Shown here piece by piece: positions 1 through 64,000 of a stretch of 64,000 bases of DNA. The position numbers and the translations under genes are program-made. Origin of the DNA: a virus. Taxonomy: Duplodnaviria; Caudoviricetes. Where the stretch lies: the IMG/VR virus record IMGVR_UViG_2758568729_000001, positions 32,001 to 96,000 of that record. One strand, given 5' to 3'. Numbering within the stretch: the stretch's first letter is position 1; every line of letters begins with the position of its first letter. Under the pieces are notes generated by a model. The model saw only the letters and a program-made list of their open reading frames with translations, had not been told where the DNA came from and made no database searches.

Positions 1-826
1 CAAGGTACATGTCGGCGGTGTGGTCAGTTCCGTGTGCTGCGTTCCATGTGTCCAGCACCTTCTGGACCACGTCAAGCAGGGTGCCGTTCCGCTTGACCGC
101 CACCCACCAGCCGTTGCCGTCCACGAGGTTGTCGGCGGTGATCCGGGCGATAAGCCAGTCGGCGTCGGTTCCGATCCAACCGATCTCGGCGAGGTACCGG
201 TGGGGGAGACTCCTGAACTTCGGCTTGGGCCTCTTGCCGTCTCTCTCACGATCTTGATTTGCCCGCCGCGTCGGCGGTGGTGCGTTCGCGCCGGAGAGAG
301 AGGCGGTAGTTAGTGGTTGTTCTTGTAGTGGTCCTAATGGTTGCGTTCCACCGTTGGAACTACCAGCGGCCGAAGTGGAACTACCGTGGTCCGCTGATGG
401 AACTACCGTAGTTCCGACGTTGGAACTACCGGCCGTTTCGTCGGTGGTTCCAACGTCGGAACTACCAGCATCGTCGTTAGTTCCGACGCTGGAACTAACG
501 ACGGGAACCACCAGCCGGTAGATCGTGGACCGGCGAGGCGCCTCGTGCACCAGTGCCAACCAACCGGCCGCCACAAGACTGTCGACGATCGCCGGTACCT
601 TCGCCCGCCGCCGGATACCGGACTTCGCCATGAGCCTCGGGTACGTCAACCAGGCCAGGTCCGCATCGGGCCCCTTGTCGCCGGCCGCGTTCCGGGCGTG
701 CCGGGCGTACGTCTCCAGAACGGCCTTCTGGTCGGCGCTCAGGTGCTCAGACTCCCACACGGCATCCCGGTAGATGTCGCGGAACCATCGGCCACTTGGG
801 CGCTCGCTGTCAGTCGGCGAGGTCAT
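1..826 (-). CDS. Replication initiator-like protein (N-terminal winged HTH, Ser/Gly/Thr linker encoded by iterons); runs off window edge
   Basis: Not in ORF track. Hand translation from ATG 826 (MTSPTDSERPSGRWFRDIYRDAVW...LTYPRLMAKSGIRRRAKVPAIVDSLVAAGWL...TIYRLVVP) is open to position 1; overlaps the end of the upstream gene. Confidence 0.7.
   Translation of the reverse strand, partial: MTSPTDSERPSGRWFRDIYRDAVWESEHLSADQKAVLETYARHARNAAGDKGPDADLAWLTYPRLMAKSGIRRRAKVPAIVDSLVAAGWLALVHEAPRRSTIYRLVVPVVSSSVGTNDDAGSSDVGTTDETAGSSNVGTTVVPSADHGSSTSAAGSSNGGTQPLGPLQEQPLTTASLSGANAPPPTRRANQDRERDGKRPKPKFRSLPHRYLAEIGWIGTDADWLIARITADNLVDGNGWWVAVKRNGTLLDVVQKVLDTWNAAHGTDHTADMYL
356..512. repeat. Iteron-like array (GGAACTACC units, several in palindromes); candidate replication origin
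   Basis: GGAACTACC at 356, 377, 399, 422, 458 and variants at 491, 504; inverted pairs at 408-429, 443-466, 473-502 (GTCGTTAGTTCC-N6-GGAACTAACGAC). Confidence 0.75.
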
Positions 827-1430
827 CGATTACCTCGATCCGGGCGCCCTTACGGGAGTTGCACGATCCGCACAGCACCCGCAGGTTTTCGACGGTGTCC
901 GGGCCGCCCCTGGACCACGGGTAGATGCGATCGAGGGCGAGCAAGTGGGTCGAACCGCATTTGATGCACGCGTCGCCGTCCCGCGCGAAGACCGCCACCC
1001 TCACGGCCGTGGGGATGGGGCGACGTCGGACACCCTCGGGGGCAATCCGTTCGGCGGAGTAGCGAGGCGCCCGGACGGGCTTCGTCCCCTTGATGTGGAG
1101 TGGCACGTCGTACACGGTGGGCCGTTGCCCGGACGCCAGGTTATGCACCAGCGTCTGGTCCCCGAGCAGCAGGAGACCGAGCGACCGAAGCCGTGCGATA
1201 TCGCGTTGGGTTTGCTTGACCGACTTGCCTGTCTTCTTCGCGATCTTCGCTACCGGTTGGGACGAGCCCTGCCCCTGGTCATCGCAAGCGCGGGCGATGA
1301 CGACCAGCGTGCCGGCAAGTTCGGCTGGCACGGGGGCATCGTCAATCACCCAATCGATGGCGCGCATGCAGACCGGCTCGTGGTCCATCGGTCGGCCGCT
1401 CGCCGGTGGGATCTTGCTAGTGTGTTGCAC
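810..1430 (-). CDS. HTH domain fused to HNH endonuclease domain
   Basis: N-terminal HTH (VAKIAKKTGKSVKQTQRDIARLRSLGLL); C-terminal RDGDACIKCG...D(R)IYPWSRGGPDTVENLRVLCGSCNSRKG. Confidence 0.8.
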   Translation of the reverse strand: MQHTSKIPPASGRPMDHEPVCMRAIDWVIDDAPVPAELAGTLVVIARACDDQGQGSSQPVAKIAKKTGKSVKQTQRDIARLRSLGLLLLGDQTLVHNLASGQRPTVYDVPLHIKGTKPVRAPRYSAERIAPEGVRRRPIPTAVRVAVFARDGDACIKCGSTHLLALDRIYPWSRGGPDTVENLRVLCGSCNSRKGARIEVIDDLAD

Positions 1431-1514
1431 AGCCCAGGGCCTACTTTCTGGGTCAGGCTCGGGGGCGCATGGCGTTGGTAGCGCCGCTCCCGGGCCGAAC
1501 TATTTGCGCTGCCG

Positions 1515-1760
1515 CTACTGCGGCCCGTCAGTCTTCGCGGGTTCCTCCTTGAGGATCTTGTCGAGCCAGGTGTCTGACCAGACGTGGCCCATACCGCGCA
1601 GGATCGCGGCCTTCCTTATGTTCTCGGCGTACGCGGCGCGCGCTTCGGCGGCCAGCCTGTCTCGCGGGCCGGCAAGGATCCGTTCGGCTTCGTTTCGTGC
1701 CTGCTGATACTCGTCACCCGCTTTCTTGAGTCGCGCGAGCCGCGCGCTGTGATCGGTCAT
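1515..1760 (-). CDS. Small putative repressor/Cro-like DNA-binding protein, likely leaderless
   Basis: 81 aa helical protein ending IRKAAILRGMGHVWSDTWLDKILK; TTGCTT-17-CATGAT promoter 7 nt before ATG; divergent from early operon. Confidence 0.55.
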   Translation of the reverse strand: MTDHSARLARLKKAGDEYQQARNEAERILAGPRDRLAAEARAAYAENIRKAAILRGMGHVWSDTWLDKILKEEPAKTDGPQ

Positions 1761-1832
1761 GCCGGGGATCATGTCATGAACCGGTTGGGAAAGCAATTAG
1801 CCAACATGTTCCCATCATGTTTGCCAACCTGG

Positions 1833-1873
1833 TTGACATGGCCCAACGCAGCCCGTAACTTGGTAGATGTAAG
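1833..1873 (+). promoter_or_regulatory. Early promoter TTGACA-17-TAACTT with single conserved box AACTTGGTAGATGT
   Basis: TTGACA 1833-1838, TAACTT 1856-1861, box starts 1857. Confidence 0.8.
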
Positions 1874-1934
1874 GCGAACGGCCACGGCCGGTGCTACCAA
1901 CACCACCGAGGCCCTGATCGGGAGAGGCCCCGAT

Positions 1935-2630
1935 ATGAGCAGCACCACCAGCACCACCAGCCGGCGGATCTTCGGCGCGCTCACCATCACCGCACAGATC
2001 ACCATTGACGGCGGCTACACCATCAACGTCTTAACCGGCCCGATCCGCGAGCACGAGCTGTTCTTCTCCACCAAGGACCGAGACCTGTACCGCCGCGTCT
2101 ACGCCGTCATCCGCGAAGGCGGACGCAAAGGGGTCACGCCGGCCGGTATCCACGCCGCCGTGGTCGACGCCCTCACCGACGACCTGCACGCCGCCCGCCG
2201 CAACCGGGACGGGCGCCGGATCGAGTTGCTGAACCAGGCGCTCGACCGGCTCGAAACCCAGGCCCAGCGGAAGGCGAACCAGGAGCTTATCGGCGGCATC
2301 CGCGCCAACATGCAGGCGGCTGCCGCCGGCAACCCTCGTGTCGACGAGCCGAACGCGCTCGAAACCCTGGCTGCGCAGGGCACCCGCTCGGTGACTCCGC
2401 CGACCCGGGGCGGCGCCGAGTACACCCCGGCGTCCGACCCCGGCATGAAGGTCATCCGCGCGGCCAAGGCCAACGGCGGCACCATCGCCCGAGGCCAGAG
2501 CGCCAGCATCACCCAGCTCCACGCCCTGGAGCGGCGGGGCCTGATGACCCTCACCCGCCGGCCCGGTACGGCGATCGTCACCTCCGGCACCCTCACCGGC
2601 CCCGGCTGGCAGACCCCGGTCGGTGCCTGA
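1935..2630 (+). CDS. Hypothetical early protein with C-terminal winged-helix-like segment
   Basis: RBS GGAGAGG before ATG 1935; C-terminal ITQLHALERRGLMTL...LTGPGW. Confidence 0.65.
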   Translation: MSSTTSTTSRRIFGALTITAQITIDGGYTINVLTGPIREHELFFSTKDRDLYRRVYAVIREGGRKGVTPAGIHAAVVDALTDDLHAARRNRDGRRIELLNQALDRLETQAQRKANQELIGGIRANMQAAAAGNPRVDEPNALETLAAQGTRSVTPPTRGGAEYTPASDPGMKVIRAAKANGGTIARGQSASITQLHALERRGLMTLTRRPGTAIVTSGTLTGPGWQTPVGA

Positions 2631-2791
2631 TGGCCGCCGACCAGCAGACCAACCCGCTCGACGACCTGTACCGCGAGTTCCTGGAAGCGGACGACGACGG
2701 CGCGAGCAGCAACGACATCGCGCAGATGCTCGACGACTTCCTCACCAAGCGCGGTTACCCGACCGTCCTGTACCGGGCCGGTCGACGGTGA
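2630..2791 (+). CDS. Small acidic hypothetical protein (53 aa)
   Basis: TGATG coupling; MAADQQTNPLDDLYREFLEADDDG...; high-GC codon usage. Confidence 0.55.
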   Translation: MAADQQTNPLDDLYREFLEADDDGASSNDIAQMLDDFLTKRGYPTVLYRAGRR

Positions 2792-2988
2792 GCGCCGGGA
2801 AGCCGGCGAAGGACCCGGCGGAAGACCCGGCGGACCGGCTCGACAGGCAGATGACCGAGGCCGTGGATCACATCCGGCAGATGCTCGCCAAGCTCGCCCG
2901 CCCGGTCGACGTGTCGTACGGCTACGACGCCGACGGGGCGTTCCGGGCCGACAGCAGCCCCACGAACGGCCCCACCACCGAGCAGTAA
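2788..2988 (+). CDS. Small acidic peptide, paralog A1
   Basis: GTGA overlap; C-terminus VSYGYDADGAFRADSSPTNGPT similar to 3264-3431. Confidence 0.6.
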   Translation: MSAGKPAKDPAEDPADRLDRQMTEAVDHIRQMLAKLARPVDVSYGYDADGAFRADSSPTNGPTTEQ

Positions 2989-3075
2989 CCCGCTCCCGGT
3001 CGGGCCGTCCACAAGGCGGCGGCCCGGCCCGCACTACCAAACCCAACCCATTCCACTCGCAAGAGGAGCACGGCC

Positions 3076-3264
3076 ATGACCCGCACCGACACGATCGCCC
3101 GCCGCGCCGCCCGCACCGTCACCCGCACCAACCGGCGCCGCAACGTCCAGATCCCCGCCGACGACCGGTACCCGAACCTCCGCCCGCAGCGCCTCGACCG
3201 GCCCAGCCGGCACAGCGCCAACACGGTCGCCATCCAGGCGTCGCTGTACGGGGTCACCGCCTGA
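3076..3264 (+). CDS. Arg-rich small protein, paralog B1
   Basis: RBS GAGGAG; shares NRRR..Q...DR..NLRPQ.L.RP.R motif with 3522-3713. Confidence 0.7.
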   Translation: MTRTDTIARRAARTVTRTNRRRNVQIPADDRYPNLRPQRLDRPSRHSANTVAIQASLYGVTA

Positions 3265-3431
3265 TGGACGACACCGCCCCCGATCCGGTACCGGCCGAGA
3301 TCGCGGACGCGGTGGCGGATGAACTCACCGCCCTCGGCGACCTCCTCGCCCCGCCCGTTTCGTACGGCTACGACACCGAGGACACGTACCGGGCCGACAC
3401 CAGCCCGACCACCGGCCCCACCCAGGAGTAA
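3264..3431 (+). CDS. Small acidic peptide, paralog A2
   Basis: TGATG coupling; ends PVSYGYDTEDTYRADTSPTTGPTQE. Confidence 0.6.
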   Translation: MDDTAPDPVPAEIADAVADELTALGDLLAPPVSYGYDTEDTYRADTSPTTGPTQE

Positions 3432-3521
3432 CGACCTCCGGTCGGGCCGCCGCCTACGGGACGGCCCGGCCCGCACTACCCGAACCCAAACCCAGAGCAC
3501 AACCACGTCAAGGAGCACGCC

Positions 3522-3713
3522 ATGAACACCGTCATCGTCACCCCGGCCGACCGCCGCACCAACCGAATCGACGCCCGCAGCAACCGGCGCCGCCGGATCC
3601 AGCCCACCAACGACCGGCACGCGAACCTCCGCCCGCAGCCGCTCAACCGGCCGGCCCGCCGTAACACCGCCGCCGCCGCGATCGCGGAGTCGCTGAACGG
3701 GGTCACAGTCTGA
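3522..3713 (+). CDS. Arg-rich small protein, paralog B2
   Basis: RBS AAGGAG; paralog of 3076-3264. Confidence 0.7.
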   Translation: MNTVIVTPADRRTNRIDARSNRRRRIQPTNDRHANLRPQPLNRPARRNTAAAAIAESLNGVTV

Positions 3714-4186
3714 TGGGCGAGCTCAACATGGACGCCATCGCGCGGCTCAACGACGACGTTCAGCAGTGGGCCGCCGACCGGCTCCGGGCCGGCGAGTTCA
3801 CCGACCGGATGGCGTCCATGTTCGACGCGGCGATCGGGTGGCGGGTCGAGCGGCGGGACTGCTGCGACCGGTGGGGGATCGACGTTGACTCCGCCGCGAG
3901 GACCGCCCTGCGGGCCGAGCTGGCGGAGGAGAAGGCCGACATGTACGGCAACGGGACCCTGCTGATCCTGCCGGACGGGCACGAGCTGTACGCCCGGCAC
4001 CGGTCCCAGGGAGCGCGGGCGTTGGCCGCCGCCGAGTACCGGGCGTCCATGACGGCCGCGCCGGCGCCCCGCCGCTGGTCACTCACCGAGCTTGCCGTGT
4101 CGGCGACCAGCGTGGCCGCGTACACGACCTTGGTGTTCCTGGTCGGCGCCGCCTCCATGTTGATCGCCCTCGGCTACCAGCCCTGA
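3713..4186 (+). CDS. Hypothetical protein with C-terminal transmembrane helix
   Basis: TGATG coupling; hydrophobic C-terminus. Confidence 0.6.
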   Translation: MGELNMDAIARLNDDVQQWAADRLRAGEFTDRMASMFDAAIGWRVERRDCCDRWGIDVDSAARTALRAELAEEKADMYGNGTLLILPDGHELYARHRSQGARALAAAEYRASMTAAPAPRRWSLTELAVSATSVAAYTTLVFLVGAASMLIALGYQP

Positions 4187-4328
4187 GCCTGCCGGTAAGC
4201 CTGCGGGGCCGGAACCAGCACGCCCGGCCCAAGCAGGGTCACCGCAGACCAGACCGGGGCGCGGCCCATGCCCTGAGAAGCCGGCCGCGCCCCGCCCGTT
4301 CCCTCCCGCAGGAAGGAGAAACCCCATC

Positions 4329-4469
4329 ATGTCCGACGCCCAGCTTCGCCGGCAGTCCGAGTACGTACGGGCCCGCGCCCGTGACGCCCGCCTGGCGCAG
4401 ATGGCCGAAGCGCAACGGCAGGCCGACGAGCGCAACGCCGCCAGGGCCGCCGCCGCGACGACCACCTGA
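4329..4469 (+). CDS. Small helical hypothetical protein (46 aa)
   Basis: RBS AGGAG; MSDAQLRRQSEYVRARARDARLAQMAE... Confidence 0.5.
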   Translation: MSDAQLRRQSEYVRARARDARLAQMAEAQRQADERNAARAAAATTT

Positions 4470-4590
4470 CCGTGCGTGGGGGCGGCCCCGCCTGCGAAGC
4501 GAGCCGCCCCCACTGAACCCCAACCACAGGATTCACCCCGCCGGGTGCTCGAACACCGAGGCGGGTCGACCAGCCCGAAGGAGGCTGACC

Positions 4591-4767
4591 ATGTCGAACA
4601 GTTTCGCAGACCAGCACGCCGCGTGGCAGGAGCAGACCGCTGTCGCGCGGCAGACCGGCACCGAAGCGGACCGGGCCGAGGCCGAACGGCTGCGGCAGGA
4701 AGTCGTCGCCAGCCCGGCCGTGCAGCGCGCCCGCAAGGCGACCGACGCCCGTCCGGTGCGCTCGTAA
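4591..4767 (+). CDS. Small hypothetical protein (58 aa)
   Basis: RBS AGGAGG before ATG 4591. Confidence 0.55.
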   Translation: MSNSFADQHAAWQEQTAVARQTGTEADRAEAERLRQEVVASPAVQRARKATDARPVRS

Positions 4768-4862
4768 CCCGCACCCATATCGGTGCACCCCCATGTGGCC
4801 GCGCACGTCGGCATGCTCGCCGCCGCGCTCGGGGGTGAGGGCACATCGAGCTGTAGTGACTG

Positions 4863-4893
4863 GCCCCCGAGGTGATTCTCGGGGGCTTCTCTT
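4863..4893 (+). terminator. Intrinsic terminator
   Basis: GCCCCCGAG-loop-CTCGGGGGC followed by TTCTCTTT. Confidence 0.7.
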
Positions 4894-4899
4894 TGGACA

Positions 4900-4956
4900 A
4901 ACTTGGTAGATGTTCTGTCGTTCAGTCGGTCAAACTGGTAACTTGGTAGATGTAAG
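4900..4956 (+). promoter_or_regulatory. Paired-box promoter (boxes 4900 and 4940)
   Basis: AACTTGGTAGATGT twice, 40 bp apart; second box preceded by T, giving -10 TAACTT. Confidence 0.85.
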
Positions 4957-4982
4957 GATTGTCGAGCGGCAAGGAGCGGGGC

Positions 4983-5381
4983 ATGTTCACCGAAGACGAC
5001 ATCATCCACCGGTACACCCGGGCGCAGGCCCTCGCCGACGGCACCCTGATCGACGCCGGACCGCTCGCACGAGAGGCCGGCTTCCGCTGGCCGGTCGCAC
5101 TCACCGCCGCCGCCTGGGCCGACTGCGTCGCCTGGACCGACGCCGATAACAAGCGCAAGGGCGCCATCCAGGACGAGACCGGTCGCCTGTGGGACGTCCT
5201 CAACATGGCCCGCTTCGCCGCCGCCCGCAGCGGCGGCGGCAACCGGATTCTGTTCCAACTCGTGCGGGTACCAGTCGCCGGCAAGGCCACCCGTCCCCGG
5301 CTGGTGACCCTCGCCCTGATGGCTGGCCCCGGTGACAACGGTGAGCCGGTCATGGTCATCGGCACCCCCGACGAGGACTGA
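4983..5381 (+). CDS. DUF6573-like protein
   Basis: IHRYTRAQALADGTLID...EAGFRWPVALTAAAW..CV...QDETGRLWDVL...GPGDNGEPV signature. Confidence 0.7.
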   Translation: MFTEDDIIHRYTRAQALADGTLIDAGPLAREAGFRWPVALTAAAWADCVAWTDADNKRKGAIQDETGRLWDVLNMARFAAARSGGGNRILFQLVRVPVAGKATRPRLVTLALMAGPGDNGEPVMVIGTPDED

Positions 5382-5384
5382 CCG

Positions 5385-6188
5385 ATGACCACCGACACCG
5401 CCGCCGCGCCGTACGTCACCGCCCTTACTGCTGCCGCCCTACCGGACTGGCTCCGCTGGCGGGTCGAGATCCGACCCCGGCGCCGCAGCCTCGGGATCAT
5501 CACCGAGCCTGGTGGCCAGGTCGTGATCGCCATCCCGCCGGGCGTGGACCCGCAACGGGTGGTCGCCGTGGTGCAAGCCAGCCTTGCTCAGCTACGCCGG
5601 CACGTGCGCGACAGCGAAGAGAGCGCCCTACGTCGCCCGGTCAAGGAACTGGTGAACGGCGAAGGGTTCCCCCTCCTGGGTGCGAACCACCGCCTGCGGC
5701 TCGTGGGCGACGCGGATATGCCGATCGTCGGCGAGCCGGGGCCGTCGACCTGGAGCGGCGTCCGGACCCGGCAACTGACCCTCCGTCGAGACGCGGCCAG
5801 CGCCGCCACCATCGTCGGCTGGTACCAGGCGCAGGGTCAGGCGTTCGCCGACCGGTACGCCCCGGAGATGGCCGCCCGCCTGGGTGTCGCCGACGGGCTG
5901 ACGGTGCGGGTACGCGGCTACCGGCCCGGCCAAGGCGTCGCGAGCTGGGGCACGTATCGCCCACGTACGCACAGCATTTCGCTCCACTGGTCCCTGTTCC
6001 AGCTTCCCCGGGAGATGCCCGAAGCGGTGCTGGCGCACGAGGTGGCGCACGCCGCCCGGCCGAGCGGAGGGCCGCACGGCCGGGGGTGGGAACGCCTGTT
6101 CGTGCGACTCGTACCCGAGTGGCGGGAGCGTGCGCGGGAGTTGGAGCTGGCTGCCCGATCGATGTGGTTCGGTGACGTAGCCCCCTGA
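5385..6188 (+). CDS. YgjP/DUF45 (M48/SprT-like) zinc metalloprotein
   Basis: NGEGFPLLG, SWGTY, ISLHWSLFQLP, VLAHEVAH (HExxH), H...W...VPEWRE. Confidence 0.8.
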   Translation: MTTDTAAAPYVTALTAAALPDWLRWRVEIRPRRRSLGIITEPGGQVVIAIPPGVDPQRVVAVVQASLAQLRRHVRDSEESALRRPVKELVNGEGFPLLGANHRLRLVGDADMPIVGEPGPSTWSGVRTRQLTLRRDAASAATIVGWYQAQGQAFADRYAPEMAARLGVADGLTVRVRGYRPGQGVASWGTYRPRTHSISLHWSLFQLPREMPEAVLAHEVAHAARPSGGPHGRGWERLFVRLVPEWRERARELELAARSMWFGDVAP

Positions 6189-6195
6189 CTCGATG

Positions 6196-6223
6196 GCCCC
6201 CGGGTGTCACCGGGGGCTTTCTT
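6196..6223 (+). terminator. Intrinsic terminator
   Basis: GCCCCCGG-loop-CCGGGGGC then TTTCTT. Confidence 0.7.
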
Positions 6224-6230
6224 GTGCCCG

Positions 6231-6287
6231 AACTTGGTAGATGTTCTGGCGGTAGCAAGGGAGATGCGGTAACTTGATAGATGTAAG
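6231..6287 (+). promoter_or_regulatory. Paired-box promoter (boxes 6231 and 6271)
   Basis: AACTTGGTAGATGT / AACTTGATAGATGT, 40 bp apart. Confidence 0.85.
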
Positions 6288-6313
6288 AGCTACCGAGCGC
6301 CACGGAGGCACGG

Positions 6314-7351
6314 ATGACCACCACGACGACCGAGCGAGTCACCCCCACCAGCAGCCCCGTCGAAATCGACACCCACCTCCACCGCCTCTACATCCGGGAG
6401 ATGCAGGCCACCCAGCGCCTCATGGCCGCGAACATCAGCCTCCACCGCGCCAACGGCGAAACCCCCGTGCACCTCGGCCGCCGGCAGGAATGGCCCACCA
6501 GCGACGCCGACGCGCTCGCCGCGTGCCGCGCCAAGGTCGCCGCCCCCGACTACAAGGAGGTCCCCTGGGGTTCCTCTCCCACCAAGGCCATCGCCGCTCT
6601 CACCGCCGCCACCGCCGACCTAGCCGCGATCGAAGCTGAAGCCGCGTCCCTCGAAGCGGAATGGGTCCGCCGGGGGCGCTGGACGCGGTACTTCACGGTG
6701 CAGCAGCACGACGGGCATATCCACTCCAGCATGAACTGTTCGACCTGCAACCGGGGCATGTCCGCCACCCGGTTCACCTGGAACCCGGACCTGTCCGGTC
6801 TGACCGAAGCGGAGGCGGTCGCCAAGCTTGGCCCGAATCTGTGCACCGTGTGTTTCCCCTCGGCCCCAGTGGAGTGGACGAGGGGCGCCGACACCGACGC
6901 CGTCGCCCTGGCCGATGGGTGGTGCCTCAACCGGGTGCCGACAGACAGCAACTACAACACCCACCGCCCGTACGGCCGCTGCAACGACTGCGACGCGCGG
7001 AACGTCCCCCTTACCCAGCAAGGGCTCCGCAAGCACAAGCACGAGCGGAACCTGACCGAGGCCGCCCGCAAGGCTCGACGCGAGGACCCGAAGCTGATCG
7101 GAACCCCGGAGGGGGACGAACTGCGGGTCGACCGCGAAACGATCAAAACGGTCGTCGCCGCGAAGAACCGCTACGTGTGGCACATGGAGTGGGTGCTGAC
7201 CAGCCGCAACCCGGCGTTCGCCGCCGACCACGCGAAGCACGCCGCGACGATCGCCGAGGCCCTGGCCGCGAAGCTCGGCAAGCGGGTGGACGAGATCCGG
7301 GCGGAGTTGCAGCCCCGCGTCACCAAGATGTTGAAGGCGTACGGCCGATGA
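6314..7351 (+). CDS. Cys/His-rich putative zinc-binding phage protein
   Basis: HIHSSMNCSTC...LCTVCFPSAP; second CxxC; RBS GGAGG. Confidence 0.7.
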   Translation: MTTTTTERVTPTSSPVEIDTHLHRLYIREMQATQRLMAANISLHRANGETPVHLGRRQEWPTSDADALAACRAKVAAPDYKEVPWGSSPTKAIAALTAATADLAAIEAEAASLEAEWVRRGRWTRYFTVQQHDGHIHSSMNCSTCNRGMSATRFTWNPDLSGLTEAEAVAKLGPNLCTVCFPSAPVEWTRGADTDAVALADGWCLNRVPTDSNYNTHRPYGRCNDCDARNVPLTQQGLRKHKHERNLTEAARKARREDPKLIGTPEGDELRVDRETIKTVVAAKNRYVWHMEWVLTSRNPAFAADHAKHAATIAEALAAKLGKRVDEIRAELQPRVTKMLKAYGR

Positions 7352-8436
7352 GCCCGGCCGCGGTGGGGGTGCTCGACCGCCCCCACCGGCCCGGCCTGCC
7401 CCCGGAGACCGGCGACGAAGCGGCCGACCTCGCCGCGTTCCTCGCATGGGAAGCCGACGAGCGGGAAGCCAGCAGGGCAGCCGCCGCCGAGTACCACCGG
7501 GAGTTGCGCCGCAAGTACGGGCTACGACCCGAACCGGCGACCATGAGCACCGAGTGGGGCGAGCTGACCAACCCCACCATCGACCGCGACGACCCGGCCC
7601 GCCGGCTGACTTACTACCTCGGTGCCCACCACCCGAGCTGGCTGAACTACTCCCCGGTGCCGTTGTTCATCTCCGCCGCGTCCCTCGCCCGGTACCGCAC
7701 CACCGGCGACAGGTGGCCTGTCCGGATGGGGATGACCTGGGCGCTCGACTCCGGCGCGTTCACCGCGCTCACCCCGGCCGGGATCGCCAAGGGCGACGCC
7801 CCGTGGTGGCAACACCCCGACGAGTACGGCGGCATGGCCACACGGTTCGCAGAGGAAGTCGGCCCGCCGGACTTCTGCGCGCCGCAGGACTGGCCGTGTG
7901 AGCCACCCGTACGGGAGCGGACCGGGATGACGGTCCGCGAGCACCAGCAGCTCACCCTGGACAACTTCCTGTACCTGCGGGAGGAGTTCTACTTCCTGCC
8001 CTGGATCCCGGTGTTGCAGGGTTGGGAGGCGGACGAGTACCTGGAGCATGCCGAGATGTACGAGGCCGCCGGGGTCGACCTGGCCGCCGCGTACCGGGTG
8101 GGTGTTGGGTCGATCTGCCGGCGCGGGCATGTCCCGTCGATCGTGCGGGTGATCGAGCAGTTCGCGTCGCGCGGGTACCGAATGCATGGTTTCGGGGTCA
8201 AGGTGACTGCGTTGCCGCTGATTGGTCACCTGTTCGCGTCGGCGGACTCGATGGCATGGTCGGACACCGCCCGGCGGGACCGGATCCGGCTGCCGGAGTG
8301 CACCCACCGGTCGAAGTCGGGGGAGTTGTCGGACTGCCGGAACTGCTTCCGCTGGGCGTTGAGGTGGCGGGAGCGGGTGTTGGAGTCGTTGCGGTCGGGT
8401 CGTCCCGCCCGGTCGTCGCAGCTCGCGCTGTTCTGA
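7348..8436 (+). CDS. Queuine tRNA-ribosyltransferase-like / DpdA-like base-exchange transglycosylase (DUF7221-like)
   Basis: ATGA coupling; LDSGAFT, APQDWPCEP, PVLQGW, VGVGSICRR, HGFGVK, SADSMAWS, C-terminal C.H...C..C. Confidence 0.8.
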   Translation: MSPAAVGVLDRPHRPGLPPETGDEAADLAAFLAWEADEREASRAAAAEYHRELRRKYGLRPEPATMSTEWGELTNPTIDRDDPARRLTYYLGAHHPSWLNYSPVPLFISAASLARYRTTGDRWPVRMGMTWALDSGAFTALTPAGIAKGDAPWWQHPDEYGGMATRFAEEVGPPDFCAPQDWPCEPPVRERTGMTVREHQQLTLDNFLYLREEFYFLPWIPVLQGWEADEYLEHAEMYEAAGVDLAAAYRVGVGSICRRGHVPSIVRVIEQFASRGYRMHGFGVKVTALPLIGHLFASADSMAWSDTARRDRIRLPECTHRSKSGELSDCRNCFRWALRWRERVLESLRSGRPARSSQLALF

Positions 8437-8440
8437 GCCA

Positions 8441-8494
8441 AACTTGGTAGATGTACTGGCTGTGACTGACCGTTCATGCTAACTTGATAGATAT
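8441..8494 (+). promoter_or_regulatory. Paired-box promoter (boxes 8441 and 8481)
   Basis: AACTTGGTAGATGT / AACTTGATAGATAT, 40 bp apart. Confidence 0.85.
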
Positions 8495-8521
8495 ACGGCG
8501 ACCGAGTTACCGGAGGCACCA

Positions 8522-10057
8522 ATGACCACTCGCAACCCCACCAAGGCGCAGCTCGTCGCACTGCTCGACGCCATCGCGAACGGCAATGAGGCGTTGCACA
8601 AGTACCGCAAAGACATGATCGACCGAATGGAGCTCGCCGGTCTCCTGGATGGTTACGCCGTCACCGACGCGGGCCGCGTGGCCGCTCACCGCAGCGACCC
8701 GACCGGGTACGCCCTGGCGATTGGCGTCGAGCCGGACGCGCACATCGCCGAGGGCAACGATCTCCGCACGGAGGCCGAGCGGGTTGCCGCCGGGCTGTCT
8801 TCGCAGATGATCGGCACCCTCGGTACGGGGCACGCCAGTGCGCATAGCGCCACGGTGATCGGTCGCCCGCAGGTCATGAAGGCGCTGCGCAGCCGTGGTC
8901 TGATCGGCAACGATGACCGCTGGACTCGACTCGGCTTGGAGGTTGCCGCCATCGTCCTCGGTGGCCGAGTGTGGTCGATCGACGAGCTGCACGTCATGGC
9001 GCTGAGTGATGAAGCGCACGCGGAAGCGCTCGCGATGAACGCCGAGCGCGACACGCAGTTGATCGAGCCCGCGCCTGCGCCGGCCCCGCTGACCACGCGA
9101 GACCTGAAGGTTGGCATGCGCGTCAAGATGCCCGCCGTGTGGTGCACGTCGGACGCACCGTGCGCCCAGTACCGCATCGTCACGAGCGACGCGCAACGCG
9201 AGCCGTACCACAGCCACTCCGTGGAATTCGACGGCGTTGGCGAGGTGTGGCGCTCGGACGCCGAGTGGGAGATCGAGTCCGCCGCGCACGCCGCGCTGGC
9301 GACCGGCCTGCCGCACGGCGTCGGACCGGCGTGCCTCGACGGATGCGTAACCGAAGGCGGGATCACGACGTGCCTCGACGGGTGCCCGCGCTTCGCGGCA
9401 GTCGCCGCAGCGAACCGCTCCACCGTCCGCCCGATCGCGGTCGGCGACCGCGTCCGGGGCCGCGACGTCACCATGGGAAGCACCGTGGAGGGCGCGGTCA
9501 CCGGCATCCTGTACCCGCGCGGACTCGGCTACTACCAGGACGAGCCGACCGACAGGCCGGTCCACTCGCGCAGGTACCACATCACGGCCGACGACGGCCG
9601 CACCCGAATCGTGGAGTGCGCCGAGCGGATCGAGCCGCCCGCCGCCCCGGAGCCGGACGAGATGAGCCAGGGGGAGCGCGACCAGCGCTCGTCCGACTAC
9701 TGGCAGGCCGCCACCGCCAACCTGCCGCGCGTACCCGCGTTCGAGCCGCCCGCGCCCGCCGACGGAGTGAGCGTCGACCAGTGGATCGCCGAGCAGGTGG
9801 CGCAGCTCAGCGAGAACGAGCTGCTGATGGTCAAGGGCGTACTGGACGACATTGCTGCTGGCCGACCGGTGGAGCACTTCGCGGTGGGCACGAAGGTATA
9901 CGTCGGCTCGTACGGCACTACCGAGTTCGTCGTTCAGGGAACGGCGCCGTGGCACGAGAACGGCGTGGTGTCGCGCAAGGTCGAGATCCGGAGCACGACG
10001 GGCAACCTTTCCGGCCACGTCGACCCGCGCGAGTTGCGGCGAGTCGACGAGTCATGA
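8522..10057 (+). CDS. Multidomain hypothetical protein (N-terminal winged-helix-like modules, several small SH3-like beta domains)
   Basis: RBS GGAGG; LKVGMRV, IAVGDRV, FAVGTKV repeats; N-terminus paralogous to 11384-12037. Confidence 0.65.
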   Translation: MTTRNPTKAQLVALLDAIANGNEALHKYRKDMIDRMELAGLLDGYAVTDAGRVAAHRSDPTGYALAIGVEPDAHIAEGNDLRTEAERVAAGLSSQMIGTLGTGHASAHSATVIGRPQVMKALRSRGLIGNDDRWTRLGLEVAAIVLGGRVWSIDELHVMALSDEAHAEALAMNAERDTQLIEPAPAPAPLTTRDLKVGMRVKMPAVWCTSDAPCAQYRIVTSDAQREPYHSHSVEFDGVGEVWRSDAEWEIESAAHAALATGLPHGVGPACLDGCVTEGGITTCLDGCPRFAAVAAANRSTVRPIAVGDRVRGRDVTMGSTVEGAVTGILYPRGLGYYQDEPTDRPVHSRRYHITADDGRTRIVECAERIEPPAAPEPDEMSQGERDQRSSDYWQAATANLPRVPAFEPPAPADGVSVDQWIAEQVAQLSENELLMVKGVLDDIAAGRPVEHFAVGTKVYVGSYGTTEFVVQGTAPWHENGVVSRKVEIRSTTGNLSGHVDPRELRRVDES

Positions 10058-10992
10058 GCCGAACTGGGGCCGAGCTGCCCAGCCTCGGGCAGCTCGGCCT
10101 GTTCGACCCCGGGTGGTGCCAGCGCTGGACCAACGGCAAGAGCCTGTGGCTGCCGACCGGGGATGAGCGGTTCAACCCGAAGCGGCACACCGTACGGGCC
10201 ATCCCGGAGCAGGTGGCCCGTGCGTTCATCTCGACCCACCACTACAGCCACTCGTACCCCGCCGCACGCCTGAGGTACGGCCTCTTTGAGGGCTGCCACC
10301 TGGTCGGCGTAGCGGTGATCGGGCAGCCGATGCACCGGCAGGTCACCGGCAAACCGTTCCCGACGCTGGGCAAGACTGCGGCCGAGTTATCCCGGTTCGT
10401 TTTGCTCGATCCGGTTCCGCCCCCGGCGGAGAGTTGGCTCCTCGGCCGGGTGTTCCGGCTGGCCGCCGCCGACGGGCTCCGTGGCCTGGTCGCGTTCAGC
10501 GACCCCATGCCCCGGCTGGCTATCAACGGTCAGTTGATCATGCCTGGTCACGTCGGCACCATCTACCAGGCGACCAACGGCCGCTACACCGGCCGGGCCA
10601 CCCGGCGCACCCTCGTCGTGCTGCCGGACGGGACCGTGTTCAGCGAACGCAGCCTGCAAAAGATCCGGGGCTGCGAACGGGCCGACGGCGAGCCCATGTC
10701 CCGGCTGGTGACGTATGGCGCCGAGCCGTTCTCCCCGTACCTGCCGCCGGTGGGTTGGCTGCCGGGGGAGTGGAACCGGTTGGACCGGTGGGCCGACCTT
10801 GACCTGCGGGGCCGGCGGAAGGTGTGGCTAAAGCACGCGCTGACCTCGATCGGCGCCCGCCGGGCGCGACACCGGGGCAACCACCGGTTCGTCTGGCCGC
10901 TCGGAGACCGGTCGCAGCGTCGCCGCACGGTGATCGCCCTGGACGCGCAGCCCTACCCCAAGACGACAGATCCGTGGGACCTGGCGGCGTAA
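10054..10992 (+). CDS. Mom-family (GNAT-fold) DNA adenine modification protein
   Basis: ATGA coupling; FISTHHYSHSYP, LVGVAV.G.P, ELSRFVLLD, AESW, LVAFSDP, GHVGTIYQATN..YTG. Confidence 0.8.
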   Translation: MSRTGAELPSLGQLGLFDPGWCQRWTNGKSLWLPTGDERFNPKRHTVRAIPEQVARAFISTHHYSHSYPAARLRYGLFEGCHLVGVAVIGQPMHRQVTGKPFPTLGKTAAELSRFVLLDPVPPPAESWLLGRVFRLAAADGLRGLVAFSDPMPRLAINGQLIMPGHVGTIYQATNGRYTGRATRRTLVVLPDGTVFSERSLQKIRGCERADGEPMSRLVTYGAEPFSPYLPPVGWLPGEWNRLDRWADLDLRGRRKVWLKHALTSIGARRARHRGNHRFVWPLGDRSQRRRTVIALDAQPYPKTTDPWDLAA

Positions 10993-11013
10993 GCCGAAGA
11001 GAGGCAGGACAAC

Positions 11014-11265
11014 ATGGCCAAAACCACCGCAGAAGCTTCATACACCGGCGACCAGGTGGAGGAGGCGTTGAGCAGGGCGGTTGACGACCTCCTGGACCGG
11101 GTCCAGCCGCTCGGCGAGGAGATCGGCGATGCCTTGCGCGTGTTGATGAACGTCGGCATGCACTACCTGGAGCACCCGGATGCTGCCGACCTCGAAGAGG
11201 CCATCGGGGCGAAGTACGCCGAGGACCCGGAGACCGTCATGGGGTGGGTGGCTGCGTGCGACTGA
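11014..11265 (+). CDS. Small acidic hypothetical protein
   Basis: 83 aa, E/D-rich, RBS AGGA. Confidence 0.6.
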   Translation: MAKTTAEASYTGDQVEEALSRAVDDLLDRVQPLGEEIGDALRVLMNVGMHYLEHPDAADLEEAIGAKYAEDPETVMGWVAACD

Positions 11266-11383
11266 CCTCGTCAGCGGCTCGACACGGCACCGGCCCGCCG
11301 ATCGGGCTGTACCCGCTCCCCGAGGACATCGACCGCCGGTCGTGATCAACAATGATCCGATCAGTGGAGAGGCCCGGACGACG

Positions 11384-12037
11384 ATGAACACGCCCACCCC
11401 CAGCCCGGCCCAGCTCAGAGCTTTGCTCGCCGCACTGGCCGGCGACCTCGCTGCTATCCAAACTGGTCGAACCACCAGGCGACGACTGGCTGCCAACGGA
11501 TGGCTCGACGGCCCGCACGCCGACTCGGAGATCACCGACGACGGCCGCGATGCAGCTCGGCGCGCATACCCACACGGGTACGCCGACGCCCTCTCCGTTG
11601 ACGAGGTCCCCGCCGAACTCGACCGGATCGTGGAGCCAGGCGAGCAGGCGTACGCGGTGTACAGGTGGAGCCGCGATCACCGGAAGTACGGGATCGCCGC
11701 TGCGGTTGCCGTCTTCGCCAACTACGGCATTGCCGAGGCGTACGCGGTTGCGCGGGAGCTGGTCGTCAGGTCGGTCTGGCGGGACCTGGGACCGGCGCCT
11801 GTTCCTGTGCTGGAGTCGACCCCGACCCCGGAGCCAACCCCGGATCCGGAGCCGGATCCGGACGACACGGTCCGCGTCGCAGGGGAGGGCGACGGTCGGT
11901 ACCGGGTCATCCGTCACGACGCCTCCGGCACCTGGGCCCTGATCGTGGCCGCCGACGTTGATCCCGACTCGACGCGGGGCGCCCGTTGGGTGTCGACACA
12001 CGAGGTCCGGTCGGCTCCGGACAAGGCGCCAGCCTGA
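11384..12037 (+). CDS. Hypothetical protein with N-terminal module paralogous to 8522-10057
   Basis: PSPAQLRALLAALAG...GWLDG...ITDDGRDAARRAYPHGYADAL. Confidence 0.65.
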   Translation: MNTPTPSPAQLRALLAALAGDLAAIQTGRTTRRRLAANGWLDGPHADSEITDDGRDAARRAYPHGYADALSVDEVPAELDRIVEPGEQAYAVYRWSRDHRKYGIAAAVAVFANYGIAEAYAVARELVVRSVWRDLGPAPVPVLESTPTPEPTPDPEPDPDDTVRVAGEGDGRYRVIRHDASGTWALIVAADVDPDSTRGARWVSTHEVRSAPDKAPA

Positions 12038-12093
12038 GCGAGCTGCTGATACCCCGAGGGCCGGATCGCCGACCGTCGGCGCCACACCCAAAA

Positions 12094-12150
12094 AACTTGA
12101 TAGATATTGCCGCCAGCGTGACCTTCCTGCGGTAACTTGGTAGATGTAAG
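12094..12150 (+). promoter_or_regulatory. Paired-box promoter (boxes 12094 and 12134)
   Basis: AACTTGATAGATAT / AACTTGGTAGATGT, 40 bp apart. Confidence 0.85.
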
Positions 12151-12176
12151 TGCTACCGATTTGCGAGGGAGTCACG

Positions 12177-12677
12177 ATGACCGCCAACGACCGCCTCTGG
12201 GCCGCATTCACCGCCTCCCACCCCGCCGAGGCCGCCCTGATCTGGGCCAACGAAACGTCGGCCCGACCCAACGCGCCCCTCGGCTACGCCTACAGCTCCG
12301 TTGCTGTCGCCGACGAAGCCGACACCAACCCCGAGCAGGCGTTGTGCCTCGTCGCCGACTACCTGACCAGCGTCCAGGACCAGACCATCGGCGGGCGCCC
12401 CCTCCGCGACTACCTCCCCCTCAAGCGAGACGAATACCTCGCCTGCCCCGGGCACCGCACGGACAACACCGCCGGCTACGTCATCCGACTCACCGTCGCC
12501 GGGGGAGAGGTCGTCAAGACCCCGGACGGGCGAACCGGCATCGACGCCTTCGCCGTCGAGTGCGAGCCTCACTGGGGCAACTACGACAAGGCGATCAACG
12601 CCGCGTGCGCGCTCACGGATGAGCACACGTACGCCGTCACCGACCGCCTGTACCGGTGCGGTCACCGCTCGTACTGA
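12177..12677 (+). CDS. Hypothetical protein (single-gene cassette)
   Basis: RBS GAGGGAG; lies between a paired-box promoter and a terminator. Confidence 0.65.
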   Translation: MTANDRLWAAFTASHPAEAALIWANETSARPNAPLGYAYSSVAVADEADTNPEQALCLVADYLTSVQDQTIGGRPLRDYLPLKRDEYLACPGHRTDNTAGYVIRLTVAGGEVVKTPDGRTGIDAFAVECEPHWGNYDKAINAACALTDEHTYAVTDRLYRCGHRSY

Positions 12678-12685
12678 GCTGGCTG

Positions 12686-12718
12686 AGAAGGGGGGCCGGG
12701 CTACCTGGCCCCCCTTCT
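12686..12718. terminator. Intrinsic terminator hairpin
   Basis: AGAAGGGGGGCCGG-loop-CTGGCCCCCCTTCT. Confidence 0.7.
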
Positions 12719-12738
12719 GTGCGCCCGACTAGGGGGCA

Positions 12739-12793
12739 AACTCGGTAGATGAGATTGCCGGATCTCTGCCCCATGCCGTAGATTGATAGATAT
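12739..12793 (+). promoter_or_regulatory. Paired-box promoter, degenerate (boxes 12739 and 12780)
   Basis: AACTCGGTAGATGA / AGATTGATAGATAT, 41 bp apart; TTGCCG-18-TAGATT. Confidence 0.75.
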
Positions 12794-12833
12794 GAGGTAG
12801 TCCGACCGACCTAGCGACGAGGAGCCGAACCCT

Positions 12834-13562
12834 GTGACCACAACCAAAACCCACACCGCCGAACATCCCGGACCCATCACCCTGGACGCCCGACTCGCCA
12901 GCGGTGCCATCACCGTAACCGTCGAAGACCGCACCCACGCCGTCATCACCATCGCCACCGCCGACAACGACGGGACCTCGGCCAACGCGGTCAACGCCGC
13001 CCGCATCAACGACAGCGGCACGAAGATCGCGGTCGGCGTCGACACGGCCGGCGGCGGCAGCGGCGGAGTCGTCATCCAAAGCGGCGGTGTCCAGCGGAAC
13101 ATGTTCAACACCGGTGGCGGCGTCATGATCGCCGGGAACAACTACGGGGTGATCTCCACCGGCAACGGGAGCGTTGTCATCGGCGGCGGGGCCGTCGTGA
13201 TCGGCGGCAGCCCGATCTTTATCGAGGCCAAGCTCCCCGTCGGGTCGTCGTTGCTCGCGGAGACGACCGACGCCCGAGTGGAAACGACCGGCAGCCTGGA
13301 CCGGGCACAGGTCCGCACCATGTCCGGGCACATCCGGATCGACGCCGTGACCACCCCGGACCTGCACACCATGTCGGGTCACATCGACATCCGCGCCCTG
13401 TACGGCGACGGCCGGGCCGAAACCATGTCCGGCCGGATCACCGTGGTCGCGGCGGTCGAGTGCGCACTGCGCGCCCGGTCCATGTCGGGCGACATCGAGA
13501 TCTCGGGCGCCCGCGTCGACCTGGACGCCAGCACCATGTCCGGCCGGCTCCGGACCCGTTGA
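12834..13562 (+). CDS. DUF4097-like beta-strand repeat protein
   Basis: Repeated (T/S)MSGxI motifs; Gly/Val-rich beta repeats. Confidence 0.8.
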   Translation: MTTTKTHTAEHPGPITLDARLASGAITVTVEDRTHAVITIATADNDGTSANAVNAARINDSGTKIAVGVDTAGGGSGGVVIQSGGVQRNMFNTGGGVMIAGNNYGVISTGNGSVVIGGGAVVIGGSPIFIEAKLPVGSSLLAETTDARVETTGSLDRAQVRTMSGHIRIDAVTTPDLHTMSGHIDIRALYGDGRAETMSGRITVVAAVECALRARSMSGDIEISGARVDLDASTMSGRLRTR

Positions 13563-13591
13563 CCATCCCACTACTCACCTGAGGAGCTTCC

Positions 13592-13951
13592 ATGACCGAC
13601 CCCAGCGCCCACTGGGCCCCCCCGGGTGACGCCCGCCCACCTGGCAGGGCTGAACTCGCCGCCATGCTCCGCGCCGTCGCCAACCGCGGTGTCCTCACCC
13701 CGGCGATGGGGCGCCCGGAGGTGCTGGCCGGGATCAGGCGTAAGCGCTGGGCCACCACCCCGACGGATGGCACCCCGTCCACGCTCACCGAATTCGGTCA
13801 CCGTGTGACCCGGGGGGCGAATCCCGAGGCGTACGTGGCGGCGGTGCCCGACGAGCAGGTGCAGGCGTGGGCCGGTCTGATCGCTGCGGCCGAACGGGCA
13901 CCGGAGTCGACCGACCCGCCCGCTGATCACCGAGGAGGTGAAGCGCCGTGA
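13592..13951 (+). CDS. Hypothetical protein, divergent member of the 8522/11384 N-terminal family
   Basis: AELAAMLRAVAN...LTEFGHRVTRGANPEAY. Confidence 0.55.
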   Translation: MTDPSAHWAPPGDARPPGRAELAAMLRAVANRGVLTPAMGRPEVLAGIRRKRWATTPTDGTPSTLTEFGHRVTRGANPEAYVAAVPDEQVQAWAGLIAAAERAPESTDPPADHRGGEAP

Positions 13952-14907
13952 CAACCACGTTGACATATCCTGGTCCGGGTATCGCCTACCGCAACCCTGG
14001 ACCCGGAGCCGCCCGCATGCCCGAAGTTCCGTTTCTGACCCGGACCGACCTGGCCGCCATCGGCACAGAGGTATGGGGGGTGCCAGTCACCGAAACCAAG
14101 ATCACCGAGCTGGTTCGGGAATCACGGCCGGGCGGCAAATACGAGGACGACCCGTTCGTGGGGCCGGACTCCTACCTCGGCAACGCCCCCTGGTGGGCCA
14201 AGGGCCGGGGCCGGACGGTCACCGCCTGGTTCAAGCGGCACATGCCACCCCCCGTGGTCGACGCCGAAGCAGTCGCTGCCGAACGGCAACTCGAACTCGC
14301 CGACGTGCTCTGGTTGGAAGATGTCGCCGCGCTCGGCGGCGTACAAGAGAAGACCATCACCGACCACCTCTACCAGTCACAGGAAGAGGTCGGCGGGAAG
14401 CGCGGCGCAGCCAAGAAGCGGGGCAAGTGGGCCGACGACCCGTTCCCGGCACCGGAGGAGAAGCGGGCTGGACGGCGGGTGTACTGGAAGGCGGAGAGGC
14501 GAGACGAGATCCTGGCCTGGTTCGGCCGGCACCCGCGGCGGCAGGTTGGTGACGGAATCGGCGGGCCGAGCGGAATCACCCGGGCGGAGGCGCAGGGGTT
14601 GCAGCCGCCAAAGCCGCCGAAGCCGCCGAAGCCGCCAGTAAATGCGTCCCCACGCGAGTACCTGGATTGGGCGGCTGGCCACGCCCTTGACATCTACCTG
14701 GCCGGCGACACGGCCAGGGCTATCGACTCGTTCGCGGCCGACCTGGTGCAGCACGAGGGAACGACTCACATCGTTGAGGACCCGGAGTTCCGGTCAGCGA
14801 TGGCGGATGCGGCGGCGAAGGGGTGGGAGGCTTTCAAGGCGGCCATGTCTGGATGGCCGCTGCGGAAGCCGTCGGGGCGGTCGTCGAAGCCGCGCGTCAA
14901 GTCCTGA
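13948..14907 (+). CDS. DNA-binding protein with two tandem AlpA/Xis-like domains
   Basis: Two repeats of HTH...GK(Y/W).DDPF..P.......W.......AWF.RH; PKP linker; helical tail. Confidence 0.65.
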   Translation: MTTTLTYPGPGIAYRNPGPGAARMPEVPFLTRTDLAAIGTEVWGVPVTETKITELVRESRPGGKYEDDPFVGPDSYLGNAPWWAKGRGRTVTAWFKRHMPPPVVDAEAVAAERQLELADVLWLEDVAALGGVQEKTITDHLYQSQEEVGGKRGAAKKRGKWADDPFPAPEEKRAGRRVYWKAERRDEILAWFGRHPRRQVGDGIGGPSGITRAEAQGLQPPKPPKPPKPPVNASPREYLDWAAGHALDIYLAGDTARAIDSFAADLVQHEGTTHIVEDPEFRSAMADAAAKGWEAFKAAMSGWPLRKPSGRSSKPRVKS

Positions 14908-14920
14908 AGTCCTGACGGGA

Positions 14921-14948
14921 GCGCCCTCGTGATCGCGGGGGCGTTTTT
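14921..14948 (+). terminator. Intrinsic terminator
   Basis: GCGCCCTCG-loop-CGGGGGCG then TTTTT. Confidence 0.75.
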
Positions 14949-14956
14949 CGTGGCGA

Positions 14957-15013
14957 AACTTGATAGATGTACTAGCGCTTGAGTCCTTCGTGCGGTAACT
15001 TGGTAGATGTAAG
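14957..15013 (+). promoter_or_regulatory. Paired-box promoter (boxes 14957 and 14997)
   Basis: AACTTGATAGATGT / AACTTGGTAGATGT, 40 bp apart. Confidence 0.85.
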
Positions 15014-15044
15014 GCAGTCGGGTTGCCCAACCAAGGAGACGAAG

Positions 15045-15575
15045 ATGACCACCGCCACCACCGCCACCACCTACAGCGGCGCCAACGGCACCACCTTCGA
15101 CCACATCTCCGTCACCGCCCTCACCGAACGCGACGTCGACCGCATGGAACGCGTCGAGTCCGCCCTGTGCCGCTGGGCCCGCGTCACCCCCATGCACCAC
15201 ACCCAGGAGGATGAGATCTGCGGCGTCATCAACGACGCGCTGATCCTCCTGGAGGAGTACGGCACCGGTGCCGTCGAGAACGCCGCAACCCCTGCTGACG
15301 CCACATACGCCGAGGCCGCTGCGTGGGCGACCGTCCGCAAGGTCACCGCGCAGGCCCTTCGGTTCCCGCTCCCGATCCAGCCGACCGAGCAGATCAGTAC
15401 CGAGGAGCGGACCGCCCGCAGCACCGCACACATCCACCGCGCCGGTACCGCGCTCCTCGCCGGCAAGCAGCCCGAGGCCCTGTACTGGCTCGACGCCGCC
15501 GAGGCCGTCGACCCGGCCCGGGACTACGACGGGCTGTACCACCTGGTCGTCACCCCGTGGGCGATCTGCCGGTAA
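15045..15575 (+). CDS. Hypothetical protein with C-terminal helical hairpin shared with next gene
   Basis: RBS AAGGAG; ALLAGKQPEALYWLDAAEAVDPARDYD. Confidence 0.65.
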   Translation: MTTATTATTYSGANGTTFDHISVTALTERDVDRMERVESALCRWARVTPMHHTQEDEICGVINDALILLEEYGTGAVENAATPADATYAEAAAWATVRKVTAQALRFPLPIQPTEQISTEERTARSTAHIHRAGTALLAGKQPEALYWLDAAEAVDPARDYDGLYHLVVTPWAICR

Positions 15576-15609
15576 CCCGCCCGCGTAGAGCAGGAGAGAG
15601 GAGAGCGGC

Positions 15610-16032
15610 ATGCTCACGCTTGTCGAACTGGCCATGGTCGCCCAGGCCGCCGAGGACTACGCGGCCTGCTGGTACGGGCCGCAACCTGCTGCGGTTTTCA
15701 GCCGGTGGGACTGTGAACGGTACGTCTCCGAGGGCTACCTGAAGCACCTCCACCACCGATACAACCTCGACGAGCTGATGGCGGCCGTGGGCGCGCACCT
15801 GGACGCGAACCCCAACATCCTGACCGCCGGCCGGGTGAGTGCCGCCGAACTCGTCGCCCGCGAAACCGAACGTCACAAGCGGGCCGAGGCCGTGCTTGAC
15901 CAGGCCCTGATCGCCTTCAGGGCGGGACGGCGGGCCGAGGGTTTGCGGCTGATCGACGCGGCCGAGGTTGAGGCACCGCTGATGCGCGACTACGACCGGC
16001 TGCGCGCCCGGGTGAACGCCACCAAATCCTGA
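15610..16032 (+). CDS. Hypothetical protein, C-terminus paralogous to 15045-15575
   Basis: AFRAGRRAEGLRLIDAAEVEAPLMRDYD. Confidence 0.65.
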   Translation: MLTLVELAMVAQAAEDYAACWYGPQPAAVFSRWDCERYVSEGYLKHLHHRYNLDELMAAVGAHLDANPNILTAGRVSAAELVARETERHKRAEAVLDQALIAFRAGRRAEGLRLIDAAEVEAPLMRDYDRLRARVNATKS

Positions 16033-16083
16033 CCTGCGCCGGTCCGCCCCCGACCTGCGCCAACCCGACCAAGGGGGACCACC

Positions 16084-16497
16084 ATGCGACCGATCGACCT
16101 CAATGCCCTACCGGGGCCAATACTCCAGGCGGCCGAACGCGCCATCCTCCTCGCCTGGGTCGCCGGTCGCAGCCTCCCCGACGCGATCGAAGCCGCCACC
16201 AAAGCGGTGGTCCGGGACGCCCTCGCCCGCGACATGACCGTGGCCGGCGCGCAGCGGCTCGGGGACATCACCGTGGCGGTCGGCGCCAAGATGCTGGCCA
16301 ATCTCGACCCAACCCACCTGACGAATCGAGGAACCCAAGATGCCCACGACACCGGCAACCCAGAGCGAACTGTTCACCCTGCTCGTCGACAGCAACGCCC
16401 AGGCCATGCGGGACCTGCTCGTACCGGAAGGGTTCACCCCGTACGGCCCGAACCTCCAGCACGACACCACCGGGGTCATGGTCGCGGTCGGGGCTGA
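16084..16497 (+). CDS. Hypothetical protein; true 3' end uncertain (overlaps next gene)
   Basis: RBS AAGGGGG; plausible coding only up to about 16320. Confidence 0.4.
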   Translation: MRPIDLNALPGPILQAAERAILLAWVAGRSLPDAIEAATKAVVRDALARDMTVAGAQRLGDITVAVGAKMLANLDPTHLTNRGTQDAHDTGNPERTVHPARRQQRPGHAGPARTGRVHPVRPEPPARHHRGHGRGRG

Positions 16498-16645
16498 CGG
16501 GTACCGGATCACGTTCGTGAGCGCCGGCACGTGCGGGCAACTCGGTGTTGTGGACCTGCCGCCGTCGACCGGGTACACGGCCGTGCGCGACACGGCGTTG
16601 GCGTTGCACCGGTTCGTGGCCGCCGAGATCGAGGCGGCGGGCTGA
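16340..16645 (+). CDS. Hypothetical protein
   Basis: RBS GAGGA; typical codon usage. Confidence 0.6.
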   Translation: MPTTPATQSELFTLLVDSNAQAMRDLLVPEGFTPYGPNLQHDTTGVMVAVGADGYRITFVSAGTCGQLGVVDLPPSTGYTAVRDTALALHRFVAAEIEAAG

Positions 16646-16704
16646 CCGGCGCGCGGCTGTTGGCCGCGATCGACCCAACCCATCTGATCGACTGAGGAGT
16701 ACCG

Positions 16705-16917
16705 ATGCTCGTTGAGACGTTGCCCGCCGCCCCGCCGGTGACCCCGCTCGTTGTCCACCCGTGCCAGCCGGCCGAGTTGGAGGAGGTGCGGTTGTCGACC
16801 TGCCCGTACGGGTGCAAGGTCATGCGCTGCGCCGGCTGCCAGGGGGAGCATGTCGTGCACATGCCGGCGTACGGGTGCCCGCCGTGGCGGCCGTACGCCG
16901 TGGCGCCCCGCCGGTAG
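16705..16917 (+). CDS. Small Cys/His-rich (zinc-finger-like) protein
   Basis: H.C...CPYGC...CAGC...H...YGC; RBS GAGGAG. Confidence 0.6.
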   Translation: MLVETLPAAPPVTPLVVHPCQPAELEEVRLSTCPYGCKVMRCAGCQGEHVVHMPAYGCPPWRPYAVAPRR

Positions 16918-16944
16918 TTCGGCTGGAAGCGGTCGGATTCCAAA

Positions 16945-17000
16945 AACTCGGTAGATGTATTGCGTTCAGCTTGACGGTACCGTAACTTGATAGATGTAAG
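16945..17000 (+). promoter_or_regulatory. Paired-box promoter (boxes 16945 and 16984)
   Basis: AACTCGGTAGATGT / AACTTGATAGATGT, 39 bp apart; TTGCGT-17-TAACTT. Confidence 0.85.
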
Positions 17001-17025
17001 TGATGCCGAACGCGCGGAGGGCAAG

Positions 17026-17442
17026 ATGGCCACCACACGCACCGCCCCAAAGGCCACCACCGGCACCAAGGCCATCAACACCGCCCTCGACGCCGGGTTC
17101 GAGATCACCGAACACGGCGCGACCAACGGCCGCTACCGCCACCACCTCGTCGCCGCCGACGGACGCGCACTCATCATCGACACCGCACTCGGCACCGGCC
17201 GGTTCCTCAACGCCGAAGGCCGTAGCCGCTCCTACTGGAACGCAAGCTACCTCGGGGCGCGCAGCCTCAAGGCGCTCCGGGAACTGCTCGCCGCCGGAAG
17301 CAAGACCCCAGAGCAGATGCCGGCACAGGCGGCCGAGCAACGCAGCTCCGAACTCACGGACATGCACCTCGCGGCCCTGGACAACGAGCGCCGGCTGCGC
17401 AACGACCTGCGCCGCGAACGCCGCCACTTCTACGGACGCTGA
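17026..17442 (+). CDS. Hypothetical protein
   Basis: RBS GGAGG; first gene after paired-box promoter. Confidence 0.65.
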   Translation: MATTRTAPKATTGTKAINTALDAGFEITEHGATNGRYRHHLVAADGRALIIDTALGTGRFLNAEGRSRSYWNASYLGARSLKALRELLAAGSKTPEQMPAQAAEQRSSELTDMHLAALDNERRLRNDLRRERRHFYGR

Positions 17443-17457
17443 TCAAAACTCCAGAAC

Positions 17458-17558
17458 GGCCCCCGCTCCTGGGGGACTCACCCGGTTGAGGGGTCACAGC
17501 CCCAACCAGTACCGGGGAGACTGCGGACCCCATGTGGTGTCCCTGGGGAGCGGGGGCC
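17458..17558 (+). ncRNA. Candidate structured intergenic RNA (long closing stem with branched interior)
   Basis: 17458-17477 pairs with 17539-17558; internal hairpins. Confidence 0.35.
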
Positions 17559-17590
17559 ACGACCAAGGTCAGCGCAGAGGAGAACCCGAG

Positions 17591-17854
17591 ATGGCCCGCA
17601 AGACCACCGTCCCGACCTGTGGCGACTGCCAGGCCACCAACCAACCGCAGGGCCGCGCCCGGGGCCTCTGCATCGTCTGCTCGCCCCTCACCGTCCTGCA
17701 CCTCAGGCTTGCCGGCGACCAGGCCACCTACTGCGGCCGGAGCATGTACATCGTCACCAACGACCCGGACCAGGACTCCACCATCAACGACCTGGACCAC
17801 AAGGTGAACTGCCCCGACTGCCTGTGGCAGCTTCGGCACCGCCGCAGCCACTGA
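17591..17854 (+). CDS. Zinc-finger-like small protein
   Basis: CGDC, CIVC, H...C...CPDC; RBS GAGGAG. Confidence 0.65.
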   Translation: MARKTTVPTCGDCQATNQPQGRARGLCIVCSPLTVLHLRLAGDQATYCGRSMYIVTNDPDQDSTINDLDHKVNCPDCLWQLRHRRSH

Positions 17855-17880
17855 CCCGACCACCCGCCTGGGAGACCGAG

Positions 17881-18243
17881 ATGACCGACACCGACCGGCC
17901 CATGACGTTCATCGAACGCCAGAAGGAAGCCGCCCTCGACGAGCTGCGTGAGCGGGGCGAGGAACGCCGACGCATCGCGGAAATCGTCCTCGGCAAGAAC
18001 CGCGGCCGGGACCAGGTCACCGAGGTCATCAACCTCAGCGGCGACTACCTGGTGGAGGTCGCCACCCGGGACAGCGGCGTGTACTGGGCGTCCCTCGTTG
18101 GCGGGAAGCGCACCGGCCAGTTCCACGTCCGGCAGGAGGACGCGATTCTCCACCTGATCGCCGCCCGGTACGACCCGAACCCGAACACGAACACCTCGGC
18201 CGCGTTCTACGCCGGCCGGGTCCTCGGCGTCTCCACCGACTGA
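17881..18243 (+). CDS. Hypothetical protein
   Basis: RBS GGGAG; codon usage. Confidence 0.6.
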   Translation: MTDTDRPMTFIERQKEAALDELRERGEERRRIAEIVLGKNRGRDQVTEVINLSGDYLVEVATRDSGVYWASLVGGKRTGQFHVRQEDAILHLIAARYDPNPNTNTSAAFYAGRVLGVSTD

Positions 18244-18257
18244 CGAGGACAGCCAGA

Positions 18258-18572
18258 ATGCCGACCCGACTCGACGCCGCCCGTGAAGCCGCTACCACCG
18301 CCGCGACCAACGCTCTCGCTGGTCGCGGCGTGGAAGCGGTCCTCTGCGACCAGCTCGCAGCCGAGATCGTCGCCGTGCTCCTCATCGCCCGGTCCGAACG
18401 CGGGCTGACGTGGCTGCGCGGGATGCGGGCCACGGCCAGGCAGAACGAGCTGATCAACCGGCACCACACGATCAGCGCCCTGACCCTGTTCGCCACCCGA
18501 ACCGCCCTGCAAGACGCGATGGTTGCCGCCGCTGATGCGCTGGTGGCCGCCCTTGGCCGCCGCACGAACTGA
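18258..18572 (+). CDS. Hypothetical protein
   Basis: RBS GAGGA; operon spacing. Confidence 0.55.
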   Translation: MPTRLDAAREAATTAATNALAGRGVEAVLCDQLAAEIVAVLLIARSERGLTWLRGMRATARQNELINRHHTISALTLFATRTALQDAMVAAADALVAALGRRTN

Positions 18573-18594
18573 CCCGACCGTGAAGGAGACCAGC

Positions 18595-18984
18595 ATGTCC
18601 GACACCCTGACCCTCGCCCTGGCCGCGTACGACGAGGCCGACCCGGACAACCCCGCCGGCCGCCGCGTTCACGCTGCGGCCCTGTTCCGGGAGGCCACCG
18701 GCGCCACCCTCCGTGACTCGCTGGCCGCTGTGGACGAGGTCATCGCGGAGCGGACCACGTTCGAGAACCTGGAGCAGTTCCGGCAGCCCACCACGTTCGG
18801 GTGGCGGTACGAGTTCCCGAACAACCGGATGGTGACGGTCATCAACGACGACACCGCCCCGTTCAGGTTCGAGGTGCTGTCCGACGACCCGGCCGACGTG
18901 GCGACGGGCAACATCCGCCGGGGGCTCACCACCGAGCAGGTGGAGGCAAAGTTGGTGGCGATCTACGGGATGCCGGCGGTCTAG
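18595..18984 (+). CDS. Hypothetical protein
   Basis: RBS AAGGAG. Confidence 0.6.
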   Translation: MSDTLTLALAAYDEADPDNPAGRRVHAAALFREATGATLRDSLAAVDEVIAERTTFENLEQFRQPTTFGWRYEFPNNRMVTVINDDTAPFRFEVLSDDPADVATGNIRRGLTTEQVEAKLVAIYGMPAV

Positions 18985-19003
18985 CCGGGGGAGCGGTTCA
19001 AGG

Positions 19004-19059
19004 AACTTGATAGATGCTCTTGCCTCACGTGGTACGCGTGTGTAACTTGATAGATGTAA
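19004..19059 (+). promoter_or_regulatory. Paired-box promoter (boxes 19004 and 19044)
   Basis: AACTTGATAGATGC / AACTTGATAGATGT, 40 bp apart; TTGCCT-17-TAACTT. Confidence 0.85.
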
Positions 19060-19087
19060 CCGCTACCGAGGTACACCGGAGGACACC

Positions 19088-19456
19088 ATGCAGGCCACCA
19101 CCCTGAACCGCCGCCTCATCGCCTACAGCGCGCGCAGCACCGACGGTCCTATCGCCGACATCGTTCAGGGCATCGCCACCGTCATCACCACCCACACCCG
19201 GCCCACCTGGTCCGAGTGCGCCGAGCAGATCCCCGGCTACGTCACCGGCACCGACCTCGGGCCGGCGATCGAGTACACCCTCCGGTACACCCACTGCGGC
19301 CAGGACGTCGTTCGCGTGCTCGACGCGGCCGGGGTCGAGCGGATCGGCAAGGTCGTCATGGCCAGCAATGCCCGTACCGGGAACATCACCAACATCGCGG
19401 TCCTCGACGCCGACGGCGGGGACGTCACCTTCGACTTCGCCTGCTTCCGCGACTGA
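19088..19456 (+). CDS. Hypothetical protein
   Basis: RBS GGAGG. Confidence 0.65.
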   Translation: MQATTLNRRLIAYSARSTDGPIADIVQGIATVITTHTRPTWSECAEQIPGYVTGTDLGPAIEYTLRYTHCGQDVVRVLDAAGVERIGKVVMASNARTGNITNIAVLDADGGDVTFDFACFRD

Positions 19457-19486
19457 CCCCCACTTCGCCCACCTACATGCTCAACC

Positions 19487-19534
19487 GGGCCGTACCGGCG
19501 CACCAGCAGGGTTCGAATCCCTGACGGCCCACCA
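19487..19534 (+). ncRNA. tRNA-like minihelix (acceptor stem + T-arm + ACCA; no D or anticodon arm)
   Basis: GGGCCGT-13 nt-CAGGG TTCGAAT CCCTG-ACGGCCC-ACCA; all 12 stem pairs Watson-Crick. Confidence 0.65.
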
Positions 19535-19568
19535 AAGCAGGACCCCAACGAACACCGGAGAACCCGAC

Positions 19569-20132
19569 ATGACGACTCCACCGGTAGATCCGAAGATCTA
19601 CACCTCCGACGCCGAACCCGGCGACGTCCTCATCCAACTCAGCTACCCCACGTCGAACCTGGACGACGCAGGCATTGCCGAGCTCGGCGTCACCGACCGC
19701 ATGTCGGGACAGGCGTTGGTCCGGGTCCGCATGAACGCTGAACAGTTCCTCGGCGTCATGTCGAACACCGGAACCGTCGTCGGCGGCGCGGTCGTGCCGG
19801 TCCACCCGGAACGCATCGGGAAGCGGTCGCAGCACACCTCCACCGCCATCGCACGCAACAGCGACCTGGACCCCGAGCAGGTCAAAGCCGACTACCTGGC
19901 CAACGGGTGGGACACCGTTCGGATCAGCAAGACGAACTCCGGGCAGCAGGTATCGGCAACCCGGTGGGTCACCGACGGGCCGGAGCCGGTGGCGACAACG
20001 CCGGTCGACGTGGAGGCGGTCATGGCGATGGTCACCGAGTACGGCGCCGAATGCAGCAAGGACGCCGGGCTCACCGACCGGGCGATGGAACTCCGCGACG
20101 CGATCCGCGCCGCCATCACCGGGCAGGAGTAA
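19569..20132 (+). CDS. Hypothetical protein
   Basis: RBS GGAG; codon usage. Confidence 0.6.
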   Translation: MTTPPVDPKIYTSDAEPGDVLIQLSYPTSNLDDAGIAELGVTDRMSGQALVRVRMNAEQFLGVMSNTGTVVGGAVVPVHPERIGKRSQHTSTAIARNSDLDPEQVKADYLANGWDTVRISKTNSGQQVSATRWVTDGPEPVATTPVDVEAVMAMVTEYGAECSKDAGLTDRAMELRDAIRAAITGQE

Positions 20133-20137
20133 GCGAC

Positions 20138-20728
20138 GTGACCCGCCAGACGACCGCCCCGCTGACCCACCTGTCGCTGAATGTCACCAACCGGTTCGCG
20201 GACTTCTTCGTGCGCAACGTCGAGCGGGGCAACATACTCCTCGACGCCCCATACCAGCGCGGCTCCGTCTGGAGCGAAAGTCAGCGCATGGGACTGGTTC
20301 GCTCGTGGCTGATGGGCCTGCCGATCCCGGCGGTCGTCATCAACGACCGCACGTCGCCGGACTGGGCCCGCGCCAACCCGCAGGACCGCGAGGGAACCGG
20401 GTACGTGTACGCGGTCATCGACGGGAAGCAGCGGATCCTCACCGCCGTCGCCTGGTTCGGTGGCGAGCTGCGCGTGCCAGCCTCGTGGTTCCCCGCCAAA
20501 CACGTCGCCACCACGGAGGACACCGACGACGGCCCGCACGTCAGGTTCACCGGCCTCACCGAGGTCGGCCGCCGGTTCGCCGAGAACCGATGCGTGCTGC
20601 CCTGCGCCGAGGGTCGCCTTGCCAGCGTCGAGCAGGAGGCCGAGGTCTACCTGCTCGTTAACGGCGGCGGGACGCCGCAGACCACCACCGACATGGCCAA
20701 CGCCCGGCGTGTGGCCGAGGGGAAGTGA
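20138..20728 (+). CDS. Stand-alone DUF262 (GmrS-like, ParB/Srx fold) domain protein
   Basis: PYQRGSVW, LVRSWLMGLPIP, VIDGKQR, YLLVNGGG. Confidence 0.8.
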   Translation: MTRQTTAPLTHLSLNVTNRFADFFVRNVERGNILLDAPYQRGSVWSESQRMGLVRSWLMGLPIPAVVINDRTSPDWARANPQDREGTGYVYAVIDGKQRILTAVAWFGGELRVPASWFPAKHVATTEDTDDGPHVRFTGLTEVGRRFAENRCVLPCAEGRLASVEQEAEVYLLVNGGGTPQTTTDMANARRVAEGK

Positions 20729-21138
20729 CCATGTCCAAGCTGAAAGTCTTCACGCTCGGCAACCACGGGTTTATCGACACCCCGACCGGCGACGCCCTCA
20801 ACCTGCCATCCCACACTCGGCAGGCACGCGTCCTCGTCGCCGCTACGAGCAAAGCCCACGCGGTGCAGGTGCTCGCCGAGCGGGGCTTCCCGCACCACCC
20901 GCCACGCGACCCCGAATTCCGGACGGCGATGGGGAACGAGCTCAACGCCCTCATCGACGCCGGACTCTTGGCCGAACCGGCTGTGCTCGTGATGCCGCTC
21001 CTCGGCCACCCCGGCGACGGTGTCGTGGCGATGCAGCCCGGCGGCACCCCACGTCGGATCGGCCGCCTTGAAGGGGGTTGGGGCGAGCCGACGGTGTTCG
21101 TTGCTGACGACTTCCAGCGTGCGTCCGAGGGGAGCTGA
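20725..21138 (+). CDS. Hypothetical protein
   Basis: GTGA coupling. Confidence 0.55.
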   Translation: MTMSKLKVFTLGNHGFIDTPTGDALNLPSHTRQARVLVAATSKAHAVQVLAERGFPHHPPRDPEFRTAMGNELNALIDAGLLAEPAVLVMPLLGHPGDGVVAMQPGGTPRRIGRLEGGWGEPTVFVADDFQRASEGS

Positions 21139-21140
21139 CC

Positions 21141-21410
21141 GTGACCGTCCAGAGCACCAACGTCCTGGCCCGTGTCGCCGACGTCATCGAGCCGCACATC
21201 GACGGCACGTTCAAGGTCCGTGACCGGGCCGAGGGCATGGCCCGCCAGTTGTACGTCTGCGGTCTGCTGGCCGGCGGCGAACCGGGGCGCAGCAGCCTGC
21301 CGGTGCAGGAGCAGGCCGCAAACGTGTTGCAGTGCGTCCAGTCGTGGACGACCGCCGAGCAGATCGCCGCCGAGCTGGCTGAGGCCGGACTACTGCGACA
21401 GGAGAACTGA
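21141..21410 (+). CDS. Hypothetical protein
   Basis: Operon spacing, RBS GGGGAG. Confidence 0.55.
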   Translation: MTVQSTNVLARVADVIEPHIDGTFKVRDRAEGMARQLYVCGLLAGGEPGRSSLPVQEQAANVLQCVQSWTTAEQIAAELAEAGLLRQEN

Positions 21411-21412
21411 CC

Positions 21413-21727
21413 ATGCCCGAAACGACCGCCGCCGAGATGGCCGCGCTCACCATGCACGCCGAGTTCACCCGGGACCGGTTCAGAACACAGGTCACCCGAA
21501 CTGCCGCCCGGCTGCGGGACCTCGCCGACGACATCGAACGGGCCGCCGGCCGAATCGACTCCGTACCCACCCCCGGTGTGCCGTCGCACGTGACCATCGC
21601 CGGCAGCATCCAGCACGACGTGTTGTGGGCGGTGGCGAACATGCACCTCGACCAACTGGCGACGACCGCAGCGGAGGCGGACCAGCTCACCGCCCAGGTC
21701 AAAGCCGCCACGGCGCAGCAGGGCTGA
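21413..21727 (+). CDS. Hypothetical helical protein
   Basis: RBS GGAG. Confidence 0.55.
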   Translation: MPETTAAEMAALTMHAEFTRDRFRTQVTRTAARLRDLADDIERAAGRIDSVPTPGVPSHVTIAGSIQHDVLWAVANMHLDQLATTAAEADQLTAQVKAATAQQG

Positions 21728-21729
21728 CC

Positions 21730-21942
21730 ATGCCCAGGCCGTACTGGACCGCAGCCCTGCCGGTTGGATCCGTCATCGAGCACGACGGGATGACGGTGAA
21801 AAAGACCCACGACTCCGACCGGGAACCGTTCCCGTGGACCTCGGAGAACGGCACCGAGTACGACGACGAGTGGGCCGCCAATGCTGTCGCCGACGGCGGA
21901 GTCCTGACCGAGCCCGAGCCGACTACCAACCCGAGCATCTGA
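21730..21942 (+). CDS. Small hypothetical protein
   Basis: MPRPYWTAALPVGSVIEHDG...; tight spacing. Confidence 0.5.
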   Translation: MPRPYWTAALPVGSVIEHDGMTVKKTHDSDREPFPWTSENGTEYDDEWAANAVADGGVLTEPEPTTNPSI

Positions 21943-21953
21943 GGAGGAGCCTC

Positions 21954-22415
21954 GTGTCCGACCAGGACCCGCACAACCCGGACCAGACCCACCCCGACCC
22001 GGCCGTCCAGGCGCTCATCGACGCCGCGTGGCTCGGCCAGTGGGACGTGCCGGTCACCGTGGACGACCTTGTCACCGCCGCCCGCCTCGTCCGGGCCGCC
22101 GGCACCGGCGCTGTTTCCCTGCCCACCGAATGGGCCGTGAACGTCACCTTCGCCGACGGGAAGGTGAAGACCACCACGGCCGAGAACGAGGAGCACGCGG
22201 CGGTGGTCGCTGACAGCATGGCTACCTACCTCGACACCCTGAACGCGCCGACGCGGATCGCGTTCGGTGCGACCAAGGTCGAGATCGTCAGCCGGCGCAG
22301 CGAATTCCTTCCCGGTATGGACGCCCGGCTCATCCACGGGTGGCGGCACGTCCGCGACGGGCGGGCGTTCGACTTCGACGACGTCGCCAAGGAAATGGAG
22401 GCCGGACGTGGCTGA
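21954..22415 (+). CDS. Hypothetical protein
   Basis: RBS GAGGAGG before GTG. Confidence 0.6.
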   Translation: MSDQDPHNPDQTHPDPAVQALIDAAWLGQWDVPVTVDDLVTAARLVRAAGTGAVSLPTEWAVNVTFADGKVKTTTAENEEHAAVVADSMATYLDTLNAPTRIAFGATKVEIVSRRSEFLPGMDARLIHGWRHVRDGRAFDFDDVAKEMEAGRG

Positions 22416-22743
22416 CACCACGAAGGTCCGGACCCGCAGCGAGGCGTTCCGGGTGGCGGTCGCCGAGTTGATGGCCGTATCCGAAGACGATTACGCCTTC
22501 ACGCGCCCGGACGCGGAGCAGATCAGCAAGCGGACCCTGGCAACCGCCATCGCCTCGGCGCAGGACGTGCCCCGGCTCGCCGACGACGTCGACCGGCTGA
22601 CCGGGGCGCTCCGCGACATCGAGAAAGTCGCCGCAGGGGTCCTTCTCGAACTGGCCGTCACCATGCCGGACGCCCCGGAATCACTCCGGAACCTGCTCAA
22701 CACGTTCCGGGACCGGGCACACCGGGCGGTGACCAATGGCTAA
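22408..22743 (+). CDS. Hypothetical protein
   Basis: RBS GGAGG, 8-nt overlap. Confidence 0.55.
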   Translation: MADTTKVRTRSEAFRVAVAELMAVSEDDYAFTRPDAEQISKRTLATAIASAQDVPRLADDVDRLTGALRDIEKVAAGVLLELAVTMPDAPESLRNLLNTFRDRAHRAVTNG

Positions 22744-22921
22744 CACCACCCGCCGCCGGCTCGCCGAGGTGTGCTTCTGGGCCGGGGTCGCCGCCCTCAC
22801 GATCGTCCTCTTCGGCACCACCCCGCGCACGGTCGAGCTCATCACCGCTCTGATCGGCGTGGTCCTCTTCCTCGCCGCCCGGTGGTTCGGCGCCCAGCAG
22901 GAGCGTGACCACCGTGGTTGA
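22736..22921 (+). CDS. Small two-TM membrane protein
   Basis: Two hydrophobic helices. Confidence 0.55.
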   Translation: MANTTRRRLAEVCFWAGVAALTIVLFGTTPRTVELITALIGVVLFLAARWFGAQQERDHRG

Positions 22922-23210
22922 CCAGCGCCCCGGGTACGCCACCCCAACCCTGACAACCATGGTCGCGCCCGACACGTTCGCCGGCCTGCTGGCCCAGGCC
23001 CGCACCCGCGTCCTGACCCAGCTCGCCAAAGCAGCCGCCGACGGTGCCGCCGAGATGCGCCGCCGCGGCCGGCTGATCCCCGATCCGGTGCCTGGTCTCG
23101 AAGCCGACGCCGAAGCCCTCGACCGGTACGCCGCCGAATGCCGGGCCGCCGCCGCCGACGACACCCTGCCGACACCGTCCGGACCCCACTACCCGAGGAG
23201 GCACCCATGA
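22905..23210 (+). CDS. Hypothetical protein
   Basis: RBS AGGAG; overlap coupling. Confidence 0.5.
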   Translation: MTTVVDQRPGYATPTLTTMVAPDTFAGLLAQARTRVLTQLAKAAADGAAEMRRRGRLIPDPVPGLEADAEALDRYAAECRAAAADDTLPTPSGPHYPRRHP

Positions 23211-23524
23211 CCGACCGACCCAAAATGGAGATCCACTACGCGGACGGGTGGGCCGCCCTGTACGTAGACGGCCAGGTCGACCCCGACACCGTCGGCGACT
23301 CGCACCTTGCCGAGGAGCGCGCCTTCGAACTGCTCGGGGTGAAGCAGGTTCAGAACGACGCGTTCATGTGCGGCCAGTCGCAGCGGGACGGTGTCGCCCC
23401 GAGGCTCGACGACGTCGCCGCGTACCGGAAGGAGCGGGACGCCCGTCGCGCCGAGGCAAACCGGCTCCGCAGGCAGGCCGCCGAACTGCTCCAGCAGGCA
23501 GACACGCTGGACACGAGCCGGTGA
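23207..23524 (+). CDS. Hypothetical protein
   Basis: ATGA coupling, RBS GAGGAGG. Confidence 0.6.
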   Translation: MTDRPKMEIHYADGWAALYVDGQVDPDTVGDSHLAEERAFELLGVKQVQNDAFMCGQSQRDGVAPRLDDVAAYRKERDARRAEANRLRRQAAELLQQADTLDTSR

Positions 23525-24159
23525 GCACCGACCGGATCCTCACCCAACGCGACCACCTCACCGCCATGGTCGCCCTCGACACGATCGCACCACTCACCAC
23601 CCGGGTCCGGAGCTTCCTCGCCCACGGCCGCCGCATCACCCTCACCAAGAGGTACACCTACGAGGACAGCCCGCCGGAGGTCACCGTTGGTCTCGCCCTG
23701 AACGCCGTTGACGTGTGGAAGCAGCCCGACGCGGCCGGCTTCACCGTCCGACTGAAACCCGGCATCCTCGTCCAGTTCGGGATGGCCGCCTACGCCTCCG
23801 ACGGCGATGTCACCGAGCAGGCGGCGTGGGCCCGGTATCACGCCGACACCGACCGGCGCCGGAACATGACCCGGGTCGACATCACCGGTGGGCTACCCGA
23901 CGACGGCCCCGCCCGTGACGACCGGATCGCCATCCGGGCATGGAACCAGCACGGGGTGTGCACCGAAACCGTGGTGGCATTTGACCCCGGCCCCGACACC
24001 GACATGGTCGCCCGGCACCTGTACGTCCGCGACTGGGACACCGACACCCACGACGCCGCCCACCGCTGGGACATGGGCAACGTGTCCGAGTTGCAGGTGG
24101 CCGACTACCGGGAGGCCGCCCGGAAGCTCCTCGCCGCCATCAACGAACCGGAGCGGTGA
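23521..24159 (+). CDS. Hypothetical protein
   Basis: GTGA coupling. Confidence 0.6.
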   Translation: MSTDRILTQRDHLTAMVALDTIAPLTTRVRSFLAHGRRITLTKRYTYEDSPPEVTVGLALNAVDVWKQPDAAGFTVRLKPGILVQFGMAAYASDGDVTEQAAWARYHADTDRRRNMTRVDITGGLPDDGPARDDRIAIRAWNQHGVCTETVVAFDPGPDTDMVARHLYVRDWDTDTHDAAHRWDMGNVSELQVADYREAARKLLAAINEPER

Positions 24160-24659
24160 CGATGACTGACTACCTCGACCCGGCCGACGTAGCTGCCCTC
24201 AGGATGTTGGCCGGCGCTAACTTCCTCCATGGGGCGAGCGTCGTCCTGCCTTCTGGGCGGACGCTCGACCCCAACGAGGTTCAGGCGCTCGCGTCGGCGT
24301 ACGCGCCATCAGCACGGGACGGCCGAGAAGAGGCCGACAACCCTGAAGTTGGCGTGGGGCCAGCCGTCGATCTGTACCTCGCGGGAGGCGGCAACCCGGC
24401 GAACGCGCGAACCATGGCCCTGCTCCGTGAGGCAGACCGGGGCGCCGCACGCCGACAGCGTCCGGTAGCCGGTACACCGGTCGCGCCCGAAAGTGTCCTA
24501 CTGAAGACCCCGAGGTTGCCTTCCTGGCCCTACAGGTATCCGCCCCTGAGTTGGCTGCACGCGGCCATTTCGTGGTGCGGTGACACCCCGTTCCGGGTCG
24601 CAGTCACGATGACAACGTGCGTCGCAGGCGGCATCCTGGTGGTGGTCCTCTGTGGCTGA
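24156..24659 (+). CDS. Hypothetical protein with C-terminal TM helix
   Basis: GTGA coupling; hydrophobic end. Confidence 0.5.
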   Translation: MTMTDYLDPADVAALRMLAGANFLHGASVVLPSGRTLDPNEVQALASAYAPSARDGREEADNPEVGVGPAVDLYLAGGGNPANARTMALLREADRGAARRQRPVAGTPVAPESVLLKTPRLPSWPYRYPPLSWLHAAISWCGDTPFRVAVTMTTCVAGGILVVVLCG

Positions 24660-25098
24660 CCTGACCGACGCCGAACGGCTGGCCGAAGCCAGCGAGACCA
24701 TCATCGGCGCCATCGAGAACGGCCCGTGGGTGCTGATCCCGGACCCCACCCTGCGCGCCCTGGTCGGCGGGTACGTCGCCGAAACCTGCCACACGGTGGC
24801 GTCCGCCGCCGGCCTCGACCAGGCCATGGAACGGGCCCACGACGCCATGCCGCAGCGGCTCGGCACTACCCTGCCGGTGGTGACCCCGGACGCCCGGGAG
24901 CGGATCGCGAAACACCTGTGGGTCGCCGACGCCGGTGACCCCGACACGTGGGACCGGATCCGGGCCGCCGAAACCGCGCTCGCCGAGTACAACGCCGCCG
25001 GCGGTAGCGCCCTTCGGCTGGTCGAGTCGGACCGCCGTGCCCGGCTGCTGGCGTGGGCGGACAAGATCCTGGCCATCGCCACCAGCAAGAAGGACTGA
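24652..25098 (+). CDS. Hypothetical protein
   Basis: Overlap coupling, codon usage. Confidence 0.55.
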   Translation: MADLTDAERLAEASETIIGAIENGPWVLIPDPTLRALVGGYVAETCHTVASAAGLDQAMERAHDAMPQRLGTTLPVVTPDARERIAKHLWVADAGDPDTWDRIRAAETALAEYNAAGGSALRLVESDRRARLLAWADKILAIATSKKD

Positions 25099-25139
25099 CC
25101 GGCAACGCCGGAACCAACACCCAACAGAGCGGAGACCGC

Positions 25140-25391
25140 ATGCACACCGAAGAGACCGTGGCCGAGATGCTGACCGAACCCGAGGACGGAACCCGTCTCG
25201 TCGTCCAGAACGGCGACACCGAGTTCAAGGTCATCTGGCGTGACGACGCCGAAGCCAAGAACTGGAGCCCCAACAAGACCGACCGCTGGTTCGACGCCGA
25301 AGACTCCGACCCGATGGAGCTGTACCAGCACGTCAAGTACGCCACGGCCGTCTACCCCCTCGGGGAACCGCTGGCCGTTTACGGCCGCTGA
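25140..25391 (+). CDS. Small acidic hypothetical protein
   Basis: RBS GGAG; last gene before convergent terminator. Confidence 0.6.
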   Translation: MHTEETVAEMLTEPEDGTRLVVQNGDTEFKVIWRDDAEAKNWSPNKTDRWFDAEDSDPMELYQHVKYATAVYPLGEPLAVYGR

Positions 25392-25404
25392 CCCGACAAC
25401 ACGA

Positions 25405-25435
25405 AAGCCGGCCACCCGAACAGGGCGGCCGGCTT
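25405..25435. terminator. Bidirectional terminator between convergent units
   Basis: AAGCCGGCC-ACCC...GGGC-GGCCGGCTT. Confidence 0.65.
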
Positions 25436-25448
25436 CGTCGTGTGTGCG

Positions 25449-26849
25449 TCAGGCGCCGAGGATCTGGTCCCGCCAACGCCACGCCAGGTCGATGCACCCC
25501 GCCCCGGCCGGTGCCACCCGGCCGCCGGCCAGCAGCTCCCGAATCGCCTGCTCGGTGAACGGCACCGTCTCGGCCATCACACCCTCATCGTTCCGGTCGA
25601 CGAAGTCAGCGCTCAACTCGTCGAACAGGTCCGGGTCGATCACGGCGACGGTCAGCACCTCACCGATCAGGGTCAACGCGTCCAACGCCACCCCGAGCGC
25701 GTACACCCGCAACCTGCCGTCGGCCCGCGCCGCGTCCAGTCCGGCGAACGGCTCCACGGTGTAGTCGACCGGGTCCCCGTCCCCGCCGGCCTCGGCCAGG
25801 CCCAACAGCTCCTCGCTGTACTCCCGCTGAATGTTCCGCCACAACGAGAAGTCAGCCGCGGCCCCGGCCGGTAGGACCGACGACGGCTGGAAAATCCCGC
25901 TGGGGATCACCTGCAACATGCCGCCGGCCGACGCCACCGAACGCGGATCCCGCCGGTGCAGCAAGAACGACGGCTCCGACCCGCCCCGGATCGTCAGCGT
26001 CGAGATCGCCGACACCAACGGCCGGCGGCCCAAGTCGAACGGGTCGCCAATCAACTTCCGGTACGGCAGGTCCCGCAACGCCGTCGGCCGCACCTGGCCG
26101 CCGTCGAGCGCCACGTAGGCCAGCTCGTGGGCGACGACCTCCGCGATGTCGACCGACGCGAAGTAGCTGCTGTCGGCGTACGCCATCTGCCCCGAACCGC
26201 CGGCCCAGCCGATGTCGGTCAGCCGCCAGCACATGCGGTTCTCAAACAACCTCGGCTGGGACAAGTCCCGGATCGCGTGCGTGTACCGGGGGTACCGGCG
26301 GACCAGGGTGTTCATCGGCCGCACCAGCGCCGACGCCTCCTCCGTCCCGTCCAGCACCGGCGGCATCGCGGCCGGGTCCGCGCGGAGCTCGACGTCCCGC
26401 AGGTCGACCGGGCCGTCCGGCAACCACCCGGGCCCGGCGATCAGGCCGGTGTCGCCGAGCGCAGTCGACCCGTACAAGCCGGCAGCGGCCAGGGCCAGGC
26501 GCCGCCGGTTGCCGTTGAGCGCGGCCCGGGTGGTCCGCCACTGCTGTTGGCTGTCGGCGACACGCGGATCCAACTCGTCGGTCATGAACTCCCAATCGTG
26601 AGGCTTCCGAGGTTTCGGCACGGTGGGGGAGGACAGGCCAAGCTGGTCGACCGTGGTCCCGAGGGCGGTCGCAAGGTGACCGCGGTTCCGGACCCCTGGC
26701 TGCACGACACCTGTTTCCCACCGTGACACCGACCGGCCCGTAACCGCGCTACTGCGGCCCGCAAGACGGTTGATCTCGTCCGCCAGGCCCTCCTGGGTAA
26801 GCCCCTTGCTTTCGCGCAGCTCGCTAAGTCGGTTCGGTGTCCCGTTCAT
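25449..26849 (-). CDS. XRE-family HTH fused to divergent NUDIX-like domain
   Basis: LSELRESKGLTQEGLA...VSRWETG; C-terminal LLHRR...VIPSGIFQP...NIQREYSEELLG. Confidence 0.75.
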   Translation of the reverse strand: MNGTPNRLSELRESKGLTQEGLADEINRLAGRSSAVTGRSVSRWETGVVQPGVRNRGHLATALGTTVDQLGLSSPTVPKPRKPHDWEFMTDELDPRVADSQQQWRTTRAALNGNRRRLALAAAGLYGSTALGDTGLIAGPGWLPDGPVDLRDVELRADPAAMPPVLDGTEEASALVRPMNTLVRRYPRYTHAIRDLSQPRLFENRMCWRLTDIGWAGGSGQMAYADSSYFASVDIAEVVAHELAYVALDGGQVRPTALRDLPYRKLIGDPFDLGRRPLVSAISTLTIRGGSEPSFLLHRRDPRSVASAGGMLQVIPSGIFQPSSVLPAGAAADFSLWRNIQREYSEELLGLAEAGGDGDPVDYTVEPFAGLDAARADGRLRVYALGVALDALTLIGEVLTVAVIDPDLFDELSADFVDRNDEGVMAETVPFTEQAIRELLAGGRVAPAGAGCIDLAWRWRDQILGA

Positions 26850-27029
26850 GTTCACCGCCTCGGTGCGCTCATCGGATCAGCAATCCGACACCAGCGTATG
26901 GGCAGCCATTCAGCAATGCGCATGGGCTGCTGACCGGCTGCGGTGCAAATGCCGTTCCCTGCGGCGCTCGACCGGATCACGGTGGACATCAGCAGGTGAT
27001 CAACGGCAGGGCGGGAGTGGAACGTGGTC

Positions 27030-27311
27030 CTACAAGCCATCGGGGTGGTCGGCGTCGCGCCACTTTCGCGACTCGGCCAGCACCGCGAGCACATCCTCGG
27101 GGTGGCACAGCCGGTCGCCGGATGGGTCGAGTCGGTATCGGATCAGGATCCGCTTCGCGCCGAATCGGGCGCCCTTGGTGAGCCAGCGGTCGACGCTGGA
27201 CCGCGATGCCGGTTTGCCGGGACGCCCGAACAGGATCATCAGGTCACCGATCTTGACCTCTTCGCCCTCGTTCAGCCGCCGCTCGACATCGGCCGCGTTC
27301 TCTTCGTCCAC
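27030..27311 (-). CDS. BldC/Xis-like (MerR-fold) small DNA-binding protein
   Basis: ASRSSVDRWL...RYRLDPSGDRLCHPEDVLAVL; RBS GAGGGGG; divergent from transfer operon. Confidence 0.6.
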   Translation of the reverse strand: MDEENAADVERRLNEGEEVKIGDLMILFGRPGKPASRSSVDRWLTKGARFGAKRILIRYRLDPSGDRLCHPEDVLAVLAESRKWRDADHPDGL

Positions 27312-27419
27312 GCTTCGCCCCCTCACCCGTGTTGGCGGTGATCTTAACCGCGACTTCGGGGCGAGGCGTACAGCCGGACGGCTCGACGCTGCGGGTGTCA
27401 CGGTGAATCAGTGTACCGC

Positions 27420-27464
27420 TCATCTCTGTCATGCCGAGTATCCCGGATAGCCCGATCATCCCGA
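27420..27464 (+). promoter_or_regulatory. Five tandem imperfect 9-bp repeats upstream of transfer operon
   Basis: TCATCTCTG/TCATGCCGA/GTATCCCGG/ATAGCCCGA/TCATCCCGA. Confidence 0.55.
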
Positions 27465-27529
27465 GTGTGGCACACTTCGACAAGGAAGACCCCCACGAAC
27501 CCAGACCCAAGCGATGAGGAGGAAGGCCC

Positions 27530-29260
27530 GTGATCCAGACCGCCACGGCCCAGTCGAGCCCCGGCATCCCCGGTTGGCTGACTCCCGTCGCCGACTTCGT
27601 TGCGACGTACGCATCCGCGTTCCTCTTCGGAGCCGGAGCGGTCGGGGCGGTGCTCGCCATCACCATGCTCGCCAAGTTCCTCCGCACCGGGCACGCCCAC
27701 AAAAAGCTCGGCAACCTCGCGGTCCTACTCGCCACCGGCTTCGCCATGGAAGGCATGTTCGAGGTCGCCCGACACCGACTCGACCTCACCTTGGCGCTCG
27801 CCGTCGTGTTCTGCGCGACCTTCGAGATCCTTGCCGCCTGGTTGGGGGCGCTCGCCCGCCACAAGCGCAAGCTCGACCCGCTCGCCGACATCGCCCGCTA
27901 CATGAGCGGGCTGTGGGCCGTAGCCATCGTCTCCGGAATCATCGCCTGCACCGCCGGCAACAACCTCACCGAAGTCCTGCTCCGCCTCGTGAGCCCCTGC
28001 GCCGCCGGCCTGGTCTGGTGGATCAACCTCATGGCCGACCGGCCGGCGACGACCACCACCCGGCCCCGGTCCACGTGGATTTACACCCCGCGAGAGATCT
28101 GCATCCGCCTTAAGCTCATCCGGCCCGGCGAGCAGGACATCAACGTGGCCGCCCGGGAGCATCGGGTCAACACCATGCTCCGGGTCGCCGCCGGCCTCGT
28201 CACCGCCGACCCGGTCCGCGGCCAGAAGCTCGCCGACAAGCTGAGCCGCCTCGCCACCGACGACGAAGACGTGGTGACCGAGGTCGCCGAGCGGTACCGG
28301 CGAGGCGCCACCGTCCAAGAACAGATCTTCGGCCGCATCCTGATCCAGCCACACACCCGGCTCACCGCGGCCGTCACCGTGCCGGCCGCATGGTGGGAGG
28401 GCATCCTGCCGCACCGACGGGTTCGCCGGCTCGCTGCCGTACTGGCCACCGAGCAAGCGAACGCAGCCGCAACCCTGGCCGCCGCTCACGCCGAGACCGA
28501 ACGGGTGAGTGGGTCTCTCGCCGAGATGACCGAGCTGTTCGAGACCGCCTCCACTGAGGCGCAGCGAGAGAGTGAGAAGGCCACTCAGGCTCTCAACGCC
28601 CAGCGCGCTGCCGAGAGGGACGCGTCCGAGAGTCGACGAGAGATTGAGAGGGTGCGGGCAGAGGTCACCGCTGCGATCGAACGCGAGAGGGCAGCCGTTG
28701 CCGCCCGGGTCGCCGCCGTACGAGCTGAGACCGACGAGACTGCCCGGCGGGTTCAGGAACTCGACCGGCAACTCATCGAGACGCGCGCTCTCACCTCTCA
28801 CGCCAAGCAGACCATCGCCGACCTGCGGGAACGCCTCGCCGACCAGGAAGCACTGCATCGCCGGGAGCTGGACGCCACCATCGGCCGAATGAGCGCCGAG
28901 AGGGCAGCCGCCGTCGCGACCGCCCGAGAGGAAGCTCTCGCCTCTCGCCGGGACCGCCCAGCACCCGCCCGCCGGGACAGCGGTGAGAGGACTCCCAAGA
29001 GCGGGGGCGACTCTCGCTCACCGGAGTGGACCGATCAGCAGTTGCAGGCGTTCAAACTCCGCGACAGCAACCCGGCTCTCACCGTGAAGGACATCGCCGA
29101 TCAGATCGGTGTGGGTGAGAGCACCGTCTTCCGGTGGTTCCAGCGCCGCAAGGAAGCGGCCAAGACTCTCGCTCCGGCGGTGCCGACACTCCCGCTCCCG
29201 GACCCCCGTCAGCCCGTGACCGCCGGCACGAACGGCACCCACGTCAACACCGAGAAGTGA
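27530..29260 (+). CDS. Spread (SpdB/DUF2637-like) membrane protein with coiled coil and C-terminal HTH
   Basis: 4-5 N-terminal TM helices, long coiled coil, LTVKDIADQIGVGESTVFRWF; upstream of traB. Confidence 0.65.
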   Translation: MIQTATAQSSPGIPGWLTPVADFVATYASAFLFGAGAVGAVLAITMLAKFLRTGHAHKKLGNLAVLLATGFAMEGMFEVARHRLDLTLALAVVFCATFEILAAWLGALARHKRKLDPLADIARYMSGLWAVAIVSGIIACTAGNNLTEVLLRLVSPCAAGLVWWINLMADRPATTTTRPRSTWIYTPREICIRLKLIRPGEQDINVAAREHRVNTMLRVAAGLVTADPVRGQKLADKLSRLATDDEDVVTEVAERYRRGATVQEQIFGRILIQPHTRLTAAVTVPAAWWEGILPHRRVRRLAAVLATEQANAAATLAAAHAETERVSGSLAEMTELFETASTEAQRESEKATQALNAQRAAERDASESRREIERVRAEVTAAIERERAAVAARVAAVRAETDETARRVQELDRQLIETRALTSHAKQTIADLRERLADQEALHRRELDATIGRMSAERAAAVATAREEALASRRDRPAPARRDSGERTPKSGGDSRSPEWTDQQLQAFKLRDSNPALTVKDIADQIGVGESTVFRWFQRRKEAAKTLAPAVPTLPLPDPRQPVTAGTNGTHVNTEK

Positions 29261-29271
29261 AGGAGACCTAC

Positions 29272-29508
29272 ATGGAGAACACACCCGTCACGGTTGACGC
29301 CGTCCGGTCCAAGCGCCGACAGGCGCCCCCGGCCCCAAGCCCGCTCCCTCTGTCGACCGGCCTGTTCAGCGTGAGTGGCGTCGTCGGGGTCCTTGGAGCG
29401 GTGTCCGTCTACGCAAATCGGCCCGAACAGGCCGCAATCGTCCTCTCGGTCATGGCGCTACTGCTGATCACAGCGGTCGCCGAGCGAATCAAGGAGCGGC
29501 GGCCGTGA
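29272..29508 (+). CDS. Small two-TM membrane protein (spread-like)
   Basis: RBS AAGGAG; hydrophobic helices. Confidence 0.6.
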   Translation: MENTPVTVDAVRSKRRQAPPAPSPLPLSTGLFSVSGVVGVLGAVSVYANRPEQAAIVLSVMALLLITAVAERIKERRP

Positions 29509-29630
29509 GACGCACCGAGATCGAACCGCACCAAAACCGACCGGCGGCACCCCTGATCTACGGGCTACTGGCGGCGATCCTCGTCGTTCTCCTGGCTGGA
29601 TTCCTCCTCGGCCTCTGGCGGTCACTCTAG
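29505..29630 (+). CDS. Single-TM peptide (41 aa)
   Basis: GTGA coupling; LIYGLLAAILVVLLAGFLLGLWRSL. Confidence 0.5.
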   Translation: MRRTEIEPHQNRPAAPLIYGLLAAILVVLLAGFLLGLWRSL

Positions 29631-29634
29631 GTGA

Positions 29635-29755
29635 TTGTCGGGTTGTCGGTCCGACAACCCGACAAGCCGATGTGGGTACTCCGTCTCCAGGTCAGACCCC
29701 AACCCTGGCGGGTCGACAACACAACCGACAGCCCGACAACCGACAACCCGACAAC
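29635..29755. repeat. CCGACAAC-type repeat cluster; candidate clt (TraB recognition) or operator locus
   Basis: 15-bp perfect inverted repeat at 29635-29665; direct copies at 29713, 29725, 29733, 29740, 29748. Confidence 0.6.
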
Positions 29756-29780
29756 ACGTAGCGTCACAGAAGGAGGGTCC

Positions 29781-31061
29781 ATGACTACCGAAGTCGCGAC
29801 CCCACCAGCGGTGGAGAAGCCAAGCCCTGCCAAGGCACCCAAGGCGCAACCCACCGCCGACAAGCCCACCACCGTCCTCACCGTGCCCGCGAAGCCGGCT
29901 GCGGTTACCGGCGCCAACGTGGTCGCAATCGGCGGCACCGCAGCCGCTGCCGCCGGCCCGGTTGGTTGGGCTGTCGCCGCCGTCGTAGCCGGTGGCGCGG
30001 TCGCCGGGTACACCGTCCGCCGGGCGGTGATCCGCCGCAACGCGAAGGCTGACGGCGGCGGGACCCCGGGTGTCGGTCCTCTGTTCAGTGGCCGGCCACC
30101 TGCCGGCGGGGGGCGTAACAAGGGCTCGCGTGCCGGGGGAGGGGCGTCGAACCGGGCCGGGTCTGGCGGTACGAGCGGTGGTCGGTCGGACCGGTCGGGT
30201 GGCTCCTCGCGCACCGCAGCGCAGAGGGCGAAGTCGGCGGGCCGCAGCCTCCTGGACCGGCTGGGCCGCAAACCCGGCGGAGACAAGTCACCGGGCGGTG
30301 GGGGCGGGCGCAACAAGCGCACCACTGGAGGGCCGGCAAGCAAGATGAGCCGGGCCGCCGGCCGGGCCGCAGCCAGCGCAGCACGAGGGCTGTGGAACGC
30401 GGTCAAAGCACAACGGACCGCAGCCGCGAAGAAGAAGCAAGACCGCGCTGCCGCCGGCAAGAAGACGAAGCCTCAGAAGGCGTGGGGGTGGGCGCGGAAG
30501 ATCACGCGCCGGGTCCTCGGAAAGAAGGACCAGCCCAAGCCGGCCGCTAAGACACCCACGACGAAACCCGAAGCCCCGCGCGTGACCGGCGACAAGGTCC
30601 GCCGCGGTCAGGCGCCCGACGCCACCAACCAGAACCCGAGCAAGCCGGCGACCAACCGGGCCGCCCGCACCACCGAAAGGAACCCTCTCATGGGTAACAA
30701 CAACGCACAGCAGAGCACCAGCCCATTCTGGGCGGCGGCCCGGCAGGTCCACGCCACCGCAGCCCAGCACAAGCCCCGTGGCATGCTCGCCCGCCGGCAG
30801 GAGGCATTCGAGATGCCCGCCGCGCTCGGTGAGATCGCCGCCGGTCTGCGGCTCCTCGCCCAGACCCACACCTCCCAGGAGCCCCTGGAGCCGGCGTACG
30901 CCGCTGCGGTCATGCAGGTCGCCGCCACGGTCGAGTCCGCCGCCCAGGCGTCCCGCCACCTCGCCCCCGCCTTCGACGCACTCCACTCCGTCCAGGTCCG
31001 CCGGCTGTTGCAGCCGAAGGTCGGCGAGGACATGTGGGACACCGTCAACAACAAGCCCTGA
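29781..31061 (+). CDS. Transfer-associated protein (TM + basic Gly-rich linker + C-terminal helical domain)
   Basis: RBS AAGGAGG; immediately upstream of traB. Confidence 0.65.
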   Translation: MTTEVATPPAVEKPSPAKAPKAQPTADKPTTVLTVPAKPAAVTGANVVAIGGTAAAAAGPVGWAVAAVVAGGAVAGYTVRRAVIRRNAKADGGGTPGVGPLFSGRPPAGGGRNKGSRAGGGASNRAGSGGTSGGRSDRSGGSSRTAAQRAKSAGRSLLDRLGRKPGGDKSPGGGGGRNKRTTGGPASKMSRAAGRAAASAARGLWNAVKAQRTAAAKKKQDRAAAGKKTKPQKAWGWARKITRRVLGKKDQPKPAAKTPTTKPEAPRVTGDKVRRGQAPDATNQNPSKPATNRAARTTERNPLMGNNNAQQSTSPFWAAARQVHATAAQHKPRGMLARRQEAFEMPAALGEIAAGLRLLAQTHTSQEPLEPAYAAAVMQVAATVESAAQASRHLAPAFDALHSVQVRRLLQPKVGEDMWDTVNNKP

Positions 31062-31074
31062 TCGGACGACGACG

Positions 31075-33357
31075 ATGACGACGAGCAAGCGACGCCAGAA
31101 CAAGAACTGGCAGCTCGACTGGGCTGGCCGGCACGGCACCGCCTGGGGCACCGTCAACGCCTGCCTCACGGTGGTGTCCGTGGCGGTCGTCGGCCGGTAC
31201 GTGCAGGGCTGGTGGCCGATCCGGGAAACCCCGATGCTGCTGTTCGCCGCTGCGCTGACCGTGCTCGCCGTCGTCGCCGTTCTCGGCCGGGCGGCGGTAC
31301 GGAAGACCGGCACACCGGGCGCGACCGTCTTCTACCAGGTGTGCTGCATGGTCGGCGCCGGCATCTGGGTCATGTTCATGTACGCGGCCGACCAGTGGAC
31401 ATGGCGGTCGGTGATCTCCGGTGTCGCCGCCCTCGCGTTCGCGGCCATCGTCGCCGGGGTGCTCGCCGGGCTCGCGTCCGACGACCCACCCCCGGCAGAC
31501 GACGAGAAGAAGGAGGAGGAGGTTCCAGCTCGGCCGACCGTCGGCCCCGACGGGAACCCGGACGAGACCCTGCCAAAACGCAACGCCCTCGCGATCGAGT
31601 GGGAAGAACGGCTCAACCGGCTGTGCGACGTGCCGAAGGGCAGCACCGTGCAGGTGCCAAACGTCGAACTGTGGCCCAAGGGCAACGGGTACACCGTGGA
31701 AGCGGTCATGCCGGCCGTTGGTGGGTTGTCGTGGAAGACGGTCAACCAAGCGGCCGACTCGCTCGCCAACGACCTCGACCTTGACGAAGGGTGCCGCCTG
31801 AACGTCGAGATGGGGCCGTCCCGTCGGGTCGCGCTCATCGAGGTGATGACCCAATCGACCTTAGGGGAGGACCAACCGTACGGGGACGACTACAGCCCTC
31901 TGTCGATCTACGACCCACTCCCCGGTGCCGTACGCGATGACGGCACGGAGATCGGCCCCGAACTGCGGTCGAAGTGCATGCTCCTCGTCGGCGAAACCGG
32001 GTCCGGTAAGACCAACGCCGGCAACGTCATCGGCGTAGGCGTGGCCCGCTGCCGCGACGCCCTGCTGTGGGACATCGATTTCACTGCCGGCCTGTACCTC
32101 AACCTCCTCGCCGCGTTCATGGCAGGCAAGGCCAAGCAGCCGGCAGTCGACTGGGCGGCGTGGGACGAACACGAAGCCCTGCTGATGACCCGCGCGGCGA
32201 TGCGCGGCCACCGGGCTCGGAAGTCCGGCTACCTGGAGCTGATGCGCGAGGTCGATGACGACAAGATCCCCGTGTCGGCGGAGGTGCCCGAGGTGGTCAT
32301 CCGGGCGGACGAGATCAAACGCATCACCGGTGCCCCCTCCGAGTACCCCGAACTCAAGCAGCACCTCAGCGACATCATTTTTGAGGGGCGTGCGGCGGCC
32401 TTCCGGGAAGTCCTCCTCGGGCTCCGGGCCACAGCGGACATCGTCGACACCGGCATCCAGGCCCAGTGCGGTGTGATCGCGGTGACCCGGGCCAAGTCCG
32501 ACGCCGAGTACGCGTGGGCGTTCGGGTGGCACTCCGGCGCCACCGTGGAAGGCGCACCCCACCCTGGGTGCGGCTTCATCTCATTGGAGTCCGGGGCGAA
32601 GCCAATCCCGGAGAAGTGGCGCAGGCTGCGCCCCAAGCAGTTGATGGAGGTAGGCATGGCCGTGGACGGTATTCAGCCACAGATGGACGAACTGACCCGG
32701 CTGGCACTCGACGGACGGAACCCGGACGGGACACCGATGCAGGGGCTCCTCCCCGGTGACCTGGACTGCTACTCGACTAGGTGGGAGAGGTTCCGGGACC
32801 GGTTCGGCGGTGACCACCCGTCGCAGCCGGGGCTGCCGACGCCGCCGGCCGACGATGTCGAGTCGAACGCCGCCCAGGGTGTGCGCAGCGAGGGCGACGA
32901 GCTGCCGACGCCGCCGGCCGGGCCGGTCGTGTCTCAGGCGCAGGCGCTTTCCGACCTCGCCGCCACGATGGCCACTCTTCAGGAGGCGGTCGCCAAGGCC
33001 AAGGCCGAGCACGGCGAGGATGCCAACCTGCCCCCGTATGACCCGCAACTGCACGCCGATTTCGATGCCATTCTCGAAGCCGAAGGGTTCGGCACTGATG
33101 TGGACTGGGGTGACCCGGACAACTGGGCAACGCTGGTGGAGAGCGCACCGCAGCCCGACGACGAGGACAAGCTGCTCAACCTGATCCGTGATGCCGGCCC
33201 GACCGGTGCCCGCCCTCGGGACCTGCTGAACCAGTTGAAGGAGCAGCACGGCATCGTCACCAGCCGGGACACACTCCACACCCGGTTGCGGGCTCTCCGC
33301 GACGCCGGCAAGGTCCACAACCGGGAACACGGCCGCTGGAAGCTTGAGACGAACTGA
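31075..33357 (+). CDS. traB: TraB-like FtsK/SpoIIIE conjugative dsDNA translocase
   Basis: N-terminal TM helices, Walker A GETGSGKT, Walker B VVIRADE, GRAAAFREVLLGLRAT, C-terminal winged helix. Confidence 0.8.
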   Translation: MTTSKRRQNKNWQLDWAGRHGTAWGTVNACLTVVSVAVVGRYVQGWWPIRETPMLLFAAALTVLAVVAVLGRAAVRKTGTPGATVFYQVCCMVGAGIWVMFMYAADQWTWRSVISGVAALAFAAIVAGVLAGLASDDPPPADDEKKEEEVPARPTVGPDGNPDETLPKRNALAIEWEERLNRLCDVPKGSTVQVPNVELWPKGNGYTVEAVMPAVGGLSWKTVNQAADSLANDLDLDEGCRLNVEMGPSRRVALIEVMTQSTLGEDQPYGDDYSPLSIYDPLPGAVRDDGTEIGPELRSKCMLLVGETGSGKTNAGNVIGVGVARCRDALLWDIDFTAGLYLNLLAAFMAGKAKQPAVDWAAWDEHEALLMTRAAMRGHRARKSGYLELMREVDDDKIPVSAEVPEVVIRADEIKRITGAPSEYPELKQHLSDIIFEGRAAAFREVLLGLRATADIVDTGIQAQCGVIAVTRAKSDAEYAWAFGWHSGATVEGAPHPGCGFISLESGAKPIPEKWRRLRPKQLMEVGMAVDGIQPQMDELTRLALDGRNPDGTPMQGLLPGDLDCYSTRWERFRDRFGGDHPSQPGLPTPPADDVESNAAQGVRSEGDELPTPPAGPVVSQAQALSDLAATMATLQEAVAKAKAEHGEDANLPPYDPQLHADFDAILEAEGFGTDVDWGDPDNWATLVESAPQPDDEDKLLNLIRDAGPTGARPRDLLNQLKEQHGIVTSRDTLHTRLRALRDAGKVHNREHGRWKLETN

Positions 33358-34100
33358 TGCTCGGGCGGACTCATGCGCTGAGCGGCGCGACCGGCTGGGT
33401 AGCCGGCTGCGCCGCAGCGACCGCCGTCGGGGCGGCGCCCTCGATGCAGGTGATGGTCGTCGGCGGGTTGGTGTCCGCCGGCATGGCGATCTTCCCCGAC
33501 ATCGACCACCCGCAGTCGACGATCGCCCGCACCCTCGGCCCGGTCACCGGCCTGGTGGCCCGGGGCATCGCCGCCGGGGCGTCCCGGCTCCGATCCGCGT
33601 CGTGTGACCACTGCGCCACCGGCCGGCGGAAGGGCGGGCACCGGCAGCTCACCCACACCGCTCTGTTTGCCCTCGCCCTCGGCGGGCTGGTCAGCCTCGC
33701 CGGCTGGCTGGCCGGGGCGCGCGTCGGCCTGGTCGTCGTGTGGGTTGCGGTTGGGCTCGCCGCCCGGGTGCTCCTGTCCCGCCGGCAGCGCGGCACCCTC
33801 GGCGCCGTGTTGATCGCCTCGGTGGTCACAGCCGCGGTTGCGGTCACTACCGAGATGCCGTGGTGGTGGCTCGGTGGGCCAGTCGCGTGGGGAACGTTCG
33901 CCCACTCCCTCGGCGACGCGGCCACGAAGTACGGGGCGCCACTGTGGTGGCCGGCCCGGATTCGCGGGTGCCGGTGGGCGCGTGTCGGCATGTGGGAACC
34001 GTTGAGATTCACCACTGGCGATACAGTGGAGCGTGTGGTGTGGTGGTTTCTGCTGTTCAGCTCGATCGGCGGCACCAGCTACGTCCTCACAGGAAGCTGA
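33357..34100 (+). CDS. YdjM-like membrane metal-dependent hydrolase
   Basis: GRTH, PDIDHP, HRQLTH, HSLGD..T..G.PLWWP. Confidence 0.85.
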   Translation: MLGRTHALSGATGWVAGCAAATAVGAAPSMQVMVVGGLVSAGMAIFPDIDHPQSTIARTLGPVTGLVARGIAAGASRLRSASCDHCATGRRKGGHRQLTHTALFALALGGLVSLAGWLAGARVGLVVVWVAVGLAARVLLSRRQRGTLGAVLIASVVTAAVAVTTEMPWWWLGGPVAWGTFAHSLGDAATKYGAPLWWPARIRGCRWARVGMWEPLRFTTGDTVERVVWWFLLFSSIGGTSYVLTGS

Positions 34101-34106
34101 TGCGGT

Positions 34107-34455
34107 GGCCGATGGTTGGCATTGGGAGACCCGTGACGCGCAGGGCACAGTCCGCGCTCACGGGTCCGAACCGATGTGGGGCACCCCCGAAGACCAAGCC
34201 CGCGCCATCGGCCTGTGGGTGATGAATCAGATGGCCCAACTCGTGTGGGCCGCCGCCCCCGACTACGACCAGTTGGCTGGTGTACAGATCCGAGCCTGGT
34301 CAACCAAGCACCGGATTGAGGCGGTCGCCACCGGTGATGAGTGGCTGGAAACCCTGCGACCGGCCGATCGAGTCACCCCAGATGGTGCACCTCGGAAACG
34401 CGAGAGGGGCCGGCGTCCAGACCGGCCCCTTCAATGCGCGCAGGTGTCAGGCTAG
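34107..34455 (+). CDS. Hypothetical protein (start uncertain)
   Basis: ADGWHWETRDAQGTVRAHG... follows hydrolase stop. Confidence 0.4.
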
Positions 34456-34545
34456 CAGCCGTCGACCACGAGCAGTACCGTCGACAACACCTAACGGGAC
34501 CGTCCAGGGTCCCGCCCATCACCCTCGTCCAGGAGGGCAGGATCA

Positions 34546-35778
34546 GTGCAGACCATCGGGGATAACATCGCCCGGATTCGTAAGCAGCGAACGATCACCC
34601 AGGAACACCTTGCCGAAGCTGCCGGCCTCAGCGTCGAAACGATCCGCAAGCTCGAACGGAATGAGCGCACGGCCGCGCGGATGTCGACCTTGAACAAGAT
34701 CGCCCGTGTTCTGGGGGTTGCCACATCCACCCTGCTCGGCAACGTGGCCCGAGGTGCAGCCAACCGGGAGCCCGACTCGATACCCCTCGGTCTCGTCGAC
34801 ATGCGGCGAGCACTGACACCGGTACGCGGCCTCGGCGGGCAACTCGTTGAGGCGGGCCCCGAGCAAACCGCCCCCGCCTTGGATGATGTTCGGGACGCGA
34901 TCCTGACCGCTAACCGGATGTACCACGCCAACGACTACACGAACACGCTGATGGTGCTGCCTGGCCTGCTTGGTGAGGCCCGAATGCTGGTCGACATCAC
35001 CGATGGGGACGAGCGCCTGACCGCGCACATCCTTGCCGCCCGCGCGCATCAACTCGCAGGCAGGCTGATGATCCAAATGCGTCAGGTTGACCTGGCGCAC
35101 GCCGCCCTGACGTTGGCGCTCGACCACGCCGACCAGTCCGGTGACGAACTCACCGGCGCGGCAGCTATCGGCCCCATGTGCTGGCTGCTGCTGCGGCAGG
35201 GGCGGCTCGGCGAGACTGAGCAGTTGGCCATCAGTACAGCCGACCGAATCGAACCTCGTATGTCCCGGGCTCGGCCTGCTGAGGTCGCCCTGTGGGGTGA
35301 GATGTACGTGCGGGCGGCGGCAGCCGCGGTACGGGACAACCGGGACAACGACGCCGATCAGATGTTGGACCTTGCTGCCACAGCGGCGCAGCGCCTCGGC
35401 GACGAAACCGATGAGGTCATCGCAACCGGTGGAATCGACCTGTCGACCGGGTCGGTGGCGATGATGAGGGTGGAGGCTGCGGTGATCGCGGGCCGCCCGG
35501 ATCGGGCGTTGACGCTCTCTACCGGCATTGAGCGGTCTCCGCAGGTCACCCCGTCGTCCCGCCAGCGGCATCGTCTTGACGTTGCGTCGTCGTACGCCCA
35601 AACGGGGCAGTACGCCGAGGCGACCGGTGTGCTGCTGGAGATTCGGGAGCAGGCTCCCGCGTGGATTCGTCAGCAGCGGTATGCCCGAGACATCGTGGAA
35701 TCCATTCGGGATGTGCGACGCAGGGCGATGACGCAGGAGATGGCGGACTTGGCGAAGCTGGTCGGTGTAGACGTCTGA
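34546..35778 (+). CDS. XRE-family regulator with long TPR-like C-terminus
   Basis: IGDNIARIRKQRTITQEHLAEAAGLSVETIRKLER; helical repeat tail. Confidence 0.85.
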   Translation: MQTIGDNIARIRKQRTITQEHLAEAAGLSVETIRKLERNERTAARMSTLNKIARVLGVATSTLLGNVARGAANREPDSIPLGLVDMRRALTPVRGLGGQLVEAGPEQTAPALDDVRDAILTANRMYHANDYTNTLMVLPGLLGEARMLVDITDGDERLTAHILAARAHQLAGRLMIQMRQVDLAHAALTLALDHADQSGDELTGAAAIGPMCWLLLRQGRLGETEQLAISTADRIEPRMSRARPAEVALWGEMYVRAAAAAVRDNRDNDADQMLDLAATAAQRLGDETDEVIATGGIDLSTGSVAMMRVEAAVIAGRPDRALTLSTGIERSPQVTPSSRQRHRLDVASSYAQTGQYAEATGVLLEIREQAPAWIRQQRYARDIVESIRDVRRRAMTQEMADLAKLVGVDV

Positions 35779-35808
35779 CCAGGGAAACCTGTACCGCATG
35801 TACCAGTT

Positions 35809-35844
35809 GGGACGGTGCGTACACGAAGTGGTACGCACCGTCCC
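35809..35844. promoter_or_regulatory. 14-bp perfect inverted repeat (operator or hairpin) after XRE gene
   Basis: GGGACGGTGCGTAC-N8-GTACGCACCGTCCC. Confidence 0.55.
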
Positions 35845-36025
35845 TTCACCTTCTGTGATCGTCTGGGGACGATCGGAGTAGGCGCGGCGACTAGTTCCGT
35901 GAGGGGTACGTAGTCGCCGCGCCTCCCGATCGGCGCCGGGCCGACTTCCCCCGTGGTGGGCCCGGCGCTTCCCTTTGGTGGGGGAGCAGACGGGCGTCAC
36001 CCCCACCCGCGACCGAGGTGGGCGA

Positions 36026-36268
36026 ATGACGAACAGCAGCAGGCGAAAATACTTCAACGACGGGCAGGAGCCCGAGAGCGGGCCGCTGCCCGAACCGGAA
36101 ACCCCACCAACCCCCAAGCCCGCACCGTCCCCGCCGCCGGTGGTCGAGCCGCCGGCCGACGTGGTTAGCCTCATCGCCGCCACGATGGTCATGGGACGCT
36201 CCGGCACCCCGCACGCCCAGGCTCTGATCAGCCGCAACCGCAGTCGGCGCTGGCGGCGGATCGGATGA
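36026..36268 (+). CDS. Small Pro-rich hypothetical protein
   Basis: RBS GAGGTG. Confidence 0.45.
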   Translation: MTNSSRRKYFNDGQEPESGPLPEPETPPTPKPAPSPPPVVEPPADVVSLIAATMVMGRSGTPHAQALISRNRSRRWRRIG

Positions 36269-36777
36269 TGGCCGTGGAGGACTCCCGCCCGCACGGCACG
36301 ATCATGCCGCCGCAGGTGTGGCCGGCGATGCTCGGCAACGCGAGGGCGATCGTCGAAGCGCACCTCAACGAGCAGGAGTGTGGACTGTGCCCGGCGTATC
36401 GGCGGGGCGAGTGCGCCCGGTTGGCGTGGGCGAACCGGATGCTCGCCGACCCGGTGATGCTCGCGGTCGAGCGTGCCGCCGAGTCTGGAACACGACCGGT
36501 TACGGTCGGCGACCTGCCCGCAGTACCGGACGGCACGGTGGTGCACCTGGCGCCGGGGGACTGGTCCGACGGGCGTACGACGCAGACGCTGACCACGAAC
36601 GTGAGGGTCCTGCGGGTGCATACCGACCGGGCGGACCCGAACGGAACCCAGGTGTGGGTTACCGGCCACTGGTTGGAGTGCGGGTGGGAGTCGGTGCCGC
36701 CGCATCCGCCATGCGCGGAGGTGCTGGTGGAGGCTAGGGCTGTCCTGACCGCGCTTGTGGCGTTGGCGGGATCATGA
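36265..36777 (+). CDS. Hypothetical protein with Cys motifs
   Basis: ATGA coupling. Confidence 0.55.
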   Translation: MMAVEDSRPHGTIMPPQVWPAMLGNARAIVEAHLNEQECGLCPAYRRGECARLAWANRMLADPVMLAVERAAESGTRPVTVGDLPAVPDGTVVHLAPGDWSDGRTTQTLTTNVRVLRVHTDRADPNGTQVWVTGHWLECGWESVPPHPPCAEVLVEARAVLTALVALAGS

Positions 36778-37004
36778 GCCGCGTTGATGAGCCGTTGACC
36801 CGGGCCGCGATCTGGGAGGCGGCGGCGATGACGATCGCCCAGCACGAGGGCCGGGGCACCTCCTATGCCCCCGGTACTTGCGCCTGCTGTACCCCGGACG
36901 GGTGCGCCCAGCTCGCGTGGGCGGTGGCGATCCGGGCCGGCCGGAGCGCGGTGTACCCGGAACCGCAGCATCAGCCGGTTGATCGGTTGGCAGTCGCCCT
37001 GTGA
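36774..37004 (+). CDS. Small Cys-containing protein (H...C..C...GC..L.WA motif shared with previous gene)
   Basis: ATGA coupling. Confidence 0.55.
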   Translation: MSRVDEPLTRAAIWEAAAMTIAQHEGRGTSYAPGTCACCTPDGCAQLAWAVAIRAGRSAVYPEPQHQPVDRLAVAL

Positions 37005-37222
37005 CCGATGAGGACGGCGCGGGGTTGACGAAGGTCACCTACAACCTGACGCCGGGTGCGCTTGATGCCCGGGACGAGTTGGTTGCGGGGTGGCGGGTGA
37101 CGAGGACGAGGGCGGTGGATCGGGCGTTGCGTGTTGCCGCGATGGTGCATCGTATTGCGCCGGATGGGCATATGCGTGTGATGCGGGATGACGGGTCGGT
37201 CGCGGACGTGTATTTCGTTTGA
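37001..37222 (+). CDS. Small ribbon-helix-helix-like protein
   Basis: TKVTYNLTPGALDARDEL...TRTRAVDRAL. Confidence 0.5.
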   Translation: MTDEDGAGLTKVTYNLTPGALDARDELVAGWRVTRTRAVDRALRVAAMVHRIAPDGHMRVMRDDGSVADVYFV

Positions 37223-37336
37223 GTTGGCGGGGTGGTTGCCGGTTCGCCGGTTGATGAGTGCTGTTCTTTTTTTGCACAACAGAAACACGACTTACATTCA
37301 TGTGTGTCTATTGACTGATGGAAGACTGGCCCTCTA

Positions 37337-38569
37337 ATGTCCTTCGCTATGAGAACACTCAGCCGCCGCGCAATCGCGGCGACCCTCGCCGTCGTAACCG
37401 CCCTCACGGTTATCGGCAACCCCGCCGTAGCGGCATCGGCCTCCTTCACGCCCCCTGCCGAATCGACGATCTCCAGCAGCGCGATCACCGGCCCAGTCCC
37501 CGCCCCATTCGCAAGCTGGGACGCGCTTTTCGCGCGGCAGGCCCTGATGAACAGCGCTCTCGACGCGATCCGGGCCGCCGACCCGGTCGACAACTACGGC
37601 GGCGCGGTCGCCGACCCCTCCAAAGACGCGTTGGTCATCTACTGGCGCGGTGAGATGTCGCCGGCAGCGCAGGCCGCCCTGGTCGAGCACCGCAAGCGCG
37701 TGCCGATCAGCGTCATCCCGGCCCGGTACACGGAGGCTGAACTGCTGGCTGAGGCCCAGCGTCTCAGCGCCAACCGGGAGATTGCCGTCGTCGGCCCGGC
37801 CGCCGACGGAAGCGGCCTGGTCATTCAGGGTCACGACGGCGCCCCCGGCGCGGCCGTACGCCAGTGGGTGTCGACAACGTCCCCCGGTGTCGCTGTTCGG
37901 TACAGCACCGCACCGGCCGACAAGATGATCCCCGCGACCCGGCAGAACGACAGCTCGCCATGGTCGGCCGGTGCGCGTACCGACGACTGCACCACCGGCC
38001 CGGTTGTACGCCGGGGGACGTCCGCGATCCGGATTATGTTCGCGGCCCATTGTGGCGGCAACGGCACGCAGGTGTTCGACAACAACGGTGAGCTAATCGG
38101 CACGGTCGAAGACGCCAACGCCACGGCCGATCACTCGCTTATTGTCCCCAACATTTTGGGCAGGGGCTGGACATGGGACGGCCCGGTCCAGTCAACCCAG
38201 GCCAAGGCGGTCGCCAGCGCGGGCGCCCCGGTCCTCGGTAACTGGTACTGCTCGTCGGGTAGCCATTCGGGCATCATCTGCACCATCCAGATGACCGAGG
38301 GTTTCGCCATGCGCGGCGGGATCGGCCCGCTCGCGCTCGGCGACAAAGACGTGGCCACTCTGCCTGCCGGCGGGCAGGGTGACTCCGGCGCCCCGATCTA
38401 CGACCTGACCGGAGCAAAGGTGATCATGCGTGGCCAACTCAAGCAGATCAGCACCAGCCGCCTGGTGCCCTGCCAAGGACTCGGCGGTCGCCTCTGCTCC
38501 TCCCGGATTGCGTTCTCATCCGTGCCTGCGTCGATGTCCGCACTCGGTGTGGGAATCGTGACCGGGTAA
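37337..38569 (+). CDS. Secreted S1 (chymotrypsin/streptogrisin-like) serine protease with signal peptide and pro-region
   Basis: Signal peptide; CTTG, FAAHC (His), ADHSLI (Asp), GDSGAP (Ser). Confidence 0.85.
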   Translation: MSFAMRTLSRRAIAATLAVVTALTVIGNPAVAASASFTPPAESTISSSAITGPVPAPFASWDALFARQALMNSALDAIRAADPVDNYGGAVADPSKDALVIYWRGEMSPAAQAALVEHRKRVPISVIPARYTEAELLAEAQRLSANREIAVVGPAADGSGLVIQGHDGAPGAAVRQWVSTTSPGVAVRYSTAPADKMIPATRQNDSSPWSAGARTDDCTTGPVVRRGTSAIRIMFAAHCGGNGTQVFDNNGELIGTVEDANATADHSLIVPNILGRGWTWDGPVQSTQAKAVASAGAPVLGNWYCSSGSHSGIICTIQMTEGFAMRGGIGPLALGDKDVATLPAGGQGDSGAPIYDLTGAKVIMRGQLKQISTSRLVPCQGLGGRLCSSRIAFSSVPASMSALGVGIVTG

Positions 38570-38659
38570 CCAATCGGTGGAGCCGTTCGGGGCAGTATGC
38601 CCGTCATACTCCCCGAACGGCTTTACTCTCCGTATAGGAACAACTATCAAGAGGTGATC

Positions 38660-39256
38660 ATGCGCACACGCACACCGCTTACCGTCGGCGCCTGCATGCT
38701 GCTGGCGATCGTGACGCTCGGAGGATGCGGGCAAGCTACGGCCGCCAACGAATCGGCCCCGGTGCCCCCGCAGTCGACGGAGTACCCAATACCCCGCCCG
38801 ACCACCCCGCCCCCGTCGAACTCCCCCGTGCAGTCAGAGCTGACCAAATACGCGGAGCAGGTACAGGCGCTCGGCGAACGCCCTGAGTACCGCTCCGTGT
38901 ACGCCGGGGTGGAGACCGACATCTCCGGAAACCGGCTACTTGTCCACAGTCGCGAGTCCTCCACGTTCGCCGCAGCGGTACGAGCTGTCGTACCGGAGCA
39001 ACGGCTGTGGCTCCGGGAGGTGCCCCTGAGCGCGGACCAGTTGGCCACCGGTGTGACCGACATCAGCGGAGACATCGCCGACTGGAAGGGCCGAGGTATC
39101 GAGATCCGGAGCGTGGGGGCGCAGCCGGGGCTTGGGTGTGTGGAGATCGGTGTGGCGCAGCCCGACCGTGACCGAGAGACCTTGGTCGCCCACTACCAGG
39201 CGACCGTGCCGGTGTGCGTGATCCTGGGGAGCGTCCTGATCCCCGCCGCAAGCTAG
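38660..39256 (+). CDS. Lipoprotein resembling the protease pro-domain
   Basis: Lipobox TLGGC; aligns by eye with pro-region of the upstream protease. Confidence 0.7.
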   Translation: MRTRTPLTVGACMLLAIVTLGGCGQATAANESAPVPPQSTEYPIPRPTTPPPSNSPVQSELTKYAEQVQALGERPEYRSVYAGVETDISGNRLLVHSRESSTFAAAVRAVVPEQRLWLREVPLSADQLATGVTDISGDIADWKGRGIEIRSVGAQPGLGCVEIGVAQPDRDRETLVAHYQATVPVCVILGSVLIPAAS

Positions 39257-39291
39257 TTTCGACGATCGCCGCCGACCCGAGAGGCGGCGAG

Positions 39292-39328
39292 CCAGAAGGG
39301 GCGTCCCGGTTGGGTGCGCCCCTTCTGG
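39292..39328. terminator. Terminator-like hairpin
   Basis: CCAGAAGGGGCG...CGCCCCTTCTGG. Confidence 0.6.
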
Positions 39329-39347
39329 TATTCCGAGGGAAGGTCTC

Positions 39348-39858
39348 ATGTCGCAAGCCGAATTCCGAGAGCTGTTCCGCGCCACCCGACACTCAGCGGT
39401 CCACCTTGAACTCCGCAACAGCTACGAGATCGACGCCCCCCGGCGTCAGAGCGAAATCCATCCCGACCCGGCCGTCCGGTCGACCTGGTGGACGCCGTGG
39501 CTCAATGATGTGGATGCCGCGAGAAAGCGCAAGGTGACCGTGCGCCGGGCACGGATGGTTGATGAGCCGGTGTCCGAGTACATCCGTTGGGAGCACTCCA
39601 CCACCTGGCGCAACCTTTGCTGCGGGGGAGGATGTCCGGTGGCTTCCTCGCCGGCTGGCCACCGGGCTGCTCGTGCCGGTCCATGACTTCTGGCTGTTGG
39701 ACGGCGAGGTGCTTGCGGTCGCGCACCACGGCGGTGACGGGCAGCTCGTGGAGGTGGAGATCCTGCGCAAACCGGCGCTGGCGGCGATGCACGCGGAGGC
39801 GTTCGAGCAGGTGTGGGAGTTGGCGGTGCCGCACGCGGATTACGTGCTGGCTGCCTGA
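39348..39858 (+). pseudogene. DUF6879-like gene split by +1 frameshift
   Basis: SAVHLELRNSY...RRARMVDEPVSEYIRWEH..NL continues in another frame as AAGEDVRWLPRR...DFWLLDG; extra T at 39616-39618. Confidence 0.75.
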
Positions 39859-39878
39859 GCCGAGAAATCGCCACACGC

Positions 39879-39935
39879 GGCAAATTTGTTGCCAGCCTCC
39901 TTGACTTGCCCGATCGGGCTGGCAACATATTTGCC
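39879..39935 (+). promoter_or_regulatory. 19-bp inverted repeats bracketing a promoter, abutting ATG (leaderless)
   Basis: GGCAAATTTGTTGCCAGCC (39879) / GGCTGGCAACATATTTGCC (39917), 1 mismatch; TTGACT at 39901. Confidence 0.7.
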
Positions 39936-40841
39936 ATGACGACGGTTCGAATCGCCCCCCTTGAAAAGCCCACGGCGCTCTACCGCCACGCCAACAACAA
40001 GGTCATGCCCACCTACCTCCAGCTCAACTTGCAGAACGGAGCACTGGAGGCAATCGCCGAGGAGACCACCAACGACCCGCCGGAACGAGCCATACCCGGC
40101 AGCGCGCTCGAAGGACGGGTGCGGCGGTGGCTCATCCCGCTACTGACCGCCGAGGCCGCGAACGCCCTGCTCACCGAAGCCGGCCCGCTGGCTCAGAGGA
40201 TCCTCAACGGCGTCGACATCCGCCGCACTCGCGACTCCAGCGCCGAAGGCGTCGCCACCCTGAACGACGACGCCCGCGCGGCCGATGACGAACTTGACGT
40301 GCTGATCCAGACCTACCAGGGCGCCCCCACCATCAGCGAGATGCCGGCGGCCACATGGCACGCCGACGAGGAGCCCACCGAGATCGCCGACGACTGGGGC
40401 ATCACCGCATCCTCCGACGATGCCAAGCTGGACCGGGTGGCCGTTGAGATCGCCGCCGAAATCGAGGCGAGCGCCGACGCCACGTACGTCCCAACGGGCG
40501 TGCTGGACTACCTGCGCGAGGTACGTGACGGGCTCCGGGATGCCGTCCGGGCGGAGCTTAGCGAGGTAGCTGACCAGCGGGCACGGCTGACGGCTCGCCG
40601 CGACAAGTTGATCCGCCGGATCCGGTCCTGGGACGTCGACTCTGACCGGTCGATCGGGATGCTCGCGGGTGTGTCGCACACACAGGTGCAGAACATCGCC
40701 AAGGTCAGCGCCGGAGAGGGCGCCGTTGTGCGAGAGATCGCCGACCGTGTGTCCAAGGGCCACGGCCTGGATGACATCGCCGACGATCTCAATGCTCGGG
40801 GGGTATCCGTCCCCGAGGACGTACGGAAGTCGGCCCCGTAA
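39936..40841 (+). CDS. Hypothetical protein with C-terminal HTH motifs
   Basis: SDRSIGMLAGVSHTQVQNIAK; GLDDIADDLNARGV. Confidence 0.7.
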   Translation: MTTVRIAPLEKPTALYRHANNKVMPTYLQLNLQNGALEAIAEETTNDPPERAIPGSALEGRVRRWLIPLLTAEAANALLTEAGPLAQRILNGVDIRRTRDSSAEGVATLNDDARAADDELDVLIQTYQGAPTISEMPAATWHADEEPTEIADDWGITASSDDAKLDRVAVEIAAEIEASADATYVPTGVLDYLREVRDGLRDAVRAELSEVADQRARLTARRDKLIRRIRSWDVDSDRSIGMLAGVSHTQVQNIAKVSAGEGAVVREIADRVSKGHGLDDIADDLNARGVSVPEDVRKSAP

Positions 40842-40854
40842 CCTAACGAAGACC

Positions 40855-40896
40855 GTTGTGGTTACCACAACAGGAGTGTTACTGTAACCACAACAG
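40855..40896 (+). promoter_or_regulatory. Promoter with ACCACAAC operator copies
   Basis: GTTGTGGT-T-ACCACAAC palindrome; second ACCACAACAG at 40887; TTGTGG-18-TACTGT. Confidence 0.6.
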
Positions 40897-40920
40897 ACGC
40901 GGGAGGAGAGGTGAGCGAAC

Positions 40921-42060
40921 ATGACCGACCGTAAGCCCGTCACCGACGGCATACCCACTGACGTTGCCTGGCAGGAAGGCCGCCGCATCTACATCAGATG
41001 CGGCTACAACAGCAACCTGAACAAGCAACTCCTGGAAATCAACGCGAAGTGGGACGGCGACGTTGGCGCCCGGTACGTCGGCACCACCCGCCGAGACGCC
41101 GTGCTCCCACTGGTGCAAGCCCACGTCGAACGCATCGCCGCCGCGACCGCCATCAAGACCGCCGGCCGCTGGATCGCCATTCCGTACGAGGCCGAGGCGA
41201 TCCGGGAGCACGCCCAAAGCCTCGGCGGCAAGTACGACAAGCCGACCAAGCGGTGGGCAATGCCCAGCGCCGATACCCTGGCCGACGTTCACCAGCGCGT
41301 CCACGACTGGACCGCAGCGGTCGAGGCGAAGCGGCAAGCCGAACGAGAGGCCGAGAAGGAAGCGCGCGCGGCGGCCGAGCGTGAAGGTCGGGACGCAGCA
41401 GCCGCGGCCAAGGCATCCCGGGAAGAACGCCTGATCGCCTCGTCGGGGCGCACCATCATGGAGGATCGGGGACAGGTCCGATCGCAGCGCCTACACGGGT
41501 GGATGCGCCGGCCGGAAGCGGAGCAGCGCAAACCTCAACCCGGAGACGTCCGCAAACTGCGGGACGGCCGCCGGGTGCTCGTCCTGAACAGTGAGGTGTG
41601 GTTCGCCTCCCAGGACGCGATCGATGACGGGCTCGCGGCGGGCGTCAACCTGTGGGAGGACCCCGGCTGGTTCTACAACTACAACTTCGTTGTGGTGGAG
41701 CCGACCGCCGAGGAGGTCGAGGCTGACCGCCAGGAGAAAGCCGAGCAGGACGACCTGACCGAATTGGCGGAGGTCATGAAGCTTGCGGATCGCACCCCGC
41801 GCCAAGCTGTTGACTCGTTGACCAACCTGGAAGGGGCGACGATCACCGAGGACTCAGCCGGCGGGATGACCATCCACGGCGGGCAGATCACCGTCACCCC
41901 CACCGACGAGGTGTGGTACCAGCACCCGGGTTGGTACGACGACTATGTCCGTACAGAAGGCCGGGTGGATGATCCGGAGTTGATCGCGCGAGTGCGCGCC
42001 ATCATCGCCGGTGGAGACCGCCGCCGGGGAGCCTACGCGGTAAAGGAGTTCCAGCGGTGA
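40921..42060 (+). CDS. Hypothetical protein with two DUF5710-like modules
   Basis: INAKWDGDVGARYV and LGGKYDKPTKRWAMP repeats; coiled coil. Confidence 0.6.
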   Translation: MTDRKPVTDGIPTDVAWQEGRRIYIRCGYNSNLNKQLLEINAKWDGDVGARYVGTTRRDAVLPLVQAHVERIAAATAIKTAGRWIAIPYEAEAIREHAQSLGGKYDKPTKRWAMPSADTLADVHQRVHDWTAAVEAKRQAEREAEKEARAAAEREGRDAAAAAKASREERLIASSGRTIMEDRGQVRSQRLHGWMRRPEAEQRKPQPGDVRKLRDGRRVLVLNSEVWFASQDAIDDGLAAGVNLWEDPGWFYNYNFVVVEPTAEEVEADRQEKAEQDDLTELAEVMKLADRTPRQAVDSLTNLEGATITEDSAGGMTIHGGQITVTPTDEVWYQHPGWYDDYVRTEGRVDDPELIARVRAIIAGGDRRRGAYAVKEFQR

Positions 42061-42590
42061 CGAAGCGCGAACCGGTGTCGGTAGATGAAGCCGACCCGGT
42101 AGGGGCCACGGAAATCGCCGAACGGGCCGGGGTGGGGCGGCCTGCTGTGGAGCGGTGGCAGGAGCGTCACGCCGACACGTGGCCCGAGCGCCGGTGGACG
42201 GTGGGCGGTCGGCCGGCGTGGGACTGGGCGGTGGACATCGTGCCGTGGCTGGAGGCGACGGGTCGGATCGAACCGCAAGTGCGATCCCGCTCCACCGCAG
42301 CGAACCGGCGACGCCGGCTGAGTATTGAGCGTTCGCCCGAGACGGCCCGACCTCGGATCCGCGCCGAGGTGATGGCGTACGACGAGCCGATGGACCAGCA
42401 GCGGTTGGACGGCGCCGCCGAGGTGGAGGCGATGGTCGACGAGATTCTTGCCGCATGGCTGGCCAACCCGGTCGGTCACCGCAACGGCCTGCGCGGGTTC
42501 ACCGAGCGCTGGTTGCGGGACCACTACGCGACCTGGCGAGCGCCGTCCCCGGCATCTACCCACGCGCAGACCGGAGGTCTTGAGGCATGA
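42057..42590 (+). CDS. AlpA-like DNA-binding protein
   Basis: VGATEIAERAGVGRPAVERWQERH...WP......GRPAWDW. Confidence 0.7.
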   Translation: MTKREPVSVDEADPVGATEIAERAGVGRPAVERWQERHADTWPERRWTVGGRPAWDWAVDIVPWLEATGRIEPQVRSRSTAANRRRRLSIERSPETARPRIRAEVMAYDEPMDQQRLDGAAEVEAMVDEILAAWLANPVGHRNGLRGFTERWLRDHYATWRAPSPASTHAQTGGLEA

Positions 42591-42955
42591 CAGCACCGAT
42601 CATCGTCAACGCGGTCGACGGGCACCCGGTCTGCGCCGGCCCCGCCGACACCATCCAGGCGGCCCTACGTGGGGCGCAGCCGCTCACCATCACCGGCAAG
42701 CACGCCACCGGCGACACCGTGTACCTCGCTCCGCGCGACGGCGCCGACATCGCCCGTACCGTGCCCCACCCGGTGCACGGTGACATCCACTACGCCTGGG
42801 TCGACACCGCCCGGATGGGCGACGCGCCACAGCTCTCCGAGTTGTACCGCGATCGGGCCGCTCAAGGCAGGATCGCTGCCATGCAAGCAGAGGACCGCGG
42901 CCGGGCGATGGTGCCGGCGTGCGACAACTGTGGGGAGTGCTCGCGCTGTGTCTGA
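42587..42955 (+). CDS. Hypothetical protein with C-terminal Cys cluster
   Basis: ATGA coupling; CDNCGECSRC. Confidence 0.6.
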   Translation: MTAPIIVNAVDGHPVCAGPADTIQAALRGAQPLTITGKHATGDTVYLAPRDGADIARTVPHPVHGDIHYAWVDTARMGDAPQLSELYRDRAAQGRIAAMQAEDRGRAMVPACDNCGECSRCV

Positions 42956-43385
42956 CCCGATCGAAGGACGGCTTGGAACCCTGGTGCTCGGGGGCTGGAT
43001 TGCGCCCGCACCGACAGGCCACGACGAGGCGTTCTTTCTCTTGACCACCCCCGACAAGCGGGCGGCGCTGACGATGCCCGTGGTCGCTGCGACCCTCGGG
43101 CTCGGTGCGGCCGGCACGGTGACCGAGCGCCCGGACCCGGAGGTGCGGGTCGAGATCGGGGCCGACGGGTGGGCCACCCTGCACACCCCCGGTGGCGAGC
43201 GCTTTACCCGGCCGGTCGCGGCAGAGTGGGCGCAGATCGCGCACGAGCGCGGGCAGGTAGTGCTGTGCGTCGGGATGGCGCCGATGCCGCCCGGGATGAA
43301 TGAGGACGCCTACACCGATCGGTACGGCGTCAAGATTGCACTCGGGCTTGTCCCAGCAGCGAGGGTGCCGGCGGGGGAGCGCTGA
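42948..43385 (+). CDS. Hypothetical protein
   Basis: RBS GGGGAG; overlap coupling. Confidence 0.55.
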   Translation: MSDPIEGRLGTLVLGGWIAPAPTGHDEAFFLLTTPDKRAALTMPVVAATLGLGAAGTVTERPDPEVRVEIGADGWATLHTPGGERFTRPVAAEWAQIAHERGQVVLCVGMAPMPPGMNEDAYTDRYGVKIALGLVPAARVPAGER

Positions 43386-43630
43386 TGGGATCACCGCCGG
43401 CCTACTGGGACCTTTCGGACCTGGCCGCTACCGGTGACCTCGCCAGCGAGTTCGAGGTCAACAACGCGACGATCTCGAACTGGGCGGCCCGCTACCCCGA
43501 CTTTCCTCGCCCCCTGGCCACGCTGTCGACCGGCCCGGTCTGGTCCCGGTGGATGGTCCGCCAGTGGCACGACAGCCGAGATTGGCAGCCGGGTCGGCCA
43601 CGTAAGCAGACACTTCCCGAGCCGGATTGA
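43385..43630 (+). CDS. AlpA-like DNA-binding protein
   Basis: DLASEFEVNNATISNWAARYPDFPRPLATLSTGPVW...W; C-terminal GRPRK. Confidence 0.75.
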   Translation: MGSPPAYWDLSDLAATGDLASEFEVNNATISNWAARYPDFPRPLATLSTGPVWSRWMVRQWHDSRDWQPGRPRKQTLPEPD

Positions 43631-43735
43631 CGACCACAGAGGAGACCACGATGGCCGCAGGGCCTACACCGGCATCAACGAGTGGCAGGACGTCATCCTG
43701 CCGGCCGGCTACGACGTTTCGGACGAGGTGAAGGC

Positions 43736-44248
43736 ATGAGCCTTATCGACAAGATCGAAGAGTTGGGTGCGGCCGTTGACGCCGGCCTACTCGACCGGGC
43801 CACCGCCGCGCACCAACTCGTCCAGTACAGCGACGGCGGTCTGACGCTCTACGGGGCCAAGGAGTCGATCGACAACTGGCAGACCCGCCGGGCCGCGTAC
43901 GCCGACATTTTCATGAACGCTGAGCTCGGGGTGGCCGCTGTTCAAGCGGGGCTGCGGCGAGGTGAGCAGCGGGCTACCGGGGCGGAAAACCCCGCCGGCG
44001 GCTTTGTGCTGGAGACGACGGACGAAGACCTGCTCGACTGGCTCACCAGCCCGAGCATGGGCACCAGCCTCGCCACCAGGTTTGGTGGCCAGCAGGTCGC
44101 TGAGCGGATCGACGGCGGCGCGAGAATCATCCGTTTGGATCTTCTTCGTGAACTCGGCCCGGACGAGGATGGCTCGATCACGGAGGAAGACGGGAGGTTG
44201 GCCATGTGGGTTGGGGGCAGCCCGTACCCGATCCGTGTCGACGCCTGA
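43736..44248 (+). CDS. Hypothetical protein
   Basis: RBS GAGGTG; ends before terminator. Confidence 0.55.
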   Translation: MSLIDKIEELGAAVDAGLLDRATAAHQLVQYSDGGLTLYGAKESIDNWQTRRAAYADIFMNAELGVAAVQAGLRRGEQRATGAENPAGGFVLETTDEDLLDWLTSPSMGTSLATRFGGQQVAERIDGGARIIRLDLLRELGPDEDGSITEEDGRLAMWVGGSPYPIRVDA

Positions 44249-44254
44249 CACGCG

Positions 44255-44290
44255 AAAGCGGCCCCGCACCTGACTGTGCGGGGCCGCTTT
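44255..44290. terminator. Bidirectional terminator
   Basis: AAAGCGGCCCCGCAC-N6-GTGCGGGGCCGCTTT, perfect 15-bp stem. Confidence 0.8.
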
Positions 44291-44300
44291 GGGCGCGGGG

Positions 44301-44798
44301 TCAGAAAGGCCAGGTGCCGTTCCGCCGGGCTTCGAGGAGCGGGATCATGCCGAAGCCCTGATCGGTCAACCCCCCGAACGTGTGCCGGTTCGCCACCCCC
44401 GACGAGGCGTGGCCGTGCTGGTACCCGGCCAGGTTCCACGTGTACATCGGAACAGACTCCGGTACGGCCCGGTCGACCTCGCTCAAGTCCTGACCCGCCT
44501 GCTCATCGGTCAGGATGACCACCCGGTCGTGGCCGGCGAAGTGCTTGCGTACCGCAGCCGCGGTGGCCGTCCCGCCGCCGAGGAACCAGCCGCCGGACTT
44601 CCACCGGTCGATCGACCGAAGCAGCGACTCACCACCGGTCAGCGGGAACACCTTCGTGTGGGCCCCGGCGACATCACCCCAGTAGCGGGCGGTCGACGAG
44701 AACGACACCACCTCCGCGTTCTGGGCGCGCTGGGCGAGCGCCACCCCGAAGATTACGGCCGCGTCCCACCTCATCAGGGTGCCGTCCTTGCTGAACCC
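44301..44798 (-). pseudogene. 3' fragment of Ro60/TROVE gene (partial vWA domain)
   Basis: DAAVIFGVALA, GGGT.TAAAVRKHF..HDRVVILTDEQ, YTWNLAGY..GH, RHTFGGLTD..F.MIPLLE....WPF; TROVE domain and DxSxS absent. Confidence 0.75.
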
Positions 44799-45136
44799 CT
44801 CGTTATCCCGCACCCGATCGAGGTGGCGTAACCCGGGCACGCCGAAACGGCCCCCACCCGGACCTCCGAAGAGGCCGAGTGGGGGCCGTTGCCTGCTGTG
44901 GCACCCGCAGGCTCGGTCACCAGGTTCACCGCTGGTGCGGTTGGCGCGGACGCACGTGGCTACGTCCGGTTGCGCCGCGAGGGCCCCATGTCCACGGCGG
45001 GGCCTCATTTTTAGGAGTAGGTGGCGGGTGGCCCTTCGCGTCCGGCTGTCGGCATCGCACCCGCGTGTTGGTGGCCCGTCCCCGTCCGGTTACCCGGCGC
45101 TTCTCGGCATCGCACCAACATGGTCGATGTTACGCC

Positions 45137-45277
45137 TTAGAGGGCGGCAGCGCCTGCGGGGATCGAGGCGATGACGCAGGCGAACGCGAGCCAACCGAGG
45201 TGCACTCGTCCGCCGACGCCGACTGCGTGGAGTACGGCCAGGACCACGGCGGCGGCGAGGAGCAGAACCGCGATCAC
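45137..45277 (-). CDS. Small two-TM membrane protein
   Basis: GTGA coupling; hydrophobic. Confidence 0.5.
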   Translation of the reverse strand: MIAVLLLAAAVVLAVLHAVGVGGRVHLGWLAFACVIASIPAGAAAL

Positions 45278-45498
45278 GGCCTCGCGTCCCCGGCGTAAGT
45301 CGGGTGCATGACGCATCCGCACGGGGTGGACACGATCATTGCGGGGATGCCCAGCGGCTTCGGGAAAGCCGTGTGCCGGCATTGCCAGCCGAGCGCCTTC
45401 GGGTCGTTGCTGCTCAGCCGGGCGAAAGTTACGGGTGCCGGTGCGGTGGCAGTCCGGTGTAGGTTCCGCTTGGCCCACCGGAGGAAGGTGTCGATCAC
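45274..45498 (-). CDS. Small hypothetical protein
   Basis: GTGA coupling to holin. Confidence 0.45.
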   Translation of the reverse strand: MIDTFLRWAKRNLHRTATAPAPVTFARLSSNDPKALGWQCRHTAFPKPLGIPAMIVSTPCGCVMHPTYAGDARP

Positions 45499-45956
45499 TG
45501 CGCCTGCCTGCGCTGGGTGCGTTCCAGCGCCTCAAGTGACACCTCGGTCGGCGTGAGGGTCATCGTGGGGGATGCCGCCGGTACGACACCGGTGGGGCGC
45601 GGGTCGGCGGCCGGTGTCGACTGCGGCCACACCACGATTGCGGTCATCAGGGCCACGGACGCGGCGGACAGGACACCGACCTGCGATTGGGTGAGGTCGA
45701 AGCCGTAGGTGCCGAGGAGGGTGGCGCCGGTGGTGATCAGGGTGGTGAAGATCGTGGGGGCGATCGGCCGGACCTTGAACGCGGTCCACACACCGGCGAG
45801 CGCGGTCAGGACGGCGGTGATCGCGCCGGACTGGTTGACGGTCAGGGCGTCTGGCATGAAGCCGATGACGACGGCGAGTACGGCTGCGATGGCGGCGATG
45901 ATGGTGGCCGGTTCGCGCCCGAAGATCGTGACCGGTTTGGGTGTTACGTCACTCAT
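45495..45956 (-). CDS. Holin-like four-TM protein
   Basis: IFGREPA start, 4 TM helices, lysis-cassette position; RBS GAAAGG. Confidence 0.7.
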   Translation of the reverse strand: MSDVTPKPVTIFGREPATIIAAIAAVLAVVIGFMPDALTVNQSGAITAVLTALAGVWTAFKVRPIAPTIFTTLITTGATLLGTYGFDLTQSQVGVLSAASVALMTAIVVWPQSTPAADPRPTGVVPAASPTMTLTPTEVSLEALERTQRRQAQ

Positions 45957-46012
45957 GGTGGGCCTTTCAGGGTGTGCGGGATTCAGGAAAACAGCCGGCG
46001 TACGCTGCCCGG

Positions 46013-46426
46013 GTGAGCGAGCGGAAGCCGGCCGACTGGGGAAAGATCCGAGCCCGGCCAGGGCAGTGGGCGTGCCCGGCCGACGGGATCGTGGAACCGA
46101 GGCCCGAGCTCGTGCCGTCGTGCCCGTACTGCATGCGGGCCGTCCACCTCGCCCGGGTCGGCCCGAACGGGATGCTGGAATGGGTCGAACCGGCCCCGAA
46201 GACGTGCGGCTGCGGGCAACACCCGGTCCGGGCCGGTCACGTCCTGATCGGCACCTGGGCATGCACGTGCTCACCGACCGGCACCCACCGGACGTGGACC
46301 GTCGAGGGATGCGACCGGCCAGCAGAGTGGCCACCCCACGACCCGACCGGCGCGGCCCCGTTCTACGGGCCAGGGTCAGGGCCGGTCAGCAGCTCTGAGA
46401 CGGCGGCGGCGGCACCGGGTTACTGA
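46013..46426 (+). CDS. Cys-rich (zinc-ribbon-like) protein antisense to lysis cassette
   Basis: WACPAD, CPYC, CGCG, CTC...H; -10-like TACGCT 6 nt before GTG. Confidence 0.5.
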   Translation: MSERKPADWGKIRARPGQWACPADGIVEPRPELVPSCPYCMRAVHLARVGPNGMLEWVEPAPKTCGCGQHPVRAGHVLIGTWACTCSPTGTHRTWTVEGCDRPAEWPPHDPTGAAPFYGPGSGPVSSSETAAAAPGY

Positions 46427-46877
46427 GCCGCGCCCGTTCGATCTCCGCCCGGCGATCGCTGTTCAGCCGGCGGGCCTCCGCGTTCTCGGCGCGCACATCG
46501 GCAACCTCGGTGCGCACCTTCAACAACGTCTCGAACGCAGTCAGGGTGGCCTGCCGGTCCTGCCCGGCCATCGCCTGCAACAGCACACCCAACGCGTCAT
46601 CGGCACGGGCCGTTGCCGCCCGGTCAACTTCGGCGATTTGCCGGTCGGCCAGGTCGATGGCCCGGTCCTCGGACGCCGCCTGCGCCCTAGCCGCGGTCGA
46701 CGACGCGGACGCCTCCGCGTACCGGGCGAGGCACCCGGACACCCGGGCGTACCCGACGACCAGGGCACCGATGATGAGCGCGTAGGCGATCATCCCGACC
46801 GTGATCGCCCGGACGGACCCGGGAGAGCCGAGCCACATCCACACCCGCCGCCGGCTGGCAGCACCGGGCACTGTCAT
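46386..46877 (-). CDS. Membrane-anchored coiled-coil protein (lysis accessory)
   Basis: One TM then coiled coil; ends PPPPSQSC. Confidence 0.6.
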   Translation of the reverse strand: MTVPGAASRRRVWMWLGSPGSVRAITVGMIAYALIIGALVVGYARVSGCLARYAEASASSTAARAQAASEDRAIDLADRQIAEVDRAATARADDALGVLLQAMAGQDRQATLTAFETLLKVRTEVADVRAENAEARRLNSDRRAEIERARLSNPVPPPPSQSC

Positions 46878-47005
46878 TGTCGTCCCCCTTGCTGTCGGGC
46901 TTTTTGGTCGTAGGCGCGGCGGGCCGCCCGGCCGGTCATCCACCAGACGACACCGGAGGCGACGGCGAGGACGACGTAGACGGCTAGGTCGAGATCCGGG
47001 CTCAT
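46874..47005 (-). CDS. Single-TM peptide
   Basis: ATGA coupling on both sides. Confidence 0.5.
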   Translation of the reverse strand: MSPDLDLAVYVVLAVASGVVWWMTGRAARRAYDQKARQQGGRQ

Positions 47006-47277
47006 GGGGTGGGCTCCGGGGGTTGGGGAATCGCGGGCGTGGCCGGTTCGATCGGCGGGGTTCCGACTGGTCCGGTCCGCTGCCAGGGGGTGTACAACGC
47101 GCTGTAAGGCGCCAACGGAATCCCCCAGAACCAAAATGGTGGCAGGGACTCCAGCACCTTGGCGCCGGAGCTAAAGAGCTGGATGACGGCTGCGCCGGCG
47201 TAGATGGTCCAGATGCCGAGGATGACCAGCATGATCAGGTCCCGGACCTGCTCGGCGCGGCTACGGGCGGTCGACAC
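47002..47277 (-). CDS. Small membrane protein (lysis cassette)
   Basis: TM helices; follows endolysin. Confidence 0.6.
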   Translation of the reverse strand: MSTARSRAEQVRDLIMLVILGIWTIYAGAAVIQLFSSGAKVLESLPPFWFWGIPLAPYSALYTPWQRTGPVGTPPIEPATPAIPQPPEPTP

Positions 47278-47409
47278 GGGGCCCCGCCTTCCGGGTTACG
47301 AGTGGGTTGGGCGGTGGTCAGCTCGCGCGGGGGTGGCCGCGACCCGGCGAAGCAGGAACGTCGTCTCGAACGGCTGCCTACCGGAGGTGACGAGGACGGG
47401 CGGCACCGA

Positions 47410-48333
47410 TCACCCGCCCGTTGGGGTGGCGCCGTCCACGGAACCGAGGACGGTGGTGAGTGCGGCGACGAGGTCGTCACGGTCTACGGGGCCCTGCTGC
47501 GGCAGCCGGGCCATGATGTCGGCGACGACGCCGCTGCGGATTTCCCTTGCCTGCTGGTCGATGCGGGCGAGGATCGCGGACTCGTCCACGCCGTCGCCGA
47601 GGTTCGCAACGATGACCGCCAACTTGTCGTGGATCTTGTAGAACTCCTCGCGGACGTCGGTACGGCCGCCCCCGTCACGCCGCTGGGCACCCTGCCACAG
47701 CAGGTAGCTGATGTCTTTGAGCCAGGTGTACACCTGCCGCTGTTCGGTCGCGCTCAACTCGGCCATGAAGTCCTCCTCGTCGTCGGTTGTCTGGCCGTCG
47801 CCTACGAGGGCGACGGCTTGCCGAAGGATCTCGGCCTTCTGCGCCTTGATCGCCGGTCCGGGGCACTGGGAGTGGCCCCAGTCGTAGCCGGACTCGGCGC
47901 CCATGCTGTGGTGACCCAAACCGCGCCCGGCCGGGCTGTTCGCGAGCTGCAACGGGATCCCGTGTTCGCGGTGAGCACGGGCCAGGATCTTCGCGTTGGC
48001 TGTCACCTGCGCTGGGGTGAGCGCACCGGGGATGAACCCCTCGTTTTCGATGCTCAGCCAGCTTGAGTTGCCCGTCCGCTGCGTCCACGCCCGCTCTGCG
48101 GTGTCGACCACCTGGGCGATCCGGCCGTCCTTGGCCACCACGAAGTGCGACGACACGTCGGCGGACGGGTTCTTCTGCCACGAGATGGTGCCCTCGAAGT
48201 AGCCCTCAGCGATGTGGATGATCACGCCCCGGTGTTCAGCCAGCCGGTCGGCCGCCTCACCGGTTTTGCCATCCCCGTCACCCGAGTTGACCGTTGCTCC
48301 CCGCCACTGGGCGAGGTCTGTCCAGCGCCCCAT
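47410..48333 (-). CDS. Endolysin, N-acetylmuramoyl-L-alanine amidase (Amidase_2)
   Basis: VIIHIAEG, SSHFVV, AW...GN...SIENEG, GHH, H..CPG. Confidence 0.9.
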   Translation of the reverse strand: MGRWTDLAQWRGATVNSGDGDGKTGEAADRLAEHRGVIIHIAEGYFEGTISWQKNPSADVSSHFVVAKDGRIAQVVDTAERAWTQRTGNSSWLSIENEGFIPGALTPAQVTANAKILARAHREHGIPLQLANSPAGRGLGHHSMGAESGYDWGHSQCPGPAIKAQKAEILRQAVALVGDGQTTDDEEDFMAELSATEQRQVYTWLKDISYLLWQGAQRRDGGGRTDVREEFYKIHDKLAVIVANLGDGVDESAILARIDQQAREIRSGVVADIMARLPQQGPVDRDDLVAALTTVLGSVDGATPTGG

Positions 48334-48350
48334 GGCGCTCCTCCTTCGGG

Positions 48351-49019
48351 TTAGGTGCCGATCCAGGTGTCGTGCCAGTCGATCGGGGAGAGGACCACCC
48401 CAGTCACGCTGGCAGGGTCGACCGGGCCGATGAAAATGCGCGGGACCTCGGGGTCTACCGCCGCTTTCAGCCCGGTAGGCACGTAGTCGGATCCGGACCA
48501 GTACAGGACGTTCCCATTCGTCCCGGCGGGGCTGGTCCACCGCACACCGGACGGCTGCGCCGAGTCGGCGGTCAACACCTGCCCGTCGGACCCGACACTG
48601 ACCGGGGTCGGCACACCCGCTGAGGCGCCAACAAGGACAGTGCCTTGCTCGATGTACAACTCGGTCGTCACGAACCGGCCATCGAGGTCGTCCACGGATC
48701 CGATACCGACGGCGGACATGAGGACCCGGGGCCCGTCATCGCCCTGCGCCCACAACCGGTCCAACCCGTCCGGGCCGAAAAAGGTGGGGATCTGGCCTAC
48801 GCCGCGGCCGTCGCCGCCGAGAGACGAAACCACGGAGACGATGGGGGTGGTGCCGTCGGAGTCGAGGAGGTCGGTGAGTTGCGCCCCACCGGTCTCGGCG
48901 TTCCAGAAGGTAACCACGACACCACCGGCCAAGCCGACGATTTCGTCCTCACCGTCCACATTGTCGATCGCCGCGAACGTCCAGTCGGCGATGCCGCCAC
49001 CGAACTGAAAACGTGCCAT
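48351..49019 (-). CDS. Minor tail/fibre-like protein
   Basis: VGSDGQVLTADS motif; position after minor tail genes; RBS AAGGAG. Confidence 0.65.
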   Translation of the reverse strand: MARFQFGGGIADWTFAAIDNVDGEDEIVGLAGGVVVTFWNAETGGAQLTDLLDSDGTTPIVSVVSSLGGDGRGVGQIPTFFGPDGLDRLWAQGDDGPRVLMSAVGIGSVDDLDGRFVTTELYIEQGTVLVGASAGVPTPVSVGSDGQVLTADSAQPSGVRWTSPAGTNGNVLYWSGSDYVPTGLKAAVDPEVPRIFIGPVDPASVTGVVLSPIDWHDTWIGT

Positions 49020-49029
49020 TGGTAGCTCC

Positions 49030-49965
49030 TTACGAGGCGGCGGGGAACGACCCGGCGATCCACACCTGCGAGGTGCTGCCGAGGCCGCCGTGGGAGACGA
49101 GGGTGACGAGACCGTTGCTTGCGGTGACCATTGCGGCGGCGAGAGACCCGTTCGTGGCGGACACCATTCGCCCGAACACGGGGCGGTCGGCGCGGGGCCG
49201 GAAACCGGCCGGCAACTGGCACATGGACTGGGAAACACCGGATCCGAGCCCTGTGCCCGCACGCCCGTAGCAAAGGTTCACGAACACCGTGCCGCCGAGC
49301 CGGCAGACGGTCGACGCGAGCGTTGTCCACCCGGCACCGGGGGTCGCCGCCACGGGCACCTCACCGGTGTCCTGGTAGAGCACCGTCCACGCCAGCCCGG
49401 TCGATTGAAGTTGCCGGCCGGTGTCGGTCTCATACGCCAGGCGGCCCGGGTAGTGCGGTGGGCGCGTCGTCTGGGTGCACAGGATTTGCCCGTCGTCGCC
49501 GGCGTACCAGGCCAAGGGGACGACCCTGTTCGCCGCGATCGCGTTGACGCCGGGGTCGACGGCTACCCGAGCCAGGGGGATGTCAAAGAGAGAGTTGGTG
49601 TTCAGCGGCGCCGGCACACCTTGCCCGGGTGTACCGGTGATGACCGTCTCGTAGGCGCTGTAGTCGGCCCGGTTGAGCCGCACCACGATCAGGTCGATCC
49701 GCTGGGTGCCGCTCACATTCGCAGCCAGGGACGGCATGCTGATGTCGTCGGGACCGGAATCCCACAAGGTGCCGCGGAGGTTGACCCGGCGGTTCGCCCG
49801 GAGCTTGACGATCCTTGTCGCGGTGTTGTCCGCGTACGCCACAGGCGGGTCGGATGGCACCCCTTGCAGTCCGTCTGGTGCCCACGCATGCACCAGCCGT
49901 TCGTGTTCGAGCTCGGTGATGTGTCCACCGGCGTAGCCAGACCGGGGGTAGCTCTTACTGGCCAT
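49030..49965 (-). CDS. Minor tail protein (baseplate/receptor-binding-like)
   Basis: RIDLIVVRL, DIPLARV, LAYETDTG, LPAGFRP. Confidence 0.75.
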   Translation of the reverse strand: MASKSYPRSGYAGGHITELEHERLVHAWAPDGLQGVPSDPPVAYADNTATRIVKLRANRRVNLRGTLWDSGPDDISMPSLAANVSGTQRIDLIVVRLNRADYSAYETVITGTPGQGVPAPLNTNSLFDIPLARVAVDPGVNAIAANRVVPLAWYAGDDGQILCTQTTRPPHYPGRLAYETDTGRQLQSTGLAWTVLYQDTGEVPVAATPGAGWTTLASTVCRLGGTVFVNLCYGRAGTGLGSGVSQSMCQLPAGFRPRADRPVFGRMVSATNGSLAAAMVTASNGLVTLVSHGGLGSTSQVWIAGSFPAAS

Positions 49966-49968
49966 GTG

Positions 49969-51126
49969 TCAGCGCACCTCCAAACGGTCCATGCGGCGGG
50001 ACAGGTCACGCAGGTACGCGACCCACAGGGGGTCGGCGGACGCGGATTGGGAGCCGACGAGGGCGGTGACGTACTCGCCGGTCTTCGGGGTGGCCTGGTA
50101 GTGGGCGCCCCGGACGATGTCGGCGACCTCGATACCGGAGGCCAGCTCGATCGAGACGATGTCGCCGAGCCCGTAATCGACACCGAACCGCTGCTCGGGG
50201 ATGTCGATGGTCACGGCGGACAGGCGTGCGGTTTCGGCGCCTTCGGCCAACGCTTCGTCGCCGGCCTGCTGTAGTTCGGCGGTGTTGCCCACCGTGTCGT
50301 CGGATTGGCGGCGGTCGACGAACGTCTCAAGCCGGCCCCACAGGGCGACTGCGGCGGTGTTGACTCGCTCGACGATGACCCGGTCGACGCCCTCGTCCTG
50401 GCCGCCGACGATCGCCACCGTGGCGGTGGGGGCTTGCGGTTCGTACCGGTACGACCGCAGGTTCGACAGGCCCTGGCTGAACCGCACCACGCCCCGCAGG
50501 TCGCGGGGCCGGTACACCTGAAACTCGATCAGGCGCCCGGGGACCTGCGTGGTGCGGAACCCGAGACCACCGGCCAGAGCCACGGAGCGGAGCGCATCCC
50601 CGAGGGATTCGAACCGGGTGCCGAAGGTGACGTTGGTGCCGACGCCCATGTCCGGGCCGAGGACCAGGCGGGGCAAGCGGCGGGCGGCAAGCGCGGACGG
50701 GCCCGCGTTGAGGTTGACCAAAGCGCGGAGGATGTCTTCGGCGTTTCCGGTGGCGGTCCACCGGGCGTCGGTCTGGGCGGTGACCGGCACCGCCGGTGTG
50801 GGGTACGTGCGGCGGGCCACCAGCCACGCGAGGTCATCGGACCAGGTGATTTGGGTGGTGCCCGGTTCGGAGTTCGGCCCCTCAACGGACCACTCCTCAA
50901 CCCCCGGGACCTCGATCCGGCCGGCGCAGAACACCTTGCCGTCGCGGTACATGACCATGCGGCTGCCGGGGGCGACCTGGTCGGCGGTGACCGCCGTCCG
51001 GGGAAGGCTGACGGTGGCGGTGCCCGGCTCGTTGTACCGCAACGTCACATCGAGGTTGGTCCAGTCGGCGATCGGGTCGCCGACCGGCACCAGGTTCGCA
51101 TCGGTGGTGATGAGGGTGACGTCCAC
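49969..51126 (-). CDS. Minor tail protein (ReqiPepy6 Gp37-like baseplate hub)
   Basis: RYNEPGT, TVAIVGGQDEG..R, GRLETFVD.R, FGVDYGLGDIV. Confidence 0.8.
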   Translation of the reverse strand: MDVTLITTDANLVPVGDPIADWTNLDVTLRYNEPGTATVSLPRTAVTADQVAPGSRMVMYRDGKVFCAGRIEVPGVEEWSVEGPNSEPGTTQITWSDDLAWLVARRTYPTPAVPVTAQTDARWTATGNAEDILRALVNLNAGPSALAARRLPRLVLGPDMGVGTNVTFGTRFESLGDALRSVALAGGLGFRTTQVPGRLIEFQVYRPRDLRGVVRFSQGLSNLRSYRYEPQAPTATVAIVGGQDEGVDRVIVERVNTAAVALWGRLETFVDRRQSDDTVGNTAELQQAGDEALAEGAETARLSAVTIDIPEQRFGVDYGLGDIVSIELASGIEVADIVRGAHYQATPKTGEYVTALVGSQSASADPLWVAYLRDLSRRMDRLEVR

Positions 51127-51144
51127 ACGTCACCGCCCACCGCG

Positions 51145-52089
51145 TTACTCGGTTTCGTACCGGGCACGGAACGACAAGCTGATCCGTGTGCCGACGTTCG
51201 CGCCGGCCACCTCGAAACGCACCGAGTTCGTGCCCGGCGCCAGCGGCCACAGCCGCGCCCCGGTCCAGTCGAGTGCGCCGGTCCACACCTGCCCGGCCGG
51301 GCCGCGCAACCTCGGCGGGAACGTGGTGATGGTGACCGTCTCCCCGGCGGCGAGCGGCCCATCGCCGTTCCAGTCCGGGTTCAGGGTGAACGACAACCCT
51401 GTGGTGAGGTTCGTGGCGACGATGCTGGAGGCGGGCCCGTCGATCTCCCATTCCGGCCACGCCTCTACCTCGCCGGGGTTGTCGATTGTGGTGTCGCCGA
51501 GGACCCGCGACGAGCTGATCGACGGGTACGGGGCGAGGTACGGGGACCCGCCGACGGCGAATTCCCGCTCCACCACGGTCGGTTCGGGGTCCCGCCAGTG
51601 CGGGTCAGCGCAGTACAGGGCGAGGACCGCGATGTTGCTGTTTCGGCCGTGGCCCGGGGCTACCTTCAACCCTGCGGTGCAGACGACCTCGATCTCCCGG
51701 ACGGTGCCTTCGGGCTGTGCGATCTGAAGGAGGCCCGGCCCCCTCGTGCGGGTCATCGCGAGGACCCGCACGAGGCTTTGCCACAGGTTGTTGTAGTCCC
51801 GGTGGGTGTGGGCGTACACGGCGAGCGGCCAGTTGATGATCCGCTCACTTTTGAAGAAGTGGCGGATGGTGGTGCCACCCCACGGGTGCGGGTCGGCGGT
51901 CAGTTCGCCCTCGGTCGCACCCAGCCCGGTGACGTCGTTGAGGGTGCAGTAGCCGCGGTCCGGCTCATCCAACGGCCACACCGACCCGTCCGGGGCGATG
52001 TACGTTGCACGAGCCCGCCCAACATCAACGCCGGCTTGGTACAGCCGTGGTGGTGATGGTGGGCGGGCGGTACCGATGAGGACTGGCAT
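51145..52089 (-). CDS. Distal tail protein (Dit-like)
   Basis: After tape measure; DPHW, NPGEVEAWPEWEIDGP, LWPLAPGTN. Confidence 0.8.
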   Translation of the reverse strand: MPVLIGTARPPSPPRLYQAGVDVGRARATYIAPDGSVWPLDEPDRGYCTLNDVTGLGATEGELTADPHPWGGTTIRHFFKSERIINWPLAVYAHTHRDYNNLWQSLVRVLAMTRTRGPGLLQIAQPEGTVREIEVVCTAGLKVAPGHGRNSNIAVLALYCADPHWRDPEPTVVEREFAVGGSPYLAPYPSISSSRVLGDTTIDNPGEVEAWPEWEIDGPASSIVATNLTTGLSFTLNPDWNGDGPLAAGETVTITTFPPRLRGPAGQVWTGALDWTGARLWPLAPGTNSVRFEVAGANVGTRISLSFRARYETE

Positions 52090-52092
52090 GGG

Positions 52093-55000
52093 CTACCTGG
52101 CCCTCCCGAGTCGCGCTTCGATCGCCTGCCGCTGCTGTAGCGCCGCGAGCTGCGCCAACGTCGCCTCGGAGTTGATCAACGTGGCTTCGAAGTGGTCCCC
52201 TCCCCGGACCGGTGCCGGGGCGGGGGTGAGCCCACCGACCCCGTCGACCGGAAACTGCACGGCGGCGGCAAGCCGGCCGGCGGCGGCAGCAACGAGCGGG
52301 GTGCGCTCGTCCATACCCCCGGCCAGGAGTTGGGCGATCGACCGGCCGCTGTACCGGGGGTTGCCCTTCCCCGACAGTGGGCCTTCCTTGGCGGGCGAGA
52401 AGGGGAGGAACCCACGGATCTTCGACGCGACCCCGGCCATGGTGCTGCCGAGGTCACCGAGTTTGTCCCGGATGCCCTGAATCAGGCCGCTGATCAGGTT
52501 CCGGCCGGCGTCTCGCAGCAAGTTCCCGAAGCCGTCGACCGCGTTCCGGATCGTTTCGCCGGCCCGCTGGAACTCGCGGATCGTGGCGCCGATGCCGTCT
52601 TTCACAGCCCGCCCGAACGCGGTGGTCGCTGCCGCGGCTACCTGGATGATCGCAACAGCGCCGGCAACAGCGTTGCGGATCAGCATGAGGGCCACGGTCG
52701 CCCCACCGACGATCGTGGAGAGGATCGCCATCGCGGCCTTGAGGGATCCCGACTGGACGGCCAGGGTGATGAGCTGACCGGCCAGTTGCATCATCACCGG
52801 CAGCAGCGGCAGGACGGCGATCATGAGTTGGCTGAACGCCATCATGAGCTGCAACCCGGAGGCAATGAGGTCCGGCAGCAGCGGCATCAGGGCGGTCAAG
52901 GCAACCATGAGGTTGGCGCTGAACGCCTGAGCCACGGCAATGATCACCGGCACCAACTGGGCCGCCATGCTCGCGAATAGCGGCATGTGCGCCAGGAGTT
53001 GCTGGGCGATGGTTGTGGCGACACCGACCAAGGCGGGCAGCAGCGGGGCGAGTGCCTGAGCCAGTCCCATGACGGCCTGCGCGACGAGCGGCAGGATCCG
53101 CACACCCCAGGCGGCGAAGTTTGTGGCGAGTTGCACCCCGATCGGCAGCAGGGTTTCCGCGAGCGCCACGAACTGCGGTAGGGCGGCCAGGAGACGCCCT
53201 GCCAGCACCTCGGCGACGGAAACCAGCGCCGGGACGAGCGGGGCGAGCGCGGCAGCGAACGCGGCGCCGGCCCGCGCCGCGAGCGGCAGGACTGTGGCCG
53301 CGAGTTGGGTGAGGACGGGCAGGAACACCTGGAGTGCGCTGACGAGACCGCCGGTCAGGAGCGAGATGACGGGTCCGAGTTCGGTCGCCAACGCCGTCAA
53401 CGCGGTAGCGACAAACGTCAATGCGGCGGCGAGTCCGTTGCCCAGCACCGGAAGCAGCGGGGCCACCGCAGCCAGCAGGGAACCGAGCGCGTTACCGACT
53501 AGCGGGGCGACGGCCGCCAACGGCCGCAACCCGTCCGCCAACGCGGACAGGAACACGGTCACCCCGGGCGCCAACCGGGTAACCAACTCGGCGACGATGA
53601 CCGCGATCTGACCCAACACCGGGGCCGCAGCCGCGGCGACGCTCCCCAGTGCCTTGCCGACCTGCGACGCGACCGACGCGACCGACCCGAACCCGGATCC
53701 CGGGCCAAACGCCGACCCGAACCCGGACCCGGCAACTGTGGCAACCTGGCCGAGCCCGCTCAAAGCCGAGCTGATCGACTCGACGGCCGCCACCAGACCA
53801 GGCGACAGCCCGGCAAGGAGCTGCCCGAACACCTGCGCGAGCGGCTGAATTGCTGCCGCGACGGCGGTCAGGACCGGCGCCAGCGAAGACACAGCGGGGG
53901 ACAGGGATGCGATCCCGACCGCCAGGGCTTCCACGAGTTGTGTCAGGCCGGGTGAAAACGCCTGGGCCACGTCGGCGACCGCCGACGCGAGTGGGCTCAA
54001 CGCCAAGAACAGGGCGGTCGCGGCCGGGGCCAGGGAGTTCGCCGTGCTGGTCAGCTCGGAGAAGAAGTGGGTCAGGTTTTGCTGACCCTCAACCGAGTTG
54101 ATCGCCTCGTTGATCCGCCGGAACAGGCCAAACACGCCCTCGCCGGCCTCCCCGGCAGCCTTGCTGATGCCCGAGAAGATCCCGAAGATGTCGCGGGCCA
54201 GCTTGAGGAGTTCGCCTGCGGCGTTGAGCCCGTCGAAGAACATGCGCTGCAACTCGCCGGAGTTCGCCATGGCGGAGATGCGGGTGGCGAGGTCGGTGAC
54301 GGCAGCGCCGAGGCCGACGGTGAACACGGCGACGGCTTGGGAGCCGGCCCGGACCACGTCGAGGAGTGCCTGCGCGACGGGGCGCAGGGCCCGCCCGAGT
54401 TCGCCGACCACACTGTTCGCGGCGGAGAACGTCTGGGCGATGTTGTTGCGGTTGGCTTCGGTGTTCAGACCGCGTAGGGCGGTGACGACGGCCCGGTTGA
54501 TGGTGTCGGCGAGCCGGGTCATGCCGGTGGCGAGGACGGGAAGCCCGGTCTTCGCCAAGTCGCGCAGGGTGCGGGCGGTGTCGGCGAACAGCTCGTTCTG
54601 AATCTTGAGCCGGAGCTTGTCGAACGCAGGCTTGATCTTGTTGACCTCTTTGACGAACGCAGCCGCGTTCGGGGCCAACTCCTTCAGCGCCTCCGCCAGG
54701 GCCTTCGCGTCGCCCTCACCGACGGCCTTGAACGCCTCACCCAGGCCCACCGTGCCGAGACGGATCGTGCCGATCGCGGCGGCGGCGATCGCCACAGCAC
54801 CGGGGATCGCAACCAGCGCCCCGGCCGCGGTGACAACGGTGGCGCCAAGTTGCACCAGGGCGGGGATCGCGGCCACGGCGGCACCGGCCAGTCCGAACAG
54901 GGCGGACGCGGCAATGGCGGCCCCGGCGGTGATCGCAGCGGTTTTCAACGCGGCGGCGACCCCGCCGGTGAACAGGTCGGTGATCTGCCTGGTGACGTTG

Positions 55001-55599
55001 GCGATCGCGCGCCGGTCGACGGTGAGCGGCACCCGCAGGGTCGGCATGGACTTCTGCGCCTTCGTGACAGCGGCGCGGGTCTGCTTCCGAACGTTCTTGT
55101 CATCGATCTTGACGGGGATGGTGGCCTGAACCCGCCGCTGCACCTGCTCGACCAAGGCCCGAAGCTCGGCCTCGTACTTGGCCCGCTTGGCCGGCTCGGT
55201 CGGCACGGTGACCTTGACCCGGCGTTGCAGGTCGGCGAGCTGCGCACCCAACTCGGCGCGAAGGCGCCCGGTTTCGGCGGTGACCGGGATCTTCGTTTCG
55301 ACCTGGCGGGCGATCCGGGCGGTGTCCGCCTTGACCTTGTCCAAAAAGGCGCGGGTCATCGGGTCGAGCTGCACCCGCGCCCGAGGCGGGTTCTTGGTGG
55401 GGATCTCGCTGGGCAGGTCGGACGGGTCGATGTCCGGCCGGATCTTGACCTTCACACCGCTGAGGGCGTCGCCGATCTCCTTGTCCAAGCCGGCCTTCTT
55501 GAAGGCGGCGACGACCTCTTTGCGGAGCCGGGCGGCGAACCCCTTAGCGGATGCGTTGACTTCGACCGTGACGCTTCCTACAAGGATCGGGGATGTCAT
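52093..55599 (-). CDS. Tape measure protein
   Basis: 1168 aa Ala/Leu-rich helical repeats; AGRNLISGLIQGI...FLPFSPAKEGPLSG. Confidence 0.9.
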   Translation of the reverse strand: MTSPILVGSVTVEVNASAKGFAARLRKEVVAAFKKAGLDKEIGDALSGVKVKIRPDIDPSDLPSEIPTKNPPRARVQLDPMTRAFLDKVKADTARIARQVETKIPVTAETGRLRAELGAQLADLQRRVKVTVPTEPAKRAKYEAELRALVEQVQRRVQATIPVKIDDKNVRKQTRAAVTKAQKSMPTLRVPLTVDRRAIANVTRQITDLFTGGVAAALKTAAITAGAAIAASALFGLAGAAVAAIPALVQLGATVVTAAGALVAIPGAVAIAAAAIGTIRLGTVGLGEAFKAVGEGDAKALAEALKELAPNAAAFVKEVNKIKPAFDKLRLKIQNELFADTARTLRDLAKTGLPVLATGMTRLADTINRAVVTALRGLNTEANRNNIAQTFSAANSVVGELGRALRPVAQALLDVVRAGSQAVAVFTVGLGAAVTDLATRISAMANSGELQRMFFDGLNAAGELLKLARDIFGIFSGISKAAGEAGEGVFGLFRRINEAINSVEGQQNLTHFFSELTSTANSLAPAATALFLALSPLASAVADVAQAFSPGLTQLVEALAVGIASLSPAVSSLAPVLTAVAAAIQPLAQVFGQLLAGLSPGLVAAVESISSALSGLGQVATVAGSGFGSAFGPGSGFGSVASVASQVGKALGSVAAAAAPVLGQIAVIVAELVTRLAPGVTVFLSALADGLRPLAAVAPLVGNALGSLLAAVAPLLPVLGNGLAAALTFVATALTALATELGPVISLLTGGLVSALQVFLPVLTQLAATVLPLAARAGAAFAAALAPLVPALVSVAEVLAGRLLAALPQFVALAETLLPIGVQLATNFAAWGVRILPLVAQAVMGLAQALAPLLPALVGVATTIAQQLLAHMPLFASMAAQLVPVIIAVAQAFSANLMVALTALMPLLPDLIASGLQLMMAFSQLMIAVLPLLPVMMQLAGQLITLAVQSGSLKAAMAILSTIVGGATVALMLIRNAVAGAVAIIQVAAAATTAFGRAVKDGIGATIREFQRAGETIRNAVDGFGNLLRDAGRNLISGLIQGIRDKLGDLGSTMAGVASKIRGFLPFSPAKEGPLSGKGNPRYSGRSIAQLLAGGMDERTPLVAAAAGRLAAAVQFPVDGVGGLTPAPAPVRGGDHFEATLINSEATLAQLAALQQRQAIEARLGRAR

Positions 55600-55621
55600 G
55601 AGACACCCCCGACCGGCCGCG

Positions 55622-56473
55622 CTAGGTTGCTACGTCCTGCTGCGCCAGTCGTTCACGGACTGCGTCAGGGTAGGTCGAGACAATGAAGTCGACCAGATCG
55701 GCAACACGTTGCCCACGAAGATGGGGAGTTACCCACAACTCAAGATTCTCGGGCCTGTTGTCAAGTCGGTCGCCATTCTTGTGATGAACCGATTCGCGTC
55801 GGCTCAGCGACCGACCAAGCACGCTTTCCATGACTAGCCGGTGCTCGCCTACGAGTCGCCCGTTGATCGAGATAACCCGGTAGCCGTTTGGCTTGACGTG
55901 GCCCTTGCTGCCCGCCGACCCGTACAGGGGTCGGAGAGGTTTTCCTTCACGCTGTTGGCTGTCGTGCCCCGAGCACAGGGCACTGCCCTGACTGGTTCCC
56001 TTGGCTGGTCGGTCGCAGCCGTCGAAGCGGCAGGGTGGTCGAGGTCGCGAGGCCCTTCGGCGGTCGACCAAAATGGGCTTGAGGTCTTCGCCGCGAGCGC
56101 GTTGCTTTGCGTGAGTGTCACACAGGCCCCGGTTGCTGATCGCACGGTCGCATCCACTGAATTCACAGGACGGTGACGACCGGCGCTCCCGAACCCTGAG
56201 CGGCTTCAGGACGCCGTTGCGTCGGAGTTGCACTCCGTGTGGAGTGCATAGCCCTCGTGTCGACGCCCTGCGGTCGCAGTCCGCGAAATAGCAGACTTTG
56301 TATTCGCCGAGGTGTCTCGGTACCGCGTGCTTATAGCAGAACGGATGCGATCCACGTGCGACGAGACTACAACCGCCGTGCTGACAACGTGGCCTGCTGT
56401 TGTAGTGCTCAGGGCAGTTCGATGAGCCACGGTACCCACGATTTTCCGAGCACCCGTGTGCGGAGCATTTCAC
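55622..56473 (-). CDS. Free-standing HNH homing endonuclease with N-terminal C-x4-C...C..H repeats
   Basis: GY...EHRLVME..LGR.L...ESVHHKNGDRLDNRPENLELW; lower GC than flanks. Confidence 0.85.
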   Translation of the reverse strand: MKCSAHGCSENRGYRGSSNCPEHYNSRPRCQHGGCSLVARGSHPFCYKHAVPRHLGEYKVCYFADCDRRASTRGLCTPHGVQLRRNGVLKPLRVRERRSSPSCEFSGCDRAISNRGLCDTHAKQRARGEDLKPILVDRRRASRPRPPCRFDGCDRPAKGTSQGSALCSGHDSQQREGKPLRPLYGSAGSKGHVKPNGYRVISINGRLVGEHRLVMESVLGRSLSRRESVHHKNGDRLDNRPENLELWVTPHLRGQRVADLVDFIVSTYPDAVRERLAQQDVAT

Positions 56474-56568
56474 TTACCAATCATAGCGAGATGCATGACG
56501 TTCACCTATTTGATGCAACGCTGCCGACGAGGATGGGGGAGGTCACGGTTGACCTCCCCCAGCACTCG

Positions 56569-56991
56569 TCAGGTGGCGGGGATCAAACCGAGGTTCGCGA
56601 GCCGGGCGGCGTAGTCGTCGCCGCGCTGCTGCCGGGTTTTCACCGGCCGGTCCGCCGGCTGCTTGGCCGTGTCGGCGCCGACCTTGACCGGCTTCGGCCT
56701 GCTGCCCTTGCCGCCGCCACGCTGCCAGTTCGCGCCGGCGAGCAGGGTGCCGATGTGGGCGAGCAGGTGATCGCCCAAGTCGACGTCAGCGTTGTCGCCA
56801 GCGAGTTCCCGGTACAGGGCCGAGTCACGGCCCAGTCGCCGGATGAGGACCATCAGCTCCCGCGCTGTGTACCGTTCCGACGGGCGACCGTGGAGCGCCT
56901 TTTTGAGCCGGATGTGGTGGAACTGGCTGAGGTCTGACTCAATGGCTCCGCCGTGCTCCCGGAGGAGTTGGTGGAGCCCGAGGATTCCCCC
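56569..56991 (-). CDS. Tail assembly chaperone, -1 frameshift extension (gpT-like)
   Basis: -1 frame entered at GGGGGAA (56991-56985): GILGLHQLLREHGGAIESDL...ANWQRGGGKGSRPKP. Confidence 0.75.
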   Translation of the reverse strand, partial: GGILGLHQLLREHGGAIESDLSQFHHIRLKKALHGRPSERYTARELMVLIRRLGRDSALYRELAGDNADVDLGDHLLAHIGTLLAGANWQRGGGKGSRPKPVKVGADTAKQPADRPVKTRQQRGDDYAARLANLGLIPAT

Positions 56992-57329
56992 AGGTCTTCT
57001 CCGGAGTGCTGCTGCCACTGTTCGAACAGCAGACCGATGGCGGGGCTTGGTTGGTACTGGTCGTCCCACCGGGCGCGCTGCGCCGGGTCGAACCCGTAGG
57101 AGAAGATCTTCCGCAGGATGTCGAGGTCGACGTTGGCGACGTTGTCGGCACCGGTGATCGCGCTGAGTTCGTCCATCAGCCCGGCGGCCCGGTAGTCGAT
57201 CTCGGAGAAGTGCGGCAGTTCCCACTTCACCCCGCCGAAGCGGAACTTGAACGGGCGCTTCCTGACGGCCTGGAACGCGGCGTCGAGGTCGTACACCTCG
57301 TCTTCGTCGTCGTACGGCTGCTCAGACAT
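56853..57329 (-). CDS. Tail assembly chaperone (gpG-like)
   Basis: Between major tail and tape measure; ...DLGES then Ser-rich tail. Confidence 0.8.
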   Translation of the reverse strand: MSEQPYDDEDEVYDLDAAFQAVRKRPFKFRFGGVKWELPHFSEIDYRAAGLMDELSAITGADNVANVDLDILRKIFSYGFDPAQRARWDDQYQPSPAIGLLFEQWQQHSGEDLGESSGSTNSSGSTAEPLSQTSASSTTSGSKRRSTVARRNGTQRGS

Positions 57330-57591
57330 GCTGCTGCACCTCCTCTTCGGTTTCGGTGGGTTCCTCGGCGCTGATCACGACGTGCCGGGCGAACAGGGTG
57401 AGGGTCACCAGCACCTCATCGCGGTTGACCAGCTCGATCCCGTGGACCTTGACCGGGTGGCCTTCGGGGACCAGCAGGGGCTGACCGTTGATCCGGACCT
57501 CGTTCGGGACGATGACGTCCCCGGCCGGTGTGTCCATCGGCTCGCGCCGCTTCTCGACGATCTCGATGACCGCCCCGCGTGGTTCAGCCAC
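57322..57591 (-). CDS. Small hypothetical protein in tail region
   Basis: Overlap coupling; EVRINGQPL similar to upstream gene. Confidence 0.6.
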   Translation of the reverse strand: MAEPRGAVIEIVEKRREPMDTPAGDVIVPNEVRINGQPLLVPEGHPVKVHGIELVNRDEVLVTLTLFARHVVISAEEPTETEEEVQQHV

Positions 57592-57988
57592 CGACGACCT
57601 CCGGGGTCCAGCCGGGGATGCTCTCCCGGGGATCCCGCTGGGCAGGGTTGCCCCACGACCGGGAGGCCCGCCCTTCCGGGGTAGTCACGGGCGCGGCCCG
57701 CCCGATCGACACCTGGTCGGCGTCCACGGTGAAGACGACGACGGTGCCGGTCGGGCTGTGGCCGATCTCGTAGCCGCGCACCACCGCCGGGATCAGGACC
57801 CCGTTGACGCGGACGTCGAAGGTCGGCGGGCCGGGCAGTTCGGCCTTAGGTTCGGCCTTCGGTTCGGCGTCGGCGGGCAGGTGGCCGAGGCCGGCGAGCT
57901 TCTGGGTGTAGTCGGCGTTCCGGCGGGCGGCGCGTTCGGTGATGACCACCGACACCTGTCCACCGGATCCGCCTGCGGTCATGGGCAT
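57584..57988 (-). CDS. Hypothetical protein in tail region
   Basis: RBS AAGGAG; DVRVNGVLI. Confidence 0.55.
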   Translation of the reverse strand: MPMTAGGSGGQVSVVITERAARRNADYTQKLAGLGHLPADAEPKAEPKAELPGPPTFDVRVNGVLIPAVVRGYEIGHSPTGTVVVFTVDADQVSIGRAAPVTTPEGRASRSWGNPAQRDPRESIPGWTPEVVGG

Positions 57989-58088
57989 GCGGGTCTCCTT
58001 CGTGCGGGTCTTGTGCGGGTTCGGGTGGTGAGGTTGGGGACGCTGGCCGGCGACCCGCACGGACTCCGGCCAGCGCCGTACAGGGGGT

Positions 58089-58649
58089 CTACGAGGAGAG
58101 CGCGTCGTCCACGTAGTACCGGTAGGCGACGACGCCGGACTGATCCACGTAGCAGGACAAGGTCCACTCGTAGACGGTGATCTCGGAGTTGGACCAGACG
58201 ACGTCGCCGCGCTCGGTGACCTCGCCGAGGGGGACGACGATCCGCAGGCCACGGGTGCCGTCGATACCGTGGAGCACCCAGGACCGGATGTCCGTGACGG
58301 GGGCGACCTCTTCGACGGTGACCCCGGTCGCGGTCTGGGTGATCGTCGAGCCGGGGAACTGGACACCGATCGTGGTCAGGTTGGTCTCGGCGGCGGCGAA
58401 GGTGAAGGTCTTGACGAACTGGCCGGGGATCCGGCGGGCCAGGGTCGAGCCCTGCCAGATGAACAGGTCGGTGCGGTCCTGGGAGGTGGCTTCGGTGACG
58501 CCGTCCTCGCTGATGGCACCGACCTCGGCGAGGTCGCCGGACAGGGCGGCCACACCATCGGTCGGCAGGGTGGGGTTCGAGTCGCCGAACGCGGAGACGG
58601 CGACGAGCCCGTTGTTGTAGGCACGGATGAGAGAGACGTCGACCGCCAT
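58089..58649 (-). CDS. Major tail (tube) protein
   Basis: VGAISEDGVT, WQG, FTFAAAET, GEVTERGDV, YEWTLSCY. Confidence 0.85.
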   Translation of the reverse strand: MAVDVSLIRAYNNGLVAVSAFGDSNPTLPTDGVAALSGDLAEVGAISEDGVTEATSQDRTDLFIWQGSTLARRIPGQFVKTFTFAAAETNLTTIGVQFPGSTITQTATGVTVEEVAPVTDIRSWVLHGIDGTRGLRIVVPLGEVTERGDVVWSNSEITVYEWTLSCYVDQSGVVAYRYYVDDALSS

Positions 58650-58731
58650 CGGTCAGCTCCTTCGGGCATGGGGACGGCCCGGCGGTCGCGCCGGGTGAGG
58701 GAAAAGGGGTGTGCGGGTCCCTTGTGGCCGA

Positions 58732-59067
58732 TCAGGGCAGCCGGTAGGCCGAGAGCTTGAGGTCCGCGTGGTCGACGTCGACCTGCATCTGAGCCCCGTA
58801 CGTGGCCTGGTCGAACGGGCCGATGTACCGGGACGCGGCGGCGGGGATCTCGTAGGTGCGCGGGGTGACGGCTTGGCCGTCCACGTCGCGGGCGAACCGA
58901 ACGGTGACGGTTCGGGCGGTCGCGGCGCCGTTGCTGTTACGAACCAGCAAGATCACCTTGCCGTTGTTGGCGACCACGTGGTTGTCGGTGGCGTTGCCGT
59001 TGGTCTCGGCCGCCGGTGCGATACCGGCGCGGGTGACCTCGGTGACAGGAATGGAGACGCGGGGCAT
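58732..59067 (-). CDS. Small virion beta-protein
   Basis: Beta-rich 111 aa between tail terminator and major tail. Confidence 0.6.
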   Translation of the reverse strand: MPRVSIPVTEVTRAGIAPAAETNGNATDNHVVANNGKVILLVRNSNGAATARTVTVRFARDVDGQAVTPRTYEIPAAASRYIGPFDQATYGAQMQVDVDHADLKLSAYRLP

Positions 59068-59132
59068 GGGGTCCTCCGGGCATGCGGAAACGGCCGAGCC
59101 CGGAGCCGGGTCGGCGCAGGTTGGTACAGGGG

Positions 59133-59528
59133 TCAGATGAGGCCGTGCAGGGCGACCCGGTAGGTCGCGTCCCGGCGGAACACGGCCGGGTCAGGTGCCC
59201 AGGTGGGCGACATGGCGGTGGTCACCGACTTGATGACCACCCCGCCGAGGACGGTGTTCGGCAGCCGCAGCCGCAGGGCGGCCCGGATACCGGTGGACAC
59301 CGCCCGGACACGATCGGCGTCGGCCCCGTAGACGTTGACGTCGAGCAGGGCGATGTCGAGAGTGAGTTGCTGGTCGCCGTCGTCGCCGCCCCGTTGCACG
59401 TGGGCGATCGGGGCGGTGTAGTCGTACCCGGGCGGCAACCGGGGATCAGCCCACGCCTTGACCCCGAGGGTGGACACCAACCAGTCGGCGATCAGGGTCT
59501 CCGGGTCCGCGTACGTCGGTTGCGCCAC
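59133..59528 (-). CDS. Tail terminator protein
   Basis: DPETLIADWL, VQRGG, LDVNVYG; synteny. Confidence 0.75.
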   Translation of the reverse strand: MAQPTYADPETLIADWLVSTLGVKAWADPRLPPGYDYTAPIAHVQRGGDDGDQQLTLDIALLDVNVYGADADRVRAVSTGIRAALRLRLPNTVLGGVVIKSVTTAMSPTWAPDPAVFRRDATYRVALHGLI

Positions 59529-59531
59529 GAG

Positions 59532-59861
59532 TCACCCCCGGGCGGTCGCAGCACGCAGGGCGTCGCGCATGATGTGCTGCGCCGGGGCACCGAGGCTGTT
59601 GCCGCGCTCCACCCAGTAGCCGTGGGGGGCGAGGTTCGTGACCCGGGCGCCGGCGCCCGTCCGGGACCGGTGCGGGGTGACGTCGAACCCACCCGGCTCG
59701 ATGGTCCCGTACGCGTACTGGCCGGTGACGACCGGCGGGTTCATCTCGGCCGCGATCCGGACCAGCTCGGCGCGGCGCACCATCTCGTCCTGCATGAAGT
59801 CGGCCCGGACCATCCGGTTGACCCCGACCCGGCTGACTTTGACCTTCACCTTGACCGTCAC
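59532..59861 (-). CDS. Neck/tail-completion protein (HK97 gp10-like)
   Basis: PVVTGQY, WVERG....PAQHIMRDAL. Confidence 0.75.
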   Translation of the reverse strand: MTVKVKVKVSRVGVNRMVRADFMQDEMVRRAELVRIAAEMNPPVVTGQYAYGTIEPGGFDVTPHRSRTGAGARVTNLAPHGYWVERGNSLGAPAQHIMRDALRAATARG

Positions 59862-59871
59862 GGCAGCCCCC

Positions 59872-60606
59872 TCACAGATAGTCGTCGCCCCAGGGGACTG
59901 GCCTGGGGAAGGAGTAGATGGGCATCACCGCGTGGTCCTGGCCGGGGGTGGTGCCGGTCTCATCCGCGAGCGCCCTCACCAGGTCGGCCCGGGTGCGCTC
60001 GGCGAGCTGCTGCAACTGGGTGGCCCGGTTCAGCGACACATCCGAGTCCGGCCAGCCGCGCTCCACGGCGGCGGCGGCGTACAGGGCTGCGGCCACGGAA
60101 GCGGTTTCGGCGAGCGCCGTGGTGACGGTTGGGGCGACGGTGGTTACCCAGGCGACCCCGTCGGCGATGAGCCGGTCGACCTGCACCCCGGCGGGCCGGG
60201 TGGTCGAATCGAACGTGTGCGGGTAGATGTCGGCCTTGGTCGTGGTGGTGGCGGTCGATCGCACGAGGGTGCGGGTCGGTACGTAGTTCGCCACCCTGCT
60301 CCGCCCGGGTGTCCAGGTGGGTCCACCCGCTACTGGGGACGCGGAGACGTACACCTCTTGGGTCTCAACGCCGGCCCCCGTGCCGGTAACAGTCCACGTG
60401 AGGACCCACCGGCCGGGGTAGGTGTACGTGACCGGGGTGGTGATCCACGTCTGGACACCTGCGTTCGTGCCCTCCACATACGGCACGAGAGTGCTCGTCG
60501 TGCCGCCCGGACCGGTCACCACCAAGGTCGCGGCCGTGGTGCCGTCGAACGGAGTCACCGTCAGGCGTGGGGTTTCGGCATCACCAACACCAACATCGGT
60601 GGCCAC
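59872..60606 (-). CDS. Head-to-tail adaptor-like protein with N-terminal Ig-like domain
   Basis: N-terminal beta sandwich; helical C-terminus; synteny. Confidence 0.6.
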   Translation of the reverse strand: MATDVGVGDAETPRLTVTPFDGTTAATLVVTGPGGTTSTLVPYVEGTNAGVQTWITTPVTYTYPGRWVLTWTVTGTGAGVETQEVYVSASPVAGGPTWTPGRSRVANYVPTRTLVRSTATTTTKADIYPHTFDSTTRPAGVQVDRLIADGVAWVTTVAPTVTTALAETASVAAALYAAAAVERGWPDSDVSLNRATQLQQLAERTRADLVRALADETGTTPGQDHAVMPIYSFPRPVPWGDDYL

Positions 60607-60608
60607 AG

Positions 60609-61700
60609 TTACCCCCTGCTCGTGGTCGCGGTCAGGGACGGGCGGCTACTCGACGCGGTATGAACACCGGGCCGGTACTGCGGCAGGTGTTCCGGTACGG
60701 CGGCGGTGAGTACGCTTCCGGCGCTCAGGTCGGCGGCGGCGAAGTGGTTCAGCGCGGCCGTCGCCGTGAGGACGCTGCTCGCGGCGAGCGCGGCAGCCGC
60801 CCGCATCGTCGCCGTACCGGTGCCGCCGAGCGTGAAACTCGCGGACAGGTGGGCGGCGGCTTCCTGCTGCCGGGCACCAGCTGCGGTGAGGGTCGACGAT
60901 CCGACCAGCGCGGCGGCGGCGTACCGGGTCACGACCGGGGCGGCGGTCGCCGTGGTTGCCGACACCAGACCGGCGGCGGCCGGGACCACCCGGACCGCTG
61001 TGGCGGTAAGCGTTGAGGACGCGGCGAGGGCGGCGGCGGCAAGGTTCAGCCCGGCCAGCGCCAAGGACACGCCCTGCCGCTGCACGGTGGCCGACGCGGT
61101 CGCTACTCGTGTGCCGGTCGGGCCGGCGGCGGTCAGTTCCTGAGTGGCGATCAGCATCGTCGTGTTGCGCTGGGTGGTGCTCGTTGAGCACACGTCCACG
61201 CGTTCCGTTGTCGCCGCGTCGGCGGTCCAGGTGGCGGTGGTGTTGATGACGTTGAGAATCACGCCGTGGATTGCGACCAGCAGCGTTGACGTCGGCACGG
61301 GGGCTACCGACGGGGCGGTGACTACTGTGCCGTTGCTGTTCGTCTCGTCAACAGCAGAGGCGACTACAGTGGCGCTGGTGACTACCACGCACCCAATTGC
61401 GACCCGGGACGACGAATCGATCGTGAAGCTGACGCTGGCACCAACATCCCCGCTGGCCAGGGTTTTTGTCCACACGAGGAAGTTGCCGGAACTGGCTGTG
61501 TCGACGGTTGGGGTGCCGGGTAGGGCGGCCCAGCCGGCGGCGGCCATGTCGTTGGTCGGCAGCCCGGCGGAGATGGCCATGGCGAGTACCGCGAGGTGGC
61601 CGGCCTGCGCCCCCGCTCCGGCGTCCGGGAGGGTGATCGCTGCGGTGGTGCCGCCGAGGCTGCTGGCGGAGGTGGCTGCGACGTAGGTGGGTGCGGCCAC
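60609..61700 (-). CDS. Ala/Thr-rich virion fibre-like protein
   Basis: N-terminal beta domain paralogous to 62170-63189; C-terminal ~21-aa AAAL.ASS.LTA repeats. Confidence 0.6.
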   Translation of the reverse strand: MAAPTYVAATSASSLGGTTAAITLPDAGAGAQAGHLAVLAMAISAGLPTNDMAAAGWAALPGTPTVDTASSGNFLVWTKTLASGDVGASVSFTIDSSSRVAIGCVVVTSATVVASAVDETNSNGTVVTAPSVAPVPTSTLLVAIHGVILNVINTTATWTADAATTERVDVCSTSTTQRNTTMLIATQELTAAGPTGTRVATASATVQRQGVSLALAGLNLAAAALAASSTLTATAVRVVPAAAGLVSATTATAAPVVTRYAAAALVGSSTLTAAGARQQEAAAHLSASFTLGGTGTATMRAAAALAASSVLTATAALNHFAAADLSAGSVLTAAVPEHLPQYRPGVHTASSSRPSLTATTSRG

Positions 61701-61714
61701 GGCTCAACCCCCGC

Positions 61715-62098
61715 TCAGGACAGGGCGAGGGTGAACGACCCGGCGGGGAACGACAGGGAGTCCCCGGCGCCGACGGTCTTGCTGGCGGTCAAAGCCCCCC
61801 ACCACAGGCGGCGGGGCGAACCAGCGGAGTCCCAGACTTCGACGCCGACGACCGTTGCCGCAGGCAGGCCGGCGAACGTCACGGCACCGGAGCTCGCGGA
61901 CGCGCCGGCCGCAGCTGCGGTCATGGTGATGGTTTGCCGCGTGTACGACCCGCCGGTGACTTCGGTGCCGGCCGCAGTGGCGGACCCGTTCGCGGTGACC
62001 AACGCGAGCCGGATCGGGGTGGTGGGCGCCGTGTAGGAGGCGGTGCCCATGGTGGCATCGAGCAGGCGGTTGGCTTCGGTTGTGGTCAGGGCCGGCAC
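61715..62098 (-). CDS. Small fibre-associated virion protein
   Basis: LAL.TA, GTEVTGGSY.RQ, WDSA, GALTASKTV..GD...FPAG; RBS GAAAGG. Confidence 0.7.
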   Translation of the reverse strand: MPALTTTEANRLLDATMGTASYTAPTTPIRLALVTANGSATAAGTEVTGGSYTRQTITMTAAAAGASASSGAVTFAGLPAATVVGVEVWDSAGSPRRLWWGALTASKTVGAGDSLSFPAGSFTLALS

Positions 62099-62169
62099 AT
62101 CGGCCCCCTTTCGCGGTGAGCCGATGTGGGTGGTGGTGAGGTGGGGCCGGCCTCGGTGGGCGTGGTCGG

Positions 62170-63189
62170 CTACAGCCAGTCGTCTTGTGCGCGTAGCCGG
62201 ATCGGGTGCGGTTCCCACGCCCCGGCGACCCGGGCGCGGGCGGAGCCCATCGCGGCGACGCTGATGGTCACGAAGTCGATGCCGATCCCGGATCGGTCAT
62301 CGGTGACCGTCAGGCTGAACGTCAGGGTGGCCCCGGTGGTGGTTGCCGGGGCGGTGAACGTGGCGTCCACGGTGCCCGCCCCGGTGAGAGTCACCGGCGG
62401 CCCGGACTGCTGTGCCCACAGGTAGGCGGTGACCGTGCCGTCAAGGTCCGTCGACCCGGACGCGTTCAGGTGGACCGTCGCCCCCGGAGGGACGGACCGG
62501 TCAGGGCCTGCATTCGCGATCGGCGGCGCGTTCGTCGAGGACAGGATGATCGACGCGCAGGCGGGGCCCACGGTCGACTCGGACAGGCCGTGTGGGGTTG
62601 CCGGTACCGGGGCGTTGGTGCCGAGGGCCTTCGTCGCGAGCGCCTGCACCGCGTTCTTGAGCGTCAACGTGGTCGACACCGTTTGCCCGGCCAGGGTCCA
62701 CCCGACAGCAGGGGTCACCGTTGGCTGCGCCCCGGCCAGGTTGCAAGCCCCGCCGATGACCCCGAGGAGCACCGTTGTTGCCGCAGCCGGGGTGACCGCA
62801 GGGGTGTTCGGGGTGGCGGTCTGGGTGCCGGAGTACAGGGTGGTGATCTGCTCGACCACCACGGGTGCCCCACCGGTGTCGTACACGGCGGCCACGTTCA
62901 TGGCCCACCGGGTGCTGGCACCCAACCCGAACTCCAGGGCCGCCCCAGCGTCCCCGGCCTGGGCCCGCCGACGCGCACCACGCAGCGAACCGGTGGTGGT
63001 CGACGCCGGCACCATCTCCGCGAGCTCCGTCCACCCCGCCGGTGGAGCCAGGGTCGCGGCGGCGGCCAGAAGCTGGATGGTGGCGACGAGCAGGTCACCC
63101 GGTTGGGTACTGGCGGGGATGTTGCCGAGAGCCGTGGAGGTCGACCCGGCCGACGATGACGATTCGACGGCGCGCACCACAATGGTCAC
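62170..63189 (-). CDS. Virion protein with PKD/Ig-like domain
   Basis: NAPPIANAGPD...LNASGSTDLDG.V..YLW.Q.SG...FTAP...LTVTDD. Confidence 0.8.
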   Translation of the reverse strand: MTIVVRAVESSSSAGSTSTALGNIPASTQPGDLLVATIQLLAAAATLAPPAGWTELAEMVPASTTTGSLRGARRRAQAGDAGAALEFGLGASTRWAMNVAAVYDTGGAPVVVEQITTLYSGTQTATPNTPAVTPAAATTVLLGVIGGACNLAGAQPTVTPAVGWTLAGQTVSTTLTLKNAVQALATKALGTNAPVPATPHGLSESTVGPACASIILSSTNAPPIANAGPDRSVPPGATVHLNASGSTDLDGTVTAYLWAQQSGPPVTLTGAGTVDATFTAPATTTGATLTFSLTVTDDRSGIGIDFVTISVAAMGSARARVAGAWEPHPIRLRAQDDWL

Positions 63190-64000
63190 GGGATGAACTC
63201 CTCAAAGTGCGAGGCGGTCCAATTCCGCACGGGCGTACCTTCGGTCACATAGTGGGAGTAGAACCACCGTCCGGGTGCTTTCCCTTGCCGGTGATACGTT
63301 TGCCCGCTGATGTGCCACACGTTGCTGTCGTCGAATATCTGGTTGAATCCGGGGGTGATTTCGTTGGCCCACGGGCCGGAGATGAACCTCAGCCCGAAAC
63401 GGTTGCGCCTGTAGAACAGGTTGTAGGTGACGAAGGTGCCCCGAGAAACGGTCTGGGGACTCTCGACCCCGGCCCGGACGATCAGGTTGCAGCCGTCGCC
63501 GTAGTTGTCGTCGAAGGCGAACCAGCTACAGTCGCCGGTCATGTGGCCCACGATGGTGATGGCGTTCGCCACGTCGGCGAGCAACGGGCTTGGGGTGTCC
63601 TGGCCGCCTGTGTACATGTCGAACCGGTTGAACCGCACGGCCGCGTTGTCACCGGAGGTGATTTGGTGTGAGTCGCAGTGACCGCCTGGCGCCTTTTGTA
63701 GGCTGTGGGTCCAGCAGAACTCGATCAGCGTGTCCTTGCCGGTCTTGAACGCGTCATTGCCGCAGTGGTACACCTCGCAGTACCGGGCGGTGTACGACCC
63801 GTACGGGGGGATCGCGGCGGACACCGAAAGCCCGCACTCGATCTCGCAGTACGACATGTTGAAACCGGGGTAGGTGTCGCTTGTCGCGATGACGTACTTC
63901 CCGGACCCGACAATTTCCCGACCGGAGATCCGGCAGTACCGCATCGTCACATTCGGGGCGGAGATCTTGACCTGTCCGACCATGTCGATGTACTCGACCA
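63186..64000 (-). CDS. Right-handed beta-helix (pectin-lyase-like) virion protein, 5' end outside window
   Basis: Periodic V/I.(R/S)YC.I repeats, H.D..Q; frame open to window edge. Confidence 0.65.
   Translation of the reverse strand, partial: VEYIDMVGQVKISAPNVTMRYCRISGREIVGSGKYVIATSDTYPGFNMSYCEIECGLSVSAAIPPYGSYTARYCEVYHCGNDAFKTGKDTLIEFCWTHSLQKAPGGHCDSHQITSGDNAAVRFNRFDMYTGGQDTPSPLLADVANAITIVGHMTGDCSWFAFDDNYGDGCNLIVRAGVESPQTVSRGTFVTYNLFYRRNRFGLRFISGPWANEITPGFNQIFDDSNVWHISGQTYHRQGKAPGRWFYSHYVTEGTPVRNWTASHFEEFIP

Follow-up and report, generated by a model that had tools for sequence, protein, structure and literature searches.

Paired copies of a 14-bp box look like private on/off wiring of early gene blocks in a large actinomycete prophage

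Why would a temperate phage place the same 14-bp box, mostly twice, in front of one early gene block after another? An earlier note on a 64,000-nucleotide stretch of viral DNA (the window), made from the letters alone, had listed 17 such boxes and proposed that one element-encoded factor acts through them. The element is a ca. 154 kb temperate siphovirus prophage in an actinomycete chromosome; its capsid is only 42-44% identical to Gordonia phage capsids, and a megablast search with window positions 1-20000 against phage records returned no match. Here, we describe the promoter units to which the boxes belong, their distribution in the chromosome and in related prophages, and the ways in which they might be read.

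Identification of Paired Boxes

A motif scan of the window recovered all 17 boxes at the coordinates of the earlier note, each on the plus strand; when up to three mismatches were allowed, there were 20 matches versus 1.28 expected from shuffled sequences (largest shuffle count 5). The boxes form eight pairs with spacings of 40, 40, 40, 40, 41, 40, 39 and 40 bp, in agreement with the 39-41 bp reported earlier. Other details of that first reading also hold: a T precedes every downstream box (D) and none of the upstream boxes (U) of the window, all boxes are intergenic by rough gene calls, and the spacer sequence is unconserved. Its pairwise identity between promoters is 0.288, which is chance level, while the corresponding values are 0.329 for the upstream flank, 0.855 for U and 0.844 for D.

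The remaining box belongs to the immediate-early promoter at 1833-1870 (plus strand; -35 TTGACA at 1833-1838, 17 bp, -10 TAACTT at 1856-1861, D at 1857-1870), which, as had been noticed, is a TTGACA-N17-TAACTT site without U. Its conserved leader carries an inverted copy of the box core on the minus strand (1894-1900, GCTACCAA on the plus strand). The eight paired units all lie on the plus strand. The unit at 4900-4953 (U 4900-4913, D 4940-4953) heads DUF6573 and YgjP-like peptidase genes, and the unit at 6231-6296 (U 6231-6244, D 6271-6284, inverted core CTACCGA 6290-6296) heads a 345-aa gene and DpdA (7348-8436). A 511-aa gene and a Mom-family gene (about 10054-10992) are located downstream of the unit at 8441-8494 (U 8441-8454, D 8481-8494), which is followed by a unit at 12094-12159 (U 12094-12107, D 12134-12147, inverted core 12153-12159). 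The most degenerate unit, with the 41 bp spacing, is found at 12739-12793 (U AACTCGGTAGATGA, D AGATTGATAGATAT, -10 TAGATT) in front of a DUF4097 gene and a conserved putative HTH gene (13948-14907). The last three units are at 14957-15010 (U 14957-14970, D 14997-15010), at 16945-16997, where the spacing is 39 bp (U 16945-16958, an AACTC variant; D 16984-16997), and at 19004-19069 (U 19004-19017, D 19044-19057, inverted core 19063-19069), the last heading a long operon that reaches about 25098.

The terminator-like hairpins that had been seen in front of four pairs are present. Two of them, at 4862-4887 (before unit 4900) and 6195-6218 (before unit 6231), both on the plus strand, were called by a terminator scanner. 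The other two, likewise on the plus strand, were recognized by eye: a GC-rich hairpin at about 12691-12714 (before unit 12739), uncalled by the scanner, and a GC-rich hairpin with a T5 run at about 14921-14948 (before unit 14957).

The Boxes Are Private to the Prophage

When the 8.74 Mb chromosome was scanned with at most one mismatch, all 20 matches fell within 8,164,802-8,208,005, and a reversed control pattern gave none. The whole genome contains 29 copies of the 11-base core (searched as TTG[AG]TAGAT); 25 fall in the ca. 154 kb prophage, where 0.5 are expected. No matches to the box motif were found in five other genomes of the host genus. The view that the motif is not a host operator is thus borne out by the genome scan and the congeneric genomes.

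The set extends past the window to 14 pairs and two singles across 135 kb of the prophage, and all 30 boxes are oriented in the direction of the downstream genes. To the left of the window lie four minus-strand pairs (genome positions 8164802/842, 8166568/608, 8166813/853 and 8183800/840) and a U-only site that heads a tRNA array (8174722); to the right, there are pairs at 8286434/474 and 8299812/852. The structural block (8.233-8.274 Mb) contains no units. The regulon had originally been taken for about 23 kb of early cargo, an estimate that has to be abandoned, as the early gene class is found on three arms of the prophage. Nearly all of its early gene blocks start from the same standard unit, with the box present twice, 40 bases apart.

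Position of the Boxes within Promoters

D occupies positions -11 to +3, starting at the second base of the -10 element, and U occupies positions -51 to -38. As proposed in the earlier note, the -10 element is formed by the T and the first five bases of the downstream box (TAnnTT), and U ends just before the -35 element, the gap to the positionally conserved -35 being 2 bp. That element, T.GC (or TnGC) in this genome and TGGACA in relatives, stands 17 bp from the -10; 13-14 of 15 units have its T, G and C at this distance. Among the D boxes (n = 15), only the two middle -10 bases vary; the preceding T, the A and the TT do not. In the U boxes (n = 15), the middle bases are invariant, and it is the last T of the would-be -10 that varies (T in 11, C in four). 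A G and TAGAT are shared by all 30 boxes. Within one promoter, U and D are no more alike than they are between promoters.

Three independent D-only promoters read TTGACA-N17-TAACTT. With TAnnTT at 15/15 D sites and -35 elements at 17 bp, each unit is, from its sequence, a promoter for host RNA polymerase containing the primary σ factor. A generic promoter scanner called no promoter, because TAACTT matches TATAAT at only three of six positions. The units contain one more element, missed by the earlier reading: the 7-base core TYGRTAG recurs in inverted form (CTACCGA) at about +9 to +15. At least six of seven possible pairs between D and the inverted arm are formed at a fixed distance in 40 of 54 units from this prophage group, compared with 24% in shuffles.

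Units in Related Prophages

The paired-box unit was found in six related Micromonosporaceae (pro)phages. The consensus of 54 units from six prophages consists of U, the -35 element, 17 bp, the -10 element, D and GCTACCGAG, and a seventh prophage, a 112 kb IMG/VR provirus, has the unit as well. Both single-box arrangements are also conserved. Orthologous D-only immediate-early promoters in six relatives read TTGACA, TTGACC or TTGACG, followed by N17-TAnnTT, and the U-only promoter of the tRNA array is kept in G000 and G362.

U equals D in two prophages. Four relatives have TAGAAGT in U and TAGATGT or TAGTTGT in D, and locus L035 has lost GGTAG from U and retained D. The part of U closest to the -35 element is the best conserved across relatives, L035 included (GAAGT-CG-TGGAC).

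The boxes had also been suggested to serve as points of cassette exchange. This is plausible. In one instance, two G362 units (209847 and 211977) match exactly over 72 bp, their flanks are unrelated, and a DpdA orthologue lies between them. The orthologue is on a different arm in G000 than in G362.

Candidate Box-Binding Proteins

Two genes of the window may encode a protein that reads the boxes. The first immediate-early gene (1935-2630, plus strand) codes for a 231-aa candidate with a winged helix at residues 162-231 (nucleotides 2418-2627). In a comparison of its AF2 model (pLDDT 90) by VIA-align, the best Z was 8.3, and nearly all rows were MarR-type winged-helix DNA binders aligned over residues 162-231. 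With an HMM, this domain was detected only in the two prophages that have identical U and D; it was not found in G401, G402 or loci L034-L038.

The second candidate is the 319-aa putative HTH protein encoded at 13948-14907 (plus strand), which contains a tandem duplicated module and has homologues in G362, G401, L035 and L037. Its likeness to HTH_17/MerR is a lead only, the HTH_17 assignment being unsupported by Pfam or PDB sequence searches, which gave no match. A link between the tandem duplication and the identity of U and D was rejected, because the G362 homologue has a single module. A 410-aa Cro/C1-type HTH protein (34546-35778, plus strand), kept in all three complete prophages, is a candidate regulator in a general sense.

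Two proteins named in the earlier note dropped out as box readers. The XRE protein (given as 25449-26849, extending to 26855) has no homologue in G362, which carries the same boxes. The 81-aa protein encoded divergently from the immediate-early promoter (1518-1760, minus strand; named 1515-1760 earlier) appears to be a small, dimeric, HTH-type protein, with one long helix and two short C-terminal helices; its gene looks leaderless, and a related-locus search with this protein retrieved G362 only. We set it aside because the fold suggests a dimer and a palindrome adjoins the gene, which fits it better; moreover, its putative recognition region is unchanged in L035 despite the different boxes there. 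The GCCAAC repeats between the two divergent promoters (1800-1829), which form the palindrome CCAAC-NN-GTTGG in relatives, are probably the operator of a separate switch.

Discussion

Judged from sequence, the paired boxes look like private on/off wiring of early gene blocks. We lean towards the view that they are fixed-position parts of one standard early-promoter unit and sites for a putative phage-encoded regulator. Such a DNA-binding protein would read the 7-base core TYGRTAG. D and the inverted copy would form an operator, at which the bound protein would cover the -10 element and the start site and keep the promoter closed, whether in the lysogen, at the turn-off of early genes or both. 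At U, adjoining the -35 element, the protein may stabilize repression via contacts across four helical turns or may help the polymerase. Promoters with D only and a consensus -35 would be immediate-early, those with U and D would serve the bulk of early genes, and the U-only promoter would serve the tRNA array; the repeated units could double as homology patches for swaps of gene cassettes. The conserved U-only and D-only promoters point to control that depends on box position, and the activation at U and repression at the -10 element proposed in the earlier note would fit them. Several observations call for caution. U and D do not strictly co-vary in relatives, so their readers may differ, and the -35 of relatives is close to consensus (TGGACA), which makes a need for activation less than obvious. 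The centres of D and the inverted arm are ca. 16-17 bp apart, which is unusual for a simple HTH dimer, and D might be conserved simply because a strong promoter has its -10 and start region there.

The latter point is central to an explanation that needs no dedicated regulator, where U is an AT-rich UP-like element, D is the -10 and initiation region of a very strong early promoter, and the two resemble each other only by common descent of a duplicated unit. Both boxes are indeed AT-rich islands within 68-70% GC DNA, entire units are copied as blocks, and U is unlike D in L035. We nevertheless regard this explanation as unlikely, given that the G and TAGAT are invariant in every box and the spacers are at chance level. 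U retains an AAC for which it would have no need and loses the -10 T, and is therefore conserved as a sequence rather than for its AT-richness; the likeness of U and D, no greater within than between promoters, also argues against simple homogenization. The 2-bp gap between U and the -35 element, and the conservation of the adjoining part of U even in L035, would also suit a docking site for a σ-bound Wbl activator of the phage or the host, with D read otherwise or unread. A Wbl gene is present in the right arm of the prophage and conserved in G401 (77%) and G362 (64%). The phage protein, however, lacks an AT-hook, which the WhiB7-like paralogue of the host carries, and its C-terminus is nearly identical to that of a host paralogue of the WhiB/WhiB2 type, better known for control of cell division. 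The identity of U and D in two genomes would also be left unexplained, and we consider a Wbl docking site quite unlikely.

The inverted-repeat enrichment could instead reflect a function in RNA: D and the leader might pair as a 7-bp hairpin (UUGGUAG...CUACCGA) in transcripts that read through, or the leader motif GCUACCGAG, whose position between the start site and the ribosome-binding site is fixed, might act as a signal for translation or stability. The hairpin was rejected on the absence of compensatory changes, as 20 of 27 TTGATAG arms retain the partner C, a mismatch. Moreover, the 5′ arm is missing from a transcript that starts at the D promoter itself, the start site is downstream of U, and an Rfam search of window positions 1-26000 found no family, so that a role in RNA seems very unlikely. 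Phage-private repeated promoter motifs are often read as promoters for a phage-encoded σ factor or RNA polymerase, and AACTT resembles some ECF -35 motifs. Such a reading is hardly credible here: no σ region-4 match (PF08281, E up to 0.1) was found within 8.15-8.31 Mb, the D-only promoters have perfect primary-σ geometry, and no conserved ECF-type -10 follows U at the right distance, for which reason AACTT was rejected as an ECF -35. What looks like a CCGA "-10" after D is the inverted core, too near the ribosome-binding site.

Returning to a phage-encoded regulator, a single phage protein can repress from a site overlapping the core promoter and assist from one next to the -35 element, as do lambda CI, P2 Cox, 186 Apl and phi29 p4, and Cox and Apl read same-orientation repeats. 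The position-dependent dual action of lambda CI at OR/PRM has been described (PMC1874639). Those systems involve one or two promoters, whereas the layout here is copied at 16; we identified no Cox- or CI-type reader of the boxes. It is possible, if doubtful, that one phage protein reads the core at about -45 and -5 (direct) and at +12 (inverted) and that the sign of control depends on position alone. If true, the same factor and one promoter design would give three timing classes: D-only promoters would be shut off first (immediate-early), those with U and D would give a pulse (early genes), and the U-only promoter would stay on (the 35-gene tRNA array). Sixteen promoters would then be built on this position logic, which large actinomycete phages of one lineage would have retained.

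Repeated phage-private promoter units as such are already known. Promoter-early stem-loop (PeSL) cassettes of the T4-type phages RB49 and phi1 are repeated units in which a terminator stem-loop is joined to a strong early promoter of the host type (Arbiol et al. 2010, PMC2839356); they sit between accessory early genes, and recombination between copies shuffles the cassettes (PMC2839356). Similarly, a terminator-like hairpin precedes four of the eight window pairs, accessory genes (DpdA, Mom, DUF6573, peptidase) lie downstream of units, and two identical 72-bp units bracket the DpdA cassette in G362. The doubled box at -45 and -5 and the inverted leader core are, however, undescribed for PeSLs, whose host and phage group are unrelated to those of this prophage. 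Stoperators of Cluster A mycobacteriophages are scattered on both arms and block elongation (PMC9283540, PMC6550527). They share with our boxes the format of ca. 30 phage-private, asymmetric, transcription-oriented 13-14 bp sites in short intergenic gaps, but the boxes are found only at -51 to -38 and -11 to +3, form 40-bp pairs and are absent from the structural block. G000 yielded no match at E up to 10 to L5 gp71, the single query used for this repressor family. WhiB7-dependent promoters have a motif that is rich in AT and lies immediately upstream of a primary-σ -35 element (PMC3905903); U also adjoins the -35 and the prophage encodes a Wbl protein, but the 14-bp box U is sequence-specific and the Wbl of the phage is without the AT-hook. 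In the literature searched, there was no unit in which one box stands both at -45 and at the -10/start, with an inverted copy in the leader, and searches for the box strings gave only chance matches in papers on eukaryotes.

At least seven large Micromonosporaceae prophages have the conserved paired-box unit in common. It offers a testable model of early-gene timing in a 154 kb temperate actinophage, including its DNA-modification genes and full tRNA set, and may be an actinophage counterpart of PeSL-mediated cassette shuffling. The units would also provide, for use in high-GC actinomycetes, a small collection of promoters that are portable and probably switchable.

Occurrence of the Box Motif

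The window was scanned with the pattern AACTTGRTAGATGT, allowing up to three mismatches, and 20 matches were retrieved against 1.28 expected. An earlier note had reported 17 boxes on the + strand, and the scan recovered all of them on that strand with unchanged coordinates. Inspection of the printed flanks of the window boxes agreed with its description: a T precedes every downstream box (D) and no upstream box (U), and the length of the spacer is kept (40 bp in six pairs, 39 bp in one and 41 bp in one) while its sequence is not. The single box at 1857, for which a lone perfect -35 element had been claimed, is indeed the sole site with TTGACA, which precedes T+AACTT at a distance of 17 bp; an upstream box is lacking there. 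Four pairs follow terminator-like hairpins, as the note had also stated; two of these (4862-4887 and 6195-6218) were called by the scanner and two (~12691-12714 and ~14921-14948) are visible in the printed flanks.

The window maps to positions 8,188,949-8,252,948 on one contig of 8.74 Mb. With at most one mismatch, 20 motif sites were detected in the whole genome, all within 8,164,802-8,208,005; a reversed control pattern gave no sites in the whole genome at the same threshold. Of the 29 genomic occurrences of the core TTG[AG]TAGAT, 25 fall in the prophage region, and the motif was absent from the five other genomes of the genus scanned with the pattern. Looser scans revealed minus-strand pairs to the left of the window (genome positions 8164802/842, 8166568/608, 8166813/853 and 8183800/840), a single upstream-type box (8174722) that precedes an array of 30-plus tRNA genes, and, at a long distance on the right side, two further pairs (8286434/474 and 8299812/852), for a total of 14 pairs and two singles across 135 kb. 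The box pattern is real, highly non-random and private to the phage.

The region is a prophage of ~154 kb (about 8,154,500-8,309,000). Tail and head genes (Sipho_Gp37, tape measure, capsid) occupy 49-77 kb of the window on the minus strand; a large serine recombinase is encoded at the right end of the prophage, and DnaB, a sliding clamp, a dATP/dGTP pyrophosphohydrolase and a C5 methylase in the right arm. No box units were found in the structural block in the genome scans, and the units therefore mark non-structural, presumably early, genes on three arms. The gene for the pyrophosphohydrolase domain protein (genome 8278003-8279343; 5055-6395 of right-arm locus L012) adjoins that of DnaB. Together with the DpdA and Mom-family genes present within the window, it suggests that a single phage has several routes to DNA base modification.

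Anatomy of the Promoter Unit

Base profiles were built from the 15 U and 15 D boxes of the studied genome. The preceding base is T in all 15 D boxes and A, G or C in 14 of the 15 U boxes. At box bases 2-3, D varies freely (A11/G4 and C11/A3/T1) and U is invariant, and base 5 is T in 15/15 D boxes and T11/C4 in U, with the G and TAGAT invariant in all 30 boxes. The D profiles are those predicted by a -10 element TAnnTT, and the comparison excludes a -10 role for U. Downstream of U, the bases T, G and C are recurrent at the -35 place, at exactly 17 bp from the -10 element; in relatives this place reads TGGACA. When promoters are compared pairwise, identity is 0.855 for U and 0.844 for D versus 0.288 for the spacer, 0.329 for the upstream flank and 0.40 for +4..+19, so that it is the two boxes, rather than the entire unit, that are under selection. 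If the last T of the -10 element is taken as -7, D extends over -11..+3 and U over -51..-38. Sequence logic and comparison across seven (pro)phages make the reading of the box units as promoters well supported.

At its end D reads ATGTAA, or TTGTAA in two of the relatives, e.g., at window positions 4950-4955, 6281-6286 and 19054-19059. This is a start codon with an immediate stop, at or beside the predicted transcription start, and could constitute a leaderless start-stop mini-ORF.

Related Prophages and Cassettes

Among 400 genomes of the family, the strict paired pattern was found in one other, that of Micromonospora sp. NPDC006766 (G362), where the boxes are restricted to 166-212 kb of one contig and the prophage is syntenic with the studied one in inverted orientation. 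Homologues of the small protein encoded beside the single-box promoter led to further loci in Micromonospora sp. WMMD737, Verrucosispora sp. WMMC514, M. lupini and two assembled read sets, and a pattern scan of IMG/VR retrieved a 112 kb provirus (G401). The promoter unit is common to G362, G401 and all of the small-protein loci. The consensus of 54 units from six prophages consists of U (aa.TtggtagatgT), 2 bp, the -35 element (TgGac), 17 bp and TAacTT, followed by G.TAGatGTAA, gCTAcCGAg and a ribosome-binding site. In addition, many U boxes of G362 and of four loci from relatives (L034-L037) are preceded at ~5-20 bp by a conserved motif (g)gAACACGCCGGG, which was not seen in the studied genome.

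Two G362 units, at 209847 and 211977 (positions 9847-9960 and 11977-12090 of G362 locus L028), share an identical stretch of 72 bp that opens one base ahead of U and closes with the leader motif; their flanks are unrelated. They bracket a cassette of ~2 kb with a DpdA orthologue between them; the DpdA gene of the studied prophage lies on a different arm. This cassette matches the behaviour described for PeSL (promoter-early stem-loop) cassettes of T4-type phages (PMC2839356), as a single case.

Candidate Box Readers

No match to σ region 4 was detected within the prophage, and no homologue of gp71, the L5 immunity repressor, was found. The divergent 81-aa protein encoded in the region of window 1518-1832 is predicted to form one long helix followed by two short ones (pLDDT 86), with an HTH-like appearance, and has weak Fis-like matches. 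Its gene looks leaderless, since the -10 element CATGAT lies only 6-7 nt before the ATG. In relatives, a palindrome CCAAC-NN-GTTGG adjoins the gene and overlaps its -35 element; in the studied genome, GCCAAC repeats are located between its promoter and the divergent immediate-early promoter. The 81-aa protein more likely belongs to a distinct switch, and window 1518-1832 is a probable genetic switch. Directly after this gene, window 813-1430 on the minus strand encodes a 206-aa protein that joins a replication-initiator-like winged helix to an HNH nuclease.

The first immediate-early gene (1935-2630) encodes a protein whose C-terminal end is a confident winged helix. An HMM of this domain matched only the studied prophage and G362; in these two, U takes the D-like form TAGATGT, and in the others TAGAAGT. 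As a candidate box reader the domain is an interesting lead, based on these two genomes only. The 1935-2630 gene is a fusion of two domains, which in G362 are encoded by two separate minus-strand genes (7189-7734 and 6710-7036 of locus L027), each with its own D-only promoter; in the other relatives the N-terminal domain alone occupies the same place.

Conservation of the 13948-14907 protein extends to G362, G401, L035 and L037; weak Atlas leads hint at a putative HTH protein. A Cro/C1-type protein (34546-35778) and a WhiB-like (Wbl) protein are kept in all three complete prophages. The Wbl gene (genome 8289463-8289740, ~100.5 kb right of the window start, within L012; conserved in G401 and G362) encodes a protein without an AT-hook, whose C-terminal half is almost the same as in a host WhiB/WhiB2-type paralogue at 3,048,199.

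Inverted Core and Regulatory Reading

About 9 nt after the D core, the leader carries the conserved motif CTACCGA(G), which corresponds to the U-type core (CTCGGTAG) in reverse complement. A hairpin between the D core and this inverted arm was considered, as TTGRTAG can form at least 6 of 7 pairs with the arm in 40 of the 54 units versus 24% in shuffles. Compensatory changes between core and arm were, however, absent from the 54 units, with TTGATAG mostly retaining its partner C. A selected hairpin was therefore rejected, and the inverted arm is taken to be either a sequence motif or a third recognition site in inverted orientation. Several copies of the inverted core are present in immediate-early leaders. 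The leader at window 1871-1934 (ggccggtGCTACCAACACC ... gatcgggagaggcccc ATG) is kept in all relatives (L033-L038), and the first gene after it is strongly divergent among them; the conserved stretch may be a regulatory leader.

Promoters fall into three classes. D-only promoters with TTGACA/C/G head an operon beside the divergent small gene in every relative. The tRNA-array promoter is U-only both in the studied genome (U, TTGCGT, 17 bp, TACCGT) and in G362 (U, TTGCTA, 17 bp, TACGGT). The remaining units contain U and D, a few in relatives having a decayed U. Conservation of the U-only promoter argues that U acts on its own; a repressor would act at D, which covers the start site. Box variants (TAGATGT, TAGTTGT and TAGTAGA, with TAGAAGT in U) show no strict co-variation between U and D across relatives, and two different readers are therefore possible. 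The best available inference is a single phage factor that would use D and the inverted copy as operator and U as a helper or activator site.

In kind, the box system is a variant of known phage early-promoter/operator regulons and PeSL-like cassettes. What sets it apart is that the doubled box is conserved and has a third copy in inverted orientation.

Follow-up and report, generated by a model that had tools for sequence, protein, structure and literature searches.

A DpdA-family transglycosylase homologue and a Mom-family GNAT carrying candidate clamp-binding motifs are linked in an actinobacterial prophage

In Rosebush and in bacterial Dpd systems, DpdA is found with a ParB-like DpdB and with QueC, QueD, QueE and FolE (PMC6884629; PMC10164549; PDB 7UI4). 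A third group, termed 'DpdA-only' by Hutinet et al., 2019, includes Orion gp20 (cluster B1) and Beezoo gp40 (cluster K); none of the five known 7-deazaguanines is present in the DNA of Orion, the one such phage tested, whose host lacks preQ0, and the existence of a DpdA without the means of making a 7-deazaguanine was flagged as unexplained (PMC6884629). The Mom enzyme of phage Mu, in contrast, is a Gly-tRNA(Gly)-dependent modifier of adenine at N6 that binds the tRNA as a co-substrate and requires residues H58, Y59, R111, S124, D149 and Y159 (PMC13219725). Finally, QLxLF is the beta-clamp-binding consensus (PMC4549789), and QLxLF or QL[SD]LF is a motif of bacterial polymerases, repair enzymes and transposases (PMC4549789, PMC12309361).

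The locus analysed here bears on all three. It lies in a 64-kb stretch of DNA (the window) belonging to a large, siphovirus-like prophage of at least about 120 kb, which is integrated near one end of the chromosome of a high-GC actinobacterium, probably of the family Micromonosporaceae (genome of 8.74 Mb, 100% complete). The prophage carries 35 tRNAs, including two tRNA-Gly (GCC and TCC), and encodes its own DnaN clamp at genome positions 8288273-8289565, in which all three clamp domains are present. A 14-nt box, AACTTGRTAGATRT, occurs in 18 copies on the + strand against 0.11 expected, arranged in pairs with a spacing of 40 nt, among them 6231/6271 and 8441/8481. The features of the block are the following:

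4862..4887, + strand: terminator-like hairpin with a T-run, directly preceding the first box pair of the block
4900..4953, + strand: paired 14-nt boxes (4900, 4940) ahead of the DUF6573/YgjP-like cassette
4959..5381, + strand: DUF6573 protein, 140 aa (Pfam PF20213, E 1e-25)
5385..6188, + strand: YgjP-like / SprT-like metallopeptidase, 267 aa (Pfam PF01863, E 2e-23)
6195..6218, + strand: terminator-like hairpin ending the DUF6573/YgjP-like cassette
6231..6284, + strand: paired boxes (6231, 6271), 30 nt 5' of the P0001 start codon
6314..7351, + strand: P0001, 345 aa (phrog_2433, E 2e-44)
7348..8436, + strand: P0002, DpdA-family DNA-guanine transglycosylase homologue, 362 aa (catalytic Asp motifs, Zn site)
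8419..8433, + strand: QLALF, the last five DpdA codons, a candidate beta-clamp-binding motif
8441..8494, + strand: paired boxes (8441, 8481), beginning 5 nt past the DpdA stop codon
8522..10057, + strand: P0003, 511 aa, a mosaic near-orphan
10054..10992, + strand: P0004, Mom-family GNAT, 312 aa (Pfam, PHROGs and structure model)
10090..10104, + strand: QLGLF, Mom codons 13-17, a candidate beta-clamp-binding motif

All four ORFs from P0001 to Mom (P0001, DpdA, P0003 and Mom) are coding, as indicated by a third-position GC of 0.90-0.91. The ATGA coupling and paired-box cassettes described in an earlier note on this DNA are real: the genes overlap at both junctions (7348-7351 for P0001/DpdA and 10054-10057 for P0003/Mom), each downstream of its box pair. 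The pair at 6231..6284 is likely a promoter/operator. The two unrelated enzymes, one DpdA-type and one Mom-type, would thus be expressed from repeated paired-box promoters, and their cassettes are probably co-transcribed as well, since no terminator was found between DpdA and P0003 (7348-8436 / 8522-10057). Near-identity DNA searches with positions 6000-11200 gave no match in phage and plasmid collections, and ten neighbouring genes gave none in PHROGs.

The ORF at 7348-8436 had been read as a TGT-barrel, DpdA-like protein from the motifs DSGAF, QDWPCEP, PVLQG, HGFG and SADSMAW. These motifs are present, and HMM assignment, which had been proposed as a check, placed P0002 in Pfam DpdA PF23859 (score 214 bits, cut-off 27; E 2.7e-63; residues 88-346) and in phrog_1279 (E 6e-65), the Pfam match extending over the TIM-barrel core, with an 87-aa N-terminal extension ahead of it. 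Residues D134 (DSG), D181 (PQD) and D300 (ADSMAWS) are invariant or nearly so, and the Zn-type cluster C318-x-H320...C330-x-x-C333, which follows the barrel, is kept in relatives (alignments A1 and A5). The aspartates of the family comprise a general acid/base in DSGxF, a nucleophile towards the C-terminal end of the barrel and a residue that recognises the base. By motif and spacing, the three aspartates would correspond to D95, D130 and D256 of Salmonella DpdA (7UI4); phmmer and a 4-sequence profile retrieved no solved DpdA or TGT relative of P0002, 7UI4 included. P0002 keeps the full transglycosylase catalytic set, and its most likely activity is the replacement of DNA guanine by another base.

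The presumed chemistry is the same as that of the Rosebush and Dpd enzymes, an exchange of guanine by double displacement that uses two catalytic aspartates, and the gene upstream of DpdA is translationally coupled in Rosebush too, as P0001 is to P0002. In contrast, Rosebush gp2 shows no similarity to P0002 by BLASTP, the Rosebush DpdB-like gp1, QueC, QueD and QueE have no homologue in the P0002 host genome, and P0002 gave no match with the Dpd models of PADLOC. The host genome does contain a second DpdA, at 3.127 Mb, which was rejected as a Dpd cluster because the adjacent genes encode a superoxide dismutase and a DUF4192 protein and are not Dpd or Que genes. The orphan DpdAs of mycobacteriophages resemble P0002 more closely: they belong to the same Pfam family (40-44% core identity, 41% for Orion gp20), share DSGxF, PQDW, VLQG, ADSMAWS and the Cys/His site, and likewise occur where preQ0 genes are absent from both phage and host. 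Unlike them, however, P0002 has the 87-aa N-terminal extension, the C-terminal QLALF and a linked Mom-like gene, the last being absent from the regions inspected in Beezoo, Dingo, Paola and Edugator.

The supply of a substrate was examined over the whole genome. The earlier note had reported no folE, queD, queE or queC in the window, which holds for queC, queD and queE over the 64 kb. Searches for QueC, QueE (TIGR04508), TGT and Vut_1/YhhQ gave 0 matches across the 100% complete 8.74-Mb genome, while QueC, QueE, TGT and YhhQ were detected in control genomes. The sole match of the Rosebush Que proteins in the host genome by tblastn was a housekeeping FolE, and one PTPS homologue is present at 674 kb. 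The preQ0 pathway is accordingly absent from both element and host, the two places where Que genes were to be sought, and the swapped-in base cannot be preQ0 made by either. Guanine modification is only putative, because the nearest tested homologue, Orion gp20, gave no known 7-deazaguanine; in view of the same result, obtained with a 41%-identical DpdA bearing the same motifs, the DpdA clade of P0002 may have no detectable effect on the DNA of preQ0-less hosts and their phages.

The Mom-family GNAT noticed at 10054-10992 was confirmed by profile and by structure. P0004 matched Pfam Mom PF25680 with 86.8 bits (cut-off 27.1, E 2e-24) and phrog_1384 with E 2e-33, and the best solved match of its AF2 model (pLDDT 87.5) was Mu Mom 8BV8_A (E 1.6e-11, TM 0.70 by target), the remaining GNATs scoring E 7e-5 or worse. 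The six residues that Mu Mom needs (H58, Y59, R111, S124, D149 and Y159) align with H63, Y64, R114, S127, D150 and Y171 of P0004, and these are invariant across 45 clade members with the exception of S127, which is Ser in 33 and Thr in 12; the C-terminal PYP(K) is also common to both proteins. A further invariant residue, R154, sits four residues past D150 and may be the equivalent of the essential Mu R151; the spacing of D-P-x-P-R differs from that of D-E-R in Mu.

The two proteins also differ. They are only about 20% identical, and P0004 is 80 aa longer, with an N-terminal QLGLF tail and a larger helical insertion. The model has a helical segment at 198-265 between strands, which may correspond to the HTH-like insertion at residues 175-209 of Mu. 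The dimer-interface residue W48 of Mu is not conserved, P0004 having Q53 at a position that is variable among the 45 clade members. Moreover, P0004 would be driven by box promoters common to many genes, whereas Mu Mom is driven by a Com/C-type late circuit. By analogy with the Mu enzyme, P0004 is likely to modify DNA adenine at N6 in an aminoacyl-tRNA-dependent manner: it would move an aminoacyl group (glycyl in Mu) from a charged tRNA onto the adenine N6 of double-stranded DNA, N6-carbamoylmethyl-adenine being the modified base associated with Mom. The dual G and A modification put forward in the earlier note therefore stands as far as two DNA base-modification families behind the same boxes are concerned, and its guanine half is putative, given the negative Orion gp20 homologue.

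The linkage of the two enzymes recurs well beyond this prophage. In nine of ten close Mom relatives, drawn from genomes and IMG/VR, DpdA lies within 6 kb of Mom, in at least five gene orders, and the only genes of the window with homologues in these close-relative loci are DpdA, Mom and the YgjP-like gene. Mom is present in 29 of 401 host-family genomes; DpdA is found within 12 kb on the same contig in 16 of the 29, mostly within 1.6 kb. The two genes share a 4-bp overlap in three loci (L019, L030 and L032), and pairwise distances in DpdA are correlated with those in Mom (r 0.49, Mantel p about 0.007). The YgjP-like metallopeptidase is a recurrent companion of the pair: its homologues precede Mom in L021 and L022, and a P0003-like gene in L010. 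DNA methylases often occur in the operons of the pair. The pairing is frequent and not obligatory, because many Mom-like genes stand alone or beside methylases only, and many DpdA genes have no Mom neighbour; it may also reflect a mere clustering of anti-restriction genes.

Co-occurrence had been proposed as a check on the coupled gene pairs, whose upstream members might be partners of the modification enzymes. What recurs is DpdA with Mom: the conserved unit consists of these two genes and not of the coupled upstream ones, and no homologue of P0001 or P0003 was found in related DpdA-Mom loci. P0003 was rejected as a Mom partner, since its only homologues, two partial ones with shuffled modules, do not adjoin Mom. 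These two were the sole matches among 5.8 billion proteins, with no phage match, and its modules 258-395 and 395-511 are found separately, in two metagenome proteins. The N-terminal 70 aa of P0003 resemble part of the ORF at 11180-12037, and the Atlas pointed only weakly (TM below 0.3) to small beta-barrel domains of Tudor/CarD-RID-like type.

P0001, by comparison, has at least 304 homologues and is a widespread actinophage protein, usually with no DpdA neighbour. It was largely rejected as a DpdA partner because the four closest homologue neighbourhoods contain no DpdA. Phages of Microbacterium, Gordonia and Arthrobacter carry it too, and among phages of these hosts the DpdA search gave no match. 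Nor does it appear to be an analogue of DpdB, showing no similarity by BLASTP to the ParB-like Rosebush gp1, no ParB Pfam domain and no PADLOC match. Its AF2 model (pLDDT 94) begins with a long hairpin of helices, followed by a beta domain rich in Cys and His, with an invariant GHxH and three CxxC, and by a helical C-terminal domain. Foldseek returned no match to this fold at E 0.001 or better and the PDB was uninformative; VIA-align matched only the coiled-coil hairpin (Z below 8), and the Atlas placed the protein in unnamed viral clusters alone. The one residual sign of an association comes from cluster K mycobacteriophages, where a P0001-like gene is located 1-1.5 kb from DpdA, in two separate genome positions. 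A DUF6573 homologue (65% identical) precedes a P0001 homologue in locus L028.

Compared with the bacterial clamp-binders, both enzymes match the consensus exactly at the level of sequence, DpdA at its C-terminus and Mom in its N-terminal tail. The pattern Q[LIVM]x[LIVM]F occurs in three of the 223 proteins called over 150 kb of prophage, each time at a terminus, namely in DpdA, in Mom and, at another prophage locus, in a PglX-like methylase homologue with a QLDLF tail. In a 1-Mb host control, a terminal QL.LF was found in 0 of 865 proteins. Of 45 Mom N-termini, 11 bear the motif; it is also present in the DpdA tails of three loci (L013, L015 and L022) and in one methylase tail, that of L013. 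In P0004, QLGLF (residues 13-17) falls in an N-terminal tail modelled with a pLDDT below 50, which is probably disordered. In the literature searched, no report of QLxLF on DpdA or Mom enzymes was found. From these observations we infer that DpdA and Mom dock on a sliding clamp, either the prophage's own or that of the host, so that newly replicated phage DNA would be modified at the fork.

The reading that we favour, with a confidence only a little better than even, is that the locus is an anti-restriction island in which a Mom-type adenine modifier and a DpdA guanine exchanger, both docked on the clamp, would modify newly replicated phage DNA. The DpdA-family enzyme would swap guanine in DNA for a base other than preQ0 of prophage or host origin. 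A different and rather unlikely possibility is that only the Mom-like enzyme is at work here, on adenine, and that the DpdA is idle or conditional, inserting preQ0-type bases solely in preQ0-making hosts and leaving DNA unaltered in this lysogen and in most hosts. The Orion result, with a 41%-identical DpdA in a preQ0-less host and no known 7-deazaguanine, agrees with it, and the DpdA of phage 9g alone put host preQ0 into E. coli plasmid DNA (PMC6884629). Some potential hosts could supply preQ0, since genuine QueC is present in about 45 of the 401 genomes of the host family, including two same-genus species (G001 and G002). However, the DpdA-Mom pair is not enriched among QueC-positive genomes: genuine QueC is found in three of the 16 genomes carrying the pair, adjacent to it in none, and the catalytic residues are kept in divergent copies even though 13 of the 16 are QueC-less. 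A YhhQ-type importer is also missing, and the close, often translational coupling to Mom, together with the common clamp motif, suggests that the DpdA is regularly used.

Rather than two independent modifiers, the enzymes might form one pathway to one new base, the DpdA and the Mom-like GNAT working one after the other at the same position, for instance with an inserted or resident base that is afterwards aminoacylated from tRNA, to yield a non-preQ0 hypermodification. Other phage enzymes decorate 7-deazaguanines before or after insertion, and the recurrence of the pairing in variable order, the 4-bp overlaps, the correlated divergence and the absence of the usual DpdA substrate pathway are all in keeping with such a scheme. 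We nevertheless regard it as improbable. Both families work singly elsewhere, as in Mu Mom, the mycobacteriophage DpdAs and the stand-alone Mom-like genes; P0004 has the active-site residues of Mu Mom, an adenine modifier; methylases in the operons are in line with a set of modifiers that act independently; and a source of an unusual free base was not found.

To our knowledge, every characterised member of the DpdA and Mom families modifies DNA. That one or both enzymes act instead on tRNA, for example on the 35 tRNAs of the prophage, is very improbable, even though DpdA is a TGT homologue in a host without TGT, the prophage bears a large tRNA array and Mom binds tRNA as a co-substrate (PMC13219725): the terminal QLxLF on both enzymes and on the PglX-like DNA methylase homologue, along with the prophage-encoded DnaN, favours DNA as the target, Pfam assigns P0002 to DpdA while the TGT-family genome search was blank at the locus, and the operons of relatives include DNA methylases.

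The locus sets a DpdA of the unexplained type within a module that recurs, together with a Mom-type enzyme and DNA methylases, and reveals a candidate clamp-docking motif common to both enzymes, alongside a prophage-encoded clamp. A more general proposal, which we advance as a doubtful one, is that DpdA and the Mom-like GNAT of actinophages constitute a replication-coupled, clamp-tethered machine performing at least one base modification that is not derived from preQ0; if true, this would explain the 'DpdA-only' phages in hosts without queuosine genes. If the motif works as its sequence suggests, it would show how phages restrict promiscuous DNA modifiers to replicating DNA.

The cassette arrangement described in the earlier note, two enzyme families encoded in ATGA-coupled, box-led gene pairs, was right. 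The four genes are co-oriented, with a third-position GC of 0.88-0.91:

6314-7351: P0001, 345 aa, gene of unknown function upstream of DpdA
7348-8436: P0002, 362 aa, DpdA family (DNA guanine-swapping transglycosylases)
8522-10057: P0003, 511 aa, near-orphan upstream of Mom
10054-10992: P0004, 312 aa, Mom family (tRNA-dependent, DNA adenine-modifying GNATs)

Overlaps are present at both junctions (P0001/P0002 and P0003/P0004), and each gene pair is led by two copies of a 14-nt box spaced 40 nt apart; on the + strand 18 copies were counted where 0.11 would be expected. Terminator-like hairpins lie just before the 4900 and 6231 box pairs. None was found after Mom, and none in the 5 nt that separate the DpdA stop codon from the following boxes, so transcription could plausibly run on from the P0001-DpdA cassette into the P0003-Mom cassette.

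The window corresponds to positions 8,188,949-8,252,948 of an 8.74-Mb genome (single contig, 100% complete, ~69% GC), and its surroundings are a large siphovirus-like prophage, with Sipho_Gp37, an amidase and a 1168-aa protein of tape-measure size inside the window. An 859-aa protein (30778-33357), formerly labelled TraB, had no FtsK/SpoIIIE match in Pfam at E 0.001 and only a weak CPP1-like one. An array of 35 minus-strand tRNA genes, found with ARAGORN, occupies the stretch 15-22 kb ahead of the window (G000:C1:8166942-8174402, on the single contig of the host genome); it includes tRNA-Gly GCC and TCC, the type used by Mu Mom as glycyl donor.

The assignment of P0004 to the Mom family held (Pfam Mom, E 2e-24). 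Among solved structures its AF2 model (pLDDT 87.5) matched Mu Mom best, with an E-value six orders of magnitude below the next, and phmmer aligned P0004 with Mu Mom (8BV8) down to a C-terminal PYPK common to both. Mu Mom moves glycine from Gly-tRNA(Gly) onto adenine N6 in duplex DNA, after which the adduct rearranges, and its residues of importance are H58, Y59, R111, S124, D149, R151 and Y159 (2026, PMC13219725). The aligned P0004 residues H63, Y64, R114, D150 and Y171 do not vary across the protein and its 44 relatives, whereas position 127 is occupied by either Ser or Thr; R154, also invariant, may stand in for Mu R151. The adenine arm is predicted by good analogy with Mu Mom.

P0002 likewise proved DpdA-like (Pfam DpdA, E 2.7e-63). 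D134 (DSGxF), D181 (PQD) and D300 (ADSMAWS) are kept in P0002 and its relatives, as is a C-x-H...C-x-x-C cluster. Going by their motifs and spacing, the three aspartates are putative counterparts of the acid/base, base-recognition and nucleophile residues that Salmonella DpdA cannot do without (PMC10164549); the match stays putative because sequence searches from P0002 did not reach the solved Salmonella entry. The absence of preQ0-pathway genes, noted earlier for the window, extends to the entire 100% complete genome, where QueC, QueE, TGT and a YhhQ-type importer are all missing in searches that pick up most control genomes. Queries from phage Rosebush (Que proteins, ParB-like gp1, DpdA) matched only housekeeping FolE in it. 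In Rosebush, dpdA has a ParB-like gene upstream and QueC/D/E/FolE downstream, and its product could not be aligned with P0002. Identity to P0002 is 40-44% for the 'DpdA-only' enzymes found in mycobacteriophages of clusters B1 and K. DNA of the B1 phage Orion contained none of five 7-deazaguanines, and Hutinet et al. termed the DpdA-only group hard to predict (PMC6884629). P0002 is a member of this unexplained group, and with no preQ0 source and a negative result for Orion, guanine modification is a putative activity. The host chromosome carries a second, shorter DpdA-family gene (G000:C1:3126685-3127527, L008:6685-7527; 280 aa, 259 bits) adjoining a superoxide dismutase and a DUF4192 gene, with no Que genes near and a 50-aa Mom-like fragment 16 kb away (3110753-3110902).

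The suggestion that the coupled upstream genes are partners of the two enzymes was not borne out. P0003 is a near-orphan that had no phage match and two partial homologues only, each sharing a different module and neither adjoining a Mom gene. Its residues 1-70 (8522-8731) are 42% identical to residues 69-141 (11384-11602) of the ORF at 11180-12037, and the protein has VGxRV/KV-type segments in three places, near residues 196, 306 and 454, which suggest small beta-barrel modules. P0001 is one of a large family of actinophage proteins (phrog_2433; at least 304 homologues, 311 phage records), and its confident model had no informative relative among solved structures. The family occurs in Microbacterium, Gordonia and Arthrobacter phages, where the DpdA search gave no match, and small unrelated genes lie downstream of its four closest relatives. 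The one remaining lead is in cluster K mycobacteriophages, where 1-1.5 kb separates DpdA from a P0001-like gene, in two distinct places in the genome. In a metagenome relative of the element (L010), a YgjP-like gene is followed directly by a P0003-like gene, so that the P0001-DpdA cassette looks like an insertable unit.

The recurring partnership is instead that of DpdA with Mom themselves. Close P0004 relatives (40-60% identity) come from Micromonospora, Plantactinospora, Salinispora, Dactylosporangium, Actinoplanes, Nucisporomicrobium and two IMG/VR contigs; DpdA lies less than 6 kb away in nine of ten, the exception being Nucisporomicrobium, whose Mom is frameshifted. Gene orders vary:

Mom, N6/N4 methylase, DpdA (stops and starts overlapping)
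Mom, DpdA (adjacent)
DpdA, Mom, N6 methylase
DpdA, Mom (4-bp overlaps)
Mom, 5 kb gap, DpdA
DpdA, P0003, Mom (this prophage)

When all called genes of the 64-kb window were compared with the related loci by tblastn, matches were limited to DpdA, Mom and, in two cases, the YgjP-like gene, so the linkage is more than the synteny of a single phage lineage. Among 401 sampled genomes of the host's family (Micromonosporaceae, by inference), Mom exceeded threshold in 29 and DpdA in 52, and both lay on one contig within 12 kb in 16 genomes (17 places), mostly 0.07-1.6 kb apart. The bit scores of the paired DpdA copies span 135 to 318, indicating that several subclades take part. DpdA and Mom distances are correlated over ten pairs (r 0.49, Mantel p ~0.007), with independence overstated as the pairs are related. 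Genuine QueC (E <1e-45) is present in ~45 of the 401 genomes and in only three of the 16 with a pair, never nearby (this tally takes in the unpublished genome G140; neither G140 nor G197 underlies any other claim). Outside the family, Mom-like genes stand alone or adjoin a C5 methylase and a PAPS-reductase-like gene, so the pairing is frequent, not obligatory. On a Streptomyces sp. contig (L042:4963-5994), Mom sits between a C5 DNA methylase gene and an overlapping PAPS-reductase-like one, without DpdA: another companion set for the same Mom clade.

A YgjP-like/SprT-like metallopeptidase gene (window 5385-6188, L010:4179-5045, L021:8817-9656, L022:8095-8889) turns up repeatedly in related elements, immediately 5' of a Mom-like or P0003-like gene, and may be another anti-restriction component. 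In one genome DpdA is broken by ~6.7 kb near residue 285 (L034, G247:C4, 8534-9211 and 15883-15999), in another Mom is split by ~6.5 kb near residue 127 (L020, 3128-3466 and 10001-10465), and the Salinispora (L018) and Nucisporomicrobium (L016) Mom genes are frameshifted, indicating that the module is decaying or being invaded in some lysogens.

Both enzymes carry a candidate clamp-docking motif that matches the beta-clamp-binding consensus QLxLF, which is usually terminal (PMC4549789): P0002 ends in QLALF, and residues 13-17 of P0004 read QLGLF, within a low-confidence tail (pLDDT <50). Q[LIVM]x[LIVM]F occurs in only three of 223 proteins called in 150 kb of prophage, terminal in each: DpdA, Mom and a 391-aa protein, ending in QQLDLFGEAA, that is homologous to the N-terminal third of PglX / type IIG methylases. 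Terminal QL.LF was found in 0 of 865 proteins in a 1-Mb host control. The gene for this homologue and the phage clamp gene lie beyond the window:

94688-95863 in window coordinates, - strand (L052:3636-4811): PglX-like methylase homologue, 391 aa (PADLOC, E 1e-29)
L052:8273-9565, - strand (G000:C1:8288273-8289565), ~35 kb beyond the window: phage beta sliding clamp DnaN, 430-aa ORF with all three DnaN domains

They are ~3.5 kb apart; the host has its own DnaN gene at 4.237 Mb. Of 45 Mom-clade proteins, 11 carry the motif at the N-terminus, and it has no other position in the clade. The DpdA proteins of L013, L015 and L022 bear it in their tails, as does the L013 methylase. In L022 (~9960-9985), the protein encoded upstream of Mom has QLPLFVSTWGAS as its C-terminal end, where QLxLF is joined with an FVSxW(G) tail. 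Together, the terminal motifs and the phage-encoded DnaN point to a predicted clamp-tethered modification of replicating DNA by DpdA and Mom, and argue against RNA or protein as their main target.

Against the literature searched, two features look new: the recurrent DpdA-Mom linkage, which no paper found there describes, and the clamp motif on both enzymes. The best-supported general reading is a dual DNA-modification, anti-restriction island in which DpdA and Mom are the recurring partners, often with a methylase and the YgjP-like peptidase near.

Follow-up and report, generated by a model that had tools for sequence, protein, structure and literature searches.

A tRNA-like minihelix conserved in early operons of temperate actinophages and its putative role in RNA processing

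Plant mitochondria and mammalian nuclei offer well-documented cases of tRNA-like folds that draw RNase P and RNase Z to transcripts other than tRNA, and RNase P, RNase Z and the CCA-adding enzyme all act on minihelices made of an acceptor stem and a T arm. The mammalian mascRNA/MEN-beta element is of this kind: its acceptor-like stem and T arm are cut out of a long transcript by RNase P and RNase Z, after which CCA is added. In plant mitochondrial transcripts, t-elements, which are tRNA-like folds with the motif GGTTCRANYCC, lie beside protein-coding genes; mRNA ends generated by RNase P and RNase Z fall at their borders, and the excised elements are stable and receive non-encoded C or CCA (Forner et al. 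2007, PMC1920247). Here we analyse a 48-nt tRNA-like minihelix in a 64,000-nt stretch of DNA, referred to as the window, that forms part of a large temperate-phage-like element, together with six relatives in which conservation with covariation provides the decisive evidence for the structure. We propose, at a probability of roughly 0.55, that the minihelix is a tRNA-like element which is transcribed together with early genes and then cut out by RNase P and 3′ processing. If this is true, temperate actinophages would use the host tRNA machinery to shape their early messages or to make a small tRNA mimic. The minihelices apparently constitute a small undescribed family, as no description was found in Rfam or in the literature searched, and standard annotation overlooks the element entirely. 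Because the family is small, cleanly defined and supported by covariation, it is directly testable.

With the t-elements the minihelix shares its tRNA-like fold and the GGTTCRANYCC motif (at 19510-19520, one of only two occurrences in the window), placed inside what is probably a longer, mRNA-bearing transcript. It differs in that t-elements are organellar and mostly non-canonical cloverleaves of about 70 nt, whereas the minihelix is a 48-nt two-helix structure with a conserved linker in actinobacterial phages. We regard t-elements as the best functional analogy, one in which the processing of the minihelix is putative and the two elements are not homologous. The mascRNA-menRNA model (RF01684) provides the sole Rfam match to the minihelix at E ≤ 1 and the only model alignment over its whole length; the match is sub-threshold, with scores of 24.8 and 22.2 bits against a gathering threshold of 42.5. 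At 24.8 against 42.5 the minihelix is therefore not a member of RF01684, and mascRNA, which is mammalian and has a further arm (56-61 nt), is unrelated to it by descent. Compared with canonical tRNA (RF00005), the acceptor stem, T arm, discriminator and CCA of the window copy are indistinguishable, whereas the D and anticodon arms are missing and 13 nt lie between the acceptor and T stems. Lacking those arms, the minihelix cannot decode. The tRNA-like domain of tmRNA likewise combines an acceptor stem with a T arm and has a reduced D region, but tmRNA needs G3:U70 and its halves enclose pseudoknots and a tag ORF, whereas the minihelix has G3-C70 and occupies a contiguous 48 nt. An earlier note on this DNA, made from the letters alone, had set tmRNA and tRNA-Ala aside because of this pair, and the comparison agrees; the sole tmRNA of the genome, called by ARAGORN with tmRNA search, is at 5,480,785.

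The minihelix occupies positions 19487-19534 of the + strand, where its sequence matches the reading in the earlier note base for base (Table 1). Its tRNA features comprise the 7-bp acceptor stem, the 5-bp T stem and the universal T-arm nucleotides G53, T54, T55, C56, R57, A58 and C61, with G53-C61 paired; it also has G1 and a coaxial helix of 7 + 5 bp. Both the minimum-free-energy and the centroid folds of the 48-mer are the minihelix, which still forms when 152 nt of context are folded. Folding-energy z-scores, which are weak evidence and uninformative in GC-rich DNA, are -2.1 for the window copy and -1.6 to +0.1 for the relatives.

Table 1. Coordinates of the minihelix, of its neighbours and of tRNA-related genes in the carrier element (window positions unless a genome contig or locus is named)
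Feature	Position	Strand	Remarks
AACTYGRTAGATGTA copies	1857, 4940, 6271, 8441, 12134, 14957, 14997, 16945, 16984, 19044	+	
Box GTAACTTGATAGATGTAA..., repeat family D2	19042-19069	+	Copy ahead of gene 19088
Upstream early gene, 122 aa	19088-19456	+	GC3-based call; ends 30 nt before the minihelix
Acceptor stem, 5′ strand GGGCCGT	19487-19493	+	Pairs 7/7 with 19524-19530
Linker ACCGGCGCACCAG, 13 nt	19494-19506	+	Stands in for the D, anticodon and variable arms
T arm: stem CAGGG (19507-19511)/CCCTG (19519-19523), loop TTCGAAT (19512-19518)	19507-19523	+	
Acceptor stem, 3′ strand ACGGCCC	19524-19530	+	
Discriminator A (19531) and encoded CCA (19532-19534)	19531-19534	+	
Downstream early gene, 187 aa	19569-20132	+	ATG at 19569, GGAG 9 nt ahead
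tRNA array, 35 genes	Genome C1:8166942-8174402	-	14.5-22 kb before the window start
RNA-repair set	L317 (genome C1:8148000-8167000) 10927-14443	-	Pfam; adjoins the tRNA array

The suspicion of the earlier note that tRNA finders would miss such an element proved right: ARAGORN calls no tRNA gene in the 64,000-nt window, Rfam at gathering thresholds reports nothing at the minihelix, and the tRNA model RF00005 leaves it unmatched even at E ≤ 1. A descriptor scan of the 8.7-Mb genome, requiring a G53-TTCRA loop, 5/5 T-stem pairs and 7/7 acceptor pairs with G-U allowed and a linker of 0-29 nt, returned 10 matches, as against 2 when the genome was reversed. Of the 10, three fall within real tRNAs, and the window minihelix alone is Watson-Crick throughout and carries CCA. 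A link to Y RNAs through TROVE/Ro60 was rejected, with the ORF at 44301-45008 (minus strand) having no Pfam family at E ≤ 0.001 and Rfam finding no Y RNA. In the window sequence CCUGCUU (19440-19446) and AAGCAGG (19535-19541) are predicted to form a 7-bp helix around the upstream stop codon and the whole minihelix; this enclosing helix was not seen in the relatives.

The source genome consists of one 8.74-Mb contig with about 69% G+C, in which the window spans C1:8188949-8252948. Phage-like genes in the window encode a 1168-aa tape-measure-like protein, a Sipho_Gp37 tail protein, an HTH repressor-like protein and an FtsK/SpoIIIE-like protein, and the window is weakly similar to the Streptomyces phages ZL12 and Samy. 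The similarity to ZL12 is limited to one gene, without synteny. One gene downstream of the minihelix, a GmrSD_N/DUF262-domain protein is encoded at 20138-20728 (+), and the FtsK/SpoIIIE-like protein (phrog_31069) is encoded at 30778-33357 (+); the two suggest a phage-plasmid or conjugative flavour like that of ZL12.

Between 12 kb and 25 kb the window holds a series of small + strand genes of unassigned function, and it is here that the minihelix is found. As the earlier note had it, the element is intergenic, in a 112-nt gap between its two neighbours (GC3-based gene call), neither of which has a Pfam or PHROG match. The upstream gene is homologous to SAMYPH_72 of phage Samy (tblastn, 44% identity, E 6e-11). 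Homologues of the downstream gene occur in three related genomes (G280, G213 and G362), among which the minihelix is present only in G280, 1.1 kb ahead of the homologue; none was found in the 20 kb around the homologues in the other two. A search of public genome contigs for loci encoding the flanking proteins gave nothing, and the one weak viral locus obtained has no minihelix.

The box AACTYGRTAGATGTA is present in ten + strand copies in the window, every one ahead of a gene start and some paired 40 nt apart, and is probably the early promoter/operator of the phage itself. The copy at 19044 lies just before the upstream gene, so the minihelix follows the first cistron of a box-headed unit, and this copy is likely to be the promoter/operator of the transcription unit that holds it. 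The box is absent from the fetched loci around the minihelices of four relatives (G280, G285, G096 and L306). The earlier note had also pointed to a promoter-like pattern, CTGACC-17-CATGCT, immediately upstream of the minihelix. That proposal is unsupported, because neither a promoter-like nor a terminator-like site was found in 18800-19800; the stretch is, moreover, unconserved in the relatives.

The six relatives come from three prophages of the host family (G096, G280 and G285), two metagenome contigs (L304 and L305) and one IMG/VR contig (L306). The G280 copy was found by a structural scan of loci reached through the downstream protein, the G096 copy with a two-sequence covariance model, and the remaining four with an exact pattern built on the common linker and T arm. 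Together with the window copy, which has all of its features, they make a family of seven members, two of them closely related, defined by an acceptor stem of 6-7 bp, a linker ending GGCGCACC-N-G and a T arm C-R-GGG TTCGA-M-T CCC-Y-G, in intergenic positions within phage early operons. The CCA is encoded in two members only, the window copy and G096, the others continuing with A/G and then CTC, CTT or CGC; the discriminator varies among A, C and G.

This family is small and rare. Its carriers amount to 4 of about 400 host-family genomes, and each positive genome has exactly one copy. The covariance models R1 and R2, home-built models whose E-values are rough, score the genomic members at 60-71 bits and all else at 33 bits or less in the genomes searched; they retrieved no further member from 150 host-family genomes, 18 genomes of the genus of G280 or 150 of the class. 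A pattern search of 400 genomes of the order likewise gave no further member, and the order- and class-level searches produced just chance matches in coding DNA and one odd tRNA-Arg. No copy was found in GenBank phages and plasmids. The host-family pattern search at up to 3 mismatches was largely noise, with the four exact matches its only real ones; no conclusion here draws on G197, an unpublished genome met in that search. The first pattern applied to viral contigs, GGCGCACCAG..TTCRA, gave chance matches only.

All members are intergenic and on the same strand as their small early-gene neighbours, with the upstream stop codon about 4-35 nt before the minihelix and a ribosome-binding site and ATG about 30-45 nt after it. 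The neighbouring genes themselves are non-homologous between phages: an upstream neighbour of 90-122 aa is present in 4/7 members only, and no protein was found to co-occur with the minihelix in all of them. Between the upstream stop codon and the minihelix, five members (G096, G280, G285, L304 and L305) have a small stable hairpin 7-20 nt upstream of the element, for example GCACCC-TTCG-GGGTGC in G285 and L304 and GCGCC-CACCAA-GGCGC in G096; the window copy has none.

In the alignment of the seven members (A3), the GGCGCACC-N-G columns and most of the T arm are invariant and the acceptor strands are diverse. The linker is exactly 13 nt in six members and 22 nt in L306. Standard pairs fill 97.6% of the pair cells for the minihelix structure, and 7/12 pairs have changes on both sides, including compensatory double changes in 6/7 acceptor pairs and a T-stem pair that covaries from A-U to G-C. 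Both the covariation score and the percentage paired exceed those of all 500 shuffles, and pairing falls to 39-64% when the 3′ partners are slid by 1-3 columns. RNAalifold independently gives the same two helices, and each member folds alike on its own. Members retrieved by a pattern covering the linker and T arm only provide an independent test of the acceptor stem, and here pairing is 7/7 in L304 and 6/7 in both L305 and L306. Compensatory changes, which the earlier note had suggested looking for in related elements, keep the stems paired.

Around this structure the DNA is hardly conserved. Mean pairwise identity is 63% in the 150-nt upstream flank and 65% in the 150-nt downstream flank, values that compare with 60% in shuffled controls, and it is 65% in the acceptor strands. 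The linker core GGCGCACCNG and T arm reach about 92%, a figure that is partly inflated because members were found through that motif. The minihelix is not coding, since the frames of the upstream stops and downstream starts relative to it are inconsistent. Taken together, these patterns indicate that selection maintains the minihelix fold.

The earlier note had offered three readings of the element: a tRNA-mimic decoy for defence toxins acting on the acceptor/CCA end, a processing signal for the polycistronic mRNA and a cleanly deleted tRNA. From the anatomy, the processing signal appears to fit best, because the minihelix runs in the direction of its neighbours, lacks a promoter or terminator of its own and keeps all the universal T-arm nucleotides. 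We propose that the box promoter at about 19042 probably drives a polycistronic early message that includes the minihelix, and that this part of the transcript folds into the top half of a tRNA, as the covariation shows. Host tRNA-maturation enzymes, to judge from known minihelix substrates, would then handle it like a pre-tRNA, with RNase P cleaving directly 5′ of G19487 and the 3′ side being cut back to the discriminator or the CCA; CCA would be added where it is not encoded. Excision would separate the upstream cistron from the remaining operon, the upstream hairpin present in 5/7 members would shield the upstream message at its newly formed 3′ end, and a stable RNA of about 45-48 nt would be released that mimics the acceptor and elbow end of a tRNA.

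Some observations sit less easily with this scheme. Were the element a general punctuation device, several copies per phage would be expected, so the single copy per genome, against about ten box-headed units in this element, counts against processing in that general form. The invariant GGCGCACC is unexplained by processing, because RNase P needs no conserved linker; one speculation is that the GG of the linker makes a D-loop-like contact with the T loop. Residue N-1 is C in 5/7 members, which departs from the preference of Escherichia coli RNase P for U at this position.

The single copy per genome and an occurrence independent of any particular neighbouring gene tilt the balance towards a role for the released RNA beyond that of a by-product of excision. 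With one copy per genome, no constant partner gene, an invariant linker and tRNA-protection genes in the same element, it may itself be a selected product, processing then being just the means of its production. As an acceptor-end mimic it would compete with host tRNAs for a defence enzyme or another tRNA-binding factor, candidate targets being MenT/AbiEii-type nucleotidyltransferases, CapRel-type pyrophosphokinases and acceptor-stem nucleases. We consider this possible but on balance unlikely. Consistent with it are the single copy, the behaviour of the minihelix as an autonomous module that moves independently of neighbouring genes, and a sequence conservation beyond the needs of a cleavage signal. 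The carrier element, furthermore, holds a 35-tRNA array and an RNA-repair gene set (Table 1), so that tRNA-directed attack by the host is evidently a selective pressure, and the G285 minihelix contig also holds a tRNA array. The array of the carrier covers all 20 amino acids, with only about 8 of its genes encoding CCA, and the repair set comprises a T4 Rnl1-like RNA ligase, a PNKP (kinase and HAD phosphatase), an RlaP pol-beta-type nucleotidyltransferase and a SAK-type HAD phosphatase. An encoded CCA in just two members, together with a discriminator and acceptor sequence that are free to vary, would be odd for the decoy of a sequence-specific enzyme. Further points against a decoy are that no tRNA in the host or the phage array has this acceptor stem, the nearest differing at 6 of 32 positions, and that the PNKP genes of G280, G285 and G096 are not on the minihelix contigs.

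A more specific form of the idea, to which we attach still less confidence, is that the excised minihelix is an early anti-defence RNA, a minimal acceptor/elbow mimic that would soak up a toxin or nuclease attacking acceptor/CCA ends and so add a third layer beside the tRNA array and the RNA-repair enzymes. The heavy investment of the carrier element in tRNA protection makes such a role of interest. Arrays are also seen elsewhere among the relatives: in G285 the array lies at about 124.9-127.5 kb of contig C2, about 34 kb from the minihelix on the same 131-kb contig, and is duplicated on C1, and G280 has tRNA arrays on several repeat contigs (C6, C8, C9 and the start of C7). A second armless mini-RNA lies in the array of the carrier, where a 50-nt spacer between tRNA-Phe and tRNA-Glu (genome C1:8173926-8173975, minus strand) folds as an 11-bp stem, with a 6-nt bulge and a 5-bp hairpin whose loop is CGAGGCA, and ends TCCA; it was rejected as a family member, its 11-bp stem and non-T loop making a different fold.

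Alternatively, the minihelix could remain in the message and work in cis, for example by binding a protein or by influencing the stability or translation of the downstream cistron. Its constant placement some 30-45 nt ahead of a ribosome-binding site and ATG would suit this, and the invariant linker could bind a protein. We nevertheless judge a cis-acting role improbable, given that the downstream genes are non-homologous between members and that a cis regulator would have no need of the full universal T-arm set or of the exact 7 + 5-bp tRNA geometry; nor does any protein co-occur in all members, the 90-122-aa upstream neighbour being confined to four.

The third suggestion of the earlier note, a cleanly deleted tRNA, holds up as a possible origin and fails as a neutral relic. 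In L306 an inserted CGCC pairs with a conserved GGCG to form a third small arm. Phage Samy has, directly after SAMYPH_72, an unannotated full-size tRNA-like element of 76 nt (OR263580, about 47873-47948; L210 2819-2894), which ARAGORN calls tRNA-Gly(ccc) with the anticodon loop ACCCCCA (no U33 and no purine 37) and a degenerate D arm, and which RNAfold instead folds as a long hairpin with a 5-nt loop; its single-stranded AUAGGC resembles the GUAGGC of three minihelices. The third arm of L306 and the Samy element make it plausible that the family descends from a tRNA-like ancestor that lost its middle. The acceptor stem is itself familiar, GGGCCGT/ACGGCCC-A being a common tRNA-Lys stem in other phyla: the exact acceptor-stem pattern has at least about 200 matches in public genomes and viral contigs, mostly tRNA-Lys, and among the matches listed all are full-length tRNAs, with no other 45-nt form.

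That the element is now a neutral relic, a phage tRNA gene whose middle was lost by deletion, seems very improbable all the same. A tRNA-derived origin, the tRNA-Lys type of its acceptor stem, the full-size element at the matching position in Samy, the extra arm of L306 and the richness of the phage element in tRNA genes would all fit such a relic. The 13-nt-linker architecture has, however, persisted although the flanks diverged to background identity, and 6/7 acceptor pairs have changed and are still paired, where neutral decay would break the helices. Covariation appears largely to refute this reading: compensatory stem changes in the relatives mean that the minihelix is neither a decaying tRNA remnant nor an att-site relic, the former being excluded by stem covariation amid flanks at background identity and the latter by the covarying stems and the location inside an early operon.

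We give least credence to a role at the DNA level, as an attachment site or its relic, a landing site or a recombination boundary between gene modules: the minihelix does sit at mosaic junctions of non-homologous genes, and tRNA 3′ halves are classic integration targets, but even with up to 2 mismatches allowed no host tRNA has its T arm and 3′ acceptor strand, it lies inside the early operon of the integrated element and not at an end or beside an integrase, att relics lack a covarying 5′ strand, and the divergence of the stems removes the homology that a recombination linker needs, yet pairing is kept. The same search with the T arm and 3′ acceptor strand matched only the minihelix itself in the genome, and the closest of the 114 ARAGORN-called genes differs from it at 6 of 32 compared positions. 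The argument of the earlier note against an attP remnant thus stands, there being no host tRNA match and a covarying 5′ strand being present.

Separately, a further tRNA-like fragment was observed on the minus strand of a host-family locus (L298, G188:C3:27951-28375) at positions 179-238. It combines a 7-bp acceptor stem and a perfect T arm with a 25-nt linker, lies some 100 nt ahead of a normal tRNA-Lys(ttt) in the same orientation, and may represent a further truncated tRNA-like element within the host family.
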